This document shows positions 1 through 64,000 of a stretch of DNA of 64,000 bases, one piece after another. This DNA comes from Malacoraja senta. Taxonomy: Eukaryota. Position 1 is the stretch's first letter. Each line of letters opens with the position of its first letter. The notes below the pieces were generated by a model. The model did no database searches. It was not told where the DNA came from and was given only the letters and a program-made list of their open reading frames with translations. The translations under genes and the position numbers were made by a program. The stretch is taken from contig JAXLNO010004831.1 of the NCBI GenBank assembly GCA_038087875.1, positions 62,001 through 126,000 of the forward strand. The letters run 5' to 3'.

Positions 1-369
1 TGTAGTCCTTCTTAAATAGATGCACAACAATTGCCAACCTCCAGTTATCCGGCACCTCACCCATGTCTAACAATGATTCATATCTCTCAGTCAGGGCGCT
101 TGCAATTTCTTCTCTAGCTCCCCACATTGTCCTCTGATATATGTGATCAGGTCTGGGTGAATTATCTACTTTCATATGTCTTAGGATTTCCAGCACATCA
201 TGTAGAAGGTACAGGAGCCTTAAAACTGTAACGCCAGGTTCAGGAATAACTTCTACCCTACAGCCTTTAGGCTATTAAACACTACAGCCTTAAACAAGCT
301 CTTAACTACATAGACTATTATTGTTATTGTTGCACCATTATTGTTTGTTTTTTGTGTGTACATACGAGT

Positions 370-446
370 GAGTGTGTGTGTATATATATATATATGAATA
401 TGATCTGTATATATGTGTATTTGTGAGTATGTGTATATATATACAC
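370..446. repeat. (TG)n/(TA)n compound microsatellite in a LINE 3' UTR remnant
   Basis: Direct inspection. Confidence 0.8.
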
Positions 447-1954
447 ACCCAGATATTTTTATTTCTTGTTTCTTATATTGTTTACAGTGTACTATGTTTA
501 CATATTCTGTTGTGCTTGCTGCAAGTAAGAATGTCATTGTTCTATCTAGGACATCTCTATATAACTAAAAGTCTTTGGCTTGTTTGTGCCCACGGTGTGT
601 CTCTGTGTGTGTCAATCTGGTTAATTCCTATCTTCTTCCTAATGCTAGTTCACAGCTTTCTCATTTTCACACGTCGTACTCACATTTTCCCGTGGTGGCG
701 ATAAACATCTTCCCGTCACATTTCCACCTATATTTCCGAAGTTATTAATCGTTAAATTTTTTTAAACAGTCTGATTTCTTCAAACTCTTCCATTTTGGAA
801 ACAAAATCCGAGTGACTTCACAATGCACTCGCAAGGTAGGACAGGACCACTCCAGGAGGGATAGGCACTCCAGTGCTCCAACCCTCCCTCCCCCCTCCCC
901 ACCCCCCTCCATTGCACCAATCACGATGGGCTCTCAAGCTGCCGAGTGCCACACCCCCTGCCCCCTCCCCCTCATCATGATTAAAGTTTTTTTTTAAGCC
1001 AAACGGGTTGCGTTGGGGGAACGGATGAGTACTGGAATATTTCGTTGGGGGAGCAGACCCGGTCTGCACTTGGTCTAGTATGACAATAAAACAATATTGA
1101 CTCTTGAATGTACATAAAGTATCTTTGGATTCTTTGCCAGAGTTGACACCAAAATTGATAAGTATATTAGGTAATGATAATTGTTGTCTAAGATTACAAA
1201 ATAATTTTGATCAACCGGAAAGGTATGGAGGTGAGGGGATGGGAGGTGAGGGGGTGTGGGGAAGGAATGCCAATTGAAATCTAACTCAAACAAGTGTGAT
1301 TTGATGCCTTTTGGGAAGTCAAATCAGGGCTGGCCAAATCTATTGCAGGATTGTAAATGGAGCTGTACCTTGGTGTACAATTACATAGTTCCCTGAAAAT
1401 GGCATCATAGTTTGATAGGGTAGTGAAGGGAATATATGTCTGAAGAATCGCCTCGACCCAAAACGTCACCCATTCCTTCTCTCCAGAAATATTGCCGCTG
1501 AGTCTCTCTAGCTTTTTGTGTCTATCTTCGGTTTAAATTAGCATCTGCTGTTCATCCCTACACAGAGTATATGTTATGCCTTGTTTCCTCAGCCATGGTA
1601 CTGAGGACTAGGGTTGGGGTGTCGTGTTACAGTTGTACAGAATGTTGAACAGGCAACCATTAATCTGTCCAGGGGCTCAGCTGATTTGTTGCACAATAGA
1701 CTCTAATCCAAGGTCTGAACTCTGAAAAGAAAATCAAGAAATTCAAGTTGCCACTCATCCAGGGGCTGAATAACAAAACACATCTTAGTTTTGCTTATCT
1801 GGCTTGAGAACTCTTAACATTGATCTATTTTCCTTCATAGTGTACTCCCTTTATAAAATGGCCATTCCCAGACATCTATCCTGTGTCCACACTGTTTTCC
1901 AAGGGCACCTCACCTATTTACAGCTCTGCTCTCAACAAGTATCAATCACATTAT

Positions 1955-2085
1955 CCCTCTCTCTATCTATCACCTCCATCTCACTATATCTCTCTCTCTC
2001 TATCTCCCTATCTCTCTCCATCTATTTATCTCTCCATCTCTCATCCCTCAGCTCTATCTCTCTTTCCTTCATCTCTTTCATTTCT
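1955..2085. repeat. Degenerate (TC)n/(TATC)n pyrimidine tract
   Basis: Direct inspection. Confidence 0.85.
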
Positions 2086-2321
2086 GCAAATTGAAATCAT
2101 TAATCAGTCTGAGAGCACTGTGTGTGACTGAATGACATCAGAGCATCAGTCCCTGAGGCATACCACTGGTCACAGGCTTCCTATGTAAAAAAAACAACCC
2201 TGCACTACCATTCTCTGACTCCTACCCCCAAGCCAACTCTGTGTCCAATTGACTAGCTCACCCTGGATCCCATGTTTTCCAACCTAATGGACCAGCCACC
2301 CATATGGGGCCTTGCTGAAGG

Positions 2322-2632
2322 ATGGCATGGTGGCATAGTCGTAAGGCTACTGCTTTACAGTGCCAGAGACCTGGGTTCAGTCCTGACTACAAGTGCTTTT
2401 CTAAATGGAGTTTGTACGTTCTCCCCGTGACCTGCGTAGGTTTTCTCCAAGATCTTCGGTTTCCTCCCACACTTCAAAGACGTACAGGTTTGTACGTTAA
2501 TTGGCTTGGTATAAAAGGTAAAATTACCCCTAGTGTGTGTAGGGTAGCGTTAAAATGTGGGGATCGCTGGTCGGTGCAGGCCCGGTGGGCTGTAGGGTCT
2601 GTTTCCTCACTGTATCTCTAAACTAAACTAAA
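2322..2632 (+). mobile_element. tRNA-derived SINE (HE1/V-SINE-like)
   Basis: Pol III box-like head, central GGAGTTTGTACGTTCTCCCCGTG..GGTTTCCTCCCACA domain, tail CTGTATCTCTAAACTAAACTAAA. Confidence 0.85.
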
Positions 2633-2876
2633 CATAGACAACATCTGTCATCCAATCACACACTGGGCAATTTACAAAATTCAATTAACCAACCAACTCG
2701 CATGTCTTTGAGATATAGCAGGAACGGAGCATTTGGTGGAGATCCACGTGTCATAGGGAGAACAAGAAAATGATACACGTTGTACCCGAGATCAGGATTG
2801 AATCCAAGTTGCTGTAGCAGAGGGGCACCAATTCTGCCAGTTGCCTCAATGTACTGCCTTTTAAAAAGAAAATTGA

Positions 2877-3186
2877 AAGCCTATCCCACTGTACGAGGTA
2901 ATTCAAGAGCTCTCCCGAGTTTAAAAAAAAATTAAACTCGTGGTAAGCACGTAGAATGTACGTAGCGGGTACGTCGGAGCTCGGGAAGTCTCCTAGCGGC
3001 TCGTAACGCTAACGGCAGGTACTTGGGAAACGCGGTAAGCTCGTGAAGACTCGTGAAGATTTTTCAACATGTTGAAAAAAGTCCACGAGAGCCCCAAGTG
3101 CCTACGACCGGCAATTACCGTAATTCTCCGAGTTCAAATCAGGGGAAACTCGGGAGAACTCGCTCGTACAGTGGGACAGGGCCTTT
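2877..3186. mobile_element. MITE with TIRs related to the Harbinger-type family
   Basis: GCCTATCCCACTGTACGAG ... CTCGTACAGTGGGACAGGGC inverted ends, CpG-rich noncoding interior of ~310 bp. Confidence 0.7.
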
Positions 3187-3231
3187 AAGCTGTGTCTGCG
3201 TTGTCCAAGCACACACTCTCAGGGCAGAATT

Positions 3232-3540
3232 AGTTTAGTTTAGTTTAGAGATACAGCGTGGAAACAGGCCTTTCGGCCTACCAAGTTTGCCAAGACCAAT
3301 GATCCCTTTACATTGGCACTACCCTACACACACTAGGTACAAATTACAATTTACAAACCAATTAACCTACAAACCTGTACGTCTTTGGAGTGTGGGAGGA
3401 AACTGGAGCACCCGGAGAAAACCCATGCGTTCACCCAACATACAAACTCCGTGCAGACCGCACCCATAGTCAGGATCGAACCCTGGTGTCTGTTGCTATA
3501 AGGCAGCAACTCTACTGCTGCGCCGCCCTGCCGCCCCTAA
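3232..3540 (-). mobile_element. tRNA-derived SINE (HE1/V-SINE-like)
   Basis: Reverse complement of the same family, with the (TTTAG)n tail at 3232-3250. Confidence 0.85.
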
Positions 3541-3940
3541 GTATAGATATAGGGAAAGATACAGCAGCCTGAAAACCGTGACAACCAGATTCAAGAATAG
3601 CCTCTTCTCAGCAAACATCAGGCTCTTCAACACCACACAAAACTAACTTCAGCATCTATGATCATCTGTCTTTGAATGTAATATGAATTTAGTTTTTTGC
3701 ACTATTATGATAGTCCAGTATTACAGTTATTAATTTATTGTTTTACTGGTTGTTTTATATTATCTCTGTGTTATTGCAGTTACATGCAGGTGAAGCTGCA
3801 GCAAGTCAGAATTTTGTTGTTCTATTGTTGATACATATGACAATTAAACGACTCTTACCTCACATTTGATCTTGGGTAAAGCTCACTCCATATTACCCCC
3901 ACCATACACTCAAGAAAAGTACAAGGAACAAGTACATGTT

Positions 3941-4965
3941 TAAGAAAGAACTGCAGATGCTGGAAAAATCCAAGGTAGACAAAAATGCTGGAGAAACTCA
4001 GCGGTGAGGCATCATCTATGGAGCAAAGGAATAGGTGACGTTTTGGGTCGAGACCCTTCTTCAGACTGATGTGGGGGTGGGGGGGGCGGGAAGAAGAAAG
4101 GAAGAGGTGGAGATAGTAGGCTGTGGGAGAGCTTCGAAGGGGATGGGGAAGGAGGGAGAAAGCAAAGACTACCTGAAAATGGAGGTCAATGTTCATACCG
4201 CTGGGGTGTAAACTACCCAAGCGAAAAATGATATGCTGCTCCTCCAATTGCGGAGGGTCTTACTCTGGCGTGGAGGAGACCCAGGAAAGAAAGGTCGGAT
4301 TCTGAATGGGAGGGGGAGTTGAAGTGCTGAGCCACCGGGAGATCAGGTTGGTTAATGCGGACTGAGCGGAGGTGTTGGGCGAAGCGATCGCCAAGCCTGC
4401 GCTTGGTCTCACCGATGTAGAGCAGTTGACACCTAGAGCAGCGGATGCAATAGATGAGGTTGGAGGAGGGGCAGGTGAACCTCTGCCTCACTTGGAAAGA
4501 CTGCTTAGGCCCTTGGATGGAGTCAAGGGGGGAGATAAAGCGACAAGTGTAGCATTTCCTGCGGTTGCAAGGGAAAGTGCCAGGGGAGGGGAAGGTTAGG
4601 GAATGGGGCTTCTTCTCTTCGACTATAGATGAGGCTCTCACCAGGGTATCTTCTATATCTCGTTGCTCCGCTCTCAATCCCCATCCCCCCACTCGTGACA
4701 AGTCCCCCTTGTCCTCACATTCCACCCTACCAGCCGTCACATACAACAGATAATCCTCCAACATATTCGCCACCTCCAACGGGATCCCATCACTGGCCAC
4801 ATCTTCTCATCTTTCAGCTTTCTGCAGAGACTGCTCCCTCTGTAACTCCCTGGTCAATTTGTCCCTTCCCACCCAAGCCACCCCCTCCCCTGGTACTTTC
4901 CCTTGCCACTGCAGGAAATGCTACACTTGTCGCTTTACCTCCCCCCTTAACTCCATCCAAGGACC
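3941..4965 (-). mobile_element. Penelope-like element 3' part (GIY-YIG endonuclease) with terminal repeat and an inverted segment
   Basis: ORF 4213-4800: NLIYCIRCSRCQLLYIGETKRRLGDRFAQH..VAQHF. 4600-4965 is the same family on the plus strand. Confidence 0.88.
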
Positions 4966-5764
4966 TAGGCATGCCATGCTATCCAAACAGATTAGATATA
5001 CCATACACAGATATAATCAATTAAAAGGGGAATAATATCATGCAGCATAACGATCTCAGCATTGTAGCGCATCAGTTCCAGTGAGAAAGACCAATGATCT
5101 CGGTGGATAGACGTAAATCATACTTACCATAACCTACAGAAAAACTGTTCAGAAGCCAGATAACAGAGGGGAACAAGCTGTCACTGAGGCTGGTGGTACG
5201 TGCCTTCAATCTTCTGGACCTTGTGCCAGACGGGAGCCAAACCTATCCATGCCTTTCATAATTTTGCATACTTCTATCAGGGCTCCCCTCAACTAATTGG
5301 AGCAGGAAACCAATGTAGGAACTCAGTTTTGGCAATGATACAAAAATAGATGAAATGGCACGGTTTAATGAGGAAAGTATGATTTTACAACAGGATATAG
5401 ATAGCTTGAGTGATTAGTCAAAACCTGGCTAATGTGTTTAATGTGGGAAACTGTGAGGTCATGCTGAAGATAGACACAAAATGCTGGAGTAACTCAGCAG
5501 GACAGGCAGCATCTCTAGATAGAAGGAATGGGTGACGTTTCAGGTCGAGACCCATTTTCAGACTGCAGAACTCTCGTTGGAGAGAGGAGGAGAACCTCTT
5601 CAAAGTAGGCATACCTTGAGGCGATTTCTCAGTGGAGAAGCCAAATTGTGTAGGAAGGAACTGCAAATGCTGCCTCACACTGAAGATAGACACAAAATGC
5701 TGGAGTAACTTAGCAGGACAAGCAGCATCTCTAGGTAGAATTGGTAATGTTTCGAGTCATGCTC

Positions 5765-6520
5765 TTTGGCATGAGGAATCAAGTCAGCTTGCCCCAATCA
5801 GTATCAATGGTGCCAAAGTAGAAATGATTGAGAGCTTCAAATTCTTTGGTGTAAATATTACCAACGAACCTTGATGGACCAACCACATTGAAGGGACAGC
5901 CAAGAAGGCACACCAATGCCTCCATTTCCTCAGACGACTGAGGAAATTTGGTATGTGTCCAATGACTCTTACCAACTTCCATAGATGCACCATAGAAAGC
6001 ATACTATCAGATTATATCACAGCTTGTTTTCAGAATAGCTTTGCCCAAGACCACAAGATATTGCAGAGAGGTGTGGATGTAGCACAGTCCATCACACAGA
6101 CCAGACTGCCCATCATTGTCTCCATTTACACTTCCTGCCTCTTCAGGAAGACAGCCAACATAGTCAAAGACCTTTCTCACACTAGTGATTCCTTTTTTCT
6201 CCACTTCCATCAGGCAGAAGATGCAGAGCTTAAAGGTGTAGAGCACCAGACACAGGAACAGCTTCTTCTCCTCTGTTATCAGGCTTTTGAATGTTCCATG
6301 TGCTAGGACCCATTCCCAATTCTCCTTTACCTCAATATGGCCATTGGATTTTGTCTCTGGAACTGTTGTACAATAATGTTGAGAGCTATATTCTTCACTC
6401 TGTATCTTATCCTTCAGTCTGCCTATTGTACTTGCGTTTGGCTTGATAGTATTTATGTATACAACAGCAAACACAATGCTTTTCACCGTACCTTGGTACA
6501 CATCACAATACCAAACCTAA
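5765..6520 (+). mobile_element. Decayed Rex1-type LINE 3' fragment
   Basis: VEMIESFKFFGVNIT..KAHQCLHFLRRL..TNFHRCTIESILS..KTANIVKD. Confidence 0.75.
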
Positions 6521-7514
6521 AGCTAAACCTTAAATGGTGGATTATTGTCTAAATGGAGAGAGACTGTAACTGAGTGAAGTTCAGATGGGATCTTGGTATT
6601 CAAGTGCATGCATCAAATTAAGTTAGTAGCAGGCCCAGTAACCAATGGAAAAAATGCAGTCTTTACTGCAAAGGAGATGGAATTTAAGAACAGGGAAGTT
6701 ATATTGGAATTATGCAGGATGATAGTGAGTCAATAACTGGAAAACCGCACACAGTTTAACATTAAAAATGGTATAGGAGCATTGGATGCAGACCAGGTGA
6801 AATTCACCAAACTAAGTCAAGAGATGAAAAGGTTGTCCCATCAAGAGCGGTAAACACTTTAGGTCTGCATTCCTTGGAGTGTAGAAAGTGATGAGTGACC
6901 TTATTCACGCATGCAATATCTTAAGGGGCTTTTCATGATAGATGTTGATATGTTTCACTGGTGGGAAAGTCTAAAAACAATGGGAAACAACTACAGAATA
7001 AGGGACCAGTTGTTTAAAACTGAGGTACATAAAAATTACTTCTTTCAGAAGGGTGTGAATCGCTGGACTTCTGTGCCCAGAGGTGGTGGTGGCTAAGGCA
7101 TTAGATATGCTTATGAACAGATAGAGAAAGCTTTGAAAGATTCAGGCAATTGAGGGTTTTGGGGTAATGGAACAGAGGAGGAGTAGTCCACTCCTGCTAT
7201 TCTTACTTGTGTTGTTGACGATTACCCTCATGAATAAAGTTAGACATGCAACCAACATTTCAATGAGAGGTGCCTCAGAGTGGCACAGCAGTGGAGTTAC
7301 TTCCTTGCAGTACCTGTGACTCAGGTTTGATCCTGACTAAGGGTGCTGTCTGTACCAACTTTGTATGATCTCTCTGTGACTGCATGGGTTTTCCCCTGGT
7401 GCTTTGGTTTCGTCCCAGTTCCAAAGACCTGCAGGTTTATAGGTTAATTGGCATCTGTAAATTGTCCCATGTGTATAGGATAGAACTGTGTAGGCAGCAC
7501 GGTGATGCAAAGGG

Positions 7515-7800
7515 GTGGCACGGAGTAGCAGCGGTAGAGTTGCTACCTTGCAGTGGCAGAGACCCAGGTTTTATCCTGACCATGGGTGCCGTATGTATGG
7601 ATTTTTTAACGTTCTCCCCGTGACCTGTGTGGGTTTTCTCTGGGGGTTCCAGCTTCCTCCCACTCTCCAAAGACATGCAGGTTTGCAGGTTAATTGGCCC
7701 CAGGTGTGTGTAGGATAGTGTTAGTGTGGGGGGGTCACTGGTCAGCACAGACTCAGTGGGCCTAAGGGCCTGTTTCAAGGCTGTACCTCTAAACCAAACT
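7515..7800 (+). mobile_element. tRNA-derived SINE (second copy immediately upstream at ~7275-7510)
   Basis: Same head, central domain and tail motifs. Confidence 0.8.
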
Positions 7801-8689
7801 AATCTAAGGAGCTGAGGCCAACTGAACAGTGATCATTTTATTGAATGGTGGGACAAGTTTGGTGACTATTCTCAGGGGCTGATAGCCTACTACTGTTCTA
7901 TTTCCTCCTGTTCTTGATAGTTCCCCTCATGGAGGAAACTAGACCTTGGAGGCCAAGGTTTCAAACTGAGGAGAAAATGGTTTTATTTTTTTCCCAGATG
8001 ATAACGAACCGTGGGAATTTTCAACTGCAGAGTGTAGATTCATTATGTTACTGAGATGGATGGATTTGTTTCTTTGGGAAGTTGTGGGTTACTGGCTACA
8101 GACTCTTCTGGTCATGAGTAGATCAGTCATGACCTAATTGAGCTGCAGAACAGACTTTACTCATGGCCAATAAATACTTCATTTTTCTTGTGATCTCTAC
8201 AATTACCCATTACAATCATTGCACTCTTGTTTATGATTGTAGTCATGTATGGTGTATTATGACTGGATAGCATGCAAAACATGGTATTTCACCGTATTTT
8301 TGTACACATTACAATAATAAACTAAACTAAACTTTAGGGAGAAGGGAGCAGAATAATGTGGCCTCTATCAGTGGTTGAGTAATATGGACTAAAACATTGG
8401 TTTGGACTAATTCTGCCAGTGGCTTGTGGGCCTATTCCTGCTTCTCCTTTTTTGTGTTCATGTATTTGATGTCTCTTGCTTACTGTGGTCACTGCTGTGA
8501 GTTATAACTCCAGTAACATAAGCAAATTAGTTCAGCACTATCCGAGCAAAATTAAAAGCATTTTTTAAAATGCAGACTTAAATCTGGTGTAGTGAGGGAG
8601 AAACACAGACATCTTTGGGTTGATTGAAATGATTTTGGTTAAGAGCTGAAAATTAAAATGAATAGAAATTAACATTTTGACATTAGACT

Positions 8690-8960
8690 TCAGAGGTACA
8701 TCACGGAAGCAGGCCCTTCGGCCCAACGAGTCCTCGCTGAGTCCCCGTACAATAGTACTATACCACGACAGGTGACAATTTACAATTTTACCAAAGCAAA
8801 TTAACCTAAAAGCCTGTACTTCTTTGAGATGTGGGAGGAAACTGGAGCACCCAGAGAAAAACAATGCAGTCACGCATGGAGATGCAGGGAGAATGTACAA
8901 ACACCGTACAGACAGCACCGTTAGTCAGAATCAACCTGAGTCTCTGCTGCTATAGGCAGC
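8690..8960 (-). mobile_element. tRNA-derived SINE
   Basis: Same family on the minus strand. Confidence 0.75.
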
Positions 8961-9359
8961 AACTCTACCGTTGCAACACTGAGGATATCTTGAATTACAA
9001 AAGCAATATTTTGGGCTCATCACCAACCATACAAGCACCTGCATTCTTTATATGGTACATTAATATGGAGTTTATTGCATTGAAACAGGCCCACAAGCCT
9101 GCCCTGTTGTTCAATACAATCCCTCAGTCTTTCCTGATCTGGTTTGATTAGGATGCAAATAAAAGCTTTTCACTATATCACAATACAAGTGACAATAATA
9201 AACCAATACCAATGCTATTGTGTAAGTTCTCCCCATATCTGATAGATAGATCCTTGATAAATTTGTAGACACCATCGCCGTCTATATCCACCACCATTTG
9301 CTGCACAGTTTCAAAGTCCAAACTAGCTTCCAATATAACTGTTTTACAGAATTCCATTT

Positions 9360-9880
9360 TGAGTTGAAAGATACAACATGGAAACAGGCCCTTCAGCCCA
9401 CCATGCTGACCACCGGTCACCCCTTCACACTAGTTCAATGTTATCCCACTTTTTTGTCCAATCCCCACACACGCTAGGGGAAATTTACAGATGTCAATTA
9501 ACTGACAAACCCACACACCTGTGGAATGTGGGAGAAAACCAGAGCACCCGGGAAGAACCCAGATGGTCACAGGAAGAAGGAACAAAATCTACACAGTAGC
9601 TAGACAAAAATGCTGGAGAAACTCAGGGGGTGAGGCAGGATCTATGGAGCGAAGGAATAGTTTTGGGTCAAGACCCTTCTTGGAGGGTCTCAACCGGAAA
9701 CGTCGCCTATTCCTTTGCTCCATGGATGCGGCCTCACCCGCTGAGTTTCTCCAGCATTTTTGTCTACCTTCGATTTTTCCAGCATCTGCAGTTCTTTCTT
9801 AAAGAAAATCTACACGGACAATACCAGGGGTCAGGATCTAACGCTGGTCTCTGGTGCTGTGAGGCAGCAGCACTACCTGT
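9360..9880 (-). mobile_element. tRNA-derived SINE split by an inverted pair of Penelope terminal repeats (~9600-9800)
   Basis: SINE body at 9360-9595 resumes at ~9805-9875 with the head (GGTCAGGATCTAACGCTGGTCTCTGG..GCAGCAGCACTACC). Confidence 0.75.
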
Positions 9881-10433
9881 TGTGGACAGTGTTTGGTTTC
9901 CTCCTTTGTGTTCTGTATTGTAATGATTCAAGTCAGGATAGGCATTGGATTTATGGGTCTCCTGAATGGTAACATAAGGAGCAGTTAGCAGCATAAGAAT
10001 GGAGCGTTATCTGAAACGTAATTACAGTTCCAGGCAACTACGCCCTGCCTTTCCATTCCATTTGCTATAGAGTGCGAACAAAACAAAGTGCTGGAGTAAC
10101 TCAGCAGGTCGGGCGACATCTCTGGAGGACATTGACAGGCGCTGTTTCAGATTGGGACCCTACTTCAGACTGACAATAGTCACCTATCCTTTTTCTCCAA
10201 AGATGCTGCTCGACCCGTTGAGTTACTCCAGCGCTTTGTGTCCATCGTCACCTATCTATGCCCTCCGGAGTTGTGACCTGACCTGTTGAGTTACACCAGC
10301 ACTTTGTGTCTTTTGTTGTTGTAAATCGGCATCAGCACCTCCTCGTGTCTCCATTACAGTCAATTGTTTCCTGCTGGTTCAATGACATCGCTCGACAACT
10401 GGTGTCGACCCGTGGTATTTTGATTCTGATTGC

Positions 10434-10487
10434 ATGATGAGATCCTGCTTTGATGTTGGTGAAGTTTGGCTCAGTTGCTGCTGTTGA
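10434..10487 (+). promoter_or_regulatory. Candidate uORF (MMRSCFDVGEVWLSCCC*) whose TGA overlaps the leader ATG (TGATG)
   Basis: ATG at 10434 and TGA at 10485-10487, sharing the A of the ATG at 10487. Relevant only if transcription starts upstream of 10434. Confidence 0.3.
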
Positions 10488-10559
10488 TGCGTGAGGTTGT
10501 GCGTGAAATGATTCTGTTCATCTTGTTGAGTTTCTTCCGCGTACAAGGGGCTGAAGCAG
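10487..10559 (+). CDS. MHC class I-like gene, leader (signal peptide) exon: MREVVREMILFILLSFFRVQGAEA-G (second in-frame ATG at 10508)
   Basis: Hydrophobic core ILFILLSFF followed by an A-E-A cleavage motif. The exon ends in phase 1 at CAG|GCAAGT (GC-type donor). Splicing to 33848 gives AEA/GPHTLIYY, matching the mature class I N-terminus G-S-H-S-L/M-R-Y. Too short for the ORF track and 23 kb from the next exon, so the link is inferred. Confidence 0.72.
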
Positions 10560-10832
10560 GCAAGTTAATGATTCTCATTTTATTCGCTACTGGCTAAAAG
10601 CGTCTTGGCTTTATCTCAATCTTGACCGGAGGCGACTGAGTTTAAAAAAGCGCGCAATACACATTCAGTCTGGTTCATGGTTCACGTTAAAAGGGTTTAA
10701 TCTCCCCTGTTTCAGTACAATCCAGACTGGAATTTCTGCATTGATTTGCACAATGCCCCGTTTCCTCTGTGGAAGAAGGAACTACAGATATTGCTTTAAA
10801 CTGATTTTAACTCGTGTAAAACAAACAGGAGC

Positions 10833-11752
10833 GAGGCACTCACTAGGGTTTCCTCGCTGCTCCGCTCTTGCTCTCCCTTCCCCCCACATTCATAACAAGG
10901 ACAGAGTCCCCCTTGTCCTCACCTTCCACCCCATCAGCCGTCGCACAGCATATGATCCTCCATCATTTTTGCCACCTCCAACAGGATCCCAATACTGGCC
11001 ACATCTTCCCATCTCCACCTCTTTCTGCTTTCCGTGGAGACCGTTCCCTCCGAAATTCCCTGGTCAACTCGTCCTTTTCCACCCATACCACCCCCTCCCC
11101 AGGTACTTTCCCCTGCAACAGCAGGAGATGCAACACCTGTCCCGTTCCCTCTCCCCTCAACTCCATCCAAGGACCCAAACAGTCTTTCCAGGTGAGGCAG
11201 AGGTTCACCTGCACCTCCTCCAACCTCATCTACTGCATCCGCAGTTGCAGGTGTCAACTCCTCTACATCAGTGAGGCCAAGCACAGGCTCGGCAATCATT
11301 TCACTGAACTACTCTGCTCTGTCCATCTTAACCTACCTGATCTCCTGGTTGCTCAGCACATCAACTTCCCCTCCCATTCACAATCTGACCTTTCTGTCCT
11401 GGGCCTCCTCCATGGTCAGAGTGAGGCCCAGTGCAAATTGGAGGAACAGCACCTCATATTTTGCTTGGGTAGTTTACACCCCAGCGGTATGAACATTGAC
11501 TTCTCTAACTTTAAATATCCCTTGCGTTCCCTCTCTATCCCCTCCCCTTCCCAGTTCTCCCACCAGTCTTAATGTCTTCAACTACATTCCATCTTTGTCC
11601 AGTCAACTCCCCTGACATCAGTCTGAAGAAGGGTCTCGACCCGATAGGTCACCCATTCCTTCTCTCCAGAGATGCTGCCTGCCTGCTGAGTTACTCCAGC
11701 ATTTTGTGTCTACCTTTGAGTTAAACCAGCATCTGCAGTTCTTTCTTACACA
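10833..11752 (+). mobile_element. Penelope-like element 3' part (GIY-YIG) with terminal repeat
   Basis: ORF 10868-11572: CNSRRCNTC..NLIYCIRSCRCQLLYISEAKHRL, followed by the CTGAAGAAGGGTCTCGACCC terminal repeat. Confidence 0.88.
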
Positions 11753-11894
11753 AAGTGCATTGTTTGACAGGTTCATGTTTATGGCCAAATGTGGGAAGAG
11801 AGTGAGGCACTAGTACAATGCAAAATCAATAAAAGATTAGCACACACTGTGGATTTGTTATTGACTGAGTGACAACTCTTAGCTCCAAACGTGC

Positions 11895-12848
11895 GGTCGT
11901 CACGTTTACATGGTTTATTAATGATTTGGATAAGGAGATTGAATGTTTTGTGGCCACGTTTGCAGATGATGCTAAAATAGGTGGAGGGGCAGGCAGTGTA
12001 GAGGATCCAAGGACTTTACAGAAGGACTTGTTCGGGTTAGGAGAGTGGGCAGAGAAGTGGCAGATGAAATTCAGTATAGCAAAGTGTGGGAGACATGCAT
12101 TTGGTAATAAGAATAAATGCGTAGATTATTTTACAAATGGAGGGAGAATCCAGAAATCGGAGGCACACAGTGACATGGGAGTGTTGGTGCAGGACTCCCA
12201 AAAAGGTTAATTTGCAAATTGAATCGGTAGTCAGGAAGGTGATTTATATCAAGAGCACTGGATTACAAAAACAGAAATGTCATTCTGAGGCTTCAAAAGC
12301 GCTGGTCAGGCCACGTTTGGAGTACAGTGTACAAATTTGGGCCCCCTATCTGAGGAAGGATGTGCTGGCTCTGGTTCAGAGGAGGTTTACAAGAATAATT
12401 CCATGAATGAATGGGTTAGCATATGATGATAGTTTGACAGGACTGTGCCTCTACTCGCTGGAGGTAAGAAGGTTGAGGGGGGAACCTCATTGAAACTGAC
12501 AGAATAATGAAAGGCAAAGATAGAGTGGATGTGGAAAGGATGTTTCCACTGGTTGGTGAATCTAGGACCAGAGGTCATAGCCTCCGAATTAAAGGGTGCT
12601 CTTTTAGAAAGGAGGTGAGGAGGAATTTCTTTAGTCAGAGGGTAGTTAATCTGTGGAACACATTGCCACAGAGGGCTGTGAAGGCCAAGTTGGTGGATAT
12701 TTTTAAGGCAGACATCGACAAATTTTTGATTAGAACGGGTTATCATGGAGAGAACGCAGGAAAATGGGATTAGGAGGCACAGATCAGCCATAATGAAATG
12801 GTGGAGTAGACTCGATGGGCCGAATGGCCTAATTCTACTCCTGTAACG
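11895..12848 (+). mobile_element. CR1 LINE 3' fragment
   Basis: FINDLD..FADDAKIGG..WQMKF..KC; ALVRPRLEYSVQIWAPYLRKD; ESRTRGHSLRI..FFSQRVVNLWN; CR1 tail GGCCTAATTCTACTCCT. Confidence 0.88.
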
Positions 12849-14156
12849 TGAACGTGTACAGGTTAGGAGAGTGGGCAGAGAATTGGCAGATGAAATCCAG
12901 TATAGCAAAGTGTGGAGTCATGCATTTTGGTAATAAGAATAAAGGCGTAGATTATTTTACAAATGGAGAGAGAATTCAGAAATCGGAGGCACACAGTGAC
13001 GGGAGTGGTGGTGCAGGACTCTCAAAAGGTTAATTTGCAAATTGAATCGGTAGTCAGGAAGATGATTTATATCAAGAGGACTGGAATACAAAAACAGAAA
13101 ATGCCGCCCGATTTGTAAGAGTGTCAAAGGTCACAGGGAGATGACAGGGGAACGGCACTGAGAGGTAACGATAGGTCAGCCATGATTAAATTGTGGAGTA
13201 AACTCGATGGGCTGAACAACCAAATTCTGCACCTTTGACTTATGAAGTGAGTCAAAGTTCAGAACATGAGGGATGATCTTTTTATTTCTCCCCAGACTGG
13301 TGTGTCTGGAACCACAATTCACAGTTTAAAAATAAGGGTTCAGACATTCTTATGGCACCAAAACAATGGTGACACTTGTGTATTGCCTAGGTTAGGTCTG
13401 CTATATGATTTTACCGAGTTGTATACGGAACGAAGCATTTCACTGTACCTAGGTGCATGTGACAATAAAATATCATTGAATCATTGAATTCAGTGCAGTA
13501 ATGAGATGAAATTAGTTTTAATTAGTCTTTCAAATTCTCTGTCCAAGAAGGCTGTGGGCATTCAGTCAATCAGATGCTTGAGGCAGGGATAGGAATATGC
13601 TTGGATACAAAAGGAATCCGGAATTCGGAAAAATGGTGGTCTGCTAGAGGATCGGTTATGATCTTATAGAATATCAGAGATTGGGAACAAAGGATGAATG
13701 GCAACATTTTGCTTATGTTACTCCCACTCCACAAGAGAGTCCAGAAGGAAAGAGAGTATAGAATGTTCAATTGTCATATGTGCTGACTACAAAACAATGA
13801 CATTCATGTAGCAGACCTGTAAGACAATACAAATAGATAACATACTAAAAATCCAGTTAATTGATAATCCCAATACATGTGCACAAACACCGCAAATGCT
13901 TAGTTTAACCAAAGACAGTCCATAGGTCCACAGGGTCCGACTCGACACGTTACCTATCCATTCTCACCAGCGATGCTGCCTGATCTGCTGAGTTACTCCA
14001 ACACTTTGTCTTTATTTTGTTCATTAATCATAGCTGAGTATAGTGTCGTTCAGGGTTCAATATAAAAGAAGATTTTAATAATCACATTCCAGCACGCATC
14101 TCCAGAGCCAAACAAAACAATGACATTCTCCTTTGATGGTAATAATCTAATTTGGT

Positions 14157-15454
14157 GAATAGAATAGAATAGAATAGAATAGAAACTTTATTTGCCACAC
14201 GACCAGGGTTGGTGGTAATTGGGTTCGGTACATGATGGTACACTGCTTTAGCACATTAACACTAATAACATCACAGATCATAATAATAAAGCACATCACA
14301 AATCACAAATCTCACCAACAATACATAGTGCAAAAGAACAGACAAAAACCATAGACAAGACACTGTATACATCAAAGTCAAAAAGTTATTGGAGGGAATT
14401 AAGTGTTCTTATTGCTGAGGGGAAGAAACTGTTTTTAAAACGGGTGGATTTTGTAGCAAGTGACCTAAGGCGCCTCCCTGAAGGGAGAGACTGGAAAAGG
14501 TGGTTTGCTGGATGGGAGGGGTCCGAGATGATCTTTGTTGCCCGTTTTGAGGTACGTTGGAGGTAAATGGAATGGATTGAGGGGAGGGGAGAGTTGATGA
14601 TCCTAGAGGCCTTGGAGACAATGCGCTGTATTCTATGTAGTGAATGACTGTCAGTGTTTCCGTACCAGACTGTGATTGAGGAGGTGATGATGCTTTCAAT
14701 GATGGATTGATAGAAGCGGACCAGGAGGTGTTTGTGGACTCTGAACTTCTTGAGCTGTCTGAGGAAGTATAGGCGTTGTTGTCCTTTCTTAATGATGTGG
14801 TCAGCATTGATGTGCCATTTTAGATTATTGCAGATATAGGTGCCCAGAAACTTAAATAAGTTCGTGGAGGTTATGGGATGGGAGTTGACATGGACCGGGG
14901 GTTTGAGGTTTTGTTTGCGTCTGAAATCTAGGATGATTTCTAAGGTTTTTGAGGTGTTAAGCTGGAGGTTGTTGTCTGCGCACCGTTTGACTGCGCTGTC
15001 CACTGTTTGATGGTATTGTGATTCATTGTTGTCTGAGATGAGGCCAATTATTGTCCTGTCGTCTGCATATTTGAAAATATTAACTGAGCTGCATTGGGAT
15101 GTAAGGTTGTTGGTGTAAAGTGAGAAGAGCTGAGGTGACAGAACGCACCCTTGAGGGGCTCCTGTATTGATAGTCTGGAGAGTTGGAGAGTTTTTCACCC
15201 ACCTTGACTCTTTGTTGTCTGTTTGTCAGAAAATGTAAAATCCAATGGCACATGGCTAGGTGAATGCCCATGTCCAACAGTTTATTGTAGAGTTTAATTG
15301 GGTGTATAGTATTAAAGGCCGAGCTAAAATCTATAAACAGGATGCGTGCATAAGTGTTCGGTGATTCCAAATGATGTAGGGAGTAGTGAAGAGCTAGGTT
15401 GATAGCATCCTCCACAGACCGGTTGGCGCTGTATGCAAATTGAAAAGGGTCCAT
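14157..15454 (-). mobile_element. Rex1/Babar-type LINE, 5'-truncated
   Basis: RT motifs QFAY..NRSVEDAI, LFIDFSSAFNTI, GAPQGCVLSP, KYADD, FKFLG; (TTCTA)n tail at 14157-14183. Confidence 0.88.
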
Positions 15455-18400
15455 GCAAATAGAAAAGGGGAAACAGGCTTAGATATAAAGAATAACATTT
15501 ATAGCAGTTCCAATGTAGGAAAATGCTTCAATGAGATTCGTAAGAATATTATTCTGTAACATTTTACTTCGAGCAGTATAAAGGCATGACATGACAATTA
15601 GCAAAATAAACATTTAAGGTGCATCTTAAAGGAAGAATAAGAGGTAGTGATATTTAGAGAGCAATTCTATGACTTAGGCCTGCTCTTCAGATGAAATACT
15701 TAAATTTGTGAATAATCAGGAAGTTATACTGCCCGGTTCATCGTGGGTTCTGACCTCACCACCATCGAAGGGATCCACACGAGGCGCTGCCTCAAAAAAG
15801 AAGGCAACATCATCCCCCTGGCCACGCTTTCATTACCTCCCACCATGGGGAAGAAAGTATAGGTGTTTGAAAACCATGACCTCCAGGTTCAAGAATAGCT
15901 TCTTCCCAACTATCACGCACGTGAACAATACACAACGCTAACCTCAACTGTGAAATTGTATGGACTGTATGCATGCCGAGGGAGGAGCAGCGTAGGAAGG
16001 AACCGCAGATGCTGGTTTAAACCGAAGATAGACATAAAATGCTGGAGTAACTCAGCGGGTCCGACAGCGACTCTGGAGAAAAGGAATAGGTAGCGTTTCA
16101 GGTCGAGACCATTCTTCAGACTGATAGTCAGGGGAAAGGGAAACGAGAGATACAGGGGGTGATATAGAGAGATATAAGAACAAATGATTGAAAGATTTGC
16201 TTTGAATGAAAGAGCTGTTGGTCTTACATATTTAAATACAATGATCAGAATTTAAAATCTGAATATTTTTCAATCAGAAAGATGATGGGTGAATGGGATG
16301 GAGCAAGTTAGCCCAATGATGACAAAGTCTGAAGAAGGGCCTCAATCTGAAACATCACCCATTCCTTCTCTCTGGAGATTCTGCCTGTCCCACTGAGTTA
16401 TTCCAGCATTTTGTGTCTATCGCTATGTGCTGGAGTAACTCAGCTGGTCAGGCAGCATCTCCGGAGAACGTGGCTAGATGACGTTTAGGGTAAACACCCT
16501 TCCACAGGGTGAAGAAGGGGTCTTGACCCGAATCATCTATCCATCATCACATATCCATGATCTCCAGGGATGCTGCCGGACCCACTAAGGTGCTCCAGCA
16601 CTTTGTGTCTTTTTGTGAACCAACATTTGTAGTTCCTTGTTTCTACAGTGTAAATTGACTGTCATTTGTAGGTAAGTGATAGAATCTGGAGAGAGATGAT
16701 GGGAATTTGCAGAGAATAAGAATGGGTTGGTCAAGAGCAAGAGTTTAATTGTCATCTGTTCTGGCAATGGAACAATGACATTCTTATACACATATTAAAT
16801 ATACAACAATCAATGGTAAAATAAATTACTATTAGTTATACTAGGTAACCAGACCATAACAGTGGAAAAACAAAACATCCTTACTGCAACCAAAATAAAG
16901 TTATTGCAGATCAGAGTTGTTGAGGTAAGGTTGTGGTTAGTGTTGTGCAGTGTTTAAATGCCTGCTGCTCATAAGAAAAAAGCTGCTCTTAAACCTGGAG
17001 CTAACAGTTCTCATGCTCTCTAACCTCAGAGGCAGTTGATTGGTTCAACGGTATTTTATTTGTGGCAAGTACCGAGGTACAGTGAAATTCATTTTTGTAT
17101 ACAGTTTAGTACAAGTATCACTATATATAAGCCCTTAGATACGTCTGAGATAAGCATCGCAGATACAGTACAAGTGTATAGCAGTAGTATGCTGAGACAG
17201 TATACAGTGTCGCCAGTTTATGGTGCCATATCCAAGTCCCTCAAGTTGTAAGTGAGGGTTCTTGGCCTGACCATGAGGCCCATTGTCCTGGTGTTTTGCA
17301 GGGTTGACCTGACCAAGCGAAGCTGTGGTGTCCTCTACTGCTGCAGGGTGCAACTGGTCCATGCGCCCGGCCTCTTGGAGCAGCGCCTGGAACAGCCAAG
17401 CCCCAGGCTGCGGCAGGGCCTCCAGCGCCCACTCCACTGTTGAGGCCGTGCATTCCCTCCCGCAGCCAGTCTGCCTATAAGCCATCCATCTGACTCCTTC
17501 CACTCTGGGCGGGCGAGCTGGGCCTTCCAGGTGGGTCCTCCATCCTTGGTCCACAGCGAGCAAGAACTCGGTCCATGATGGATGGGCCAGATCTTCCGGG
17601 CGAATTCCTGGTCCAGGGTGGCCGGCCCTGAGAGTATGGCCAGGGTGGTGTGGGTCTCTGATGATATTAGCTGTCTTTCTGAGGCAGCACCTCCTGTAGA
17701 TCCATGGTGGGATGGAATGGTATGGAATGAGTGCTTCATGGTCAGAGTGGACTGTCGGCTGAAGGTTCTGTTTGTGTGTCTCTGTGACTATATGTGTGGA
17801 GAATGCTTCAAAAGAGTAGGTGAAGGGGCATTCTAAATGATGGGATGCACATATCATTGTAAACGGGGCCCTCAAAGTATTGATCTGTAAAATGCTGAAT
17901 CTGCATTTTATTGTAGGGGACTAGAGTTTAATGGTAGCCAATCCACATAAACACTTGTCTCGTCTATGAAGAGTTTTGCAGACTGCTCCAATTACAATAA
18001 ATTAATATATAACGAGTGGGATACTAGAAGATACATTCCTTTTATCCATAGATGCTGCTTGTTCCACTGCGTTACTCCAGTATTTTGTCTCTATCTTTGG
18101 TGTAAGCCAGCATCTGCAGTGCCTTCCTACACAGACACAAGAAGGATCCCAACAATGGGTTCTGTTTGTATGGAGTTGATACGTTCTCCCTGTGACCGCT
18201 CGGGTTTCCTCTGGGTGCTCAGAGGGCGGTGGAGGCTGGTTCTCTGGATACTTTCAAGAAAGAGCTGGATTGGGCTCTTAAAGATAGTGGAGTCAGGGGA
18301 TATGGGGAGAAGGCAGGAACGGGGTACTGATTGGGGATGATCAGCCATGATCATATTGAATGGCGGTGCTGGCTCGGGGCCAAATGGCCTACTCCTGCAC

Positions 18401-19384
18401 CTATTGTCTATTCTCTATTGTCTATTGTTTCCTCCCATGTTCCAAAAACATGTGGGTTTGTAGGTTTATTGGCCGCTGTAAATTGCCCTGAGTGTGTAGG
18501 ATGTGAAACAGGGAAAATATAGAACTAGTGTATGGGTGATTGATGGTCAGTGCAGACTCAGTGGGCAGAAAGGCCTGTTTCCATGCTGCATCTGTTAAAA
18601 AAGATTGGTGAGCATGATACCAGAATTCAAAGGTTACAGAGAGACCAACACATTTTAGTTTGTACAGAGAAGAACACCCAAGAATGTTTGTATTCAAAGA
18701 GACCAACAAAGTAATAAAGGTTTGCAGGTACAACGTCCAACAGTGAGCATTGCTTAATCTAATCTTATACTTAGAACATTGTAGACGTAGGGCATTCAGC
18801 ACAGGGAGGCTGTCCCATTGAGGGGGACGAGAACAAATGGGGTACTGTGGGGATGGGGGCGCCACCAAGAATGAAGGGGGAACTGGTGGGGATGGGGTCT
18901 GCTGCCATGTGTGGCAACAGGCAGTGGATAGGACTGTTCGGTACTTTGTAACTTTGTCTGCGCCAACACATGACGACATTTTTGTACTGCCTAGGTTCAG
19001 TTTAGTTTATTGTCACGTGTACCGTGGTACAGTGAAAAGCTTTTTGTTGCTTACTAACCAGTCAGTAGAAAGACAATACATGATTACAATCAATGCATTT
19101 ACAATGTAGAGACACATGATAAAGGAATAATGTTTAGTGCAAGGTAAAGCCAGCAAAGTCCGGTCAAGGATAGACCGAGGTTGTATGGAAAACAAAGCAT
19201 TTCACTATACCCAGGTACCCTGGGTACATGTGACAATAGAGTATCATTCAATCATTCTTTCATTCATCAGTCCTATTCCTCACAATTTATTTTCCATATA
19301 ACACAGGCACTCATGGCCGCCAATGCTCCTTTGATTTTCTTGCCATTTACGTGTGTTGATCTGGCTAATGGGTTTTGTGAAGTA

Positions 19385-19700
19385 CAGCACAGTGGTGCAA
19401 TGGTAGAGAGTTGCTGCCTCATAGCGCCAGAGACCCAGGTTCAATCCTGACTTCATGTCTGTCTATGTGGAGTTTGCACATTTTCACTGTGACCGAGTGG
19501 GTTTCCTCCAGGTGCTCCGGTTTCCTCCCACAACCCAAAGGCATGCAGGTTTGTAGGTTAATTGGCCTATGTAAATTGCCCCTAGTGTGTAAAGAGTGGA
19601 CGAGAAAGTGGAATAACTAGAGTGAATGGGAGATCAATGGTCAACATGGACTCAGTGGGCCGAAGGGCCTGTTTCCATGCTGTAACTCTAAACTAACCTT
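19385..19700 (+). mobile_element. tRNA-derived SINE
   Basis: Same family motifs. Confidence 0.8.
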
Positions 19701-19967
19701 AAAAACCACTAAAATTACTGATTTATTGCAAGTAGCTAGATTCAAAACTATTTAAACTACTGAAGACGGGTCCTGACTCAAAACGTTACCTGTCCATTCC
19801 AGCCACAGATGCTGCCTGACTCACTAAGTTCCTCCAGTATTTCATTGCTCAAGATTCCAACATGTCTCGATATTAACTACTTGTTTGAATAACACTGTTG
19901 TTTGGTATTTTTATGATATTTTTACTGTTGAATTGCATGCTGAAATGTTCATACCTTGAACATAGTT

Positions 19968-21420
19968 GAATAATAATAATAATAATATATTTTATTGTCA
20001 TTGCACGTCAGTGCAACGAGATTTAGTATGCAGCTCCACCGATGTACAAGAAAAGTAAAATAAATAAATAAGCAAGCTGAGTGACGTGACCATCCGAGGG
20101 AGACTGTCCAGGGGGGGTGGGTGGGGGGGGGGGGGCACTCAGCAGGGCCGGTTCAGAGCTACTATAGCTCTTGGAATAAAGCTGTTTCTGAGTCTGGAGT
20201 TTCGGGCGTAGAAGGCCTTATAACGTCTGCCGGAGGGAAGTAGTTCAAACAGTCCGTTACAAGGGTGTGATGAGTCCTTATGGATGCTGACGGCATTCCT
20301 GAGGCACCGTGTGTGGTAGATGCCCTCCAAGGCTGGTAGCTCTGTCCCAATGATCCTCTGCGCTGTGTGGACGACGCGCTGAAGAGTTCTCCTCTCCGCC
20401 TCCGTGCAGCTGAGATACCACACAGAGATGCCATACGTTAATATGCCCTCTGTGGTGCAGCGGTAGAACGTTGTCAGCAGCAGTTGGGGCAGACCAGTCT
20501 TTTTTAATGTCCTCAAGAAGAACAGTCGTTGCTGTGCCTTCTTGACCAGCGCAGCGGTGTTGGTGGACCATGTGAGGTCCTCTGAAATGTGAGTGCCCAG
20601 AAACTTAAAGCTGGACATTCTCTCCACACTTTCCCCGTAAATGGAGATTGGGGCGTATTCTCCATTATGGGACCTCCTGAAGTCAATAATAATCTCCTTG
20701 GTCTTGGAGGTGTTTAGTGACAAGTTGTTATGAGCGCACCAGTCCGCCAGGTTCGGCACCTCCGCTCTGTATTTTGTTTCATCACCGTTGGTGATCAGCC
20801 CAATCACTGTTGTGTCATCTGCAAACTTCACGATGGTGTTGGTGTCGAATGCAGGGACACAGTCGTGAGTGAAGAGGGAGTAGAGCATGGGGCTTAGTAC
20901 ACAGCCCAGTGGTGTGCCGGTGCTCAGGGTGATAGTGGAGGACAGGTGCGGGCCCAGTCTCACTGCCTGCGGTCGCTCCGTCATAAAGTTCAGGATCCAA
21001 TCGCATATCGGCGAGCTGAGGCCTAGCTGGTGGAGTTTGGTGGTGAGCTTGGTGGGGATGACCGTATTGAATGCAGAGCTATAGTCAATGAAGAGCATCC
21101 TCACATACGTGCCCTGTCTGTCCAGGTGAGTCAGGACAGTGTGAAGAGCCAGAGAGATGGCATCCTCTGTTGATCTATTTGCCCTGTATGCAAATTGATG
21201 GGAGTCCAGTGAGGCAGGGATGCTGGATTTGATATGGAAGAGGACCAGCCTTTCGAAGCACTTCATTGGGATTGGAGTTAGGGCAACCGGGCGGTAGTCG
21301 TTCAGGTTGGTGACTTTGGACTTTTTCGGCACCGGCACTATGGTGGCTGTTTTCAGGCACTTGTGGACCGTTGCCAGAGATAGAGACAGATTGAAGATTC
21401 TCGTGAATACCTCCGCCAGA
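19968..21420 (-). mobile_element. Rex1/Babar-type LINE, 5'-truncated, RT frame still open
   Basis: ~427 uninterrupted codons (20139-21420): [43 protein letters not shown]; (ATT)n tail at ~19970-19987. Confidence 0.92.
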
Positions 21421-22054
21421 AAAGGATAGTAATTCATTAATGCATGCAGGAATAGTATTATTAAAATTGACTTTAGTAAAATACCGAATACACTGGCAAT
21501 ATGCAGTAGGTCAGGCCTCATCTGTAGGCAGGAAAGCAGAGCTAATGTTTCAGGCCAGAGACCCTTCAGGACTGGGAAGGAGGAGAAAGAAGAAAGGAGG
21601 AACTGAAGATGCTGGTTAACATAAAAAGACACAGTGTTGGAATAACTCAGTGGGACGGGCAGCATTACTGGAGAACGTGGGATGCTAAGGTTTTGGGTCA
21701 GGACCATTCTTCAAACTGATTGTGGGAGCTGGAAGAGAGGAGGGGCAGAACAAAGTTTGGCAGATGATAGGTGATAGATACCAAAATGAGAGAGCAGTCC
21801 TGAACTACTTCTGCCTCATTTGTGACCCTCGGACTTTCTTTGATCGGACTTTACTGGCTTTACCTTGCACTAAATGTTATTCCCTCATCATGTATCTCTA
21901 CACTGTAAATGGTTAGTTTGTAATCATGTATTGTCTTTACGCTGACTGGTTAGCAGGCAACAAAAGCTTTTCACTGTACCTCTGTACACGTAACAATAAA
22001 CTAAACTAAAATGTTGCAGAGAGGATTTTCCGGCAACAAAGGCCAGAGATGAAA

Positions 22055-23070
22055 AGACAAAAGGAATTAAAGAATGGTGAATTGTGAAAATAGAGGAATG
22101 GATGAAGGGGACGGGGGAGGGCAGAAATGGATGCAAGTCCAGATGGGGCACAGGGGAGGGCAAGAAATGGGGGGGGGTAGGTTACCTAAAATTCTCATCA
22201 CTTCCCACACAAACCATTGCATCCCAGGTAATCTCCCCTGCAACTGCGGATGTAACATCTGATCCTGTACCTCCTCTGTGGTCTGCCTCGAGGGACCATA
22301 GCAGTCCTTCTAGGTGAGACAAGATGTTCATGTACACCTTCTCTAAACTGATCTATGGCATCCGGTGTTCCCAATATGGCCTCCTGTATATCGACGAGAC
22401 CAAGCATTGACTCCACGACCATTTCGCCGACAATATGCACTGGATCTGCCATGGACTTCTGGATCTCCTGGTTGCTAAGCACTTGAACTTCCTTTCCCAT
22501 TGCCATATTGACCTTTCTGTCTTGGGTCTCCTCCATTGCCAGTGTGAGGTCACATGCAAACAACCCCTAATATTCTTCTTGGGTAGCTTTCAACCTGGTG
22601 GTGTGAACATTGAACTCGCCAATTTTAGGAAACCTAAGCCCTACTCTCCTCCTCCTCCTCCTCCCCTTTCTCCCCCACACCCATATTTCTCCCCACCGTT
22701 GACCCGCTCCCCTGTAGCCCACCTGGACTTGCACCTATTTCCCTCCACTTCCCTTTCCTTCTAAATTTGCCATTTGCAACTTTTCAATTATTTTGTTGCA
22801 CACCTTCTGTATTTTTTACCTCTGGCCCTTGTCCAATAATCTCCCCATCAACTCCCCCCATTACCGCCTCCTCACCTATGTTCACCTATTACCTGCCCCG
22901 CCTTTCATCCAGTTTCCTTCCTCTCCCCCTCCCACTCCCCCTCCACAATGCCCATATCATCCGCCTCCCCAACCTCCCACAATTAGTCTGAAGAAGGATC
23001 CTGTTCCACAACACCACATATCCATGTTTTCCAGTGATACTGCCTGACCATCGAGTTTGTGTCTTTTTCT
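22055..23070. mobile_element. Decayed Penelope-like fragments in both orientations
   Basis: Similarity to the other GIY-YIG copies (e.g. HLNFLSHCHIDLSVLGLLHCQ at 22435-22764) and a terminal-repeat remnant near 22983. Confidence 0.7.
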
Positions 23071-23631
23071 AGGAGAAAACAAGAAGCATATTAAGCTGCA
23101 GGAAGTGTGGGGGAGGGAGAATGTCTTTCAATGATAGACACAGAAAGCTGGAGTAACTCAGCGGGACAGGCAGCATCTCTGGAGAAAAGGAATGGGTGAT
23201 GTTTCGGGTCGAGACCCCTTTTCAGACTTTACAAGCCTTATCTGGTAGAATTTAATGAGATGGACATCTGTTTGTGGTCGAATGCATTATCTGAAAGCTG
23301 AATGCAAATTGTACTGTTAAGGCTTTACAATACGTCATTGGTTAAAATGTGCATGGATTGAGCCTATGGGCTTAATTGTCCTCCTGCTTTGAAGGAAAGC
23401 TCACAGCATGTCTCAATTGCATGTCAACCTAGTATCATAAAAACAACTACTGTAGGAACTAAGGTGGTAGACGAACATCTTTGTAAGAAGAAACTGCAGA
23501 TGCTGGTTTACACTGAAGATAGACACAAAATGCTGGAGTAACTCAGTGGGTCATGCAGCATTTCTGGCAAAAAGAAATAGGTGACATTTCAGGTTGAGAC
23601 CCTTCCTCACATCTTCAAGAGACAAGAGTGT

Positions 23632-24377
23632 TATAGACAATAGGTGCAGGAGTAGGCCATTTGGCCCTTCGAGCCAGCACCGCCATTCAATGTGATCATG
23701 GTTGATCGTCCCCAATCAGTACCCCGTTCCTGCCTTCTCCCCATATCGCCTGACTCTGCTGTTTTTAAGAGCCCTATCTAGCTCTCTCTTGAAAGCATCC
23801 AGAGAACCTGCCTCCACCGCTTCCTGAGGCAGAGAATTCCACAGACTCACCACTCTCTTTGAGAAAAAGTGTTTCATTGTCTCCGTTCTAAATGGCTTAC
23901 TCCTTATTCTTAAACTTTGGCCCCTGGTTCTTGACTCCCCCAACATCAGGAACATGTTTCCTTCCTCTAGCGTGTCCAAGCCCTTAACAATCTTATATGT
24001 TTCAATGAGATTTCCATTCATCCTTCTAAACTCCAGAGTGTACAAGCCCAGCTGCTCCATTCTCTCAGCATATGACAGTCCCGCCATCCCGGGATTTAAC
24101 TTTCTAAACCTATGCTGCACTCCCTCAATAGCAAGAATGTCCTTCCTCAAATTAGGGGACCAAAACTGCACACAATATTCCAGGTGTGGTCTCACTAGGG
24201 CTCTCTACAACTGCAGAAGGACCTCTTTGCTCCTATATTTGATTCCTCTTGTTATAAAGGCCAACATGCCATTCGCTCTCTTCACTGCCTGCTGTACCTG
24301 CATGCTTACTTTCATAGACTGATGTACAAGGACCCCCAGATCCCGTTGTACTTCCCCTTTTCCCAACTTGACTCCAG
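23632..24377 (-). mobile_element. CR1 LINE 3' fragment
   Basis: RPHLEYCVQFWSPNLRKDILAIEGVQ..GESRTRGQSLRI..; 3' tail with GGCCTACTCCTGCACCTA. Confidence 0.9.
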
Positions 24378-24573
24378 TTAAATCATCTTGCGAGTGGGAT
24401 TTTGTGGAACGCGCTGGTTTTATTGTCATATGTCCCAGATAGGACAATGAAATTCTTAATTGCTGCAAAACAGAAGGGAATGAAATTTGGAGGGAATTAC
24501 ATTTTTCACAATGATTTTTAACTGGTACAGTAAGTTTCTTCTATTATTCATAAACCATTTGCTGGAGTATGTA

Positions 24574-25615
24574 GCAATGTTACAACATTTTGAGATTTTA
24601 AAAATCAAGTCTGCAATTTATCCCATCAGATAAAGCATAAAAAGAAGTTTAATTTGACACCTAATTCACTTTCATATCTTCAGTATTAAAAAAGTTATGG
24701 CCATTTTCATACTCGGAAATTAGCTTCTTGTTCCCTATTGCTTTTCCATTGACTTAACACAAAAGCTGTGATCAAGGACAGTCAAAAGCCCATAACTTTC
24801 TTAAAAATTAAGAGAACTTAATGAAATTTTCAGTTATTATAGATTGAAGCATTCTGAAACAAATATGAAACAATCTTACTTGGATGACCTGAAATTAAAG
24901 CATATAATTAGTTAGTTACCCAATTGTAGCTAATTACAAAATTCAATTACTAGATCTAAATATCTATCCATTTCTTAAGAAAAAGTTAACATTTTTAAAA
25001 AGCCTAAGTGTCCAAATAACATTCACACAAGAATTCACAATATAACATTATTTTTTAATCTCATTGTCATTAATTTATAGGCCAAATGGAAGGAATTTAG
25101 TGTTTAATTCCTGTAAATTAATGGCCATTTAAATCATCTTGCGAGTGGGATTTTGTGGAACGCGCTGGTTTGGAACGCTACCTTTGCACTGAATTAAACC
25201 CCAATATCGGCAGGAAAAATACTGCCGGTTGGTATATTTAAATAATCACATTTTCGCAACTTGAAATTTTTATTAAAGGCATCCTAAGAAGCAAGTTTAT
25301 ATGAAAAAATAAACAGTGTACCTTGCCTTGTCCCGTGCGTGAAATCCGTCCCCGTTGTCGGCGTTGACGGCATTTGAAGATGATTTTAATTTTACTCCAA
25401 CAATTAAATTATAATGCGCTAATTTTAATAAACTTAATAAAACGGCAGTCGAAGTGATTTTTCTTCATGAACTATTTAACCTGTTCAAGATCGTTTAGAA
25501 CAGGCTGCCGAAATATCGCATTTAAAACCCGGCCCCCTCTCAAAGGCGCCAAAGTCGCGCACACCGGCAGTGACAGAACTGCAGCGCCGCTGAAGGTAAG
25601 TTTTGTAACATACCT
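24574..25615. mobile_element. Putative ~1-kb non-autonomous DNA transposon (AT-rich, short inverted ends)
   Basis: ATGTTACAAC at 24577 and TTTTGTAACAT at 25601-25611; noncoding, with a GC-rich right end. Superfamily not determined. Confidence 0.4.
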
Positions 25616-25730
25616 AGAGTGTGTAGTAATATTTTCAAAACAATATTTGAAATGACATAAGACCAAGATTGCATGAGAAGTCATCTTCTGATACAGTTTA
25701 GGATTTGGCAGGAAATGCTAAAAAATATGG

Positions 25731-26030
25731 TTCAGCACGGTGGTGCAGCGGCAGAGCTGCTGCCTTACAGCGCAAGGGACCCGGGTTTGATCCTGACTAC
25801 GGTTTCAGTCTGCATGGAGTTTGTACGTACTTCCCATGACCGGCACGGGTTTCCTCCGGGTGCTCCGGTTTCCTCCCACACTCCAATGACATACCAATTT
25901 GCTCAGTAAAATTCTAAATTGTCCCAAGCGTGAATAAAATAGTGATAGTGTGCGGGGATCGCTGGTCGGCGTGGATTCGGTGGGCTGAAGGACAGGTTTC
26001 TGCACTGTATCTCTAAATTAAACTAAATAC
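25731..26030 (+). mobile_element. tRNA-derived SINE
   Basis: GGTTCAGCACGGTGGTGCAGCGG head; tail CTGTATCTCTAAATTAAACTAAA. Confidence 0.85.
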
Positions 26031-26977
26031 CCAGAAAGCAAGGAAAAGTTCAAGCTTAAGGAGAGGAAATCTGAATTCACGTTCTAGACCTTCATCATTT
26101 AATTTGGCAACTAAATTGTTGCAACTTTATTTACCTCCACAGATGCTGTTGGATCATTTCCAACATGTTATATTTCTGTGTCAAGTTTATAGCACCACGT
26201 CATTATTTTACCTTATTTTCCACTGAAAATGGAAAGGTTGTTTGATAGATTTGTAATGTAATCATAGCCTAGAACATGGGTCTTTTGCTGATTAATATTG
26301 AGTCGAGTCCAGCAATACATTCCCCAGGGCTTGAGCAATTGTGCTCTTGACCTGCTGTGAATTTATCAGAGAGAAGTGTAAGGATGTGTAAAAGTGTAGT
26401 TATGCCGGCTGAAGTATGTACATTTTTGAGATGGTAGAGAAAATGGGAAGATTAATCACTTCTGTTCAGAAGACATTTAACAAGGTTACACTTAAAGTGT
26501 TTATAAACATTTGTGAGGTAGGATCAGATTATTTGACTGGAAGGTAATTTTCCCCAAGTGAATGTGGGTGGTGGGAAAATTGAGAGAGGAGGGAAGTTCA
26601 TTGGAATGTGAGATTTACATGGAAACATAGAAAATACTGTAGGTGCAGGAGTAGGCCATTCGGCTCTTCGAGCAAGCACCGCTATTCAATATGATCATAG
26701 CTGATCATCCAAAATCAGTACCCCATTCCTGCTTTTTACCCATATCCCTTGATTCCATTAGCCCTAAGAGCTAAATCCAACTCTATCTTGAAAACATCCA
26801 GTGAATTGGCCTCCACTGCCTTCTGTGGCAGAGAATACCACAGATATACAACTCTCTGGGTGAAAAAGTTTTTCCTTATCTCACTCCTAAATGGTCTACT
26901 GCTTATTTTTAAACTATGACGCAAGTTTCTGTGTTCGATGACTTTATTCTCCTCAGTGATTTGATACACACGTTAAT

Positions 26978-27295
26978 AGTTTAGTTTAGAGATATAGAGC
27001 AGAAACAGGCACTTTGGCCCACCGAGTCTGCGCTGGCCATCGACTCCCGCACCTTAACGCTGCCCTACACACAAACTTGGGACAATTTAATATTTACACC
27101 AAGCCCATTAACCTATAAACATGTACGTCTTTGTACGTGGGAGAAAATCGATGGTCTTGGAGAAAACCCATGCAGGTCACAGGGAGAACGTACAAACTCC
27201 ATACAGACAGCACCTATAGTTAGGATCGAACCCGGGTCTCTGGCACTGTGAGGCAGTTGCTCTACCTCTACTGCACGGTGCCACCCATAATAGTG
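26978..27295 (-). mobile_element. tRNA-derived SINE
   Basis: Same family on the minus strand. Confidence 0.8.
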
Positions 27296-27300
27296 CTGCC

Positions 27301-28216
27301 CAAAAGTCAAGAGAGTTTTATTGTCATGTGTCCCAGATAGGACAATGAATTCTTGCTTGCTGCAGCACAACAGAATATGTAAACATAATACAGAGATAAA
27401 AGTTCAGTGTGTCTATATACCATAGACCATATATATACACAATAAATAAACATATAAAGTGCAATAGGCTGTTATTGTTCAGAGTTTGTTTGATATCGTG
27501 TTTAATAGCCTGATGGCTGTGGGGAAGAAGCTGTTCTTGAACCTGGATGTTCCAGATTTCAAGCTCCTGTGCCTTCTTCCCGATGGCAATGGAGAGATGA
27601 GTGTGTGGTCAGGATGGTGTGGGTCTTTGATGATGTTGACAGCCATTTTGAGGCAGCGACTGCGATGGATCCCTTCGATGGAAGGGAGGTCAGAGCCGAA
27701 GATGGATTGAGCAGTGTTTACAACTTTCTTCATTCTTTTCCGCTCCTGGACGATCAAGTTGCTGAACCAAGCCACGATGCAACCAGTCAGCATGCTCTCT
27801 ACTGTGCACGTGTAGAAGTCCGAGAGAGACCTCCTTGACATACCAACTCTCCGTAATCTTCTCAGGAAGTAGAGGCGCTGCTGTGCCTTTTTTATGATTG
27901 CATCAGTGTGCTGGGACCTGGAAAGATCTTCTGAAATATGCACGCCCAGGAATGTGAAGTTCTTGACCCTTTCCACCATCGTCCCGGGATATAAACGGGA
28001 TTGTGGGTTCCTATCCTACCTCTTCTAAAGTCCACAATCAGTTCCTTGGTTTTACTGGTGTTGAGGGCCGGGTTATTGTGCTGGCCGATCTCACTAATAT
28101 ACTCTGACTCATCACCATCAGTGATTCGTCCCACAACAGTGGTGTCGTCGACGAACTTGATGATGGAGTTCGGACTATGTCTGGCTACGCAGTCATGAGT
28201 TTAGAGTGAGTACAGT
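27301..28216 (-). mobile_element. Rex1/Babar-type LINE 3' fragment
   Basis: [64 protein letters not shown]. Confidence 0.88.
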
Positions 28217-28612
28217 AGAACAGTTTTCTTATTTTTCAGTCATCAATATTCTCAATAGAATGGGCCATAAAAAAGTACTTCCTGTGGAAAAAGTTCAGTA
28301 ACTTGGGGGAAAAAGATTTAAACTAATTGGTCAACTAAATTGTAAAAGACAACGTAAAAAGAATACACATGTGATCCATGAACTAGTTCAAAGAGCTGCC
28401 TTGCCTCAGCCACCATCCACTGAATGCTGCTGAGTGGTGTATTTGTGGAATACTTTGTAGGATTGCATGGAATAAAAATATACATCAATCATAATTAATT
28501 TAAATGGCACAGAGGATGCCAGGTTTTATTTACACTCTATTTGGAGACACAGAACAATGCTATACAAGGCAGGATGTACAGGAAGGAACTGCTGATGCTG
28601 GTTAAAACTCTC

Positions 28613-29303
28613 CAGTGAGTCCCTCAGCACGTACTCCTGCAGTCTGGAATGGACAGATGATGTTTTGGGTCAGACGCTTCTTCAGACTGATTGTAATAGA
28701 AAGCTGAAAAAGAGATGTGGGGCTGGGACAAAGCCTGGCAAATGATACAGGTGATAAGACACAAAAAGCTGGAGTAACTCAGCGGAACAGGCAACATCTC
28801 TGGAGAGAAGGAATGGGTGATGTTTCGGGTCGAGACCCTTCTTCAGACCCTTTGTCACCTTTTCACCTCTAGCCGTTGCCACTTACTCCACCCGTCTATT
28901 TATCAAAATCCGTTCTCTAGTCGCACCAGCTTCTCGTTTTCACCCAACAAATAGCTTACAATGGCCTGTTTCCTTTATCATCGTTACTTTTTTGCATATC
29001 TTTCATTCATTGTTCTTTATCTCTCTACATCATTTTCTATATCTCTTGTTTCCCTTATCCCCAACTAGTCTGAAGAAGAATCTCGACCTGAAAAGTCACC
29101 CATTCCTTCTCTCCAGAGATGCTGCCTGTCCCACTGAGTTACTCCAGCTTTTTATGTCTTATCACCTGTATTACTTGCCAGGCTTTGTCCCAGCCCCACA
29201 TCTCCTTTTCAGCTTTCTATTACAATCAGTCTGAAGAAGCGTATGACCCAAAACATCATCTGTCCATTCCAGACTGCAGGAGTACGTGCTGAGGGACTCA
29301 CTG
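28613..29303. repeat. Long inverted repeat (~236-bp arms, ~220-bp spacer) built from Penelope terminal repeats
   Basis: 28613-28848 is the reverse complement of 29068-29303 at roughly 90% identity (by eye), including the non-PLE end CAGTGAGTCCCTCAGCACGTACTCCTGCAGTCTG. Confidence 0.9.
28815..28850 (-). ncRNA. Minimal type I hammerhead ribozyme motif in a Penelope terminal repeat
   Basis: Minus strand GGGU-CUGAAGA-A-GGGUC-UC-GACCC-GAAA-C-AUC-ACCC: CUGANGA and GAAA core, 5-bp stem II, 4-bp stem I, NUH triplet AUC, loopless stem III. Confidence 0.7.
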
Positions 29304-29689
29304 AAGCTTGATGCAGTCAACACCAAGGCTCAGTGGAGGTCTACAGTCTAGGGTCCTTCGTGGTAATACATTGGGGGGCTGCAACTGGAGAAGACGCCCC
29401 TCAAACAAGGGGAGGGCTATTAACCCAGGAGGGCTATATGAGCGGCAAGGGTGCTTGATATAAGGATAGTTTGTGAACACAACCAAAAATAACCGTAATT
29501 AATCCATTTGTGGACACTGAGAATGGCAGAAACGTTTTTTGCCCTGTTCTTGTTTTGTATATATTTCATTATTCTGAATAATGTTTATTTTTGGCGGGGA
29601 TAAAATCCCTCTAGATATTACCTGACCTGCTGAGTCTCTGCAGCCCTTTGTGTTTTGCAGTGAATAGTATATATGATGTGGATGTGAAT

Positions 29690-30600
29690 ATTGGTGGTTT
29701 GATTAGTAGGTTTGCAGATGACATGTACATTGAAGAAGGTTGTCTATGGATCCAGTGGGATACAGATTAGCTAGAGAGCTGGATGGAGCAATAACAGAAG
29801 GAATGTAATCCAGACATGTGTGAAGTTGTGCGTGTCGGCATGTCATGTTCTGGTAGGACATAAACGGTAAGAACCTGAGGGGTGATAATATACAGAGTGT
29901 CCTTGGGTTGCAAGTTCATAGTTACCTGAAAACGCCGACAAGGGTAGACAGGAAAGCAAAGAATGCACTTTGGCATATTTGTCCACCTAGACATAGAAAC
30001 ATATAAAAATTGGTGCAGGAGTAGGCCATTTGGCCCTTCAAGCCAGCACCACCATTCAATGTGATCATGGATGATCAACCAGAATCAGTACCCTGTTCCT
30101 GCTTTCTCCCCATATCCCTTGATTTCGTTAACCCTAAGAGCTAACTCTCTCTTGAATACATTCAGTGAATTGGTCTCCGCTGCCTTCTGTGGCCGAGAAT
30201 TCTACAGATTCACAACACTCTAGGTGAAAAGGTTTTCCCCATCTCAATCCTAAATGGCCTACCCCTTATTCGTAAACTGTGACCCCTGGTTCTGGACTCC
30301 CCCAACATTGAGAATATTTTTCCTGCATCTAGTCTGTCAAATCCGTTATTAGTATTCTATTTCTATCAGATCCCCTCTCATCCTTCTGAATTCCAGTGAA
30401 TATAATCCCAGTCGATTCATTCTTTTATTATATGACAGTCCTGCCATCCTGGGAATTAACCTGGTGAACTTTGCTGCACTCCTTCAATAGCAAGAATGTC
30501 CTTCTTCAAACTAGGCGACCAAGACTGCACAAACTACTTCAGGTGCAGTCTCACCAGGGCCCTGTATAACTGAATAGACTCTGGCATCAAGTATAAGAGT
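29690..30600. mobile_element. CR1 fragments (plus-strand remnant with a nested minus-strand 3' end at ~29995-30570)
   Basis: GTAGGTTTGCAGATGAC RT remnant; minus-strand CR1 tail TGGTGCAGGAGTAGGCCATTTGGCCC at ~30010. Confidence 0.7.
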
Positions 30601-30895
30601 TGAGAAATCAAACAAAACATTGGTTAGGCTGCACATGGAGTATTGTGTAGAGTTCTGGTCGCTCCTCTACTAACGTTACTGTGCGGGGATCACTGGTCGG
30701 CGTGGGCCGAAGGGCCTGTTTCTGCAATGTATCTCTAAACTAAAAAGGATGTGATGGCATAAAAAGTAGTGCAGAAGGGTTTTGCCAGGTTGTTGCCTGG
30801 AATATAGGTCTGGTGTTATGTGAAGAAATTGGATAGGCTGCATTTATTCTCACTAGAATGCAGGAGTGAAATAATGAGGGCTATAGATAGTGTCA

Positions 30896-31340
30896 GAAGG
30901 ATCTGCAGATGCTGGTTTAAACCGAAGAAAGACACAACAAGCTGGAGTAACTCAGTGGGACAGGCAGCATCACTGGAGAGAAGGAATAGGTTATATTTCG
31001 GGTCGAGACCTTTTCGGGTTGAGTCCCTTCTTCAGGAAGGATCTACAGATGCTGGTTTACACCGAAGACAGATGTAAAATGCTAGAGTAACTCAGTGGGA
31101 CAGGCAGCATCACTGGAGAGAAGGAATGGGTGACATTTCGGGTCAACATCCTTCTTCAGGAAGGATTAACAGATGTTGGTTTACACCGAAGACAGACATA
31201 AAATGCTGGAGTAACTCAGCAGGACAGGCAGCATCTTTGGAGGGAAGGAATGAGTGACGTTTCTAAACATCATCCATTCCTTCTCTCCAGAAATACTGCC
31301 TGCCCTGCTGAGTTACTCCAGCATTTTGTGTCTATCTTTG
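30896..31340. repeat. Three tandem Penelope terminal-repeat units followed by an inverted partial unit
   Basis: Units start at 30896, 31036 and 31160 (GAAGGAT..CAGATG(C/T)TGGTTTA..GAGTAACTCAG..); reverse-orientation copy at ~31265-31340. Confidence 0.85.
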
Positions 31341-31789
31341 GGGTATAGATAGGATAGAGAGTAACTGTCTCTTTCCCGGGGCAGTGGAGACTAGAACTGG
31401 AGGTTTAAGGTGATGGGAGAGAAATGTCAAGGGGATCTGAGCAGACGTTTCTCACCGCAGTAGTTATCTAGAATGAGCTGCAGGGGAGATAGTAGAGGCA
31501 GATATAATCACAATGTCTATAAAGCATTTGGACTTTTGGTAGGAAAGTCAGGGAGGGATAAGGGCGTAATTCATGTAATTGCAGATAAACATCTCGGTCA
31601 GCATAGACAAGATTGGGCAAAAGGGGCTGTTTATATGCTGCATGATTCAGTTTATTTTAAGATTCTTTCTGTGGTTTTCATGTTGCTATCTCTATTAGCC
31701 AGAATAAGCACTGAAAATGGCTCAATCAGTCTACACCAGAGAGAACACTGCGTGAACCAAAGGAAGTGAGATATGTAAAATAGGTTCTT

Positions 31790-32110
31790 TAGTTTTTTAA
31801 TTTAGATACACAGCGCGGAAACAGGCCTTTCGGCCCACCGAGTCTGCACCGACCAGCGACTAACCCGCACACCAACACTATCCTATGTACACGAGGGACA
31901 ATTTGACACATGCATCAAGCCAATTAACCTACATTCCTGCACGTCTTTGGAGTGGGAGGAAATCAAAGATCTCAGCGAAAATCCACGCAGGTCACGGGGA
32001 GAACGTACTAACTCCATACAGACAGCACCCATAGTCAGGATTGAAACCGGGTCTCTGGCACTGCAAACACTATAAGGCAGCAACTCTACCACTGTGCCAC
32101 TGTGCCGCCC
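31790..32110 (-). mobile_element. tRNA-derived SINE
   Basis: Same family on the minus strand. Confidence 0.8.
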
Positions 32111-33182
32111 TTATTGGTAACTTTGTATGATCTTATTTTGATAGGATGCAAATTCTATGGGAACGCTTTCTCAAAGAGATAGATAATGATGTAGAAACAA
32201 CGAACTGCAGATGCTGGTTTGTACCAAAGAGAGTCTGTGAGAGTAAACAGTTGAAAAACTAGTCTAGCAGGAAATGTGTGGTATTTGAGTAAGTGTGAAT
32301 GTGGGGCCTCTCCAGTGAGACGATAGGGGAACTCGCTGACAAAGGGGGATGTGGTGAACAAGTCACCAGGAGGTCATATCAAAGCAGAAGTTAAATGTTA
32401 CATTGATATTTTTAGTCTGCTCTTGTTGTACTGGCATGGTGCAATCTGATTTGGACAACTTACTGTATATTGCAGCTGAAGATGATATAGATATATAGCA
32501 TTGGAACAGGCTCTTCAGCCCACCAAGTCCACGCTGAACAGCGATCACCGTACAGTAGCAATATCCTATAGACTAGCAACAATTTATAATCTTTACCAAA
32601 CCCTATTAAACTACAAACTCATCTTTGGAGTGTGGGAGGAAGCTGGAGCACCCAGGGAAAACCCACAGGTAGAATGTAAAAACTCCATGGTCAGGATTGA
32701 ACCTGGCGGTCTCTTGAGCTGTAAGGCAGTAACTCTACCGCTGTTCCACCGTGTCACCCTTTTGTGGGGGATCATGCAGAAGCCTCCTCGTGGCGATCCA
32801 CGGAACCGACGACACGATGCACTCTGAGACACGTCGGGCGACCTATTCTGTCAACATGTTGGACGACGACAGAAGCCAACAGTGAGCTACACCTCGTCTG
32901 ACACACGAGCGAATGAACCCTTGTTAGACTAATCAACTAAATTGAGAGTGCAGCATAGAGAGTGCAGCACAGAAACAAGCCCTTTGACCCATCAAGTCCA
33001 TACTAACTATTTTGGGACCTGATCTCTTTTTATCTTCCTGATATTTCCAATACCTACCCCTAGATTTTACACTTTAACGACACACGGAGCAATAAATGGT
33101 GGCCTGTGAACCAAATAACTGCCGTGACTTCCCTTTATGGGTGGAGTAGCTGAATATCATATTTCCAAATGTTGATCAGTAA

Positions 33183-33480
33183 GGGCGGCACGGTGGGGCA
33201 GCGATAGAGTTGCTGCCTTAAAGTGTCAGAGCCCCGGGTCCGATCCTGACTATGGCTGCTGTCTGTACGGAGTTTGTACATTCTCCCCATGACCAGTGGG
33301 TTTTCGCCAAGATCTTCGGTTTCCTCCCACACTCCAAAGACGTACAGGTTTGTAGGTTAATAGGCTTGATATAAATGTAAATTGTCCTTCGTGTGTAGGA
33401 TAGTGTTAATGTGCGGGGATCTGTACGGACTTGTGCTGAAGGGCCTGTTTCCACACTGTATCTCTAAACTAACCTAAAAT
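33183..33480 (+). mobile_element. tRNA-derived SINE
   Basis: GGGCGGCACGGTGGGGCAGCG head, central domain and tail. Confidence 0.85.
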
Positions 33481-33847
33481 AATCTAATTAAGCTTGACAT
33501 TTAGAATCGTGTACAGCATAGAAACAGGCCCTTCAGCCCAGCTTATCTATGCCAGCCAAGATGCCCCATCTACCCTTGACCCACCTATCTATATTTTAGC
33601 TTAGTTTAATTTATTATTAATGTCACGTGTACTGTTTTACAGTGAAAATGTTTCTTGTGTGCTATCCAGTCAGTGAAAAGACTACATTACAATGAAGCCG
33701 TTCACAATCTATAGATACAGGTTAAAGGGTATCATGTTTAGTGCAATGTAAATCCAATTGGTGTTTTGCCGATTTCCCTCCAAACCTTTCCTATCCATAG
33801 AAATGTCTATTACTTGACAATAATTGTATTATTTTCTTTGTGTCTAG

Positions 33848-34108
33848 GACCTCACACACTGATCTACTACTACACCCTGAACCACGGGAGTACTCATCTA
33901 CCAGAATATAGTGTTGTGGGTGTCATGGACGGTTGTGAGATACAGTATTATGACAAAAACATGGTCATTACAGTTCCAAGACAGAAATGGATGGCGGCTG
34001 CATTTGACAGGAATTACTGGGTAACAAATACGGTCTCTGAAACTGGTTTCCATGGAATCATCAAAGGGCAAGTCGATGAAAGGATGCGGAGGCAGAACGA
34101 AACAGCAA
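33848..34108 (+). CDS. MHC class I-like alpha1 domain exon (87 codons)
   Basis: Acceptor ttttctttgtgtctag|GA, donor A|GTTAGT, 261 nt, phase 1/1. Translation GPHTLIYYYT..LPEYSVVGVMDG..YYD..PRQKWM..YW..RRQNET shows the class I alpha1 motifs (Y7, DG, PR.W, YW, R84, N86 glycosylation sequon NET). Confidence 0.95.
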
Positions 34109-36237
34109 GTTAGTTCATTCATTTCAATACATTTGGAGTGTGATCAATGTTCATAAAAAAACATCTCAAAGAAATTTCTCGCTGTGCCAGAGACCCAGGT
34201 TTGATCCCGACTACATGTTCTCCCTGTGAACACAGATATTTCCTCCAGGTGCTCCGGTTTCATCCCATATCTTGAAAACGTGAGAGTTTGTAGGTTAATT
34301 GGGCTCTGTAAATTACTCTTGTGTGCTGAGAATGGGTGAGAAAGTGGGATTACATAGATGTGTAGGAAGGAACTGAAGATGCTGGTTTACAGCAAAGATA
34401 GGCACAATGTGCTGGAGTAACTCAGCGGGACAGGCAGCATCTCTGGATACAAGGAATGGATGACTTTTCAGGTCAAGACCCTTCCTCAGACAGAGTGTTC
34501 CCCTGACTTACTCCAGCATTTTGTGTCCATTTTGGGATAACATAGAACTAGTGTGAAAGATGATCGATGGTTGGCATGGAATTGGTGGGCAGAATGGCCC
34601 GTTTCCATGCTGAGTCCCTAACCTAAGAACTGCAGATGCTGCAAATGTGAAATAAAAACCAAAAATGCCATTGTCTGATGGCTTTATTGTCAGTTTATCA
34701 CCATGGAAACCTGTCATTACCTTATTAGTGATACCCGCTATGTCCAACCATGCCTCCCACTCCTGTCTGTAACTTACACATTCTCACAATTCTGAAGCAT
34801 TAATTTTGTTTCTCTTTCCATAGGTTCTGTTGAACCTGCTGTGTGTTCCAGCATTTTACAAATCATTGAAATGTTGGCGGCTTTTTGAATGGTTAAAATC
34901 CCTTGCGTACCTCACCAATTGTTTTTACTTTTATTGACAAATGTTGAAAGAAAAGTTTGAGTGAAATATTTAAAGGGTAACCTAAATGGCATTGTGTTCA
35001 GCCGTAGTGATGCTGCCGTAGTGCAGAGACCCAGGGTGATCCTGGCCTCAGGTGCTGTCTGTACATAGTTTGTACGTACTCCCCGTGACCTGCGTGGGAT
35101 TTCCCCGGATGCTCCAGTTTCCTCCCACACTCCAAGCCTGTGTGCCAAAGGGGATCACTGGTCACTGTGGACTCTAAGGGCTGTTTTCGTGCTATATCTC
35201 TAAATTATCTTGGGCACCAATTGTAAAGTAGGCTGTCCAAATCCGTCTGCACCACACTTGTATATCCATATAATTTGCAATTGGACATGTTTTGTATTGT
35301 AAATCAATAAGTCCTATCACCATTACTGTGTTAATTCAATGACATTCGTAGTGTACCATTGAACAAAGCAGGACTAGGCATGAGGGGACCATCGTGAGGT
35401 GGGGGTGGGGGGACAAAGGAGGACCTGGTGTGGGAGACTTTCTAACTTTGTCGGTGCCCTTTATGTGAAGAATCTTGACATACGTTGGGTTTACAAAACA
35501 AAGAATTTCACTGACTTGTCACATGTCACAATAAAGTATCATTCATTCATGATTAATTATTGCTGAAAACATTGCTTTTTGTTACCTCTTTGGTTACACA
35601 TTAAACAAATTATATTATTAATCTTTAACTGGACTAAAACAGGGTGAGGGTACAAACAGGGAACAATACATCAAAATATTATGCACTGGGCATAATTTCT
35701 ATCAATTTTCCACATCTTGCAATATTTATTATTATTTTCAAATTATATGTGATTACATGTGAATGACATTTATTAGATTATCATCTGATTCATTGAACCA
35801 TGTTTATTGAATCATATTGCCTTCAAAAATGTTTTTTATATTTGCATTATTTATGGTGCACATATTATCTGCAACATTGTTATGTTTATGAGATTGATGA
35901 GCATATTGTCGGGGCTCAAGGGTGGGAACAAGAGGGAGAGATTGGGCAAGCCAGGGCTTTATTCCATGGAGCACAGGAGGCTGAGGGGTGATCATATAGG
36001 GGTGCTTAAAATCATGAGAGGAATTGATAGAGTGTATGCCCAGAGCCTTTTACCCAGAGAAGGAGAATGAAATAACCAGAGGACATGGGTTTAATGTGAG
36101 AGGGGGAAGATTTAATTGGAACTTGGGACAATCTTTGTGCTCAGAGAGTGGTCAGCATATGGAATGACCTGCCAGAGAATGGAGTTGCGGCAGGTACAAT
36201 AACAGTATTTAAAAGACACATGGACAGGGACATGCAT

Positions 36238-36725
36238 AGGTAGATAAAAGTCCTGGAGAAACTCAGCGGGTGAGGCAGCATCTATGGAGCGAAGGAAATA
36301 GGCAACGTTTTGGGTCGAAAACCCTTCTTCAGACTGATGTGAGGGTGGGGGGAGTGGGGCCGGGGGGGGGGGGGGGTGGCAGGAAGAAGAAAGGAAGAGG
36401 TGGAGCCAGTGGGCTGAGGGAGAGCTGAGAAGGGGAGGAGAAAATAAGGACTACCTGAAATTTGGGAAGTCAATGTTCATACCGCTGGGGTGCAAACCGC
36501 CCAAGCGAAATATGAGGTGCTGCTCCTCCAATTTACGGTGGTCCTCACTCTGGCCATGGAGGAGGCTGAGGGCAGAAAGGTCGGATTTGGAATGGGAGGG
36601 GGGAGTTGAAGTGCTGATCCACCGGGAGATCAGGTTGGTTGTTGCGAACCGAGCGGAGGCGTTCGGCGAAACGATCGCCAAGCCTGCGCTTGGTCTCACC
36701 GATGTAGAGCAGCTGACATCTAGAG
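36238..36725 (-). mobile_element. Penelope-like element 3' end
   Basis: HSKSDLSALSLLHGQSEDHRKLEEQHLIFRLGGLHPSGMNIDF plus terminal repeat; close match to 3941-4440. Confidence 0.85.
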
Positions 36726-37599
36726 AGAAACGTTTTGAATGATGTCTACCCATTGCAGGGTAAATGGGACTAGCTTAAATGGGGTATCTTGATTAGCTTG
36801 GACAAGTTGGGCCAAAGGGCTTGTTTCCCTGCTGTGTGACTATCTATGACTGCTTTATAGCAAAGAGCGCTGCTGCCTCACAGCTCCAGCGATCCGTGTT
36901 CAATCATCTCCAGTGCAGTCTGTGTGGAGTATAAGCATTCTCCCTGTGACAATGTTTGTTCTCCAGTTTCCTCCCACATACCAAAATGTGCTGAATTAGT
37001 AGATTAAGCCACCGCTGCAAATAGGTGGATTTGTGGCATTGATAGAAATGAGAAAGATCCGCTTTGGGGGTAATTAGTGTTGGAATAATTTTGTTCTCTG
37101 GGCTAGAGTGGACTCAGGAGGCTGAAAGACCTCTTTCTCTGTCACATGGAATTATGGGCAGTTATTTATCCTTGAATTGCCTTCTTTCTCATTTTAGTCA
37201 ACAATGTAAAATTGAAGTAATTGACTGGATTGAACTATTTAACAATTGTAGATGAAAGGAAGAGCAGAGGCTGCTTTCCTCCACACACAAAGTGCTGAGG
37301 AACTCAACGGGTCAAGCGGCATCTTTGGAGAACATGGGAAGGCAGATATTTCGGGTGAGGATCCTACTTCAGACTGAAGTTGGGTCACGTTAGAACATGC
37401 TTTGTACTCACACTCGCAGTCCAGTGTTAGTTTTCAATTTTTTTTTGTTATTCACAGCTTGTAGTTGTTACATATTCAGCAGAGAGAAGATGAGACAAAC
37501 TAAAGCACCTGCAAAACACAACTAAAAGACCGCAGAAAGAAGCTTGAAAAGAAGGCTCTTATCTAAACAACGTACTTTCAAGAGAATTAGATTTAGCTC

Positions 37600-39575
37600 T
37601 TAAGGCTAAAGGAATCAAGGGATATGGGGGAAAAGATTAGTTAAAACAAATGTAGGTCCCTTGCAGTCAGAAACAGGGGAATTGATCATGGGGAACAAGA
37701 ACATGGCAGACCAATTGAATAACTACTTTGGTTCTGTCTTCACTAAGGAAGACTTAATTAACTGCCGGAAATAGCAGGGGGCCGGGGGTCAAATGAGATG
37801 GAGGAACTGAGTGAAATCCAGGTTAGCCAGGAAGTGGTGTTAGGTAAATTGAATGGATTAAAGGCTGATAAATACCCAGGGCCAGATAGGCTGCATCCCG
37901 GAGTACTTAAGGAAGTAGCCCCAGAAATAGTGGATGCATTAGTGATAATTTTTCAAAACTCTTTAGATTCTGGAGTAGTTCCTGAGGATTGGAGGGTAGC
38001 TAATGTAACCCCACTTTTTAAAAAGGGAGGGAGAGAGAAAACGGGGAATTACAGACCAGTTAGTCTAACGTCAGTAGTGGGGAAACTGCTAGAGTCATTT
38101 ATTAAAGATGGGATAGCAGCACATTAGGACAATGGTGAAATCATTGGACAAAGTCAGCATGGATTTATGAAAGGTAAATCATGTCTGACGAATCTTATAG
38201 AATTTTTCGAGTATGTAACTAGTAGAGTGGATAAGGGAGAACCAGTGGATGTATTATATCTGGACTTTCAGAAGACTTTCGACAAGGTCCCACATAAGAG
38301 ATTAATATACAAACTTAAAGCACACGGTTATGGGGGTTCAGTATTGATGTGGATAGAGAACTGGCTGGCAGACAGGAAGCAAAGAGTAGGAGTAAACTGG
38401 TCCTTTTCAGAATCGCAGCAGTGACTAGTGGGGTACCGCAAGGCTCAGTGCTGGGACCCCCAGCTATTTACAATATATATTAATGATTTGGACGAGGGAA
38501 TTGAATGCAACATCTCCAAGTTTGCGGATGACACGAAGCTGGGGGGCAGTGTTAGCTGTGAGGAGGGTGCTAGGAGGCTGCAAGGTGACTTGGATAGGCT
38601 GGGTGAGTGGGCAAATGCATGGCAGGTGCAGTATAATGTGGATAAATGTGTGCTTATCCACTTTGGTGGCAAAAACAGGAAAGTAGACTATTACCTGAAT
38701 GGTGGCCGATTAGGAAAAGGGGAAATGCAACGAGACCTGGCTGTCATGGTACACCAGTCATTGAAAGTAGGCATGCAGGTGCAGCAGGCAGTGAAGAAAG
38801 CGAATGGTATGTTAGCATTCATAGCAAAAGGATTTGAGTATAGGAGCAGGGAGGTTCTACTGCAGTTGTTCAGGGTCTTGGTGAGACCACACCTGGAGTA
38901 TTGCCTACAGTTTTGGTCTCCTAATCTGAGGAAGGACATTCTTGCCATAGAGGGAGTACAGAGAAGGTTCACCAGACTGATGCCTGGGATGTCAGGACTT
39001 TCATATGAAGAAAGACTGGATAGACTCGACTTGTACTCGCTAGAATTTAGAAGATTGAGGGGGGATCTTATAGAAACTTACAAAATTCTTAAGGGGTTGG
39101 ACAGGCTAGATGCAGGAAGATTGTTCCCGACGTTGGGGAAGTCCAGAACAAGGGGTCACAGTTTAAGGATAAAGGGAAATCTTTTAGGACTGAGATGAGA
39201 AAACATTTTTTACACAGAGAGTGGTGATTCTCTGGAATTCTCTGCCACAGAATGTAGTTGAGGCCCGTTCATTGGCTATATTTAAGAGGGAGTTAGATGT
39301 GGCCCTTGTGGCTAAAGGGATCAGGGGGTATGGAGAGAATGGGGTACAGGATACTGAGTTGGATGATCAGTCATGATCATATTGAATGGCGGTGCAGGCT
39401 CGAAGGGCCGAATGGCCTACTCCTGCACTTATTTTCTGTGTGTCTATGTTTCTAAATGCAGGAATGGGGTACTGATTCTAGATGCAGGCATGATAATATT
39501 GACTGGCGGTGCTGGCTCAAATGGCCGAATGGCCTACTCCTGTGCCTATTTTTCTATCTTTCTATAATTAGTATA
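37600..39575 (+). mobile_element. CR1 LINE, ~2-kb 3' portion with a doubled 3' end
   Basis: PGPDRLHPGVLKE, NYRPVSLTSVVGKLLE, YLDFQKTFDKVPH, FTIYINDLD, KFADDTKLGG. The tail motif GAATGGCCTACTCCTG occurs twice (~39410 and ~39530). Confidence 0.93.
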
Positions 39576-40223
39576 CATTTCGGCTATTTGTGGTGTTTCT
39601 TGAAAACACGAAGACGAGAGAATGTAAAGGATCTGCAGAACAACTGAGAGACTGCAGAAAGCAGCTTGAAAAGAAGGCTCTTCATCTATAAAACATAATT
39701 ATTTTTTATTCAGCTATCATTGTTTGTAGAGTTTCTTATTGGAATGAAAACATCATCCAAGTTTGAACCTTCCTTATTACGCCTGGTCCCAGGGGCATGG
39801 TTGGCATTAGCTCATTACCTTCATCCTAATAAAGGGTTGGTGTTCACAGTTGTGCCTAGGTTTTTATCAATTATAACCTTGAGTTCACAAACTGTTCTTT
39901 GTCTCTGGGCTAAAGTTCACAGACTCTCCTTTTCAAGGAGTGAGCAGTTTTAAGCAAACTGACCAGCAAATCCTTACAAATTCCATCACCCCCCCCCCCC
40001 CCACTTTGATTCATCAACCAATGCCAGAGTGAATGAATCATCTAAGTAAAGGGGCCTGTCCCACATACGTGTCCTTGGCCGCGATGGTCCGGGATGGTCC
40101 GGCGAAGGTCGGGCGCGATTACATGCGTACGCACAGCCGTCTGGAGCACGTGACATAATTTGAAGATTGACACAAAGCTGGAGTAACTCAGCGGGATCGG
40201 CAGCATCTCTGGAGAGAAGGAAT

Positions 40224-40257
40224 GGTTGACGTTTCGTGTCGAGACTCTTCTTCAGTC
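40224..40257 (-). ncRNA. Minimal hammerhead ribozyme motif (second well-preserved core)
   Basis: Minus strand CUGAAGA-A-GAGUC-UC-GACAC-GAAA-C-GUC-AAC: intact core, palindromic ACGU stem III, one stem II mismatch. Confidence 0.6.
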
Positions 40258-40486
40258 TGAAAAGAAGGGTCTTGACCCGAAACATCACCCATTGCTTCTC
40301 TCCAGAGATGCTGCCGGTCCCGCTGAGTTACTCCTGCATTTCGTGTCTATCTTCAATTTTCTTGGCCCCGCTCTTTTTTTTTTTTTTTTTTCCGTAAATG
40401 TTTTTTTTAATTAGATTTTTAAACAAATGTACAATTTACAAGGAAGGGTAGAAAGCTCACACAATTTAAAAAACATTTACACAAAA

Positions 40487-43400
40487 TTAACAAATTAAAA
40501 TATTAACATTTTTATCTATAATATATTCAACCTCCTGCGGTGACCAGCGTTCACAGAAGGCCTCCACAGTCCCCGTGAACACCGCGTGTTCCCTCTCTAG
40601 GGATACGCGGGCACGGACGTAACCCCGGAAAAGGGGCAGGCAGCCGACCGCTGTGCGGCCATCGACCGCCCGCTGCCTGGACCCGCGAATGGCCATCTTG
40701 GCCAGGCCCAGGAGCAGTCCGACAGGGAGACCCCCTCCTCCCTCCCGACCCTCCCCCCTCTGTACCGGGTGCCCATAGATTAATAGCGTTGGACTAAAAT
40801 GTAGCCAAAACTTGAGGAGCAGCCCTTTCAGATACTCGAACAGGGGCTGCAACCTCTCGCACTCTATATACACGTGGAACACAGTCTCTTCCTCACCGCA
40901 GAAATGACACGCAGGGGAAGAGTCCGTGAACCGGCTCAAGTACCTATTACAGGCCACGGCTTTGTGCAAAACTCTCCACCCCGGGTCCCCGATGTAAAGG
41001 GGGAGGACTCCCTTGTAGAGAGACCTCCACTGGGGACCGCTCCCCTCGTCAGGTGGTAACACGGACCGCCAGGGTGTGTCTGAACGGAAGACGAGGGCGA
41101 GGAAGTGGAGAGTGTGCAAGAGCAGCCTGTACAGTACGCGCCTCTCCGCGCCACGGAATGGCACACTGGGCATCTCAGAAAGGCGGCTCATGTTGCATGG
41201 GGCCGGCTCTCGGGGAGGGTCCCGGGCCATGGGCCCTATGAACAATTCCGACTGAGCGGGGGTAAGCTCGTCCGGAATCGCTCCATGCACACGCCTCTCC
41301 TCGACACCCACCGTCACAGCCACGACACCCCCCTCCCCCTGAGGAGCAGGGCCCTGGCTGAAGGTGACCAACTTCCTGGCCTTCAGGAGTTCACGGTAAA
41401 AGCCAGGCAACTCCCGCCTAGCGCGTCGACTCATGCCCGCTACCGGGAGCCGGGAGCACCCCTGAAGGCACCGTCCCTGACGGAAAAAGTACGTCGCCAG
41501 CACGTGCCATTTAGGAGGGTAGTCCGAGTAGACGTACCTCCGCAGGGTCCTGAGTCGGTGAGCCGCCACCTGGGTATGAATACAGACCAGCGCCTGACCA
41601 CCCTCCTCCAACGGGAGACTCAGAACCCCAGCAGAGACCCAGTGGTTCCTCTCCCCCCAGAAGAAGTTGACCAATCTCCTCTGTAACATGGTTATAAAAT
41701 AGGAGGATGGGACCATAGTGGCCATCCGGTACCACAGCAGAGAGGCCACCAGCTGGTTTATAACTACATCCGTGCCCCGGTAAGAGAGCACACCAAGTAG
41801 GCCTGACCAACGTCCCAGCCGGGCGACCACTTTCGCCTCCAGCTCCTGCCAGTTCGCCGGCCACCCCTCCTCAGCGGGACTCAGGTAGACCCCCAGATAG
41901 AGGAGGTGCGTGGTACTCCACGCAAAACCTGCCATCTCCTCCAGCAGGGAGTCCACCTGCCACCCACCCATCAAGAGACCAGAACACTTCCCCCAGTTGA
42001 TCCTGGCGGAAGATGCAGCCGAGAAAACCTGCTGGCACTCACGCATCCTCCGCAGGTCACCAGGGTCGGTGAACATCAGAAGGACATCATCGGCGTAGGC
42101 CGAGAGAACCACCTCCATCCCCGGCCCCGGTAAAGCCAGGCCTGTCAACCGCGAAGGCACAGGAAAGGCTCGACACAGATGGAATACAGCTGGCCGGACA
42201 TGGGACATCCCTGACGAACCCCCCTCCCAAAGGGAATGGGGGCCAACAAAGAGCCGTTGACCTTAACAAGGCATTCTGCAGCAGTATATAAAAGTCGGAC
42301 CCAGGCCACAAAATGCGGTCCCAATCCGAACGCCTGCAGAGTCCCAAGAAGGTAGTCGTGCTCCACCCTGTCAAACGCCTTCTCCTGGTCGAGGGGGAGA
42401 AAGGCGACCGACTGACCAGCCCCCTGGGACAGATGGATCAGGTCCCGGAGCAGATGGATATTGTCCTGGATGGACCGGCCCGGGACTGCGTACGACTGGT
42501 CAGGGTGGATCACCTGGGACAGCAAGGGACCCAGGCGATTCGCCAATGCCCGTGCAAAGACTTTATAGTCCGTGCTGAGGAGAGAGACCGGGCGCCAGTT
42601 CTTCAAAAGGCGAAGATCGCCCTTCTTGGGCAGCAGGACAACAACTGCCCTGCGCCCAAGAGAAAGGCATCTCCCCGGTCGCCAGGTTCTCCCCCAAGAC
42701 CTTCATTTAGTCGCCCCCCAGGACATCCCAGAAGGCTCTAAGGTACTCCACAGTCAGCCCATCCAGCCCTGGAGACTTGCCCCTCCTAAGCTGGTGCAGG
42801 GCAACAGTCAACTCCTCCAGAGTTAGGGGATCATCCAGGTGTTCAGCCACATCATTGCACACAGCGGGTAAGCCCTCCACTGGACTTCTTGCGCCTCCCC
42901 ACTCGATGTGCCAGCCGAGAACAGAGTCCTGTAGAACGACCGAACTGAGGCACCAATGCTCTCTGGATCTGTGACAGAGGAACCATCCTCCGCAAGCAAC
43001 TCTACAAGCTGCCTGCTGGCTCCTCGCCCCTTCTCCAGAGAAAAAAAAAGGGGGAGGCGCGGTCCAGGTCGTGCAACATCTGGACCCGCGACCTCACATA
43101 CGCACCCCGGGACCTCCTAAGCTGCAAGTCCCTCAGTGCTCCCTTCTTCTCCTGGTATTCCTCCCACTCACACGAAGCCCCACCAGTCTGATCCAGGCGA
43201 GCCTCCGAGTCGAGCAACTCTCTCTCAAGCCGTCCGATCTCGGATTCCCGCCCCTTGGTCGACCCCCTCGCATAGTCCTGGCAAAACTGACGGACGTAGA
43301 CCTTCCCCACGTCCCACCACTGCCTTAGGGAAAGGAAACGCCGCTGCCTCTCTCTCCACCTCGCCCAGAACTGCCTGAATGAATCCCGGAATCGGCAATC

Positions 43401-44158
43401 CTCCAACAGCTGGCTATTATAATGCCAGTACGCGGACCCTGCCCGTGCGCGCGCTGGGATAAAGTCCACTCGCACCAGGCAATGGTCCGAGCATGGCGCC
43501 GGCTGCATGGAGGCCGCCGAAACACAGGAGACATAGGCCTTGGACACGTATAAATGATCAATACGGGAACCACCACCCTCAAACCTGTACGAGAAGGCGT
43601 TAGAGTCAGGATGGAAATTCCGCCATGCATCTACCAGCTCAAAAGAGTCCACCATCTCCCTCAAAGTCTTCACTGCTCCCGGGTCACGCTGAACGCCAGA
43701 GCGATCTCTTGTCTCGAGGGCACAATTAAAATCTCCCCCAAGGAAAACACACTCCCCACGGTCGATAGTGTTCAACAACGTGGTCACTTCCCTTGTTAAG
43801 CGCGTCTGCATTGCGCCGATCTTGGAGGCGTACACATTAACGAAGTGTAATGGCACACCATCCAAGCGCACGGCCAGATACAGCAAACGGCCTGGTACAA
43901 CCCTCTGCACTTTGAGGATCTCCGGCTGGAAAGACGGGGCCAACAGGAAGGCTACTCCACTCGATTTGGAGCTGAGATGACTCATGTAGACCCCCCTTCC
44001 CACTCCAGGAGCCATGTGGGTTCATCACTAGCCACAGTGTGTGTTTCCTGCAGGAAGCTCACCGCATACCTCCCGTCCCTGAGTACTGAGAGATGGTGAA
44101 ACCTACGGAGAGACCCCCTGCCCCCATTGATATTCAGGCTGGCTATAGTGAGCTTCAT
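40487..44158 (-). pseudogene. Tx1 ORF2 (AP endonuclease + reverse transcriptase), disrupted
   Basis: MKLTIASLNING (ATG overlaps the ORF1 TGA), FLQETH, GGDFNC, RIDHLY, SDH (APE). KSPGLDG, NWRPVSLL, LDQEKAFDRV, GVRQGCPMS, AYADD (RT). Several frameshifts and at least one in-frame stop near 42710. Confidence 0.9.
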
Positions 44159-46255
44159 TTTGAAAGTACACTAGATCTTTTACCCGTCCCCGGTGATGGA
44201 TTGGAGCCTACCCTACCCTTCTTCCCTCTCTTTAGGGCCTTAAAAAGCTCTTGGAACTGGCGCCTCTCATTTCTTACTAGCCCCGCCTCATTCCCCTTCT
44301 TCTGAAGGATGGCATGAATGGACTGCATGGGCGCCATCAGGTCCGACCAGCGGTCAACAGCCAAATCCACCTTGTTCCTACTCCCTCTAGTTTCCTTTAA
44401 GAACTTCCGAAGTTCCCAGACTTCGACAAGTCGAGACACGGGGCCGCGGGTGGAGCAGTCGGTCAACTCACTGTCAACGGACTCCGCGTACCCTTCCTCC
44501 TCGCACTCAATGTCCGAGCCCGAGTCCAGAAGGTTACTACTCTCAGCCGCCTCGCTCACCCCTCCCTGTGAGGTGGGCATTCCAGCCACATCACACAGTC
44601 CCTCCTCTGTCACCATCCCACCCCCAGGATCAGTGACAGGGGCAGGTACCAGTGCCTCTGACCGCGGCAAACTATCTGACAATTTGCCAGTCTCCTGCAC
44701 GCTCCCATCGCCCTCTGTAACCGGATTGGGAACAGTGAAGTCAGAGCAAGTCTCCGGGCCTTGCTGTAAGCGGGTCTGTCTGGAGTCCGACCTAAGGACA
44801 CGATCCAAAATGATCTTGCCCTCCTCCGCACCCAGGGTATCCGCCCCTGCACCGTCACCCAGAGAGTCCCCGTCCCCCACCACCAGGTGAATCACCCCAC
44901 TGTGGCCCTCAGGGGCCGATGTTACTGGAGTCTCCCCTGCTCCCTGAACCAGTGGGGCATCACACCCCTCAACTGGGCTTGTAGCCTCAACGGGGAGCTC
45001 ATGTTGGGGACCCACCCCCTCACCCAAGTCCCCCCCTTCAGGCTGCCCCTGGTCATCCACTAAGCTAGCAGACGTGTTTTCTGGGGGAACAGCCCCCAAG
45101 AGCAATATATCTCCACTCTCAGGTGGTCCCAGACCTACAGAGGCATCCTCCCCCTCAGAGGAAACGTGCCCTGGGTACCCCACCTCAACAGGAGGGGAAG
45201 GCTCCCCTTCAGGTTGCCCCTGAACTTCAGTGCCCTTCTCTGTATCGGAGGACCCATGCCTCCTCCTCTTCGTAGCACTGGCGTACGGTGGTACGGTGAG
45301 CTCCATTGCAGAAGCCTCTACCTCCACACTACCGTCTATCTCAGAGGCTAGCATGAAATTATCTGCTGCCTGGGGTCCCGCTTGGAGGTGATCATCTTCT
45401 AGGGGATCAGCCTGGAGATGTTTCTTCTTTTTCTTGACTTTCCTCCCCTGCTGATGCTCCCAAACCTTCCCATCCACCCTACGCACTTCTCCGGCATCCA
45501 CCGCCACAGGTACGGGACATGGGGGTGGTGGGGGGATAGGGGTTGGGGGTAGGGGAGTAAAGCCTTCACGGGCCACCGTGTTAAAACCAGCAGCCCCAGA
45601 TGGGCCAGTTGTGCTTTCCCGTGCCATCGTGGTGGAACTGGCAGCCCGGGTCCTGGGACAATTCTTGCGAAAATGCCCCACCTTTTTGCAAGCGTGACAA
45701 CGCACTTGGCCCGCATTTCAGAACACGCGATAGGAGAAATCATCCACCTCCACCTCAAAACTCCCCTCCGTGTCCGTCCCCTGTGCCAACTGTATATACA
45801 CGCGACGCTTGAACGTATATATATGCTGCATCTCAGGATCGTCAAACCTGTACAACAGTTTGGTGAGCCCTGACCGCACCTCCCCCAGCTTCCTTACATG
45901 TGGGAGCAGGAGCGCATCCGGAACAAAAGTGGGAACGTTGGACAGAATGACCGGCAAAACGGGACCCCCCCATGGGACCACCGCCGCAAAACCCCCCTGC
46001 TGTTACCCCCCTTTCCAGAGCCAGAGCCACCGCCTGTTCAGTCTTTAGTAGAACCACAACCTTCCCACTGACCACCGCGCCCGAGACTATGGCTTTCTTG
46101 CCAACAGTCTCACCCAACGCATCTAGAAAGGCCTTTAAGGGCAGGTTGCTCTGTATGTACATTTTTACACCATATGTGCGCCCCATCAACTCGTGGCCCT
46201 CAGTCTCGGAGACTGCCGACCGTGCAACAGCTGCATAACTCTGAGGGGCCGCCAT
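44155..46255 (-). pseudogene. Tx1 ORF1 (gag-like, CHACKKVGHFRKNC zinc knuckle), frameshifted
   Basis: Starts MAAPQSYAAVAR at 46255 and continues through ORF-track segments 45718-45981 and 44155-45705. C-X2-C-X4-H-X4-C knuckle followed by a long low-complexity acidic/proline region. Confidence 0.85.
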
Positions 46256-47569
46256 CTTTAGGGCGTGGCACAACACACAAAGTACCAGTAGTTTATATCC
46301 AAAGCAGTCTTTCTGCTGTTGCTGCACCTCCACTCTTTTGCAGCAGTTAAATAGTCTTGTGAAGGCTTTCTTGGTAAGCAACAGAAGCAGTCTCCTCCTG
46401 ATAAGATAGGAATGTCCGTGCCAATCCTCCCCGTCGTCAAAAATGGAGCTTCCTTATGCTTCTTCCCCAGGCCTCCGGCGCCTCCCCGGCTTCAACGAAA
46501 TCCAAGGCACTGTTGCCGTTCTTACCCAGCCCACCTGGACCGGGCAAGTCGGTGTAGGAGGGAGCTTTCCGATGTTACTGACCACAAACACCACTCTAGA
46601 CTCAGCTCCCACTCGTTCAAGTGCAACTTGGCCTTCCGCCAGCCACTGCCGCTCCTACGACTTTACAGATACACGGACAAATCCTCCCTAATTAGAGGAA
46701 TCTTTGAACAAAGAAAGTCTCTGCAGATCGACAAAACTCTGAACTGCAAAGTCTGACTGCTTTTGTTTCTCCCCGCCAAACAAAACCTTCCGAAAAGTTC
46801 ATCAAATCCTCCCCGCCAGCAGAACAGCTCCTCACCTGGCCCCGCTCTGGGAGTAGAAGTGGGGGCGGATCTGGACCACAACGGCCGTGAGCCCCAGGCC
46901 GAGCTCGGCGATCGTTTGCCTGCTTCTGCTGTTGTTGGAGGTGAGACGTTGCGTCGCGCCAGGGCCTTGGGCCTGTCCCACTTTGGCCGTCAGTTCCGCG
47001 ACAGGCCGTTGGCGCGCGAAGATTTCGTTCACTACAAAATTATTGGAGCCCCGCGCAATGTCGCGCACAACTACATACCCCTCCGCGCTTCTCAGTGAGA
47101 CCGGTCCCGCGCGGCCATACAGTGTCCGTGAGCCTCAACGCGACCACGAGGTCACATAATTTGTGTGCCAAGGACAAGTAAGTGGGACAGGCCCTTAAAA
47201 ATACAAAGGAAGGGTAGCGCAGCTACACATCACTGGATATCTTTAACCTGTTCAATCACTGGGTATCTTTAACCTGTTCAATGCCAACGCCGAGTACACT
47301 AGGGATCATGACCAATAGTGAAAAATAAACTTGGCAGTGAACAGCTTAATGGTCTCCATATTTTATAGAAAGCCTTCAATGCCCATGAGGGGTGAGCCTT
47401 ATTATATCTATGTTTCTCTAAATATAGGAAGCACTTTTGTGGTAAAAGATGGGGCAGCTCGGGCCTCGAAAAGATCCAACCTTATGTGTAGCTTTACATT
47501 TGTTTATATGCAATAAGCAAAAAGAACACAATAGAAGATAAAACATGATAATAACTATAAGCAAAGCCA

Positions 47570-47777
47570 AAAGATCGTGGCCTTACACGAGTTGCTGCCT
47601 TGCAGCACCAGAGACCAGGGTTTGAACCTGACTATGAGTGGTGACTGTACGGAGTTTGCATGTTCTCCCCGTAACCTGTGTGGCTTTTCTCTGAGATGTA
47701 GGTAAATTGGCTTGGTATAATTGTAAATTGTCCCTAGTATGGGCTGAAGGGCCTGTTTCAGCAATGTATCTCCAAAG
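47570..47777 (+). mobile_element. tRNA-derived SINE whose 3' tail is the hAT insertion site
   Basis: Ends GGGCCTGTTTCAGCAATGTATCT-CCAAAG, then the TIR; the tail resumes CTCTAAAGCTTAAAACTAAA at 51927. Confidence 0.8.
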
Positions 47778-48211
47778 CAGTGGTTCTTAACCTGGGGGTC
47801 GTGACCCCCATGGGGGTCATTTGGGGGTTTTCCAGGGGTCATGAAGGGGTTGTAAAGAACATCAATTTGTTGAGCCTATTTTGAGGAACCTAACAAAGGT
47901 ACATACCACACACAGTATTTTGTTCACGAATGCGCGTACGTATACACAGGGCCTATGAGAGGGGGTTGCAGGGGGTACATCGTACCCGGGCCCAGAGTCC
48001 AATAGGAGCCCGGGAGCTGAAGGAGGGGGGGCGGGAATTTCGTGAAATCTCAGAAAATGTTTGCATATATTTTGTGAAGACAAGCATTTACATTTTGTGC
48101 CTTCAGAGTTTTATATATCGTAATTCGTAGAAATTGTGATCCATAATATAGCAGGAAATTTTAACTGGCGGGTGTGTGGTCGGGGTAACCTGATTAAAAG
48201 AGAGGGAAGGG

Positions 48212-48378
48212 GATGGATCTTCCCTGTAGGAGGAGGGAGAGCACGAGGACCCAACAGAGTCATCACTACTGATGGATCTTCCCTGTAGGAGAAGGAGGGG
48301 GGAGAGCCCTAGGACCCAGCAGAGTCATCACTACTGATGGGTCTTCCCTGTAGGAGGGGGGGAGCACTAGGAGCCAGC
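48212..48378. repeat. ~60-bp tandem repeat, ~2.7 copies, inside the nested hAT
   Basis: GATGG(A/G)TCTTCCCTGTAGGAG...AGAGTCATCACTACT units start at 48212, 48271 and 48336. Confidence 0.85.
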
Positions 48379-48789
48379 AATTATACCATGTGCTGTCTGC
48401 ATGGTTTAGGTTGTGGGCCTGGTGCTATGCTGGGAATTCTGGTGAGGTGACGGCTCTGGCCCGCTGGTGGCCGGTGGAGAGGCGAGGGTCGGCAGAGTCG
48501 CTGGTGGAGGCCCGTGGGGAGCTGGAGTAGAGATATGGGCAGCAGCATCATTGGCTTTCTGAAGACAGTGAAGGTCGGCGACAGTGGTTGCGGTGGCCTC
48601 GCCCGGGGAGGTGGTGAGAGTCAGGAGCCGCGGCTGTTTCAGTGGTCCGGGCCTGGGTTTGGATCAGTGTGTGGATGGGTGGGTGTGAGTGAGTGGGTGA
48701 GGGTGTGTGTGTGTGTGTGGATGTATGTGAGTAGGTGAGTGTATGTGTGTGTTAGTGGAAGGGTGAATTTTATAAATGAAGTTAAATCC

Positions 48790-49570
48790 ATTAGATCTGT
48801 TGAACTTGTTAACAGACTATTGACTTGGTATCCTGTTTCCAAATGTTTGTGTTACCTTCAGAATACTATTAACAATTCCAGCAACAGTAGCTTCTGCAGA
48901 GATCATTTAGCAAACTCAAGCTGATTAAGAATTATTTAAGGTCGACAATGTCTCATGAACGTCTTGTGGATTTGGCCAGGCTAAGTATTCAAAGTCAAAG
49001 TCAGTTTTATTCATCACATACACCCGAAGGTGCAGTGAAATGAATTTGCCAGCAGTGATACACGTAAAAAGAACACACAATACACAATAAAATTGAACAC
49101 AAACATCCACTACAACATTCTTCACTGTGGTGGAAGGCAACAAGTTTCAGCCAGTCCTCCTCCTTTGTTCACCCGTGTTCGGGGCCATAACCCCTCCGTA
49201 GTCGCATCTAGGGACGGCCCGATCATCTCGTTTGGATCATCTCGTTGGGATGATCCAAACTCCGACGTTGGGACGGACAAACACACTCTGCGGCTTGGAG
49301 GTCCCGACTCGGCACTTTCCTACTGGAGACCGCAGCTTCAGGATGTTATAGGCCGCAGGCCAGCGGTTCGAGCTCGTCTCTGGTGATCCCCGGCAAGGGA
49401 TCCCAGACTCCGGATGGTAAGTCCACGCCACGCCCGCGGCTAGAAGCTCCGCAGACCACAGCTCCACGGTGTCAACGTATTGAATCAATAGTATCGAATC
49501 AAACATTGCCAGAACAATACATTTTCATGCTGTGATTTGACATTTTTCACAAAAAAGGCCAGGAAACCTC
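48790..49570 (+). pseudogene. C-terminal hAT dimerisation-domain remnant (ZMYM1-like), split by an insertion
   Basis: LFPNVCVTFRILLTIPATVASAE(R)SFSKLKLIKNYLRSTMSHERLVDLARLSI, then insertion ~48989-49489, then SIESNIARTIHFHAVI*HFSQKKARK. Not captured in the ORF track. Confidence 0.8.
48989..49489 (-). mobile_element. Non-autonomous SINE-like retroposon with a LINE-type 3' tail (relatives at ~52020-52735 and ~58215-58710)
   Basis: Tail AATAAAACTGACTTTGACTTTG on the minus strand. All three copies share CATTC(T/C)TCACTGTG(G/A)T(G/A)GAAGGC and GATGGTAAGTCC motifs. Confidence 0.6.
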
Positions 49571-50094
49571 TTTATATAAAATAAATTTATATAATAAAAG
49601 TAAATCTTTTGCTTTTTACTAATAATTATGTCTTTTGATGATATAAACTGCATTGAAACATAAAAGGATGTTTCATTGTGAATTCTTTCTCCTTATCTGT
49701 ATTGTAGCATAAACAAAGATGTTCAAAACAAAGGTAGATAAAATGCTGGAGAAACTCAATGGGTGAGGCAGCATCTATAGAGTGAAGGAAAACAAATGTG
49801 CTTTCTGATCCTTTTATGTTATTTATACTTATTTATATTTATCATGGAGGGTGTATAGGGGCATAAGGCCTCAAATGCAGAAAATCAACAGAGCGCCCCA
49901 TTCCATCCCTCTCTCATCTTCCATACCCCTTTTGCCGTGCAGTCTCCAGCTCATGGCATAAAACTGTAGCATAGTGGATAAAAACAGGATGACTAATGGA
50001 GAAGGGAAGGGGGCCCAAAATAAACTTTGTACCCACTGATAAAATTCCTCTCAGGCCCTGCGTATACACGCACAAACAGTGTGTGTTGTGAACC

Positions 50095-51800
50095 ATGTCT
50101 TCCAAGACACGCACGTATAGTGAAACATTTCTCAAGTTGGGCTTCACAAGCATTGTTCAAAATCCGTGGTCAAGCCGCAATGTGTTCTCTGTGCCAAGGT
50201 TTTGAGTCACGAAAGCATGAAGCCCAGCAAACTGAAGATCCATTTGGAGTCTTGTCACAGCAACCTGGCGGGGAAGAGCGGGGACTATTTCAAACGAAAA
50301 GAAGCCGTACTCAAGGGTTCCCGCATCTATTCAACGGGTCACTGCGCTCATCAAAATGAAGTAGCGTTGGAGGCTTCATACCGGATTGCTTATTGAATCA
50401 CACAGACTAAGAAACCACACAGCATCGGTGAAGAGCTTATCAAGCCATGCCTTCTCGAAGCAGCGAAGTTGGTGCTGGAATCTCGGATATGAGTAATGAT
50501 ATTCTGCTGCAAGTAGTGAGGGCTGTGACGAGAAGTCGAGTGTATTCACTGCAACTGGGCGAGTCAACAGATGTTGCCTCATATTCCCAACTGCTAGTCT
50601 ACGTTCGTTACCTCAATGGAGAAGCCATGCGGAGGAGTACCTGTTCTCGGAGCCATTGGCTACTACCACTCGGGGAGAAGATGTGTTCAGAATGCTGGAA
50701 GCCGTCCTCATCAAACATGAGCTTGGCTGGGAATGCCTTGTCGGGATGTGTACAGATGGGGCACCTTCCATGGTCGGTTGCAGATCCGGTTTCCAAGCCT
50801 TCGTGAAGGATGTCGCTCCACATGTCTCCTTCCCCCACTGCATGATATATCGCCATGGTGTAGGGATGAAGACTCTCCCTCTTGGTCTTCGAGAAGTGCT
50901 TTCAGATGTGGTGAAGATTGTGAACCACATCCGAGAGAGCGCAACGAACTCAAGAATCTTCAAATCGATGTGTGAAGAAATGGGCGCCGATTTCACTATT
51001 CTGTTATTCCACACAGAGGTGCGCTGGCTTTTGCGTGGTAAAGTTCTCAATCATGTGATTCAACGTTGAGAGGAAATAGCGTTGTTCTTGGAGAGAAGGG
51101 GTACTGAGAAGGAGAATCAGCTTCATGAAAAGATGCAGGTTGAACTGTTCGTGATGAAGGTTGCTTACTTGGCTGACTTCTTCGCCGAGGTGAATTCCTT
51201 GAACCTGTCACTTCAAGGAAACCTCCCAATGGCAAAGTGGCAGCATTCAGGAGGAATCTTTACCAGAGAAGAGTCCAGGACGGTGACTCGACTATCTTCC
51301 CTGAGATGATAACTCTCCTGGATGCTATGCCTGATGCTGAATGCCACTTCCACGAGGAGATCTCAACCCACCTTCTGGCAATTAGTGAAGCCATCGAACG
51401 TGACTTCCCCGGACATGACGACCGCTCTTGTGATCAGTGGATCATCCGACCCTTTTCCGTTGAAGACGGTGGCATCAGTGATACTGATGTAACTGCGAAG
51501 GTTGAATTTTACCGAATTCGTGAAGATGCGCAGCTCAAGAGTGACTTCATGGAACAAGAGCTCGCCACGTTTTGGCTGAAAGTGAAGGACTGTCCTGCTC
51601 TTTCGAAGAGGGCCCTGACCCTATTGGTCCAGTCCCCCTCAACCTCTCACTGTGAGGGTGGATTCTCAACTATGGTAACTCTGAAAACCAAGGTACGCAA
51701 TAGGCTTGTGATCTACACTGACATGCGATGCTGCCTGTCGAGCATTCGTCCACGTTTTGATTGCCTGGTGACTGCGAAGCAATTTCAGCCATCCCATTGA
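50095..51800 (+). pseudogene. Buster/Charlie-type hAT transposase (ZBED5/FAM200/SCAND3-like), disrupted
   Basis: MSSKTRTYSETFLKLGFT, KPQCVLCAKVLSHESMKPSKLKIHL (BED finger), LQLGESTD, CTDGAPSMVG, HC..H, TEVRWL.RGKVL, CEGGFSTM..LKTKVRNRL. Multiple stops and frameshifts. Confidence 0.92.
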
Positions 51801-52814
51801 CTGAGCATTGGCTGACATGTTTTTAATAAATCGGGCTGTTTTTTCCCCAAATTTTGTTTCAGAGGTCACGGTACTGATCAAGAATGCCTGATGGGGTCGT
51901 GGGGCCAAAAAGGTTAAGAACCACTGCTCTAAAGCTTAAAACTAAAGGGGCTAATAAAGGCCACAAAGTGGCTTTAGTGAGTCGGATTACACAAAATCCC
52001 ACATCTTTTTCAAGGTTTCATGGTTAGTTTATTGTCACATATACCAATTAAGGTACATTGAAATGCAGACTACCATACACTATGCAAAAAAAAAGCAACA
52101 AGACACACAATTACGTAAAAGTTAACATAAACATCCACAACAGAGGAGCCCGCACGTTCCTCACTGTGATAGAAGGCAATAAAGTCTAATCTCCTTCCTC
52201 TTTACCTCCTGCGGTCGGGGCAGTCAAACAATCTGCAGTCGGTGGTCGAAACCCCCATTGGGGAATCGAAACTCCCACGTCGGAGCGGTCGGAGCGGTCG
52301 AAACTCCTGCGGCTTGGAGATCCCGGATGTCGGTCTCGACCGTAGACCACAGGCTCCGCGATGTTAAAGTATTGCAGGCTCTCACAGTTGGAGCCCTAAA
52401 GTCGATCCCCGACAGGGATCGCGAGCTCCATGATGGTAAGTCCACAGGCTCCTGCGATGGATCTCCCGGTCGATCTCTAGCAAAGGCCGCCATTCCTCAA
52501 TGTTAGGCCGCATTGTGGACGGAGATACGATACAGAAAATATCACATCTACGTCGAGGTAAGAGATTAGGAAAAGTTTCCCACAACTCCTCCACCCCCCC
52601 ACAAAACAAGCTAAAGAACACTAAAGAATATACATTTAACACGTACAAAACTGACACAAAGAAGGAAGGGACAGACATACTGTTGGCGAGGCAACCATTG
52701 CAGCAAAAGGTGGATTACTTAAAGATATAGAAGGGAATATGTGCTTGGAGTTTGGCGAGGTTTGGTTTCACCAAGGAAGACATGGAGAATAGTAAGGACT
52801 ATTAATAGTAAGTA

Positions 52815-53619
52815 CATCATAAAATCCTCCAACATTTTTGCCACCTCCAACGGGATCCCACTACTGGTCACATCTTGCCATCTCCACCCCTTTCTGCTTT
52901 CAGCAGAGACCGTTCCCTCCGAAACTCCCTGGTCAACTCGTCCCTTCACACCCAAACCACCCGCTCCCTGGATACTTTCCCCTGCAACTGCAGGAGATGC
53001 AACACCTGTCCCTTTACGTCCCCCCTCGACTCCGTCCAAGGACCTAAAGTCTTTCCAGGTGAGGCAGAGGTTCACTTGCACCTCTTCCAACCTCATCTAC
53101 TGTATCCGCTGTTTCAGTTGTCAACTTCTCTACATGAGTGAGACCAAGCGCAGGCTTGGCGATCGTTTTGCTGAACACTTCCCCTCAGTCCGTCTTACCC
53201 TACCCGATCTCCCAGTGGCTCAGCACTTCAACTCCCCCTCCCATTCCCAATCTGACCTTTCTGTCCTGGGCCTCCTCCATTGTCAGAGTGAGGCCCAGCC
53301 CGAATTGGATGAACAGCACCTCATATTTCGCTTGGATAGTCTATATTCCAGCGGTATGAGCATTCACTTCTAATACTTTCGATAGCCCTTGATTTCTCTC
53401 TCCATCCCCTCCCCTTCCCAATTCTGCCACCAGTCTTACTGTCTCCGCCAACATTCTATCTTTGTCCCTCCACTGACATCAGTCTGAAGAAGGGTCTCGA
53501 CCCAAAACGATGCCCATTCCTTCTCTCCAGGGAAGCTGCCTGATCCGCTGAGTTACGCCAGCATTTTGTGTCTCTCTACGATTTTAACATCTGCAGCATC
53601 TGCAGTTCTTTCTTACACA
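52815..53619 (+). mobile_element. Penelope-like element 3' part (GIY-YIG) with terminal repeat
   Basis: NLIYCIRCFSCQLLYMSETKRRLGDRFAEH..VAQHF in ORF 52741-53373; terminal repeat at 53480-53600. Confidence 0.88.
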
Positions 53620-53739
53620 TGGAGAATCAATGTGGAGAATGCTAACATGCAGGGACACTTTGAAGTTAAGCAAGAAGAAGATGTTGGATCACTTGAAGAG
53701 AAATGTGGATAAATCCCCAGGACAGAGGGGTGTAGTGGA

Positions 53740-54200
53740 TGATAATAATAATCGTTGAAAACATTAGTGCCGTGCTGGTTTCCGATGGGCACGGTGACGG
53801 ACGCACCACACATCTCTGTCCTCCATGCAACTGGCAAGCTCCTCTTTTGTCTCTACACATGCGTCTTCCATCAACGTCTTCAGCATCATCTTGATTGGCC
53901 GTCCTGGGTCAAGTCTTCCATGGGTGGGTTCCCACAGCACAACCTTGTTTGCTGGCATTTCTGGGTGGCAGAGCCAGTGACCTGCGAGCGTCATCCTTCT
54001 CAACGTGATCTTCTCGGTCAGAGGTGGATTCTCCCCATAGAGCTGGGCGTTGGTGATGTGGTCCCTCCATCTGACATTTTGAACTTTTCCGAGCATTTGG
54101 GTGTAGGTACCATCGAGAGACTTGGACAGTGCTGGAGTGAGAGTCCATGCCTCACACCCGTACAATAATATGGTCTCTACAGTTGTACGGAAGGCCAAAT
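53740..54200 (-). mobile_element. RTE-clade LINE 3' fragment
   Basis: VETILLYGCEAWTLT..LDGTYTQML..WRDHITNAQLY..RRMTLAGH..GRP; short (ATT)n tail at 53741-53751. Confidence 0.8.
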
Positions 54201-54354
54201 ATTCAGGCTGTAGTTCAGTGACAAGTAGAGTTCTGCAGGGATCTGTGCTGTGACCCTTGCTACTTGTGACATATATAAATGACTTGGACCCTGGTGTTCA
54301 GAAATTACCCAGTCATAACAATTAATCAAATAATGATTTTTATTTTTATTTCAG

Positions 54355-54630
54355 ATTATCACTACGTTCAAGGACAGTTTGGTTGTGAGGTGGACGATCA
54401 CCGTCCCACTGTAGGGATATTGAAGTTGGCTTTTGATGGAAGATATGCATTTAGTTTTGATAAGGACAAACTAAAGTGGACGGTGCATGGTCCAATAGCT
54501 GAGCCCTTCAAAGAGAATTGGGACAAGAATGAAAAAATGAACCGTTATTTCAAGAGCTTGTTAGAGCATGACTGTGTGGATCTATGGCTTACATACTATG
54601 CAATTGGAAAGACATACCTGACCAGAAAAG
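54355..54630 (+). CDS. MHC class I-like alpha2 domain exon (92 codons)
   Basis: Acceptor tttttatttcag|AT, donor AAG|GTGAGT, 276 nt (the usual alpha2 size), phase 1/1. Motifs QGQFGCE (C101), AFDG, W133, W147, LEHDCV (C164) and GK..L.RK. Confidence 0.95.
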
Positions 54631-55254
54631 GTGAGTTCAGAAGAAAGGATGTTGGTTTGTGATGATAGGCAATGAGTAATATTTCACTCTGAGGCAATGA
54701 GTAATATTATCTCTGACCCAATCATGACAGAGGGAAAGGTCATTCGGCCCATTGATTCTATGCTAGTTTTCTATGCAATGTCGACAAACTGTTCCACAGC
54801 TCTCTCTCACAACTTGCACGCAGGTCCCTCGGATTCTCCTTGCATTCAGCTCCACGACGGATAATTTGCAATGTCCAACTAACTCACTGGCACGTCTTTG
54901 GTATATGGGACAAAACTGGAGCACATGCAGGAAGCCAACTGAGTCATAAGGTCATAAGTGATGGCTGCAGCATTAGAACATTCGGCCCATCAAGTCGACT
55001 TCGCCAGTCAATCATGGCTGATCTATCTCTCCCTCCTAACCCCATTCTCCTGCCTTCTCCCCATAACCCCTGACGTGCATACTAATCAAGAATTAAAAAT
55101 ATCCATTGAATCACCACCCTCTGACAAAATAAATTCATCCTCATCTCTTTCCTAAAGGAATGTCCTTTAATATTGAGACTATGACCTCTCGTCGTAGACT
55201 CTCCCACCATTGGAGACATCCTCTCCACATCCACATCTATCCAAGCCTTTCACT

Positions 55255-56560
55255 ATTTTTTTGTTTTTAAAATATTTTTATTAGAAGCATGTGCATATCA
55301 TAATACAAACATTTCTTATATATCAATCCTACTTTGCTAATAGGTGGGAGTCCAGCTATCAAAATAATAGTGGTCCTCATTTATCAATTGTATATTAAAT
55401 CTGCTTCTATTTAGTTTTGTTTTATAGATAGAAAGTGAGAAATTTAAAAAAAAAGGCATGATAAAGAAGAATGGAATAATTTACCAATAATACAACTTTG
55501 GAGATAAGTCCGTAGGTTATAAAGCATAAACTATTCATCTAATCCTGAGCTTGGATTTCAGTCAGATTCCCATGCTGAACCAATTTACCCTTTCAAAAAA
55601 TCAATAAATGGAGACCATATTCTATTAAATAATTCATGTTTGTCAATTAAGACAAGTCTAGTTCTTTCCAAATGTAAGGTCTTTGACATTTCCATAATCC
55701 ACATTTTAATTGTGGGGGCTATAGGACCTTTCCAAAATGTTTATATTAATTTTTTCCCAATTATTATACTATAATCAAGAAAGTTTCGTTGGTTTATTGT
55801 AAGTCTTAGGCTTTGTTCTGATATTCCTAATATTATTAGTTTTGAGTCGGGATCCAATTGACTAATTCAGAAATTATTCTGAAAACCTCTGGACAGAATT
55901 TTTTGAAATTTATACAATTTACAAAGGTATGAGTTAAGTTAGCCTCTAAATGCTGGCATTTATCACAAATAGGAGAGATATGTGGGAAGATTCTATTTAA
56001 TATTGTTTAAGAATAATGTAATCTATGTAATACTTTAAATTGTATTAAAGCATGTCTGGCATTTAACGAGCATTGATGTATATATTGTAGACTTTCGTCC
56101 CAAATATCTTTCGTTATGGGTTGGCCTAATTCATTTTCCCATGTGTGTCTATATAATTCCGTCGGCGAGACCTCGCTATCTAAGAGGGTATTATAAATAT
56201 GAGATATTAATCTTTCTGTATTAGGATGTTTATTCAAACATTCATCAAGGATTTCTGGTTCCCTAGTTCTGTAATCTTGTGTATTTGATTTAATGTAATC
56301 TTTAAGTTGTAAATATCTGAAAAAGTTATTTGACTGTATTCCGTAAATCTGTTGTAACTCCTGAACTGAAAGAAAAGTGCCTTTCCTATAAAGATGTCCC
56401 ATCTTTTTAATTCCATAATTTTTCCATTGTGTAAAGCCTTTATCCAACATGGAAGGTTTGAATAAAGGGTTGTTTATAATGGGGAGACAGAGTGATAAAT
56501 TATCCAATTTTAAAGTCTTTTTTAATTGTTTTCAAATTCGTTTACCACTATATATTACAG
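55255..56560 (-). mobile_element. L1-clade LINE 3' fragment (ORF2 C-terminus)
   Basis: IINNPLFKP..WKNYGIKKMGHLY..FFRYLQLKDYI..IQFKVLHRLHYS, then a Cys-rich region; A-rich tail near 55255-55280. Confidence 0.8.
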
Positions 56561-56589
56561 GATTTTCACTATAGTTTTTTTAATGCAAT

Positions 56590-56890
56590 TTTGTGGGAGC
56601 AAACATAATTGAACCAATTTCAAAAGGCAAACAGTTTTTCACTATTTTGTATGATTCAATGAGGTCCCCCCTTATTCTTCTAAACTCCAGCAAGTACAGG
56701 CCCACTGCCATCAAATGATCATCATATGTTAACCCACTCATTCCTGCGATCATTCTTGTACACCTCCTCTGGACCCTCTCCAGAGCCAGCACATCCTTCC
56801 TCAGATATGGTGCCCAAAATTGCTCACAATGCTCCAAATGTGGCTTGACCGGCGCCTTATAGAACCTCAGCATTACATCCCTGTTTGACA
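56590..56890 (-). mobile_element. CR1 LINE fragment
   Basis: VKPHLEHCEQFWAPYLRKDVLALERVQRR..RGDLIESYKI. Confidence 0.8.
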
Positions 56891-57204
56891 GGGAGAAAGT
56901 GTAATTGATGTCTTTCATATTAGTTAACCATGGATTTTCTTGACCACAGTTGACAGCCCCTAATGCGATTGCATGTCTATCACACATCTCAAAAGAGCAC
57001 AGCGTTAAGCTTCGAAGGGCAACGTTTACACGAGATGTGCAGGTCAAGTGTTTTTTTGCAGAGAGAGCTTGATACCTAGAATGCGCTACCAGGAGTGGTG
57101 GTAGAGGAGGACATGATAATGGTGCTTAAGAAGGTTTTGGACAGGCTTGTGAATGTGCAGGGAATACAAGGATATGGATCACATGCAGGCAGTGGAGATT
57201 AGTT

Positions 57205-57500
57205 TTGGTTTAGTTTAGAGATAGAGTATGGAAACAGGATCTTTGGGCCACTGAGTCTGCACTGACCAGCAATTGCCCATTCACTATTTTTGTCCTACAA
57301 GCTAGGGACAATTTACAGAAGCCAATTAACCTACAAACCTGCACGTCTTTTGTATTTGGGAGGAAACCGGAGCCCCCGGAGAATCCCACAGGGTGACAGA
57401 GAGAACGTACAAACTCCGTCCAGACAGCACTCTAGTCAGGATCGAACCCGGGTCTCTAATGCTGTAAGACAGCCACTCTATCACTGTGCCACTGTTTTGC
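57205..57500 (-). mobile_element. tRNA-derived SINE
   Basis: Same family on the minus strand. Confidence 0.8.
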
Positions 57501-57714
57501 CTTAGTTTAACTTGGTATCCTGTTCCACATGGACATTGCAGGCTGAAAGTCCTGTTCTTGTACTGTTCTATGTTCTATATATTCTCATTGGACAGGGCAG
57601 AGATATGTTTTCCACTCCTCCAGCCTCCATGTTGAATACTCACTACCAGTTTAAATCTGATTCAATTTGTCAATCCATTTCTCCCTCCCCTCCTGCCCTG
57701 CTCCCTATTCTATA

Positions 57715-58180
57715 TTTTGAAGTAGTCATTCCCTTTTTCACTCCCTGGTCTGTCTACTATCCCCACAACTTTCCTCTACTTTCCTGTCTTGGTGCATGCA
57801 ACATCTATCCATTTACCTCTTCCCTTCCCACTGTCCATAGACCCAGGCAGTTCTTCAAAGTGAAACAGCGTGAAACACTTGTACTTCCAGTCAAATCTAC
57901 TGCATTTAGTTTTCATGACGTAATCTTCCACATTGCATCAATGAAACAAATAGAATGGCTGCTTTCTGGAGAACCTGCATTCAATCCATGGGACTTTCTA
58001 AGATTCCTAATTCCTGCCACTTTAATTCTCCATTCAACACCCACCATGATCCATCCATCTGTACCTCTTACACTAGGATAACAAGGGTGAAAGTAACCTT
58101 GAGGATCAACAACTCAGCTTCTGCCTTGACATGTTGCAGCCTTTCACACTCCATTCCACATTCAACGAGTTGTATTCCCT
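57715..58180 (+). mobile_element. Highly decayed Penelope-like GIY-YIG fragment
   Basis: Residual nucleotide similarity to the PLE copies above (CACAACTTTCCTC..GGTGCATGCAAC..CCCAGGCAGTTCTTCAAAGTGAAACAG). Confidence 0.5.
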
Positions 58181-59641
58181 GTCGATAAAAGAACTGGTCA
58201 TTTCATAAGTTCATGTTCATTTATTGTCACATACACCAATTGGTGTAGTAAAATTCACTGGCCAGGTCAGTCATACAATTTTAAAAAGCAACAGACTCAA
58301 AAACACATTTTGACATAAATATCCATCATAGTGACTCCTACACATTCCTCACTGTGATGGAAGGCGAAAATAAAGTTCCAAGTCCTTCCCTTGTTGTTCT
58401 TCCTTGGTCGGGGGCCTCGAGCCTCCCGTTGAATAGACGGTCTTGAGTCCCGTAGCCGGCGGCGTTCGGACCCTCCGCGTCGAGGTGATCAGCTCCCGCA
58501 TCGGGGGATTGTCAGCTCCCCCGCGCCGGGCGATCGACCCTCACGTCGGGGCTGGACGAACCTTCTGCGGCATTGGAGCTCCCGACTAGCCTCTCCCGAG
58601 ACTGGGAGCCCTTGATGGTAAGTCCGCAGGCCGCGGTGGGAGCGATCCCAGGCAAGGGATCCGCTCCGATGGTAAGTCCACGCCCCGTGGTGGGGCTCAC
58701 GACAGTCCTTTTCAACTGTTAAGTTGAAGTCAGAAAGAACAGATGCAAGAAGTATGAAGAAGGACACCAAGCTGAAACATTACATAACCATGTCTTCCAG
58801 ATGCTGCCTGAGCCACTGAGTTACACCTGCACGTTTTTGTGTTTTTTTTAAATTACAGTAAAGTTATCCACCTGCAAAATTAGGACAGCCTGACCTACTT
58901 GAGTACTGCAGTATGTGCTGCATTTTATATAACACTGTTTAGTTTCATGCTTGCAGAGATGCAGTGAAATGGTTTGGATGGAACAGCAGATGCTGGACAC
59001 CCCGTCCCTTCTCTCCAGAGATGCTGCCTGTCCCGCTGAGTTACTCCAGCTTTTTGTGTCTATCTGCAGTGAAATGGTTGTTCTGCATTCTCCCCAGTCA
59101 AGTCATACTGTACATAAGTACAATTCGTCCTCTTCTGGAACAGCACGCAGAGATCCACCACATTCCAGGACTATCTTGCAGCTTTCAAGTCTCTGAGAAG
59201 TCTGATTTTGCCCTAAGGAAATACCCAATTTCACATTTTCTCATGTTAAGGCCCAGTGTCATAACAGCACTGGATTGATGAAGTAGAGGCGCCTGCCTCA
59301 GTTTAAGTTTTTCTGTTTCAAGATTGTGATCAAACCCTCGTCACTGGAACTGTGTCGCAGTGCCACCCATTACGTATGTCCCAATTATCTTTCAACATGC
59401 TGGAATCACTTGTTTTTTTATCCTTTTTAGACTTTTTTCATGAATTGTTCAATATAAACAGTTATGCTACAACAGTTAAGAGCAGCTACCACTTAGTTTC
59501 AGAGACGTAACAACACAAGAGATAGTGTTGGAAGAATGATCAAACTCACACATAGTGGTTAGAATCCATAGTCTTTTATTAGTAACTCTGCAGAGGAAAC
59601 ACAAGGTGCTTTCTTCTCAGCATGCTTACTACCAGTCTACC

Positions 59642-59664
59642 AGAGAGAGAGAGAGAGAGAGAGA
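59642..59664. repeat. (AG)n microsatellite
   Basis: Direct inspection. Confidence 0.9.
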
Positions 59665-59754
59665 GCTGTCTAATAAGCTTGTGGGCGGAGCCACAGTATG
59701 AGTGACACTAATCTACAGATAGGCACAGGGATAATTTTCGGTTTCTTATTGTCA

Positions 59755-60050
59755 CGTTTAGTTTCGAGGTACAGCATGAAAATAGGCCTTTTGGCCCACT
59801 GAACCTGTGCTGACTAACGACCACCCAAATATTAGTTCTATCCTACACACTAGGGACAATTTACAGAAGCCAAAAACCGTACAAACCTGCACTTCTTTGA
59901 ATGTGACGGAACTGTAGCACCCGGAGATAACTCACATGGTCACAGGGAGAATATATGAACTCTATATAGACAGCACCCATTGTCAGGATTGAACTTTGGT
60001 CTGTGGTACTGTAAGGCAGCAACTTTCCCTCTGCGCCACTGTGCTGCCCA
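59755..60050 (-). mobile_element. tRNA-derived SINE
   Basis: Same family on the minus strand. Confidence 0.75.
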
Positions 60051-61352
60051 TGTACGGAGGTAGTGTGTAAAGCTTTGTTTTGCATGCTATCCAATTGGAT
60101 GAGGTAACAAAATACATATATATGATCATCAAACTCAAGAACTGTAGGTAGAGCAAAGGGGAAGGTACAGAGTGTCGCATATAGTTCTCAGCAATGTAGC
60201 ACACCAGTTCCATTAGATAAGGGTTTCGACACGAAACGTGACACATTCCTTCTCTCCAGAGATGCTGCCTGACCCGTTGAGTTACTCTAGCATTTTGTGT
60301 CTATCTGCGGTTTAAACCAGCATCTACAGTTCCTTCCTACATAGTTCTATAAACAAAGTCCACTGTCTGTAATGGGGTAGTGGTCAATTGGACAGTACCC
60401 TAGCTTATGGAACGATCATTCAGAAGCCTGATTTTCTCCTCGGTTATCAAGTTTCCGAGTAAGCCATTTGGTCCTCTATCCTGCCCACCATTCAATATGA
60501 CCATGGCTGACGTTCCTCAGGCACCAACTCCTGTTCGATGTCAGTTCCTCATTGCACTCAGTTCTCCAATTTAAGTTTAAATTAAGTTAACTACCGCCAC
60601 ATTAAATGCTTCCAATGATTTTGTCTTCACAAATCTCTGGCGCCAGAGAATGACCACACTCTGCAAAAAGAGATTTTGTAAACAAATGACTGGTCTCTTT
60701 TATCTCTTATTGAAGAGGAGTGAAAATACTGCCAATTTTAAGCTTGTCCCCTCCCCAATTGACCCTCATTTCGTAAGTTGTCAATTATTTATTATTGTCA
60801 ATAATATGCCCTAGTGAAAAGATTTGTCGTTGGTATTAGTTTATTATTGTCACGTGAACTGAGATATAGTCAAAAGTTTGTCTGTGTGTTATCCAATCAG
60901 ATCATACTACACATGTGCAATCAAGCCATCCACAAGTAGAACAGTGCAAAGAGAAAAATATTCAGAGTGCAGAATATCGGGTTACAATATCATAGCATTA
61001 CAGTTACAGAGAAAGTGCAGATCAAAAAGAGTTGCAAGGATCACAATGAGATTGGTTGGAAGATCAGGGCAACATCTTATCTTACATGAGAACCATTCAG
61101 TAGTCCAATAACAGTGGGGAAGAAGCTGTTCCTGAATTTAATTGTACGTACTTCCAAACTTTCTTGTGTACTGTCTTAACAGGGAGCATACAATCCCTTT
61201 TAAACCACGTGTTTTGTTGATGGGACGAAAGAGGCAAAATGGGGCAGATGTGGACAGTAACTTGGTTGTTGTAGTAGACTGAAGAATATTTTGTGGTGGG
61301 TGACTGTGCAAGTTTTACTGAAGATGAAAATAACCATCTTACTGTCTTGTAA

Positions 61353-61619
61353 TTTCCCCTGAGGTCACTCTCGCTGCCCGCCCTGATGACCATTCAGTCC
61401 TGTACTGCACTGTGTTTGGATTTTACCCACCGGCCATCAATGTCAGCTGGTTGCAGAATGGTCAACATGTCTCTGAGACCAAATCTTCTGGGGTCATACC
61501 CAACAACGATGGAACATATCATCTAAGGTCTGTCCTTGAGTATGATCCGTATGATGGGAAACAGTATTCCTGTCATGTCGATCACAGCAGCCTGCCCGGT
61601 GGGAAGACCATCATCTGGG
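61353..61619 (+). CDS. MHC class I-like alpha3 (Ig C1-set) exon, 89 codons; expected acceptor reads AA rather than AG
   Basis: VSPEVTL..LYCTVFGFYPPAINVSW..PNNDGTY..YSCHVDHSSL..W, with both Ig cysteines and the FYP motif. Donor TGG G|GTAAGA. The phase-compatible start at 61353 is preceded by ctgtcttgtAA. Confidence 0.9.
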
Positions 61620-61959
61620 GTAAGAACATTAAATATTCTTTCATAGATAATCATTATCTTCTGTTGTTTCCATTTTAATCATCATGAATACATCCCATAT
61701 TCCAAGATGCTTAAACTTTCTTTGTTTAGTGGTGTTGCTCTAAGTAATCACGTAATCAGCACCCATTCTCCACATGAGCAGAAGACTTTGTCAACAGAAC
61801 ATTTATCAAAAGTAAATAAATAACTAATATATAAGGAAGGAGTATTTGAGATTCTCAGTGGTGGAACTGAAATCTATGAAAGGTATGTTTAAATACAAAA
61901 TTAATCTTTCCTCATGATGTGATTAACAACAAGGCACTGGGGGAGTACATGCCCCAATC

Positions 61960-62600
61960 TGAATCATTGGTCCGAAGTGGAAATGATTGTGAGCTTCATG
62001 TTCCTTGGCATGAATTTATCCAATATTCTGTCATGGACTGGCCACATAGCCAAGGAGGCACACCGACACCTCTACTTCCTCAGGAGACTGAGGATATTCA
62101 TCATGTCTCTGGTGACTCTAGCAAACATCTATAGATGCCGTTAGAGAAAGCATGTTGTTGGGTTGCATCACATCTTGATTGGGGAACTGCACTGCCCAAG
62201 ACTGCAAGAATATACAAAGAGTTAAAGATCATCACACAGGCCAGACTTCCCACTATTGGCTCAATCTCCACCAGGTTGCCTTGGAAAACAAGACTTATCC
62301 CAACCTTCCTCCTTCTTGCTCCCATCAGGCATTAGGTACAGAAAGTTGAAAATATGCACTGCCAGATTCAGGAACACCCCCTTTCCACCTGTTAACAGGC
62401 TTCGGAAGGGTCCTTCCATAATGTAGGTTTAATGCCCGATTCACCTCAACCTCATTGAACATTGAACATTGTCCATGGAACTGATGTGTTACAATGCTGA
62501 GAACTATATTCTGTACTCTGTATCCTCCTCTTTGCTCTATCTATTGTTTTTGAGTTTGTATTTATGTATAGTTTTATAATTTGTTTGGATAGCATACAAA
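61960..62600 (+). mobile_element. Decayed Rex1-type LINE 3' fragment
   Basis: Nucleotide match to the CTACTTCCTCAGGAGACTGAGG..GCATCACA region of the other Rex1 copies, plus the typical 3' UTR. Confidence 0.65.
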
Positions 62601-64000
62601 ACAAACCTTTGCTCATATTTTGAAACATCTGGCGTTAATAAAACTAAACCTAATGAAGTAAGTTCCATGACGCAAGTTACAGATTCAGCAACGAAAAATA
62701 TAACTGCCTGACAAACAACGATCGTAGTAGTTTGATTCCAAGTATGCTGCACTAACCTACACAAATGCTCACTTTTGAAGATTCCCTCGAACAATGCACA
62801 ACTAAGGAATCTGATGTTTCACTCTGAAGACTGTTGACATACTCCAGAACTTAATTTCCAACCTATCTATGTATCATCAGCAATCTAGGCTACAGCGCCA
62901 CCAGTCCCTTCATCTGCTCTTAATACCAACGATAAGTAGTTCACTTTCTTGCATTGATTCCCAACCTGCAGTTGCAGTTTCCCAACCAGAACACTCCTTT
63001 AAGACAACTCTCTGCTTGCTCTTAATTGTTTTTTCCATTCATGCTAATTATTACCCCCAATGTCATAAGCCATGTGCCTTTGCATCACTTGATCAGATAT
63101 CTTATGAAAATCCAGATATTGTGCGACATCTGGTGGTCAGGCCACTTATTGCTAGAACCCTCGTCAGGGGAGCTGGGACTATCACGTGAGTGACAGGGTT
63201 TTGGTGGGAGTTGGTGATGAATCAGTCGCCAGTCAACTGGTGTGCCCGATAACAACGGCAGGAACTTTGCTCAAGTCCTTACTAAACGCGAGTGTGCCAA
63301 AACTGTATTTCTTTAAAAAACATTGATTTGTTCACGACGTTTGGATCTCTACAATATACTGTATTTCTTTTGTTTCTCATTCCAATTTTGTTACCTATTC
63401 TGCTTTTCCATCATTTTGTTTTTGAATTTTAGACTATGTACACCTGCTGCTCGAATATACATTGTCTACGGGGTTCCTGTTGCATTTTCAAAGAATTCTA
63501 ATCAATTTCTCAAACAAAGTTTGAAGAAGGGTCCCAAAACGAAACATCGCCTGTCCATGTGTAAGAAGAAACTGCAAATGCTGGTTTACACCGAAGATGG
63601 ACACAAATTACTGGAATAACTCAGCTGGTCAGCCAGCATCTCTGGAGAAAAGGAATAGGTGATGAATCCATGTTCACCAGAGATGCTGCCTGTTCCGCTG
63701 AGTTACTCCAGCATTTTGTGTCTATTATGTATATTCTTTCCACTGACTGGTTAGCACGTAACAAAAGCTTTTCACTGTACCTCAATACATGTGACAATAA
63801 ACTAAACTAAAGCTTTTGTGTAAATCAGTATCTGCATCTCTTTCTTTCTACAATTTTCCTGTTAATGCCCTGTTAATGCACTTTATAGTTTTGTTATTAC
63901 TTAAATGTTCTGCATTATTGAAAGGAATCCAGCATTTTCCCCAAAACAAATGTTAGTTTATATAGGGTTAAAGCTTTCTGCTTTCAATTCACCTTCTTTC

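Follow-up and report, generated by a model that had tools for sequence, protein, structure and literature searches.

The window, by which we mean the whole stretch of 64,000 nucleotides analysed here, contains the first four exons of a nonclassical MHC class I gene which, judged by its sequence, is a member of the UGA lineage, and this skate orthologue is probably damaged, being best explained as a null allele or young pseudogene in which the exon frames are still open. UGA, a lineage of nonclassical MHC class I, occurs in sharks and rays in one or few copies. Lineage and structure were already known, and gene models had already been made for relatives; the window provides an additional skate copy.

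Exon anatomy of the gene

The end coordinates (10487-61619) and the four exon positions proposed in the preliminary description matched exactly. The gene is arranged as follows (slashes mark exon borders).

10487..10559, + strand: leader (signal peptide) exon, 73 nt, starts MREVVREMILF..., ends in phase 1
10560..10561, + strand: GC donor of intron 1, CAG/GCAAGT (relatives GTAAGT)
10562..33847, + strand: rest of intron 1 after the donor (23,288 nt with donor), with retroelement ORFs at 14386-15198 (-) and 20139-21707 (-)
33848..34108, + strand: alpha1 exon, 261 nt, ctag/GA...CAA/gttagt, AG and GT borders, phase 1
34109..54354, + strand: intron 2, 20,246 nt, with LINE ORFs at 38428-39198 (+), 40487-42208 (-) and 43002-44015 (-)
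54355..54630, + strand: alpha2 exon, 276 nt, tttcag/AT...AAAAG/gtgagt, AG and GT borders, phase 1
54631..61350, + strand: intron 3 as far as the lost acceptor (whole intron 6,722 nt)
61351..61352, + strand: lost alpha3 acceptor, AA where orthologues have AG
61353..61619, + strand: alpha3 (C1-set Ig) exon with borders as in relatives, 267 nt, VSPEV...TIIW, donor TGGG/gtaaga
61362..61363, + strand: nearest canonical AG for alpha3, giving a 256-nt exon with a frameshift and stop codons eight codons later

Both outer borders are exact, as the leader starts with ATG and alpha3 ends at 61619, followed by GTAAGA. The leader is not a chance open reading frame, as its conservation across three skate orthologues shows; 23 of its 25 residues match those of XP_055521884 from L. 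erinacea, and the leader DNA with its flanks is 92% identical to loci L001 and L002. Alpha1 is 85% identical to protein P0001, and Pfam searches gave MHC_I for alpha2 (5.5e-12) and C1-set for alpha3 (3.3e-20). In tblastn searches every domain exon occurs once in the window, and no second class I gene was detected there. Neither the window nor the flanks of L001 and L002 contain the sister gene P0006, and a search for contigs encoding P0001 or P0156 found none.

Hydrophobicity analysis and tblastn with orthologue tails revealed no transmembrane (TM) or tail exon in 61620-64000. This fits the spacing in relatives, where alpha3 is followed by the TM exon after 3.5-6.3 kb and the exons for TM and the DYQNI/DYQTI tail together 3.5-13 kb beyond it, as the window stops 2.4 kb past alpha3. 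The TM and tail exons of this gene are therefore predicted to lie beyond the end of the window, past position 64000.

Introns and transposable elements

Very large introns laden with transposable elements had been proposed earlier, and this was borne out: the introns measure 23,288, 20,246 and 6,722 nt, and inside them are reverse-transcriptase and endonuclease reading frames, matching Pfam RVT_1 in intron 1 (6.4e-13 and 2.3e-29) and RVT_1, zf-RVT and Exo_endo_phos in intron 2. Retroelement insertions have lengthened the gene to its present stretch of more than 51 kb. The expectation that such introns make annotation miss the gene did not hold, since NCBI has modelled the gene in Amblyraja radiata, Leucoraja erinacea and Rhinoraja longicauda, where its recorded range is 31 to 78 kb.

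The very long introns, together with a GC donor and the lack of one acceptor, would also be expected if distant exons of different genes or transcripts had artefactually been read together over 51 kb. However, exons of each type are present only once in the window, the order leader-alpha1-alpha2-alpha3 is the same in three other skate genomes, where the span from leader to alpha3 is 23-64 kb, and the cDNA contigs L004 and L005 of relatives unite all domains in one transcript. An artefact of this kind is extremely improbable, and these cDNAs refute the idea that the exons belong to different transcripts.

Assignment to the UGA lineage

The preliminary description had left the lineage undecided, but it can be decided as UGA because of the match scores to PDB entry 9CH4 and a UGA clade with 99% SH-aLRT support; it is neither UBA, UCA, UDA or UEA nor a new lineage. 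Chain A of 9CH4 ('Crystal structure of shark nonclassical MHC CLASS I, UGA', released 2026-03-18) matched alpha1, alpha2 and alpha3 with E values of 1.4e-35, 7.7e-34 and 2.6e-33, respectively, and with 119-124 bits per domain, its residues 3-86 aligning to alpha1 and 90-179 to alpha2. The three domains align end to end with about two thirds identity by eye, and the cysteines match. Among NCBI models from three other skates the joined chain is 88-92% identical (91.8% to A. radiata XP_032898133, 89-90% to the L. erinacea models); the models compared (XP_032898133.1, XP_055486429.1, LOC129716032 and P0164 from Rhinoraja) share with the window gene the leader, the exon phases and the very large size of the introns, which differs from species to species, whereas their donors are gt and their acceptors ag throughout.

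The tree comprised shark and ray orthologues, UAA and the sister P0006, with no named UDA, UEA or UFA sequence and no CD1 in it. Within it the window chain fell into a skate clade (SH-aLRT 99), a batoid clade (98) and the UGA clade of 17 rows (99), with P0006 as sister (SH-aLRT 100). Classical UAA from Triakis scyllium (P0067; PDB 6LUP) stood apart, in a separate clade, so that the possible grouping with classical UAA was not observed. Nonclassical identity, as claimed at the outset, is supported by the UGA match and by a groove without most peptide-terminus anchors.

In the literature searched, the lineages are mentioned only in a review and a 2023 paper on MHC organisation, and the supplements of PMC10751288 give no table linking lineages to accessions.

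Groove anchors and private changes

The anchor alignment made initially by hand was reproduced by HMMER (chicken BF2, fish class I) and by MAFFT (Triakis UAA), with Y7, Y59, R84, W147 and Y171 kept. Compared with the classical set (Y7, Y59, R/Y84, T143, K146, W147, Y159, Y171), the window chain has T143F, K146N and Y159L, and besides these W167L and an alanine at position 123. Triakis UAA has the same domain plan, exon phases and five kept residues; it differs from the window chain at T143, K146, Y159 and W167, all replaced in the latter. Of the five anchors originally listed as lost, four are lost lineage-wide, and 9CH4 has the same Y123A-type, T143F, Y159L and W167L replacements and likewise keeps Y7, Y59, R84, W147 and Y171. 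The fifth, K146N, is private to the window copy: position 146 is K in 15 of the 16 other UGA proteins and N in the window copy only.

The window copy differs from 9CH4 in the lost alpha3 acceptor and, as the only copy to do so, in N at K146 and R at the conserved alpha1-helix W. Four of its private changes (W to R in the helix of alpha1, K146N, L to M and N to D) replace residues kept by other UGA proteins. Conserved sites (identical in at least 14 of the 16 other UGA proteins) account for 4 of 7 private changes in the window copy vs. 3 of 19 in other skates, a borderline difference (Fisher test, p = 0.057). Pairwise dN/dS to relatives was 0.26-0.38, the same as between intact relatives. On the terminal branch, the 4 synonymous and 7 nonsynonymous changes of the window copy did not differ significantly from the 13 and 11 in Rhinoraja (p = 0.47); branch-specific dN/dS was dropped as a pseudogene test because the counts were too small.

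Resemblance to CD1

CD1 molecules are class I-like and present lipids in mammals and birds. For alpha3, the best PDB matches besides 9CH4 include CD1 chains, which rank below MR1 and one antibody heavy chain, whereas the best matches of alpha1 and alpha2 besides 9CH4 are classical class I, MR1 and ZAG, not CD1. In a fold comparison chicken CD1-1 ranked 15, with a predicted model of pLDDT 70 and a weak alpha1 helix. The tail of human CD1b contains YQNI, and a Y-x-x-I/V end of the tail (DYQNI, YENI, YNAV) was found in 10 of the 16 UGA proteins of the alignment. According to a review (PMC12562908), UFA and UGA are CD1-like, and crystal and mass-spectrometry data, cited there as a personal communication, suggest that they bind lipids. 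The review statement and the loss of anchors suggest that the UGA lineage may bind lipid-like ligands. In intact relatives the chain includes a TM segment and a short tail that carries a Tyr-x-x-Ile/Val motif; associated with beta2-microglobulin, it might load lipid-like ligands in endosomes, which might then be shown to T cells.

Probable splice-site damage in the window copy

AA acceptors are extremely rare, and acceptor loss commonly leads to exon skipping. At the alpha3 acceptor the assembly base of the window gives ttgtaa/, whereas L. erinacea and A. radiata have ttgcag/ and Rhinoraja has ttgtag/; the acceptor is AG in every other genome or run examined, and sequencing runs X1, X2 and X4 have G at 61352. 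Normal splicing of alpha2 to alpha3 is therefore unlikely, and the window copy is probably non-functional through loss of this acceptor. The position equal to 61353 is where alpha3 begins both in the L004 cDNA and in X23, a contig from an RNA-type run, and L004 has the same junctions as X23. Use of the nearest AG would shift the frame and bring an early stop. The four phase-1 exons described earlier do have open frames, but a chain free of stops requires alpha3 to start either at 61353, where AA precedes it, or at 61362, where TG does. Also, the leader donor is gc in the window and gt in three relatives (two in a three-species alignment with the window, and gtaagt in Rhinoraja too), and canonical splice sites are thus not found at every intron of this copy. 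Taken together, the AA acceptor, the GC leader donor and the private changes at kept residues would point to loss of function; the open reading frames of all four exons argue against it.

The same open frames, and the pairwise dN/dS values, would be compatible with a working UGA gene, in which an assembly error or one allele of a heterozygote accounts for the A at 61352, or the AA site is usable, and the GC donor works. GC-AG introns in a CAG/GCAAGT context are usually functional, and the context is ideal here. Furthermore, in X23, which is about 99% like the window, the end of alpha2 is joined to 61353 and the exon is left at 61619. However, X23 is not the window copy: at 61390 it has the ancestral T, and the end of its alpha2 differs from the window by one base; bases private to the window copy are C at 61390 and the AAT codon for N146 in alpha2. 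When runs of the same organism were sought, the maximal share of sampled words in any run was 0.67 for alpha3 and 0.32 for alpha2. The AG found everywhere else, the rarity of AA acceptors and the private changes at conserved residues also speak against a working gene, which we consider possible but doubtful.

Skipping of alpha3 would be in frame, because phase 1 is shared by the end of alpha2 and the start of the TM exon in relatives (...cag/AAGGAAAT). Given how commonly acceptor loss causes skipping, the copy might express an alpha1-alpha2-TM protein without Ig domain and probably without beta2-microglobulin, a layout found in ULBP/RAE-1-type ligands. The alpha3 frame is, however, intact and conserved, and the private alpha1/alpha2 changes speak against such a product being under constraint, so that its expression is very unlikely. 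The broader proposal that the window holds a splice-disabled or alpha3-skipping UGA allele beside intact copies, or encodes an isoform without Ig domain, is unlikely as well. A damaged UGA orthologue, either null allele or young pseudogene, is the reading that we prefer.

Implications for the UGA lineage

The window reveals no new lineage and no new kind of molecule, and the intron sizes of the UGA gene vary freely between skates. If a disabled allele did exist beside intact copies, UGA would be dispensable or variable in copy number in skates. The window separates two kinds of anchor loss, four replacements that are lineage-wide and K146N, which is private to a probably dead copy. UGA and UFA have been put forward as a sign that lipid presentation of the CD1 type dates to the first jawed vertebrates, and each UGA orthologue helps to define the conserved features of the lineage.

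Exon structure of the class I-like gene

A stop-to-stop scan of the plus strand of the window, which contains no runs of N, yielded one MHC-like open stretch per domain, and splice sites were then read to define exon borders.

Exons of the class I-like gene (slashes mark exon borders)
10487-10559, plus strand, leader exon, donor CAG/GCAAGT
33848-34108, plus strand, alpha1 exon, ctag/GA...CAA/gttagt
54355-54630, plus strand, alpha2 exon, tttcag/AT...AAAAG/gtgagt
end at 61619, plus strand, alpha3 exon, TGGG/gtaaga

The outer coordinates proposed in the preliminary description (10487 and 61619) proved exact by splice-site reading. Pfam recognized alpha2 as MHC_I (5.5e-12) and alpha3 as C1-set (3.3e-20). 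The three domain pieces each match the window once in tblastn searches, and the window therefore holds one gene rather than a cluster. Its introns (23,288, 20,246 and 6,722 nt) contain reverse-transcriptase and endonuclease open reading frames. Except for a splicing problem, the four-exon gene is real. Transmembrane and tail exons were not found in the window, which stops 2.4 kb past alpha3; the transmembrane exon lies 3.5 kb past alpha3 in Rhinoraja and 6.3 kb past it in Amblyraja radiata, and the tail exon of the relatives follows 4-7 kb further on. The Leucoraja erinacea protein XP_055486429.1 (311 aa; positions 64492-64817 of locus L001) runs on past its alpha3 donor and ends within intron sequence (…TIIWGKNVKYSFIDNHYLLLFPF), and the same open read-through is present in the window at 61620-61675. 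As the L. erinacea contig stops 3 kb past the end of this protein, transmembrane exons are simply absent from that scaffold.

The gene is a member of the UGA lineage

For each exon the best solved relative by far was PDB 9CH4 chain A (E values of 1.4e-35, 7.7e-34 and 2.6e-33), entitled "Crystal structure of shark nonclassical MHC CLASS I, UGA" and released on 2026-03-18, followed by classical class I, MR1, ZAG and CD1. When the A. radiata orthologue was modelled with AlphaFold (pLDDT 70) and the model compared with the PDB, 9CH4 was again the top match (Z 20.0). In a whole-library HMMER search, alpha1 matched a Leucoraja model with 85% identity and shark models with about 61%. The A. radiata protein as query retrieved 17 relatives from skates, sawfish, manta, stingray and six shark orders, each species having one to three copies. 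With the joined window chain, A. radiata XP_032898133.1 shares 91.8% identity, L. erinacea XP_055486429.1 shares 90.4% and the product of LOC129716032 shares 89%. In a maximum-likelihood tree, built without named UDA, UEA and UFA sequences, it was nested in a skate clade (SH-aLRT 99), a batoid clade (98) and a 17-row UGA clade (99), with classical UAA from Triakis outside. The Leucoraja gene model P0006 is sister to the UGA clade (support 100) and lies with the Leucoraja UGA copy on one 127-kb contig. The nonclassical reading was right and the lineage, initially considered undecidable, can be named: judged from its sequence, the gene belongs to the already described UGA lineage, a name taken from the 9CH4 title.

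The residue mapping made by hand was reproduced both by HMMER against chicken BF2 and by MAFFT with Triakis UAA and sturgeon class I included. Anchors Y7, Y59, R84, W147 and Y171 are retained. All five anchor losses reported initially are seen, and four (123A, T143F, Y159L and W167L) are common to most aligned members of the UGA clade; the fifth, K146N, is not clade-wide, as 15 of the 16 other UGA proteins keep lysine there. Of the 16 UGA proteins aligned, 10 terminate in a transmembrane segment plus a Y-x-x-I/V tail (DYQNI or DYQTI in skates; YENI, YNAV and similar in others). UFA and UGA have been described as CD1-like, single- or low-copy genes, for which crystal and mass-spectrometry data suggest lipid binding (personal communication in review PMC12562908).

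Intron expansion and annotation

Among the relatives, Rhinoraja has the shortest leader-to-alpha3 span, 23.0 kb, against 54.8 kb for L. erinacea and 64.4 kb for A. radiata. Among the four skates, single introns differ about two- to seven-fold between species (intron 2: 4.3, 11.3, 20.2 and 26.0 kb), which points to rapid, lineage-specific gain or loss of retroelements in the MHC-Ib region. The expectation that introns filled with transposable elements make annotation miss or fragment the gene was not borne out: the NCBI pipeline annotated the equally stretched orthologues in all three relatives despite their large introns.

Intron 2 carries minus-strand LINE open reading frames (40050-47198), with RT/zf-RVT at 40487-42208, endonuclease at 43002-44015 and a 516-aa frame at 44155-45705. 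In the Pristiophorus model P0002, an N-terminal repeat extension aligns to 42889-43107 on the minus strand (E 1e-4), which suggests that the extension is a LINE-derived mis-annotation. At L. erinacea LOC129716032 (P0152, P0153, P0155, P0169 and P0151), NCBI isoforms X1-X4 of 574-663 aa join UGA exons to a GPR139-like 7TM receptor; P0169 has PF00001 plus PF00129, and a stand-alone 'GPR139' model shares a 90% cluster with the fusion isoforms. The fusion is probably a read-through annotation of an adjoining gene.

Altered splice sites and the functional state of the window copy

The preliminary description had assembled a stop-free phase-1 chain. The frame is indeed open if alpha3 begins at 61353, the only start that keeps it so, but the two preceding bases are AA, and joining at the sole canonical AG before alpha3 (61362-63; 256-nt exon) leads to stops eight codons past the junction. 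In the orthologous-locus alignment the acceptor reads ttgcag/TTTC in L. erinacea (L001) and A. radiata (L002), ttgtag/TCTC in Rhinoraja longicauda (L003) and ttgtaa/TTTC in the window. The leader donor is gcaagt in the window versus gtaagt in all three relatives.

Transcript contigs L004 and L005 from public runs each encode a full 334-aa orthologue, with the junctions ...ACCAGAAAAG/TTTCACCTGAGG and ...ATCTGGG/AAGGAAATGGG. In X23, an RNA-type run, one contig aligns to 61353-61548 with two differences, and of the 30 unaligned bases at its front 29 agree with the final 30 bases of alpha2 in the window; a second stops at 61619 and continues as AAGGAAAT, with which the transmembrane exon begins in A. 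radiata and Rhinoraja. These junctions indicate that 61353 and 61619 are the true alpha3 borders in a very close relative or sister copy. Position 61390 is T in X23 and a private C in the window, so the X23 contig was not transcribed from the window copy.

A working gene is possible if the A at 61352 is a base error or heterozygous, or if the AA site is used. Runs X1, X2 and X4 have G at this position, and the highest share of alpha3 words in any searched run was 0.67. In X1 nearly all depth is G, and depth sums imply one short minor contig (184.5 of 7,901.5) that keeps the window's A. Within introns X1 and X2 reach depths in the thousands, unusual for whole-genome data, and both may be clone or capture libraries.

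Pairwise dN/dS between the window and its relatives (0.26-0.38) resembles values between intact relatives. The changes private to the window (4 synonymous, 7 nonsynonymous; p = 0.47 vs Rhinoraja) are too few to separate relaxed from constrained evolution. Of the seven replacements, four (L to M, W to R in DEWM, N to D and K146 to N) fall at positions that 14 or more of the 16 other UGA proteins conserve; among the private changes of the other skates, only 3 of 19 do so (Fisher p = 0.057). An unlikely alternative is that alpha3 is skipped in frame. The window copy is probably non-functional: the lost alpha3 acceptor, the weakened leader donor and the private replacements at conserved positions suggest that it is most likely a null allele of a UGA gene or a copy disabled so recently that its exons have not yet decayed.

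Follow-up and report, generated by a model that had tools for sequence, protein, structure and literature searches.

A Tx1-type LINE, complete in extent, lies inside a Harbinger-like MITE in the 64-kb stretch of skate DNA analysed here (the window). This non-LTR retrotransposon occupies 6,462 bp of the minus strand (40375-46836) and sits within a 674-bp element bounded by TIRs. Its nesting in a TIR-bounded, TWA-flanked, high-copy element is confirmed. The MITE was there before the LINE, its empty site is found in other contigs, it is abundant in four skate-like organisms, and the LINE copy is dead. The locus is best explained, quite probably, by an old MITE into which a Tx1 LINE later inserted by target-primed reverse transcription and then decayed, the site putatively being recognised by the endonuclease of the LINE. 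One locus together with indirect signs, among them the way in which close relatives are arranged in other contigs, suggests that the LINE family as a whole is likely to be specific for this MITE site. If its endonuclease does recognise the site, the family would be found mainly in this MITE, much as Tx1L is in Tx1D and Tx1-9_AMi is in Harbinger.

The nested structure can be followed along the plus strand. A TAA (40047-40049), read directly and identical to the TAA at 47196-47198, borders the left arm of the MITE (40050-40374, plus strand), which includes the left TIR (40050-40079) and was delimited by the TIR pair and by a 28/30 match to the empty site. The left arm ends in TGGCCCCGCTCT (40363-40374), the 3′-side copy of the LINE target-site duplication. 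This 12-mer recurs exactly at 46837-46848 as the 5′-side copy, and these are its only two exact occurrences in the window. The left copy adjoins a run of 17 T residues (40375-40391), read directly as the 17-nt poly(A) tail of the minus-strand LINE, and the right copy adjoins the LINE 5′ end. Between them, all on the minus strand, lie a 95-nt 3′ UTR (40392-40486, the interval between the ORF2 stop and the poly(A)), a broken ORF2 (40487-44160, placed by Pfam domains and a frame map against the proteins of the batoid contig L001), a broken ORF1 (44155-46255, placed by its ORF pieces and a frame change relative to the L001 ORF1) and a 581-nt 5′ UTR (46256-46836, the interval that separates the ORF1 start codon from the 5′-side duplication). 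The right arm of the MITE (46849-47195, plus strand) was delimited by the TIR pair and contig depth, includes the right TIR (47166-47195) and is followed by the second TAA, which was read directly and is also indicated by the flanks of other copies. The insertion point of the LINE is thus 325 bp from one end of the MITE and 347 bp from the other.

Empty sites and sequence depth were taken from contigs of four skate-like organisms, one run each. In each of the four runs, between 59 and 85 contigs cross the insertion site without the LINE. They depart from the window exactly at 46837 and, continuing leftward, enter a consensus that matches window positions 40333-40362 at 28 of 30 nucleotides. 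The MITE sequence rebuilt by removing the LINE and one copy of the duplication therefore really exists. The preliminary description had proposed both a 12-bp duplication around a Tx1 LINE and a genuine MITE beneath it; the first is borne out by the perfect 12-mer at both joints with poly(A) beside one copy, and the second by these crossing contigs. Summed over contigs, the MITE right arm was covered 50-400 times as deeply as the 5′ half of the LINE across the four runs, and in all four position 46793, within the 5′ UTR, was as deep as the remainder of that half. With as many as three mismatches allowed, the 20-nt empty-site motif was not matched elsewhere in the window (0 expected), and the empty-site 20-mer did not match any viral contig.

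The outer inverted repeat of the MITE, which begins AGGGCCTGTCCCAC, spans 28 nt at 93% identity (26/28; 40052-40079 and 47167-47194), or 30 nt with one 1-nt indel if the leading A is counted. An earlier reading of 27-bp TIRs with TAA duplications was accordingly right about the TAA, which borders both ends, and wrong about the length. A TIR-like 15-mer also occurs internally in the right arm (46969-46983). The flanks of other MITE copies in runs X3 and X12 are unrelated to the window beyond either 47196 (followed by TA) or 47198, with 46-62 contigs in each class, which fits duplications of TTA or TAA, that is, of the Harbinger-type TWA. The element shows these features of a PIF/Harbinger MITE: a 3-bp TWA duplication, TIRs, short length, no coding sequence and high copy number. 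No autonomous Harbinger partner was found within the 64-kb window. Approximately 200 bp of the left arm belongs to a different, very abundant interspersed repeat of ~95 bp, which is present there as an inverted pair and has about 27 further loci in the window. The pair (40160-40356) forms a near-perfect 197-nt palindrome with 79-nt arms at 89% identity and a DNA fold of -89.4 kcal/mol (z -19). A plant miRNA identity for this palindrome was considered and rejected, the Rfam match being sub-threshold only and taken as chance.

The order of domains in ORF2 is an APE endonuclease (about 43482-44158), a reverse transcriptase (about 41888-42603) and a zinc-binding motif (40853-41035), with Pfam matches to Exo_endo_phos (7.5e-10), RVT_1 (3.4e-27) and zf-RVT (9e-5). 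ORF1 carries a CX2CX4HX4C zinc knuckle, read directly at its 45705 end at the start of a 516-aa piece; the corresponding zf-CCHC Pfam match is weak (E 0.008). The stop of ORF1 overlaps the ATG of ORF2, and there are no long direct terminal repeats in the LINE. Against the L001 proteins, ORF2 contains five frame breaks (near 43990, 43040, 42870, 42655 and 42152), so that its N-terminal APE piece lies in a shifted frame, and other LINE copies in contigs show indel differences at the places of the ORF2 breaks. At least one further break, near 45990, is seen in ORF1 when compared with the L001 ORF1. Taken together, these breaks mean that the copy is dead and that function is unlikely. The term "full-length" used previously consequently holds for the extent of the element, which is complete, and fails for its reading frames.

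An N-terminal APE followed by RT, the A17 tail, the target-site duplication, the lack of LTRs and a CCHC ORF1 place the element in the L1 superfamily. Its assignment to the Tx1 type, which had been made from the window before any search, is probable on the evidence of protein similarity: in addition to the APE, RT and zinc motifs and the CCHC ORF1, the nearest named relatives are TX1-labelled proteins from fish (Takifugu, Oryzias). The RT core shares 50% identity with a TX1-labelled cluster (164 bits, versus 80 bits for human L1 ORF2p), and the best relatives of ORF2 with solved structures are human L1 ORF2p and L1-EN. When the 573-aa RT piece was used in a word search, no match exceeded 77% identity, and a search of all libraries returned nothing above 81%. 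Outside the batoids, the best protein matches were sea-turtle LINE fragments. Skates and sea turtles were considered as partners in horizontal transfer, an idea that was dropped because the turtle locus is similar in nucleotides over only 112 bp and shows 45-62% amino-acid identity.

These observations suggest the following sequence of events. A now old copy of the abundant, non-coding MITE would first have inserted at a TAA. The LINE would later have entered it by target-primed reverse transcription, with the APE endonuclease nicking the plus strand of the window between ...CGCTCT and GGGAGT and the freed 3′ end serving as the primer from which cDNA was made on the poly(A). The opposite strand would have been nicked 12 bp away, which would account for the 12-bp duplication, and the product would have been a complete LINE copy of 6.46 kb. 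Subsequent decay introduced the frame breaks in both ORFs along with many private substitutions.

Such a nested arrangement could also arise by chance, if a LINE without strong sequence preference had landed in one of many thousands of MITE copies. The MITE is a large target, as the depth of its arm relative to the LINE in all four runs indicates, and its great abundance means that some chance LINE insertions are to be expected. Moreover, the locus was singled out because it is nested, which introduces a selection effect. Only a single filled copy has been read, and searches for more came back empty: no other LINE copy was recovered by exact-protein look-ups with four window ORFs, by a word search in which the queries were the ORFs of 72 and 111 aa crossing the 5′ joint, or by scanning contigs from metagenomes and genomes for protein patterns, and an exact 22-mer from the LINE 5′ end had no match in the same two sets of contigs. 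However, the window holds just one copy of the MITE, amounting to ~1% of its length. The first-strand nick site is G/C-rich, unlike the TTTT/A consensus of the promiscuous L1 endonuclease (PMC1950540). In addition, a contig from organism C, at a depth of 58 like the other LINE contigs of that run, joins the LINE at 46735 to the MITE at 46866 with 6 nt between them; this second joint has the same orientation and falls about 17 bp from the site in the window, on one contig with 29 nt on its shorter side. Target specificity is also frequent among Tx1 families, Harbinger elements being among their targets (PMC4494074), where a family is counted as target-specific if more than 20% of its flanks lie in one repeat family (PMC4494074). 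Chance nesting is on balance unlikely, and insertion by an endonuclease that probably recognises the MITE site is preferred.

Two other accounts concern how the composite came to be where it is. The LINE-filled MITE, 7.1 kb in all, might have been moved here as a unit by a Harbinger transposase, in which case the TAA would belong to the composite. The TIRs still match at 26 of 28 positions and the TAA is clean on both sides. However, positive evidence for such a move is lacking, insertion of the MITE first and the LINE later is simpler and accounts for everything, and the arms of the MITE seem old (they depart from the empty-site consensus at 2 of 30 positions, and the TIRs carry mismatches and an indel); we consider this account very improbable. 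A mis-join of the LINE between two MITE halves during assembly merits mention since both partners are repeats and therefore prone to mis-assembly. It can nevertheless be practically dismissed: the exact 12-bp duplication at both joints, with poly(A) beside one and the LINE 5′ end beside the other, is the signature of retrotransposition and not of collapse, and the window contains no N runs. A more far-reaching reading, in which a Tx1 lineage is tied to one 12-bp MITE site across at least four skate species and its TIR-bounded composites are moved by Harbinger transposase as well, is very improbable. Were it true, a retrotransposon would have gained a DNA-based means of spreading besides its own. 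The lineage might possibly be the same as that of the Harbinger-targeting Tx1-9_AMi of archosaurs, on the basis that sea-turtle LINEs are its closest non-batoid relatives.

The precedent originally invoked for the skate locus is indeed published (Tx1L in Tx1D; PMC4494074, PMC1950540). Tx1L and Tx2L of Xenopus laevis reside inside the non-autonomous DNA transposons Tx1D and Tx2D (Garrett 1989 and Christensen 2000, cited in PMC4494074, PMC1950540 and PMC6719617). Likened by description, the skate locus resembles these in having an APE/RT LINE at a defined site in a TIR-bounded, non-autonomous DNA transposon, the two forming a composite. As with Tx1L, the endonuclease appears to nick at a site that is not T-rich, which is here deduced from sequence. 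However, Tx1D is of the piggyBac type (PMC4494074) whereas the skate host element has Harbinger-type TWA duplications, and the site specificity of Tx1L was shown biochemically whereas the LINE described here, from a cartilaginous fish, is known from its sequence. In the American alligator, Tx1-9_AMi prefers to insert into Harbinger DNA transposons at a distance of about 300 bp from their end (Kojima 2015, PMC4494074), to which the skate insertion, at 325 and 347 bp from the ends of a Harbinger-like element, is again similar by description, albeit in a different host lineage. Tx1-Mar families target Mariner-N4_AMi (PMC4494074) and, together with Keno, Kibi and Koshi, they show a habit of the clade that the skate LINE would share, that of aiming at repeated sequence such as DNA transposons, snRNA genes or microsatellites (PMC4494074); their targets differ from the skate MITE.

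Since a Harbinger-targeting Tx1 is already published in the form of Tx1-9_AMi (PMC4494074), the skate nesting is of a known kind, and it raises no new question. If the family is site-specific, it would provide a cartilaginous-fish case of a Tx1 element living inside another transposon, as in a refuge where host genes are spared, and a second example of Harbinger targeting beside that of the alligator. It would then also aid the annotation of skate repeats and comparisons of how new APE endonuclease specificities evolve.

Contigs L001 to L008, fetched from protein matches, represent other families or other species. Within L001, full-length relatives of the LINE are arranged head to tail; one of the junctions contains a (GA)n run, which gives this contig a more Kibi-like look. 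Contig L004 holds a related LINE copy, 88% identical in nucleotides, that is associated with a fixed 15-bp duplication. The tandem copies of L001 and the duplication in L004 appear, from their sequences, to show Tx1-like targeting habits in close relatives of the skate LINE.

The 12-mer TGGCCCCGCTCT occurs exactly twice in the window, at 40363-40374 and 46837-46848. The left copy is directly followed by a run of 17 T residues (40375-40391), which is a minus-strand poly(A), and the right copy adjoins the final base of the 5′ UTR of the LINE, a Tx1-type element of 6,462 bp on the minus strand (40375-46836). An outer inverted repeat of 28 nt (93%; 40052-40079 and 47167-47194), or of 30 nt with one indel when the leading A is included, marks the ends of the host MITE (40050-47195), and TAA flanks it on either side (40047-40049 and 47196-47198). 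With the 12-bp duplication, poly(A), inverted ends and TAA flanks all legible, the preliminary description of a LINE nested in a MITE is essentially right, and the nested structure is real and clean. Even with three mismatches allowed, the 20-nt empty-site motif had no second match within the window (expected 0). Logan contigs from four runs, of four differently labelled organisms, were compared over 41301-47300. In each run, 59-85 contigs matched the right arm and the 12-mer and then departed leftwards at 46837, with the LINE absent; the consensus beyond this point equals window 40333-40362 at 28 of 30 positions. Since contigs bypassing the LINE were found in every run, empty sites are common, and the earlier proposal that removing the LINE at its 12-bp duplication restores the host element is borne out by the joined sequence itself.

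Without the LINE and one duplicate, the host element measures 674 bp. In its left arm, ~200 bp (40160-40356) are taken up by two inverted copies of a separate ~95-bp repeat, and the remainder of the MITE occurs once in the window. In two of the runs (X3 and X12), 46-62 contigs per class became unrelated after 47196 (then TA) or 47198, as expected if other MITE copies have TTA or TAA flanks. Moreover, the summed depth of the right arm was ~50-400 times that of the 5′ half of the LINE across the four runs. The host element thus matches a Harbinger-type MITE in its target site duplication, TIRs, size and copy number. The right arm additionally contains a 15-nt internal copy of the TIR (46969-46983). 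Shorter deletion forms of the MITE exist, since 46906 is joined to 47165 in contigs of two other species. About 30 bp past the right end, at 47229-47280, is a tandem duplication of a 26-bp unit (96% identity).

The LINE comprises a 5′ UTR (46836-46256), ORF1 (46255 to about 44155), ORF2 (44158-40487), a 95-nt 3′ UTR and the A17 tail, all on the minus strand. ORF1 bears a canonical CX2CX4HX4C knuckle and its stop overlaps the ORF2 ATG. Pfam matches were to an APE endonuclease, a reverse transcriptase (RT) and a C-terminal zinc-binding motif. Among proteins of solved structure, the best matches were human L1 ORF2p and L1-EN; the closest named proteins bear a TX1 label (Takifugu, Oryzias). The RT core is 50% identical to the TX1-labelled Oryzias cluster (164 bits, versus 80 bits for human L1), and on these protein comparisons the LINE likely belongs to the Tx1 clade. 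It had been described as full-length, which holds for its extent, from 5′ UTR through poly(A), but not for its coding capacity. Relative to the reading frames of a relative on ENA contig L001, the frame changes near 45990 in ORF1 and near 43990, 43040, 42870, 42655 and 42152 in ORF2. Contigs of other copies show small indels against the window LINE at these same positions, and, compared with nearly all contigs from the run closest to it, the window LINE has 18 or more private substitutions. The window LINE is dead; its family was active fairly recently.

Close relatives came from a batoid-derived ENA sample (ERZ25070917), which carries the same ~95-bp repeat. On L001 (1-14867), full-length copies (at least 2.5) follow one another head to tail every 6751 bp, with 76% nucleotide identity to the window ORF2. 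One junction consists of poly(A), a (GA)n run and the 5′ end; at the next, poly(A) lies directly on the same 5′ end. The arrangement suggests a Tx1 family that either targets microsatellites in the manner of Kibi or stacks on itself. A second contig of the sample, L004 (2650-7100), holds three 5′-truncated tails with 88% nucleotide identity to window 40490-41378. The first is bounded by a 15-bp direct repeat (3175-3189 and 4193-4207), and in units 2 and 3 flank plus tail are repeated with a period of ~1.5 kb. Both relatives show the behaviour of targeted Tx1 elements, which indirectly favours site specificity of the window LINE's family.

From the duplication, the first-strand nick falls on the plus strand between CGCTCT and GGGAGT; this site is rich in G/C and differs from the TTTT/A cut by promiscuous L1 (PMC1950540). 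Among the contigs listed, one from organism C joins LINE 46735 to MITE 46866 with six letters between, the shorter side spanning just 29 nt, at a depth resembling that of other LINE contigs of that run. This is a second, different LINE-MITE junction, in the same orientation and ~17 bp from the window site. In all runs, the LINE was covered as deeply at 44 nt from the joint as across the remainder of its 5′ half, so the predominant copies are full-length ones that have this 5′ end. The databases searched contained no other copy of the family, the best matches being fragments 77-81% identical. No match was found for ORFs spanning the LINE/MITE 5′ joint (word search), four window ORFs (exact look-ups), protein patterns and the LINE 5′-end 22-mer (metagenome and genome contigs) or the empty-site 20-mer (viral contigs). 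When the nick site, second joint, 5′ ends and relatives are weighed against a selection effect and the abundance of the MITE, the LINE family is probably site-specific.

It had also been suggested that a Harbinger transposase could move the whole composite. Its TIRs are fairly well preserved, but nothing supports such movement: a MITE that inserted first and a LINE that entered later account for the locus fully. Published cases include Tx1L in the piggyBac-type Tx1D, Tx1-Mar, which targets Mariner-N4_AMi, and Tx1-9_AMi, which enters Harbinger transposons ~300 bp from their end (PMC4494074). Thus insertion of Tx1 elements into DNA transposons, Harbinger included, is already known, and the skate LINE is a further case. 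Transposable elements that target others have been reviewed (PMC6719617), and no account of Tx1 targeting in skates was found in the literature searched.

Further LINE arrays were seen elsewhere. In Lepidochelys olivacea (OZ223115.1, ~54.07 Mb; contig L003, 10815-57990), 17 tandem copies of a 2.74-kb 5′-truncated LINE are mostly 99.5-99.9% alike, each poly(A) directly abutting the next copy, and the array is annotated as a single 1370-aa 'gene'. The skate ORF2 is closer to this array protein (45-62% identity) than to TX1-labelled teleost proteins (36-50%). A similar 2.5-kb array is present on ENA contig P0001. Logan contigs from three runs (L005, L006 and L007) share an old 5′-truncated LINE fragment with the same upstream flank, at 85-86% nucleotide identity to window 40600-41041; they probably represent a single locus, orthologous or transcribed.

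The ~95-bp repeat is found at ~27 window loci besides the MITE pair (e.g. 5465-5561, 23133-23225 and 28761-28846), or ~1 per 2.4 kb, and at 89-91% identity on L004. The two head-to-head copies in the MITE form a near-perfect 197-nt hairpin (computed fold -89 kcal/mol), and copies of the repeat are also paired in inverted orientation at 16326-16467, 31188-31338 and 63593-63722.

Follow-up and report, generated by a model that had tools for sequence, protein, structure and literature searches.

Class I-like proteins and splice forms that lack an alpha3 domain exist, among them ULBP/RAET1, EPCR and HLA-G4. These evolved without alpha3 or use regulated splicing, unlike the gene described here, in which the alpha3 acceptor is broken. 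The gene can also be set beside the splice-site pseudogenes and null alleles of MHC class I families, in which an open frame is disabled by one splice-dinucleotide change. Like the members of MHC class I birth-and-death families it has many paralogues; unlike those pseudogenes, its lesion lies in a non-classical lineage of skates. Sharks and rays possess UFA and UGA genes that are CD1-like and lipid-binding, for which a crystal structure exists, and that are said to be single- or low-copy (PMC12562908). The relatives of our gene resemble the elasmobranch UFA/UGA genes in having a YQNI/YQTI tail, in the replacement of T143 and Y159 and in a structure, 9CH4, and UFA/UGA is a candidate label for them. 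In contrast to the low copy number described for UFA/UGA (PMC12562908), at least 10 close paralogues are found in Rhinoraja.

A class I gene in the window and its lineage

We searched the window, the whole 64,000-nt stretch of rajid skate (Rajidae) DNA analysed here, for exons by a stop-to-stop scan and by tblastn with related proteins (P0001 and P0177 among them). The leader, alpha1, alpha2 and alpha3 exons were each found as a single copy on the plus strand (Table 1; a slash marks a splice boundary throughout). The alpha2 open reading frame matches Pfam MHC_I (E 7.1e-12) and alpha3 matches the C1-set family (PF07654, E 3.3e-20); the translation of alpha3, read from 61355, runs from VSPEVTLAARPDDHSVLYC to YSCHVDHSSLPGGKTIIW and is a C1-set Ig domain. 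The gene therefore has the make-up of an MHC class I heavy chain, with MHC_I-fold alpha1 and alpha2 domains followed by a C1-set Ig domain. The disulphide cysteine pairs are present in alpha2 (C101-C164, GCEV...DCVD) and in alpha3 (C203-C259, LYCTV...YSCHV). There is one domain per exon with phase-1 introns, the TM exon being known from relatives. All joints are phase 1: the last G of alpha2 joins TT to give the V of VSPEV, and the alpha3 exon ends in TGG G/gtaaga. The introns measure 23, 20 and 6.7 kb, their Amblyraja counterparts 32, 11 and 20 kb. Over its last part (61620-64000) the window stays colinear with the Rhinoraja intron until about 300 nt short of the TM exon in that gene, so the exons for the TM and tail should fall just outside the window.

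Table 1. Positions in the window of the exons, splice sites and private codons of the class I gene
Feature	Position	Strand	Detail
Leader (signal peptide) exon	10487..10559	+	Encodes MREVVREMILFILLSFFRVQGAEA+G, phase 1; tblastn with P0001/P0177
Leader donor	10560..10561	+	GC, CAG/GCAAGT; GT in five relatives
Alpha1 exon	33848..34108	+	261 nt; acceptor tctAG, donor A/GTTAGT; phase 1/1
Alpha1 private W>R codon	34081-34083	+	AGG in window copy
Alpha2 exon	54355..54630	+	276 nt; acceptor ttcAG, donor AAG/GTGAGT; phase 1/1; Pfam MHC_I
Alpha2 private D>G codon	54489-54491	+	GGT in window copy
Alpha2 private K146>N codon	54516-54518	+	AAT in window copy
Ancestral alpha3 acceptor site	61351..61352	+	AA in window; AG in Amblyraja, Leucoraja, Rhinoraja (two genes) and Pristis
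Alpha3 (C1-set Ig) exon	61353..61619	+	267 nt, open frame, phase 1/1; donor GG/GTAAGA at 61620-1
First AG downstream of lost acceptor	61362..61363	+	Behind tttcccctg; use removes 11 nt, giving GHSRCPP-stop
Second downstream AG	61396..61397	+	Use deletes 15 codons (VSPEVTLAARPDDHS, Ig strand A), frame kept

Two further features of the locus were observed. LINE open reading frames of 573, 337 and 516 aa lie on the minus strand at 40050-47198, inside the 20-kb alpha1-alpha2 intron, and correspond to the element previously called a Tx1 LINE. Reading through the alpha3 donor (61620-61678) yields GKNIKYSFIDNHYLLLFPF followed by a stop, and the Leucoraja RefSeq model XP_055486429.1 (P0180, 311 aa; locus L003) ends in a nearly identical peptide; either the read-through peptide marks a soluble isoform that retains the intron, or it is an artefact of annotation.

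Relatives were gathered by an exhaustive HMMER search with alpha2 and by a word-based search. Protein identity to the window gene is 88-91% in skates, 71% in sawfish, 64-67% in stingray and manta and 58-65% in sharks; the next match falls to 38%, so that the lineage is well bounded. NCBI names its members only 'class I histocompatibility antigen, F10 alpha chain-like' or 'MR1-like', and the full-length ones carry PF00129 and PF07654. A search for homologous proteins with alpha3 alone as query, for matches of 49-154 aa, returned none. The lineage contains a solved structure, 9ch4_A (PDB 9CH4, E 8.6e-118), titled only 'Ig-like domain-containing protein'. In a HMMER alignment to the classical chain 5ymv_A, T143 is replaced by F and Y159 by L across the whole lineage, and the classical set of peptide anchors (T143, K146, W147, Y159 and Y171) is accordingly incomplete, with N in place of K146 in the window copy alone. 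The lineage is classed as non-classical because of the F and L at the T143 and Y159 anchors. The window gene is thus a member of a non-classical lineage of MHC class I that is conserved across sharks and rays and has the usual order of parts: leader, the domains alpha1 to alpha3, TM and a tail carrying a tyrosine motif. The TM and tail are known from relatives, in which the motif (YxxI) appears as DYQNI, DYQTI or AYENI.

The family is multi-copy, with at least 10 proteins of at least 90% identity mapping to one Rhinoraja chromosome. At the DNA level, with introns counted, the window locus shares 92% identity with the genes of both Amblyraja and Leucoraja, which are 97.7% alike, and 85% with Rhinoraja. 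The window gene is therefore either an orthologue from another rajid lineage or an old paralogue. Some gene models of the relatives are unusual in themselves. RefSeq isoforms of Leucoraja erinacea LOC129716032 (P0152, P0175, P0176 and P0178), the Leucoraja orthologue, fuse a GPR139-like 7TM open reading frame to MHC class I exons, probably through read-through or a mis-joined model, and the 64-kb window holds no GPR139-like sequence. In Amblyraja (L002) a second, diverged alpha3-like match (71478-71861; 44% identity to residues 206-328 of P0177) lies 6 kb downstream of the alpha3 exon within the same gene model.

The alpha3 acceptor and its predicted splicing

At the alpha3 boundary the window reads ccatcttactgtcttgtAA/TTTCCCCTGAGGTCACT (given also as aataaccatcttactgtcttgtAA/TTTCCCCTGAGGTCACTCTC), with cttgtAA before the exon and AA at 61351-61352. 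We compared it with five genomic loci from four species in which the exons were mapped exactly: two from Rhinoraja (L001 and L005) and one each from Amblyraja (L002), Leucoraja (L003) and Pristis (L004). All five have AG at the aligned acceptor (ttgtAG/TC, ttgcAG/TT, ttgcAG/TT, atgtAG/TT and ttgtAG/TT), and the window copy alone among the six aligned genes has ttgtAA/TT. The relatives use the homologous boundary, because their annotated proteins, and the transcript-derived Logan proteins of Leucoraja, read ...TYLTRK/VSPEV.... Since the five related genes all have AG, the A at 61352 is derived, by a G>A change of the last intron base. Judged by the alignment, the ancestral acceptor is tgtAG or tgcAG at exactly this position, and the derived base change is almost certainly real.

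We put the probability at roughly 0.72 that the mutation is real and, by destroying a splice site, has inactivated one member of a birth-and-death family, making the window copy a young pseudogene or a null allele. A germline G>A change at 61352 would have turned the invariant alpha3 acceptor from AG to AA. The spliceosome would then take the next AG, at 61362-3, with the loss of 11 nt and a shifted frame that stops after 7 codons, which would probably lead to nonsense-mediated decay; alternatively, the alpha3 exon would be skipped. With either splicing outcome no normal heavy chain would be made from the window copy, and other copies or alleles would supply normally spliced mRNA.

The AGs around the site bear on which outcome is to be expected. 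Every upstream AG, joined to alpha2 in phase 1, runs into a stop, and none can rescue alpha3 because the in-frame triplet at 61350-2 is itself a stop (TAA in the window, TAG in relatives). Downstream, the first AG shifts the frame, and use of the second would keep the frame but remove strand A from the Ig domain. Two candidate branch points, ataAc (61333) and cttAc (61341), precede the site. It is an established rule that the first AG after the branch point is chosen, and on this rule 61362-3 is the likeliest acceptor; a frameshifted mRNA open to nonsense-mediated decay would be the most likely product. A U12-type (minor) intron was considered and rejected, for the donor of the alpha2-alpha3 intron, GTGAGTTC (GTGAGT), lacks the /RTATCCTT consensus.

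These results confirm what the original prediction observed and support part of its interpretation. It had described an AA acceptor, which the AG of the five related genes now marks as a specific derived change rather than a chance feature, and a phase-1 start giving V-S-P-E-V and a 267-nt exon, which fits the phase-1 end of alpha2 at AAG/GTGAGT. The other exon frames were said to be intact, as they are in the leader, alpha1, alpha2 and alpha3 (the TM and tail exons lie beyond base 64000). It was also right that the nearest AGs, ending at 61323 and 61363, lead to a stop or a frameshift; joined to alpha2 they give DENNHLTVL-stop and GHSRCPP-stop. Two features escaped its survey: the AG at 61396-7, which keeps the frame, and the leader's GC donor.

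It had further noted that skipping of alpha3 would keep the frame, and this is borne out: both flanking introns are phase 1, as is the relatives' TM exon, which in Rhinoraja begins cag/AA GGA. The skipped mRNA is predicted to have the in-frame alpha1-alpha2-anchor layout of ULBP/RAET1, EPCR and HLA-G4. The step from there to a working alpha1-alpha2-TM protein without an Ig domain, comparable to EPCR or ULBP, is one that we consider quite unlikely. A good AG with a pyrimidine run, 11 nt downstream of the lost one, should compete with skipping, and the frameshift that it causes is the outcome we favour. In addition, alpha3 is strongly conserved in the lineage and the window alpha3 has no private replacement, the window copy has other signs of decay, and a heavy chain built to pair via alpha3 would be unlikely to fold after its sudden loss.

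The leader donor and other private changes

The leader donor reads CAG/GCAAGT where all five relatives have GT, a second derived change in a splice dinucleotide. GC-AG introns exist, and working GC donors typically have a strong consensus. The window donor has that consensus and differs from the usual GC-AG intron in that its GC is a private change from a GT kept by five relatives; the change could be tolerated, or it could add a second defect. At 10553-10561 the end of the leader exon reads GCT GAA GCA G/GCAAGT, with GAA (Glu) in place of the CTT or CTA (Leu) of the five relatives. This three-base change beside the donor replaces L by E in the signal peptide, and the four changes within 12 nt have the look of a single complex mutation or a short tract of conversion.

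The window copy thus departs from the canonical dinucleotides of a functional gene at two sites, with AA at 61351-2 and GC at 10560-1, and the other 10 splice bases are canonical. Counted by base, two of its 14 essential splice bases are changed, and the five relatives keep all 14. At the window-specific substitution rate of 2.9%, measured in 2.2 kb of flanking intron, about 0.4 splice hits would be expected under neutrality, where the Poisson probability of two or more is about 0.06; almost none would be expected under selection. The window branch carries 4 synonymous and 8 non-synonymous changes in 792 coding bases. Its dN/dS of about 0.5, compared with about 0.3 on the functional sister branches, is indistinguishable from theirs with 12 changes. 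All of the replacements on the window branch fall in alpha1 and alpha2, and alpha3 has no private replacement. Seven window residues are absent from all 25 family members, including W>R, L>M, D>G and K>N, and the residues replaced are well kept in the family: W in 24/25, L in 25/25 and K (the K146 equivalent) in 24/25. Conservation at the hit sites is 0.63 against a background of 0.65, and 0.3-0.5 on the sister branches. The changes thus fall on positions of ordinary conservation, as relaxed constraint would give.

Each of these signs is weak alone; jointly they lean towards relaxed constraint on the window copy and argue against a lone sequencing error. The four fully open coding frames speak against a dead copy and, together with a dN/dS that 12 changes cannot separate, mean that long-standing decay is not demonstrated. 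The original prediction had allowed for a base-call error as well as for a null allele. If the AA came from a mistake in assembly or base calling, or from a variant that is somatic or rare in the animal sequenced, the gene would be normal; the change involves only a single base, no run is clearly the assembled individual (the best shares 0.48-0.64 of words) and a near-identical exon is normally spliced in run X23. Substitution errors are, however, rare in modern assemblies, and the second splice change and the 8 private replacements, all of them substitutions, cannot all be errors. We therefore regard this explanation as decidedly unlikely. The null allele survives as the simplest reading; it had been proposed without knowledge that the family is multi-copy, with at least 10 close paralogues in Rhinoraja.

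RNA-like evidence and the fate of the copy

Run X23, which comprises 89 Mb of contigs, behaves as a transcriptome and has zero depth in both introns that flank alpha3. Letters 31-226 of a 226-nt contig fit 61353-61548 and the first 30 letters lie elsewhere; a 78-nt contig fits up to 61619 and runs on for 8 more letters. The bin depths match these limits exactly (12 x 52/67 = 9.3; 16.6 x 14/67 = 3.5), and over 266 bases the contigs show 2 differences from the window (about 99% identity). Their limits at 61353 and 61619 show that a very close organism splices an exon about 99% identical to that of the window at exactly the homologous boundaries. The normally spliced exon comes from some allele, copy or sister species, and its source copy is not distinguished by the contigs.

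The start of the contig at exactly 61353 could mean that the window copy itself is spliced normally, and this counts against reading it as dead. In that case the AA acceptor would still work, by non-canonical recognition or by A-to-I editing of AA to AI, and a normal heavy chain would be made. An AA acceptor rendered usable by editing is known from the ADAR2 pre-mRNA, which ADAR2 itself edits, and the X23 fit at about 99% identity and the open state of all four exons seen are compatible with such an acceptor here, without singling out the window copy. We nevertheless hold a working AA to be very unlikely: the fold of 61270-61440 is no better than that of shuffles (z -1.1), no long inverted repeat was found across the 61352 site, the donor GTGAGT is not U12-type, and in a multi-copy family the X23 contig could equally derive from an AG allele, a paralogue or a sister species. 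Transcription of the window copy with alpha3 still joined at 61353, the AA in the genome being overcome by editing or by AG-independent recognition, is likewise very improbable.

Genomic runs also cover the region. A WGS-like contig of run X4 spans the site (61269-61661) with 10 differences from the window. A WGS contig of run X1 (organism A), at 61226-61361, has 2 differences, one of them at 61276, and neither supports nor opposes the A at 61352. Short X1 contigs between 60400 and 62400 match the introns at 98-99% with a word depth of 1,300-3,900, compared with 36-96 in X3 and X4, as would be expected if organism A carried about a hundred near-identical copies of the locus.

Our preferred reading, an inactivated copy in a family that gains and loses members, has consequences for annotation. 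In a tally of the class I genes of this skate the locus should enter as a null allele or disabled copy, and its open exons are no proof of function. It would also provide a dated example of copy death in an expanded CD1-like lineage of sharks and rays, at about 3% intron divergence and by point changes at splice sites. If the lesion is still segregating, it would offer a natural knock-out for the study of the lineage.
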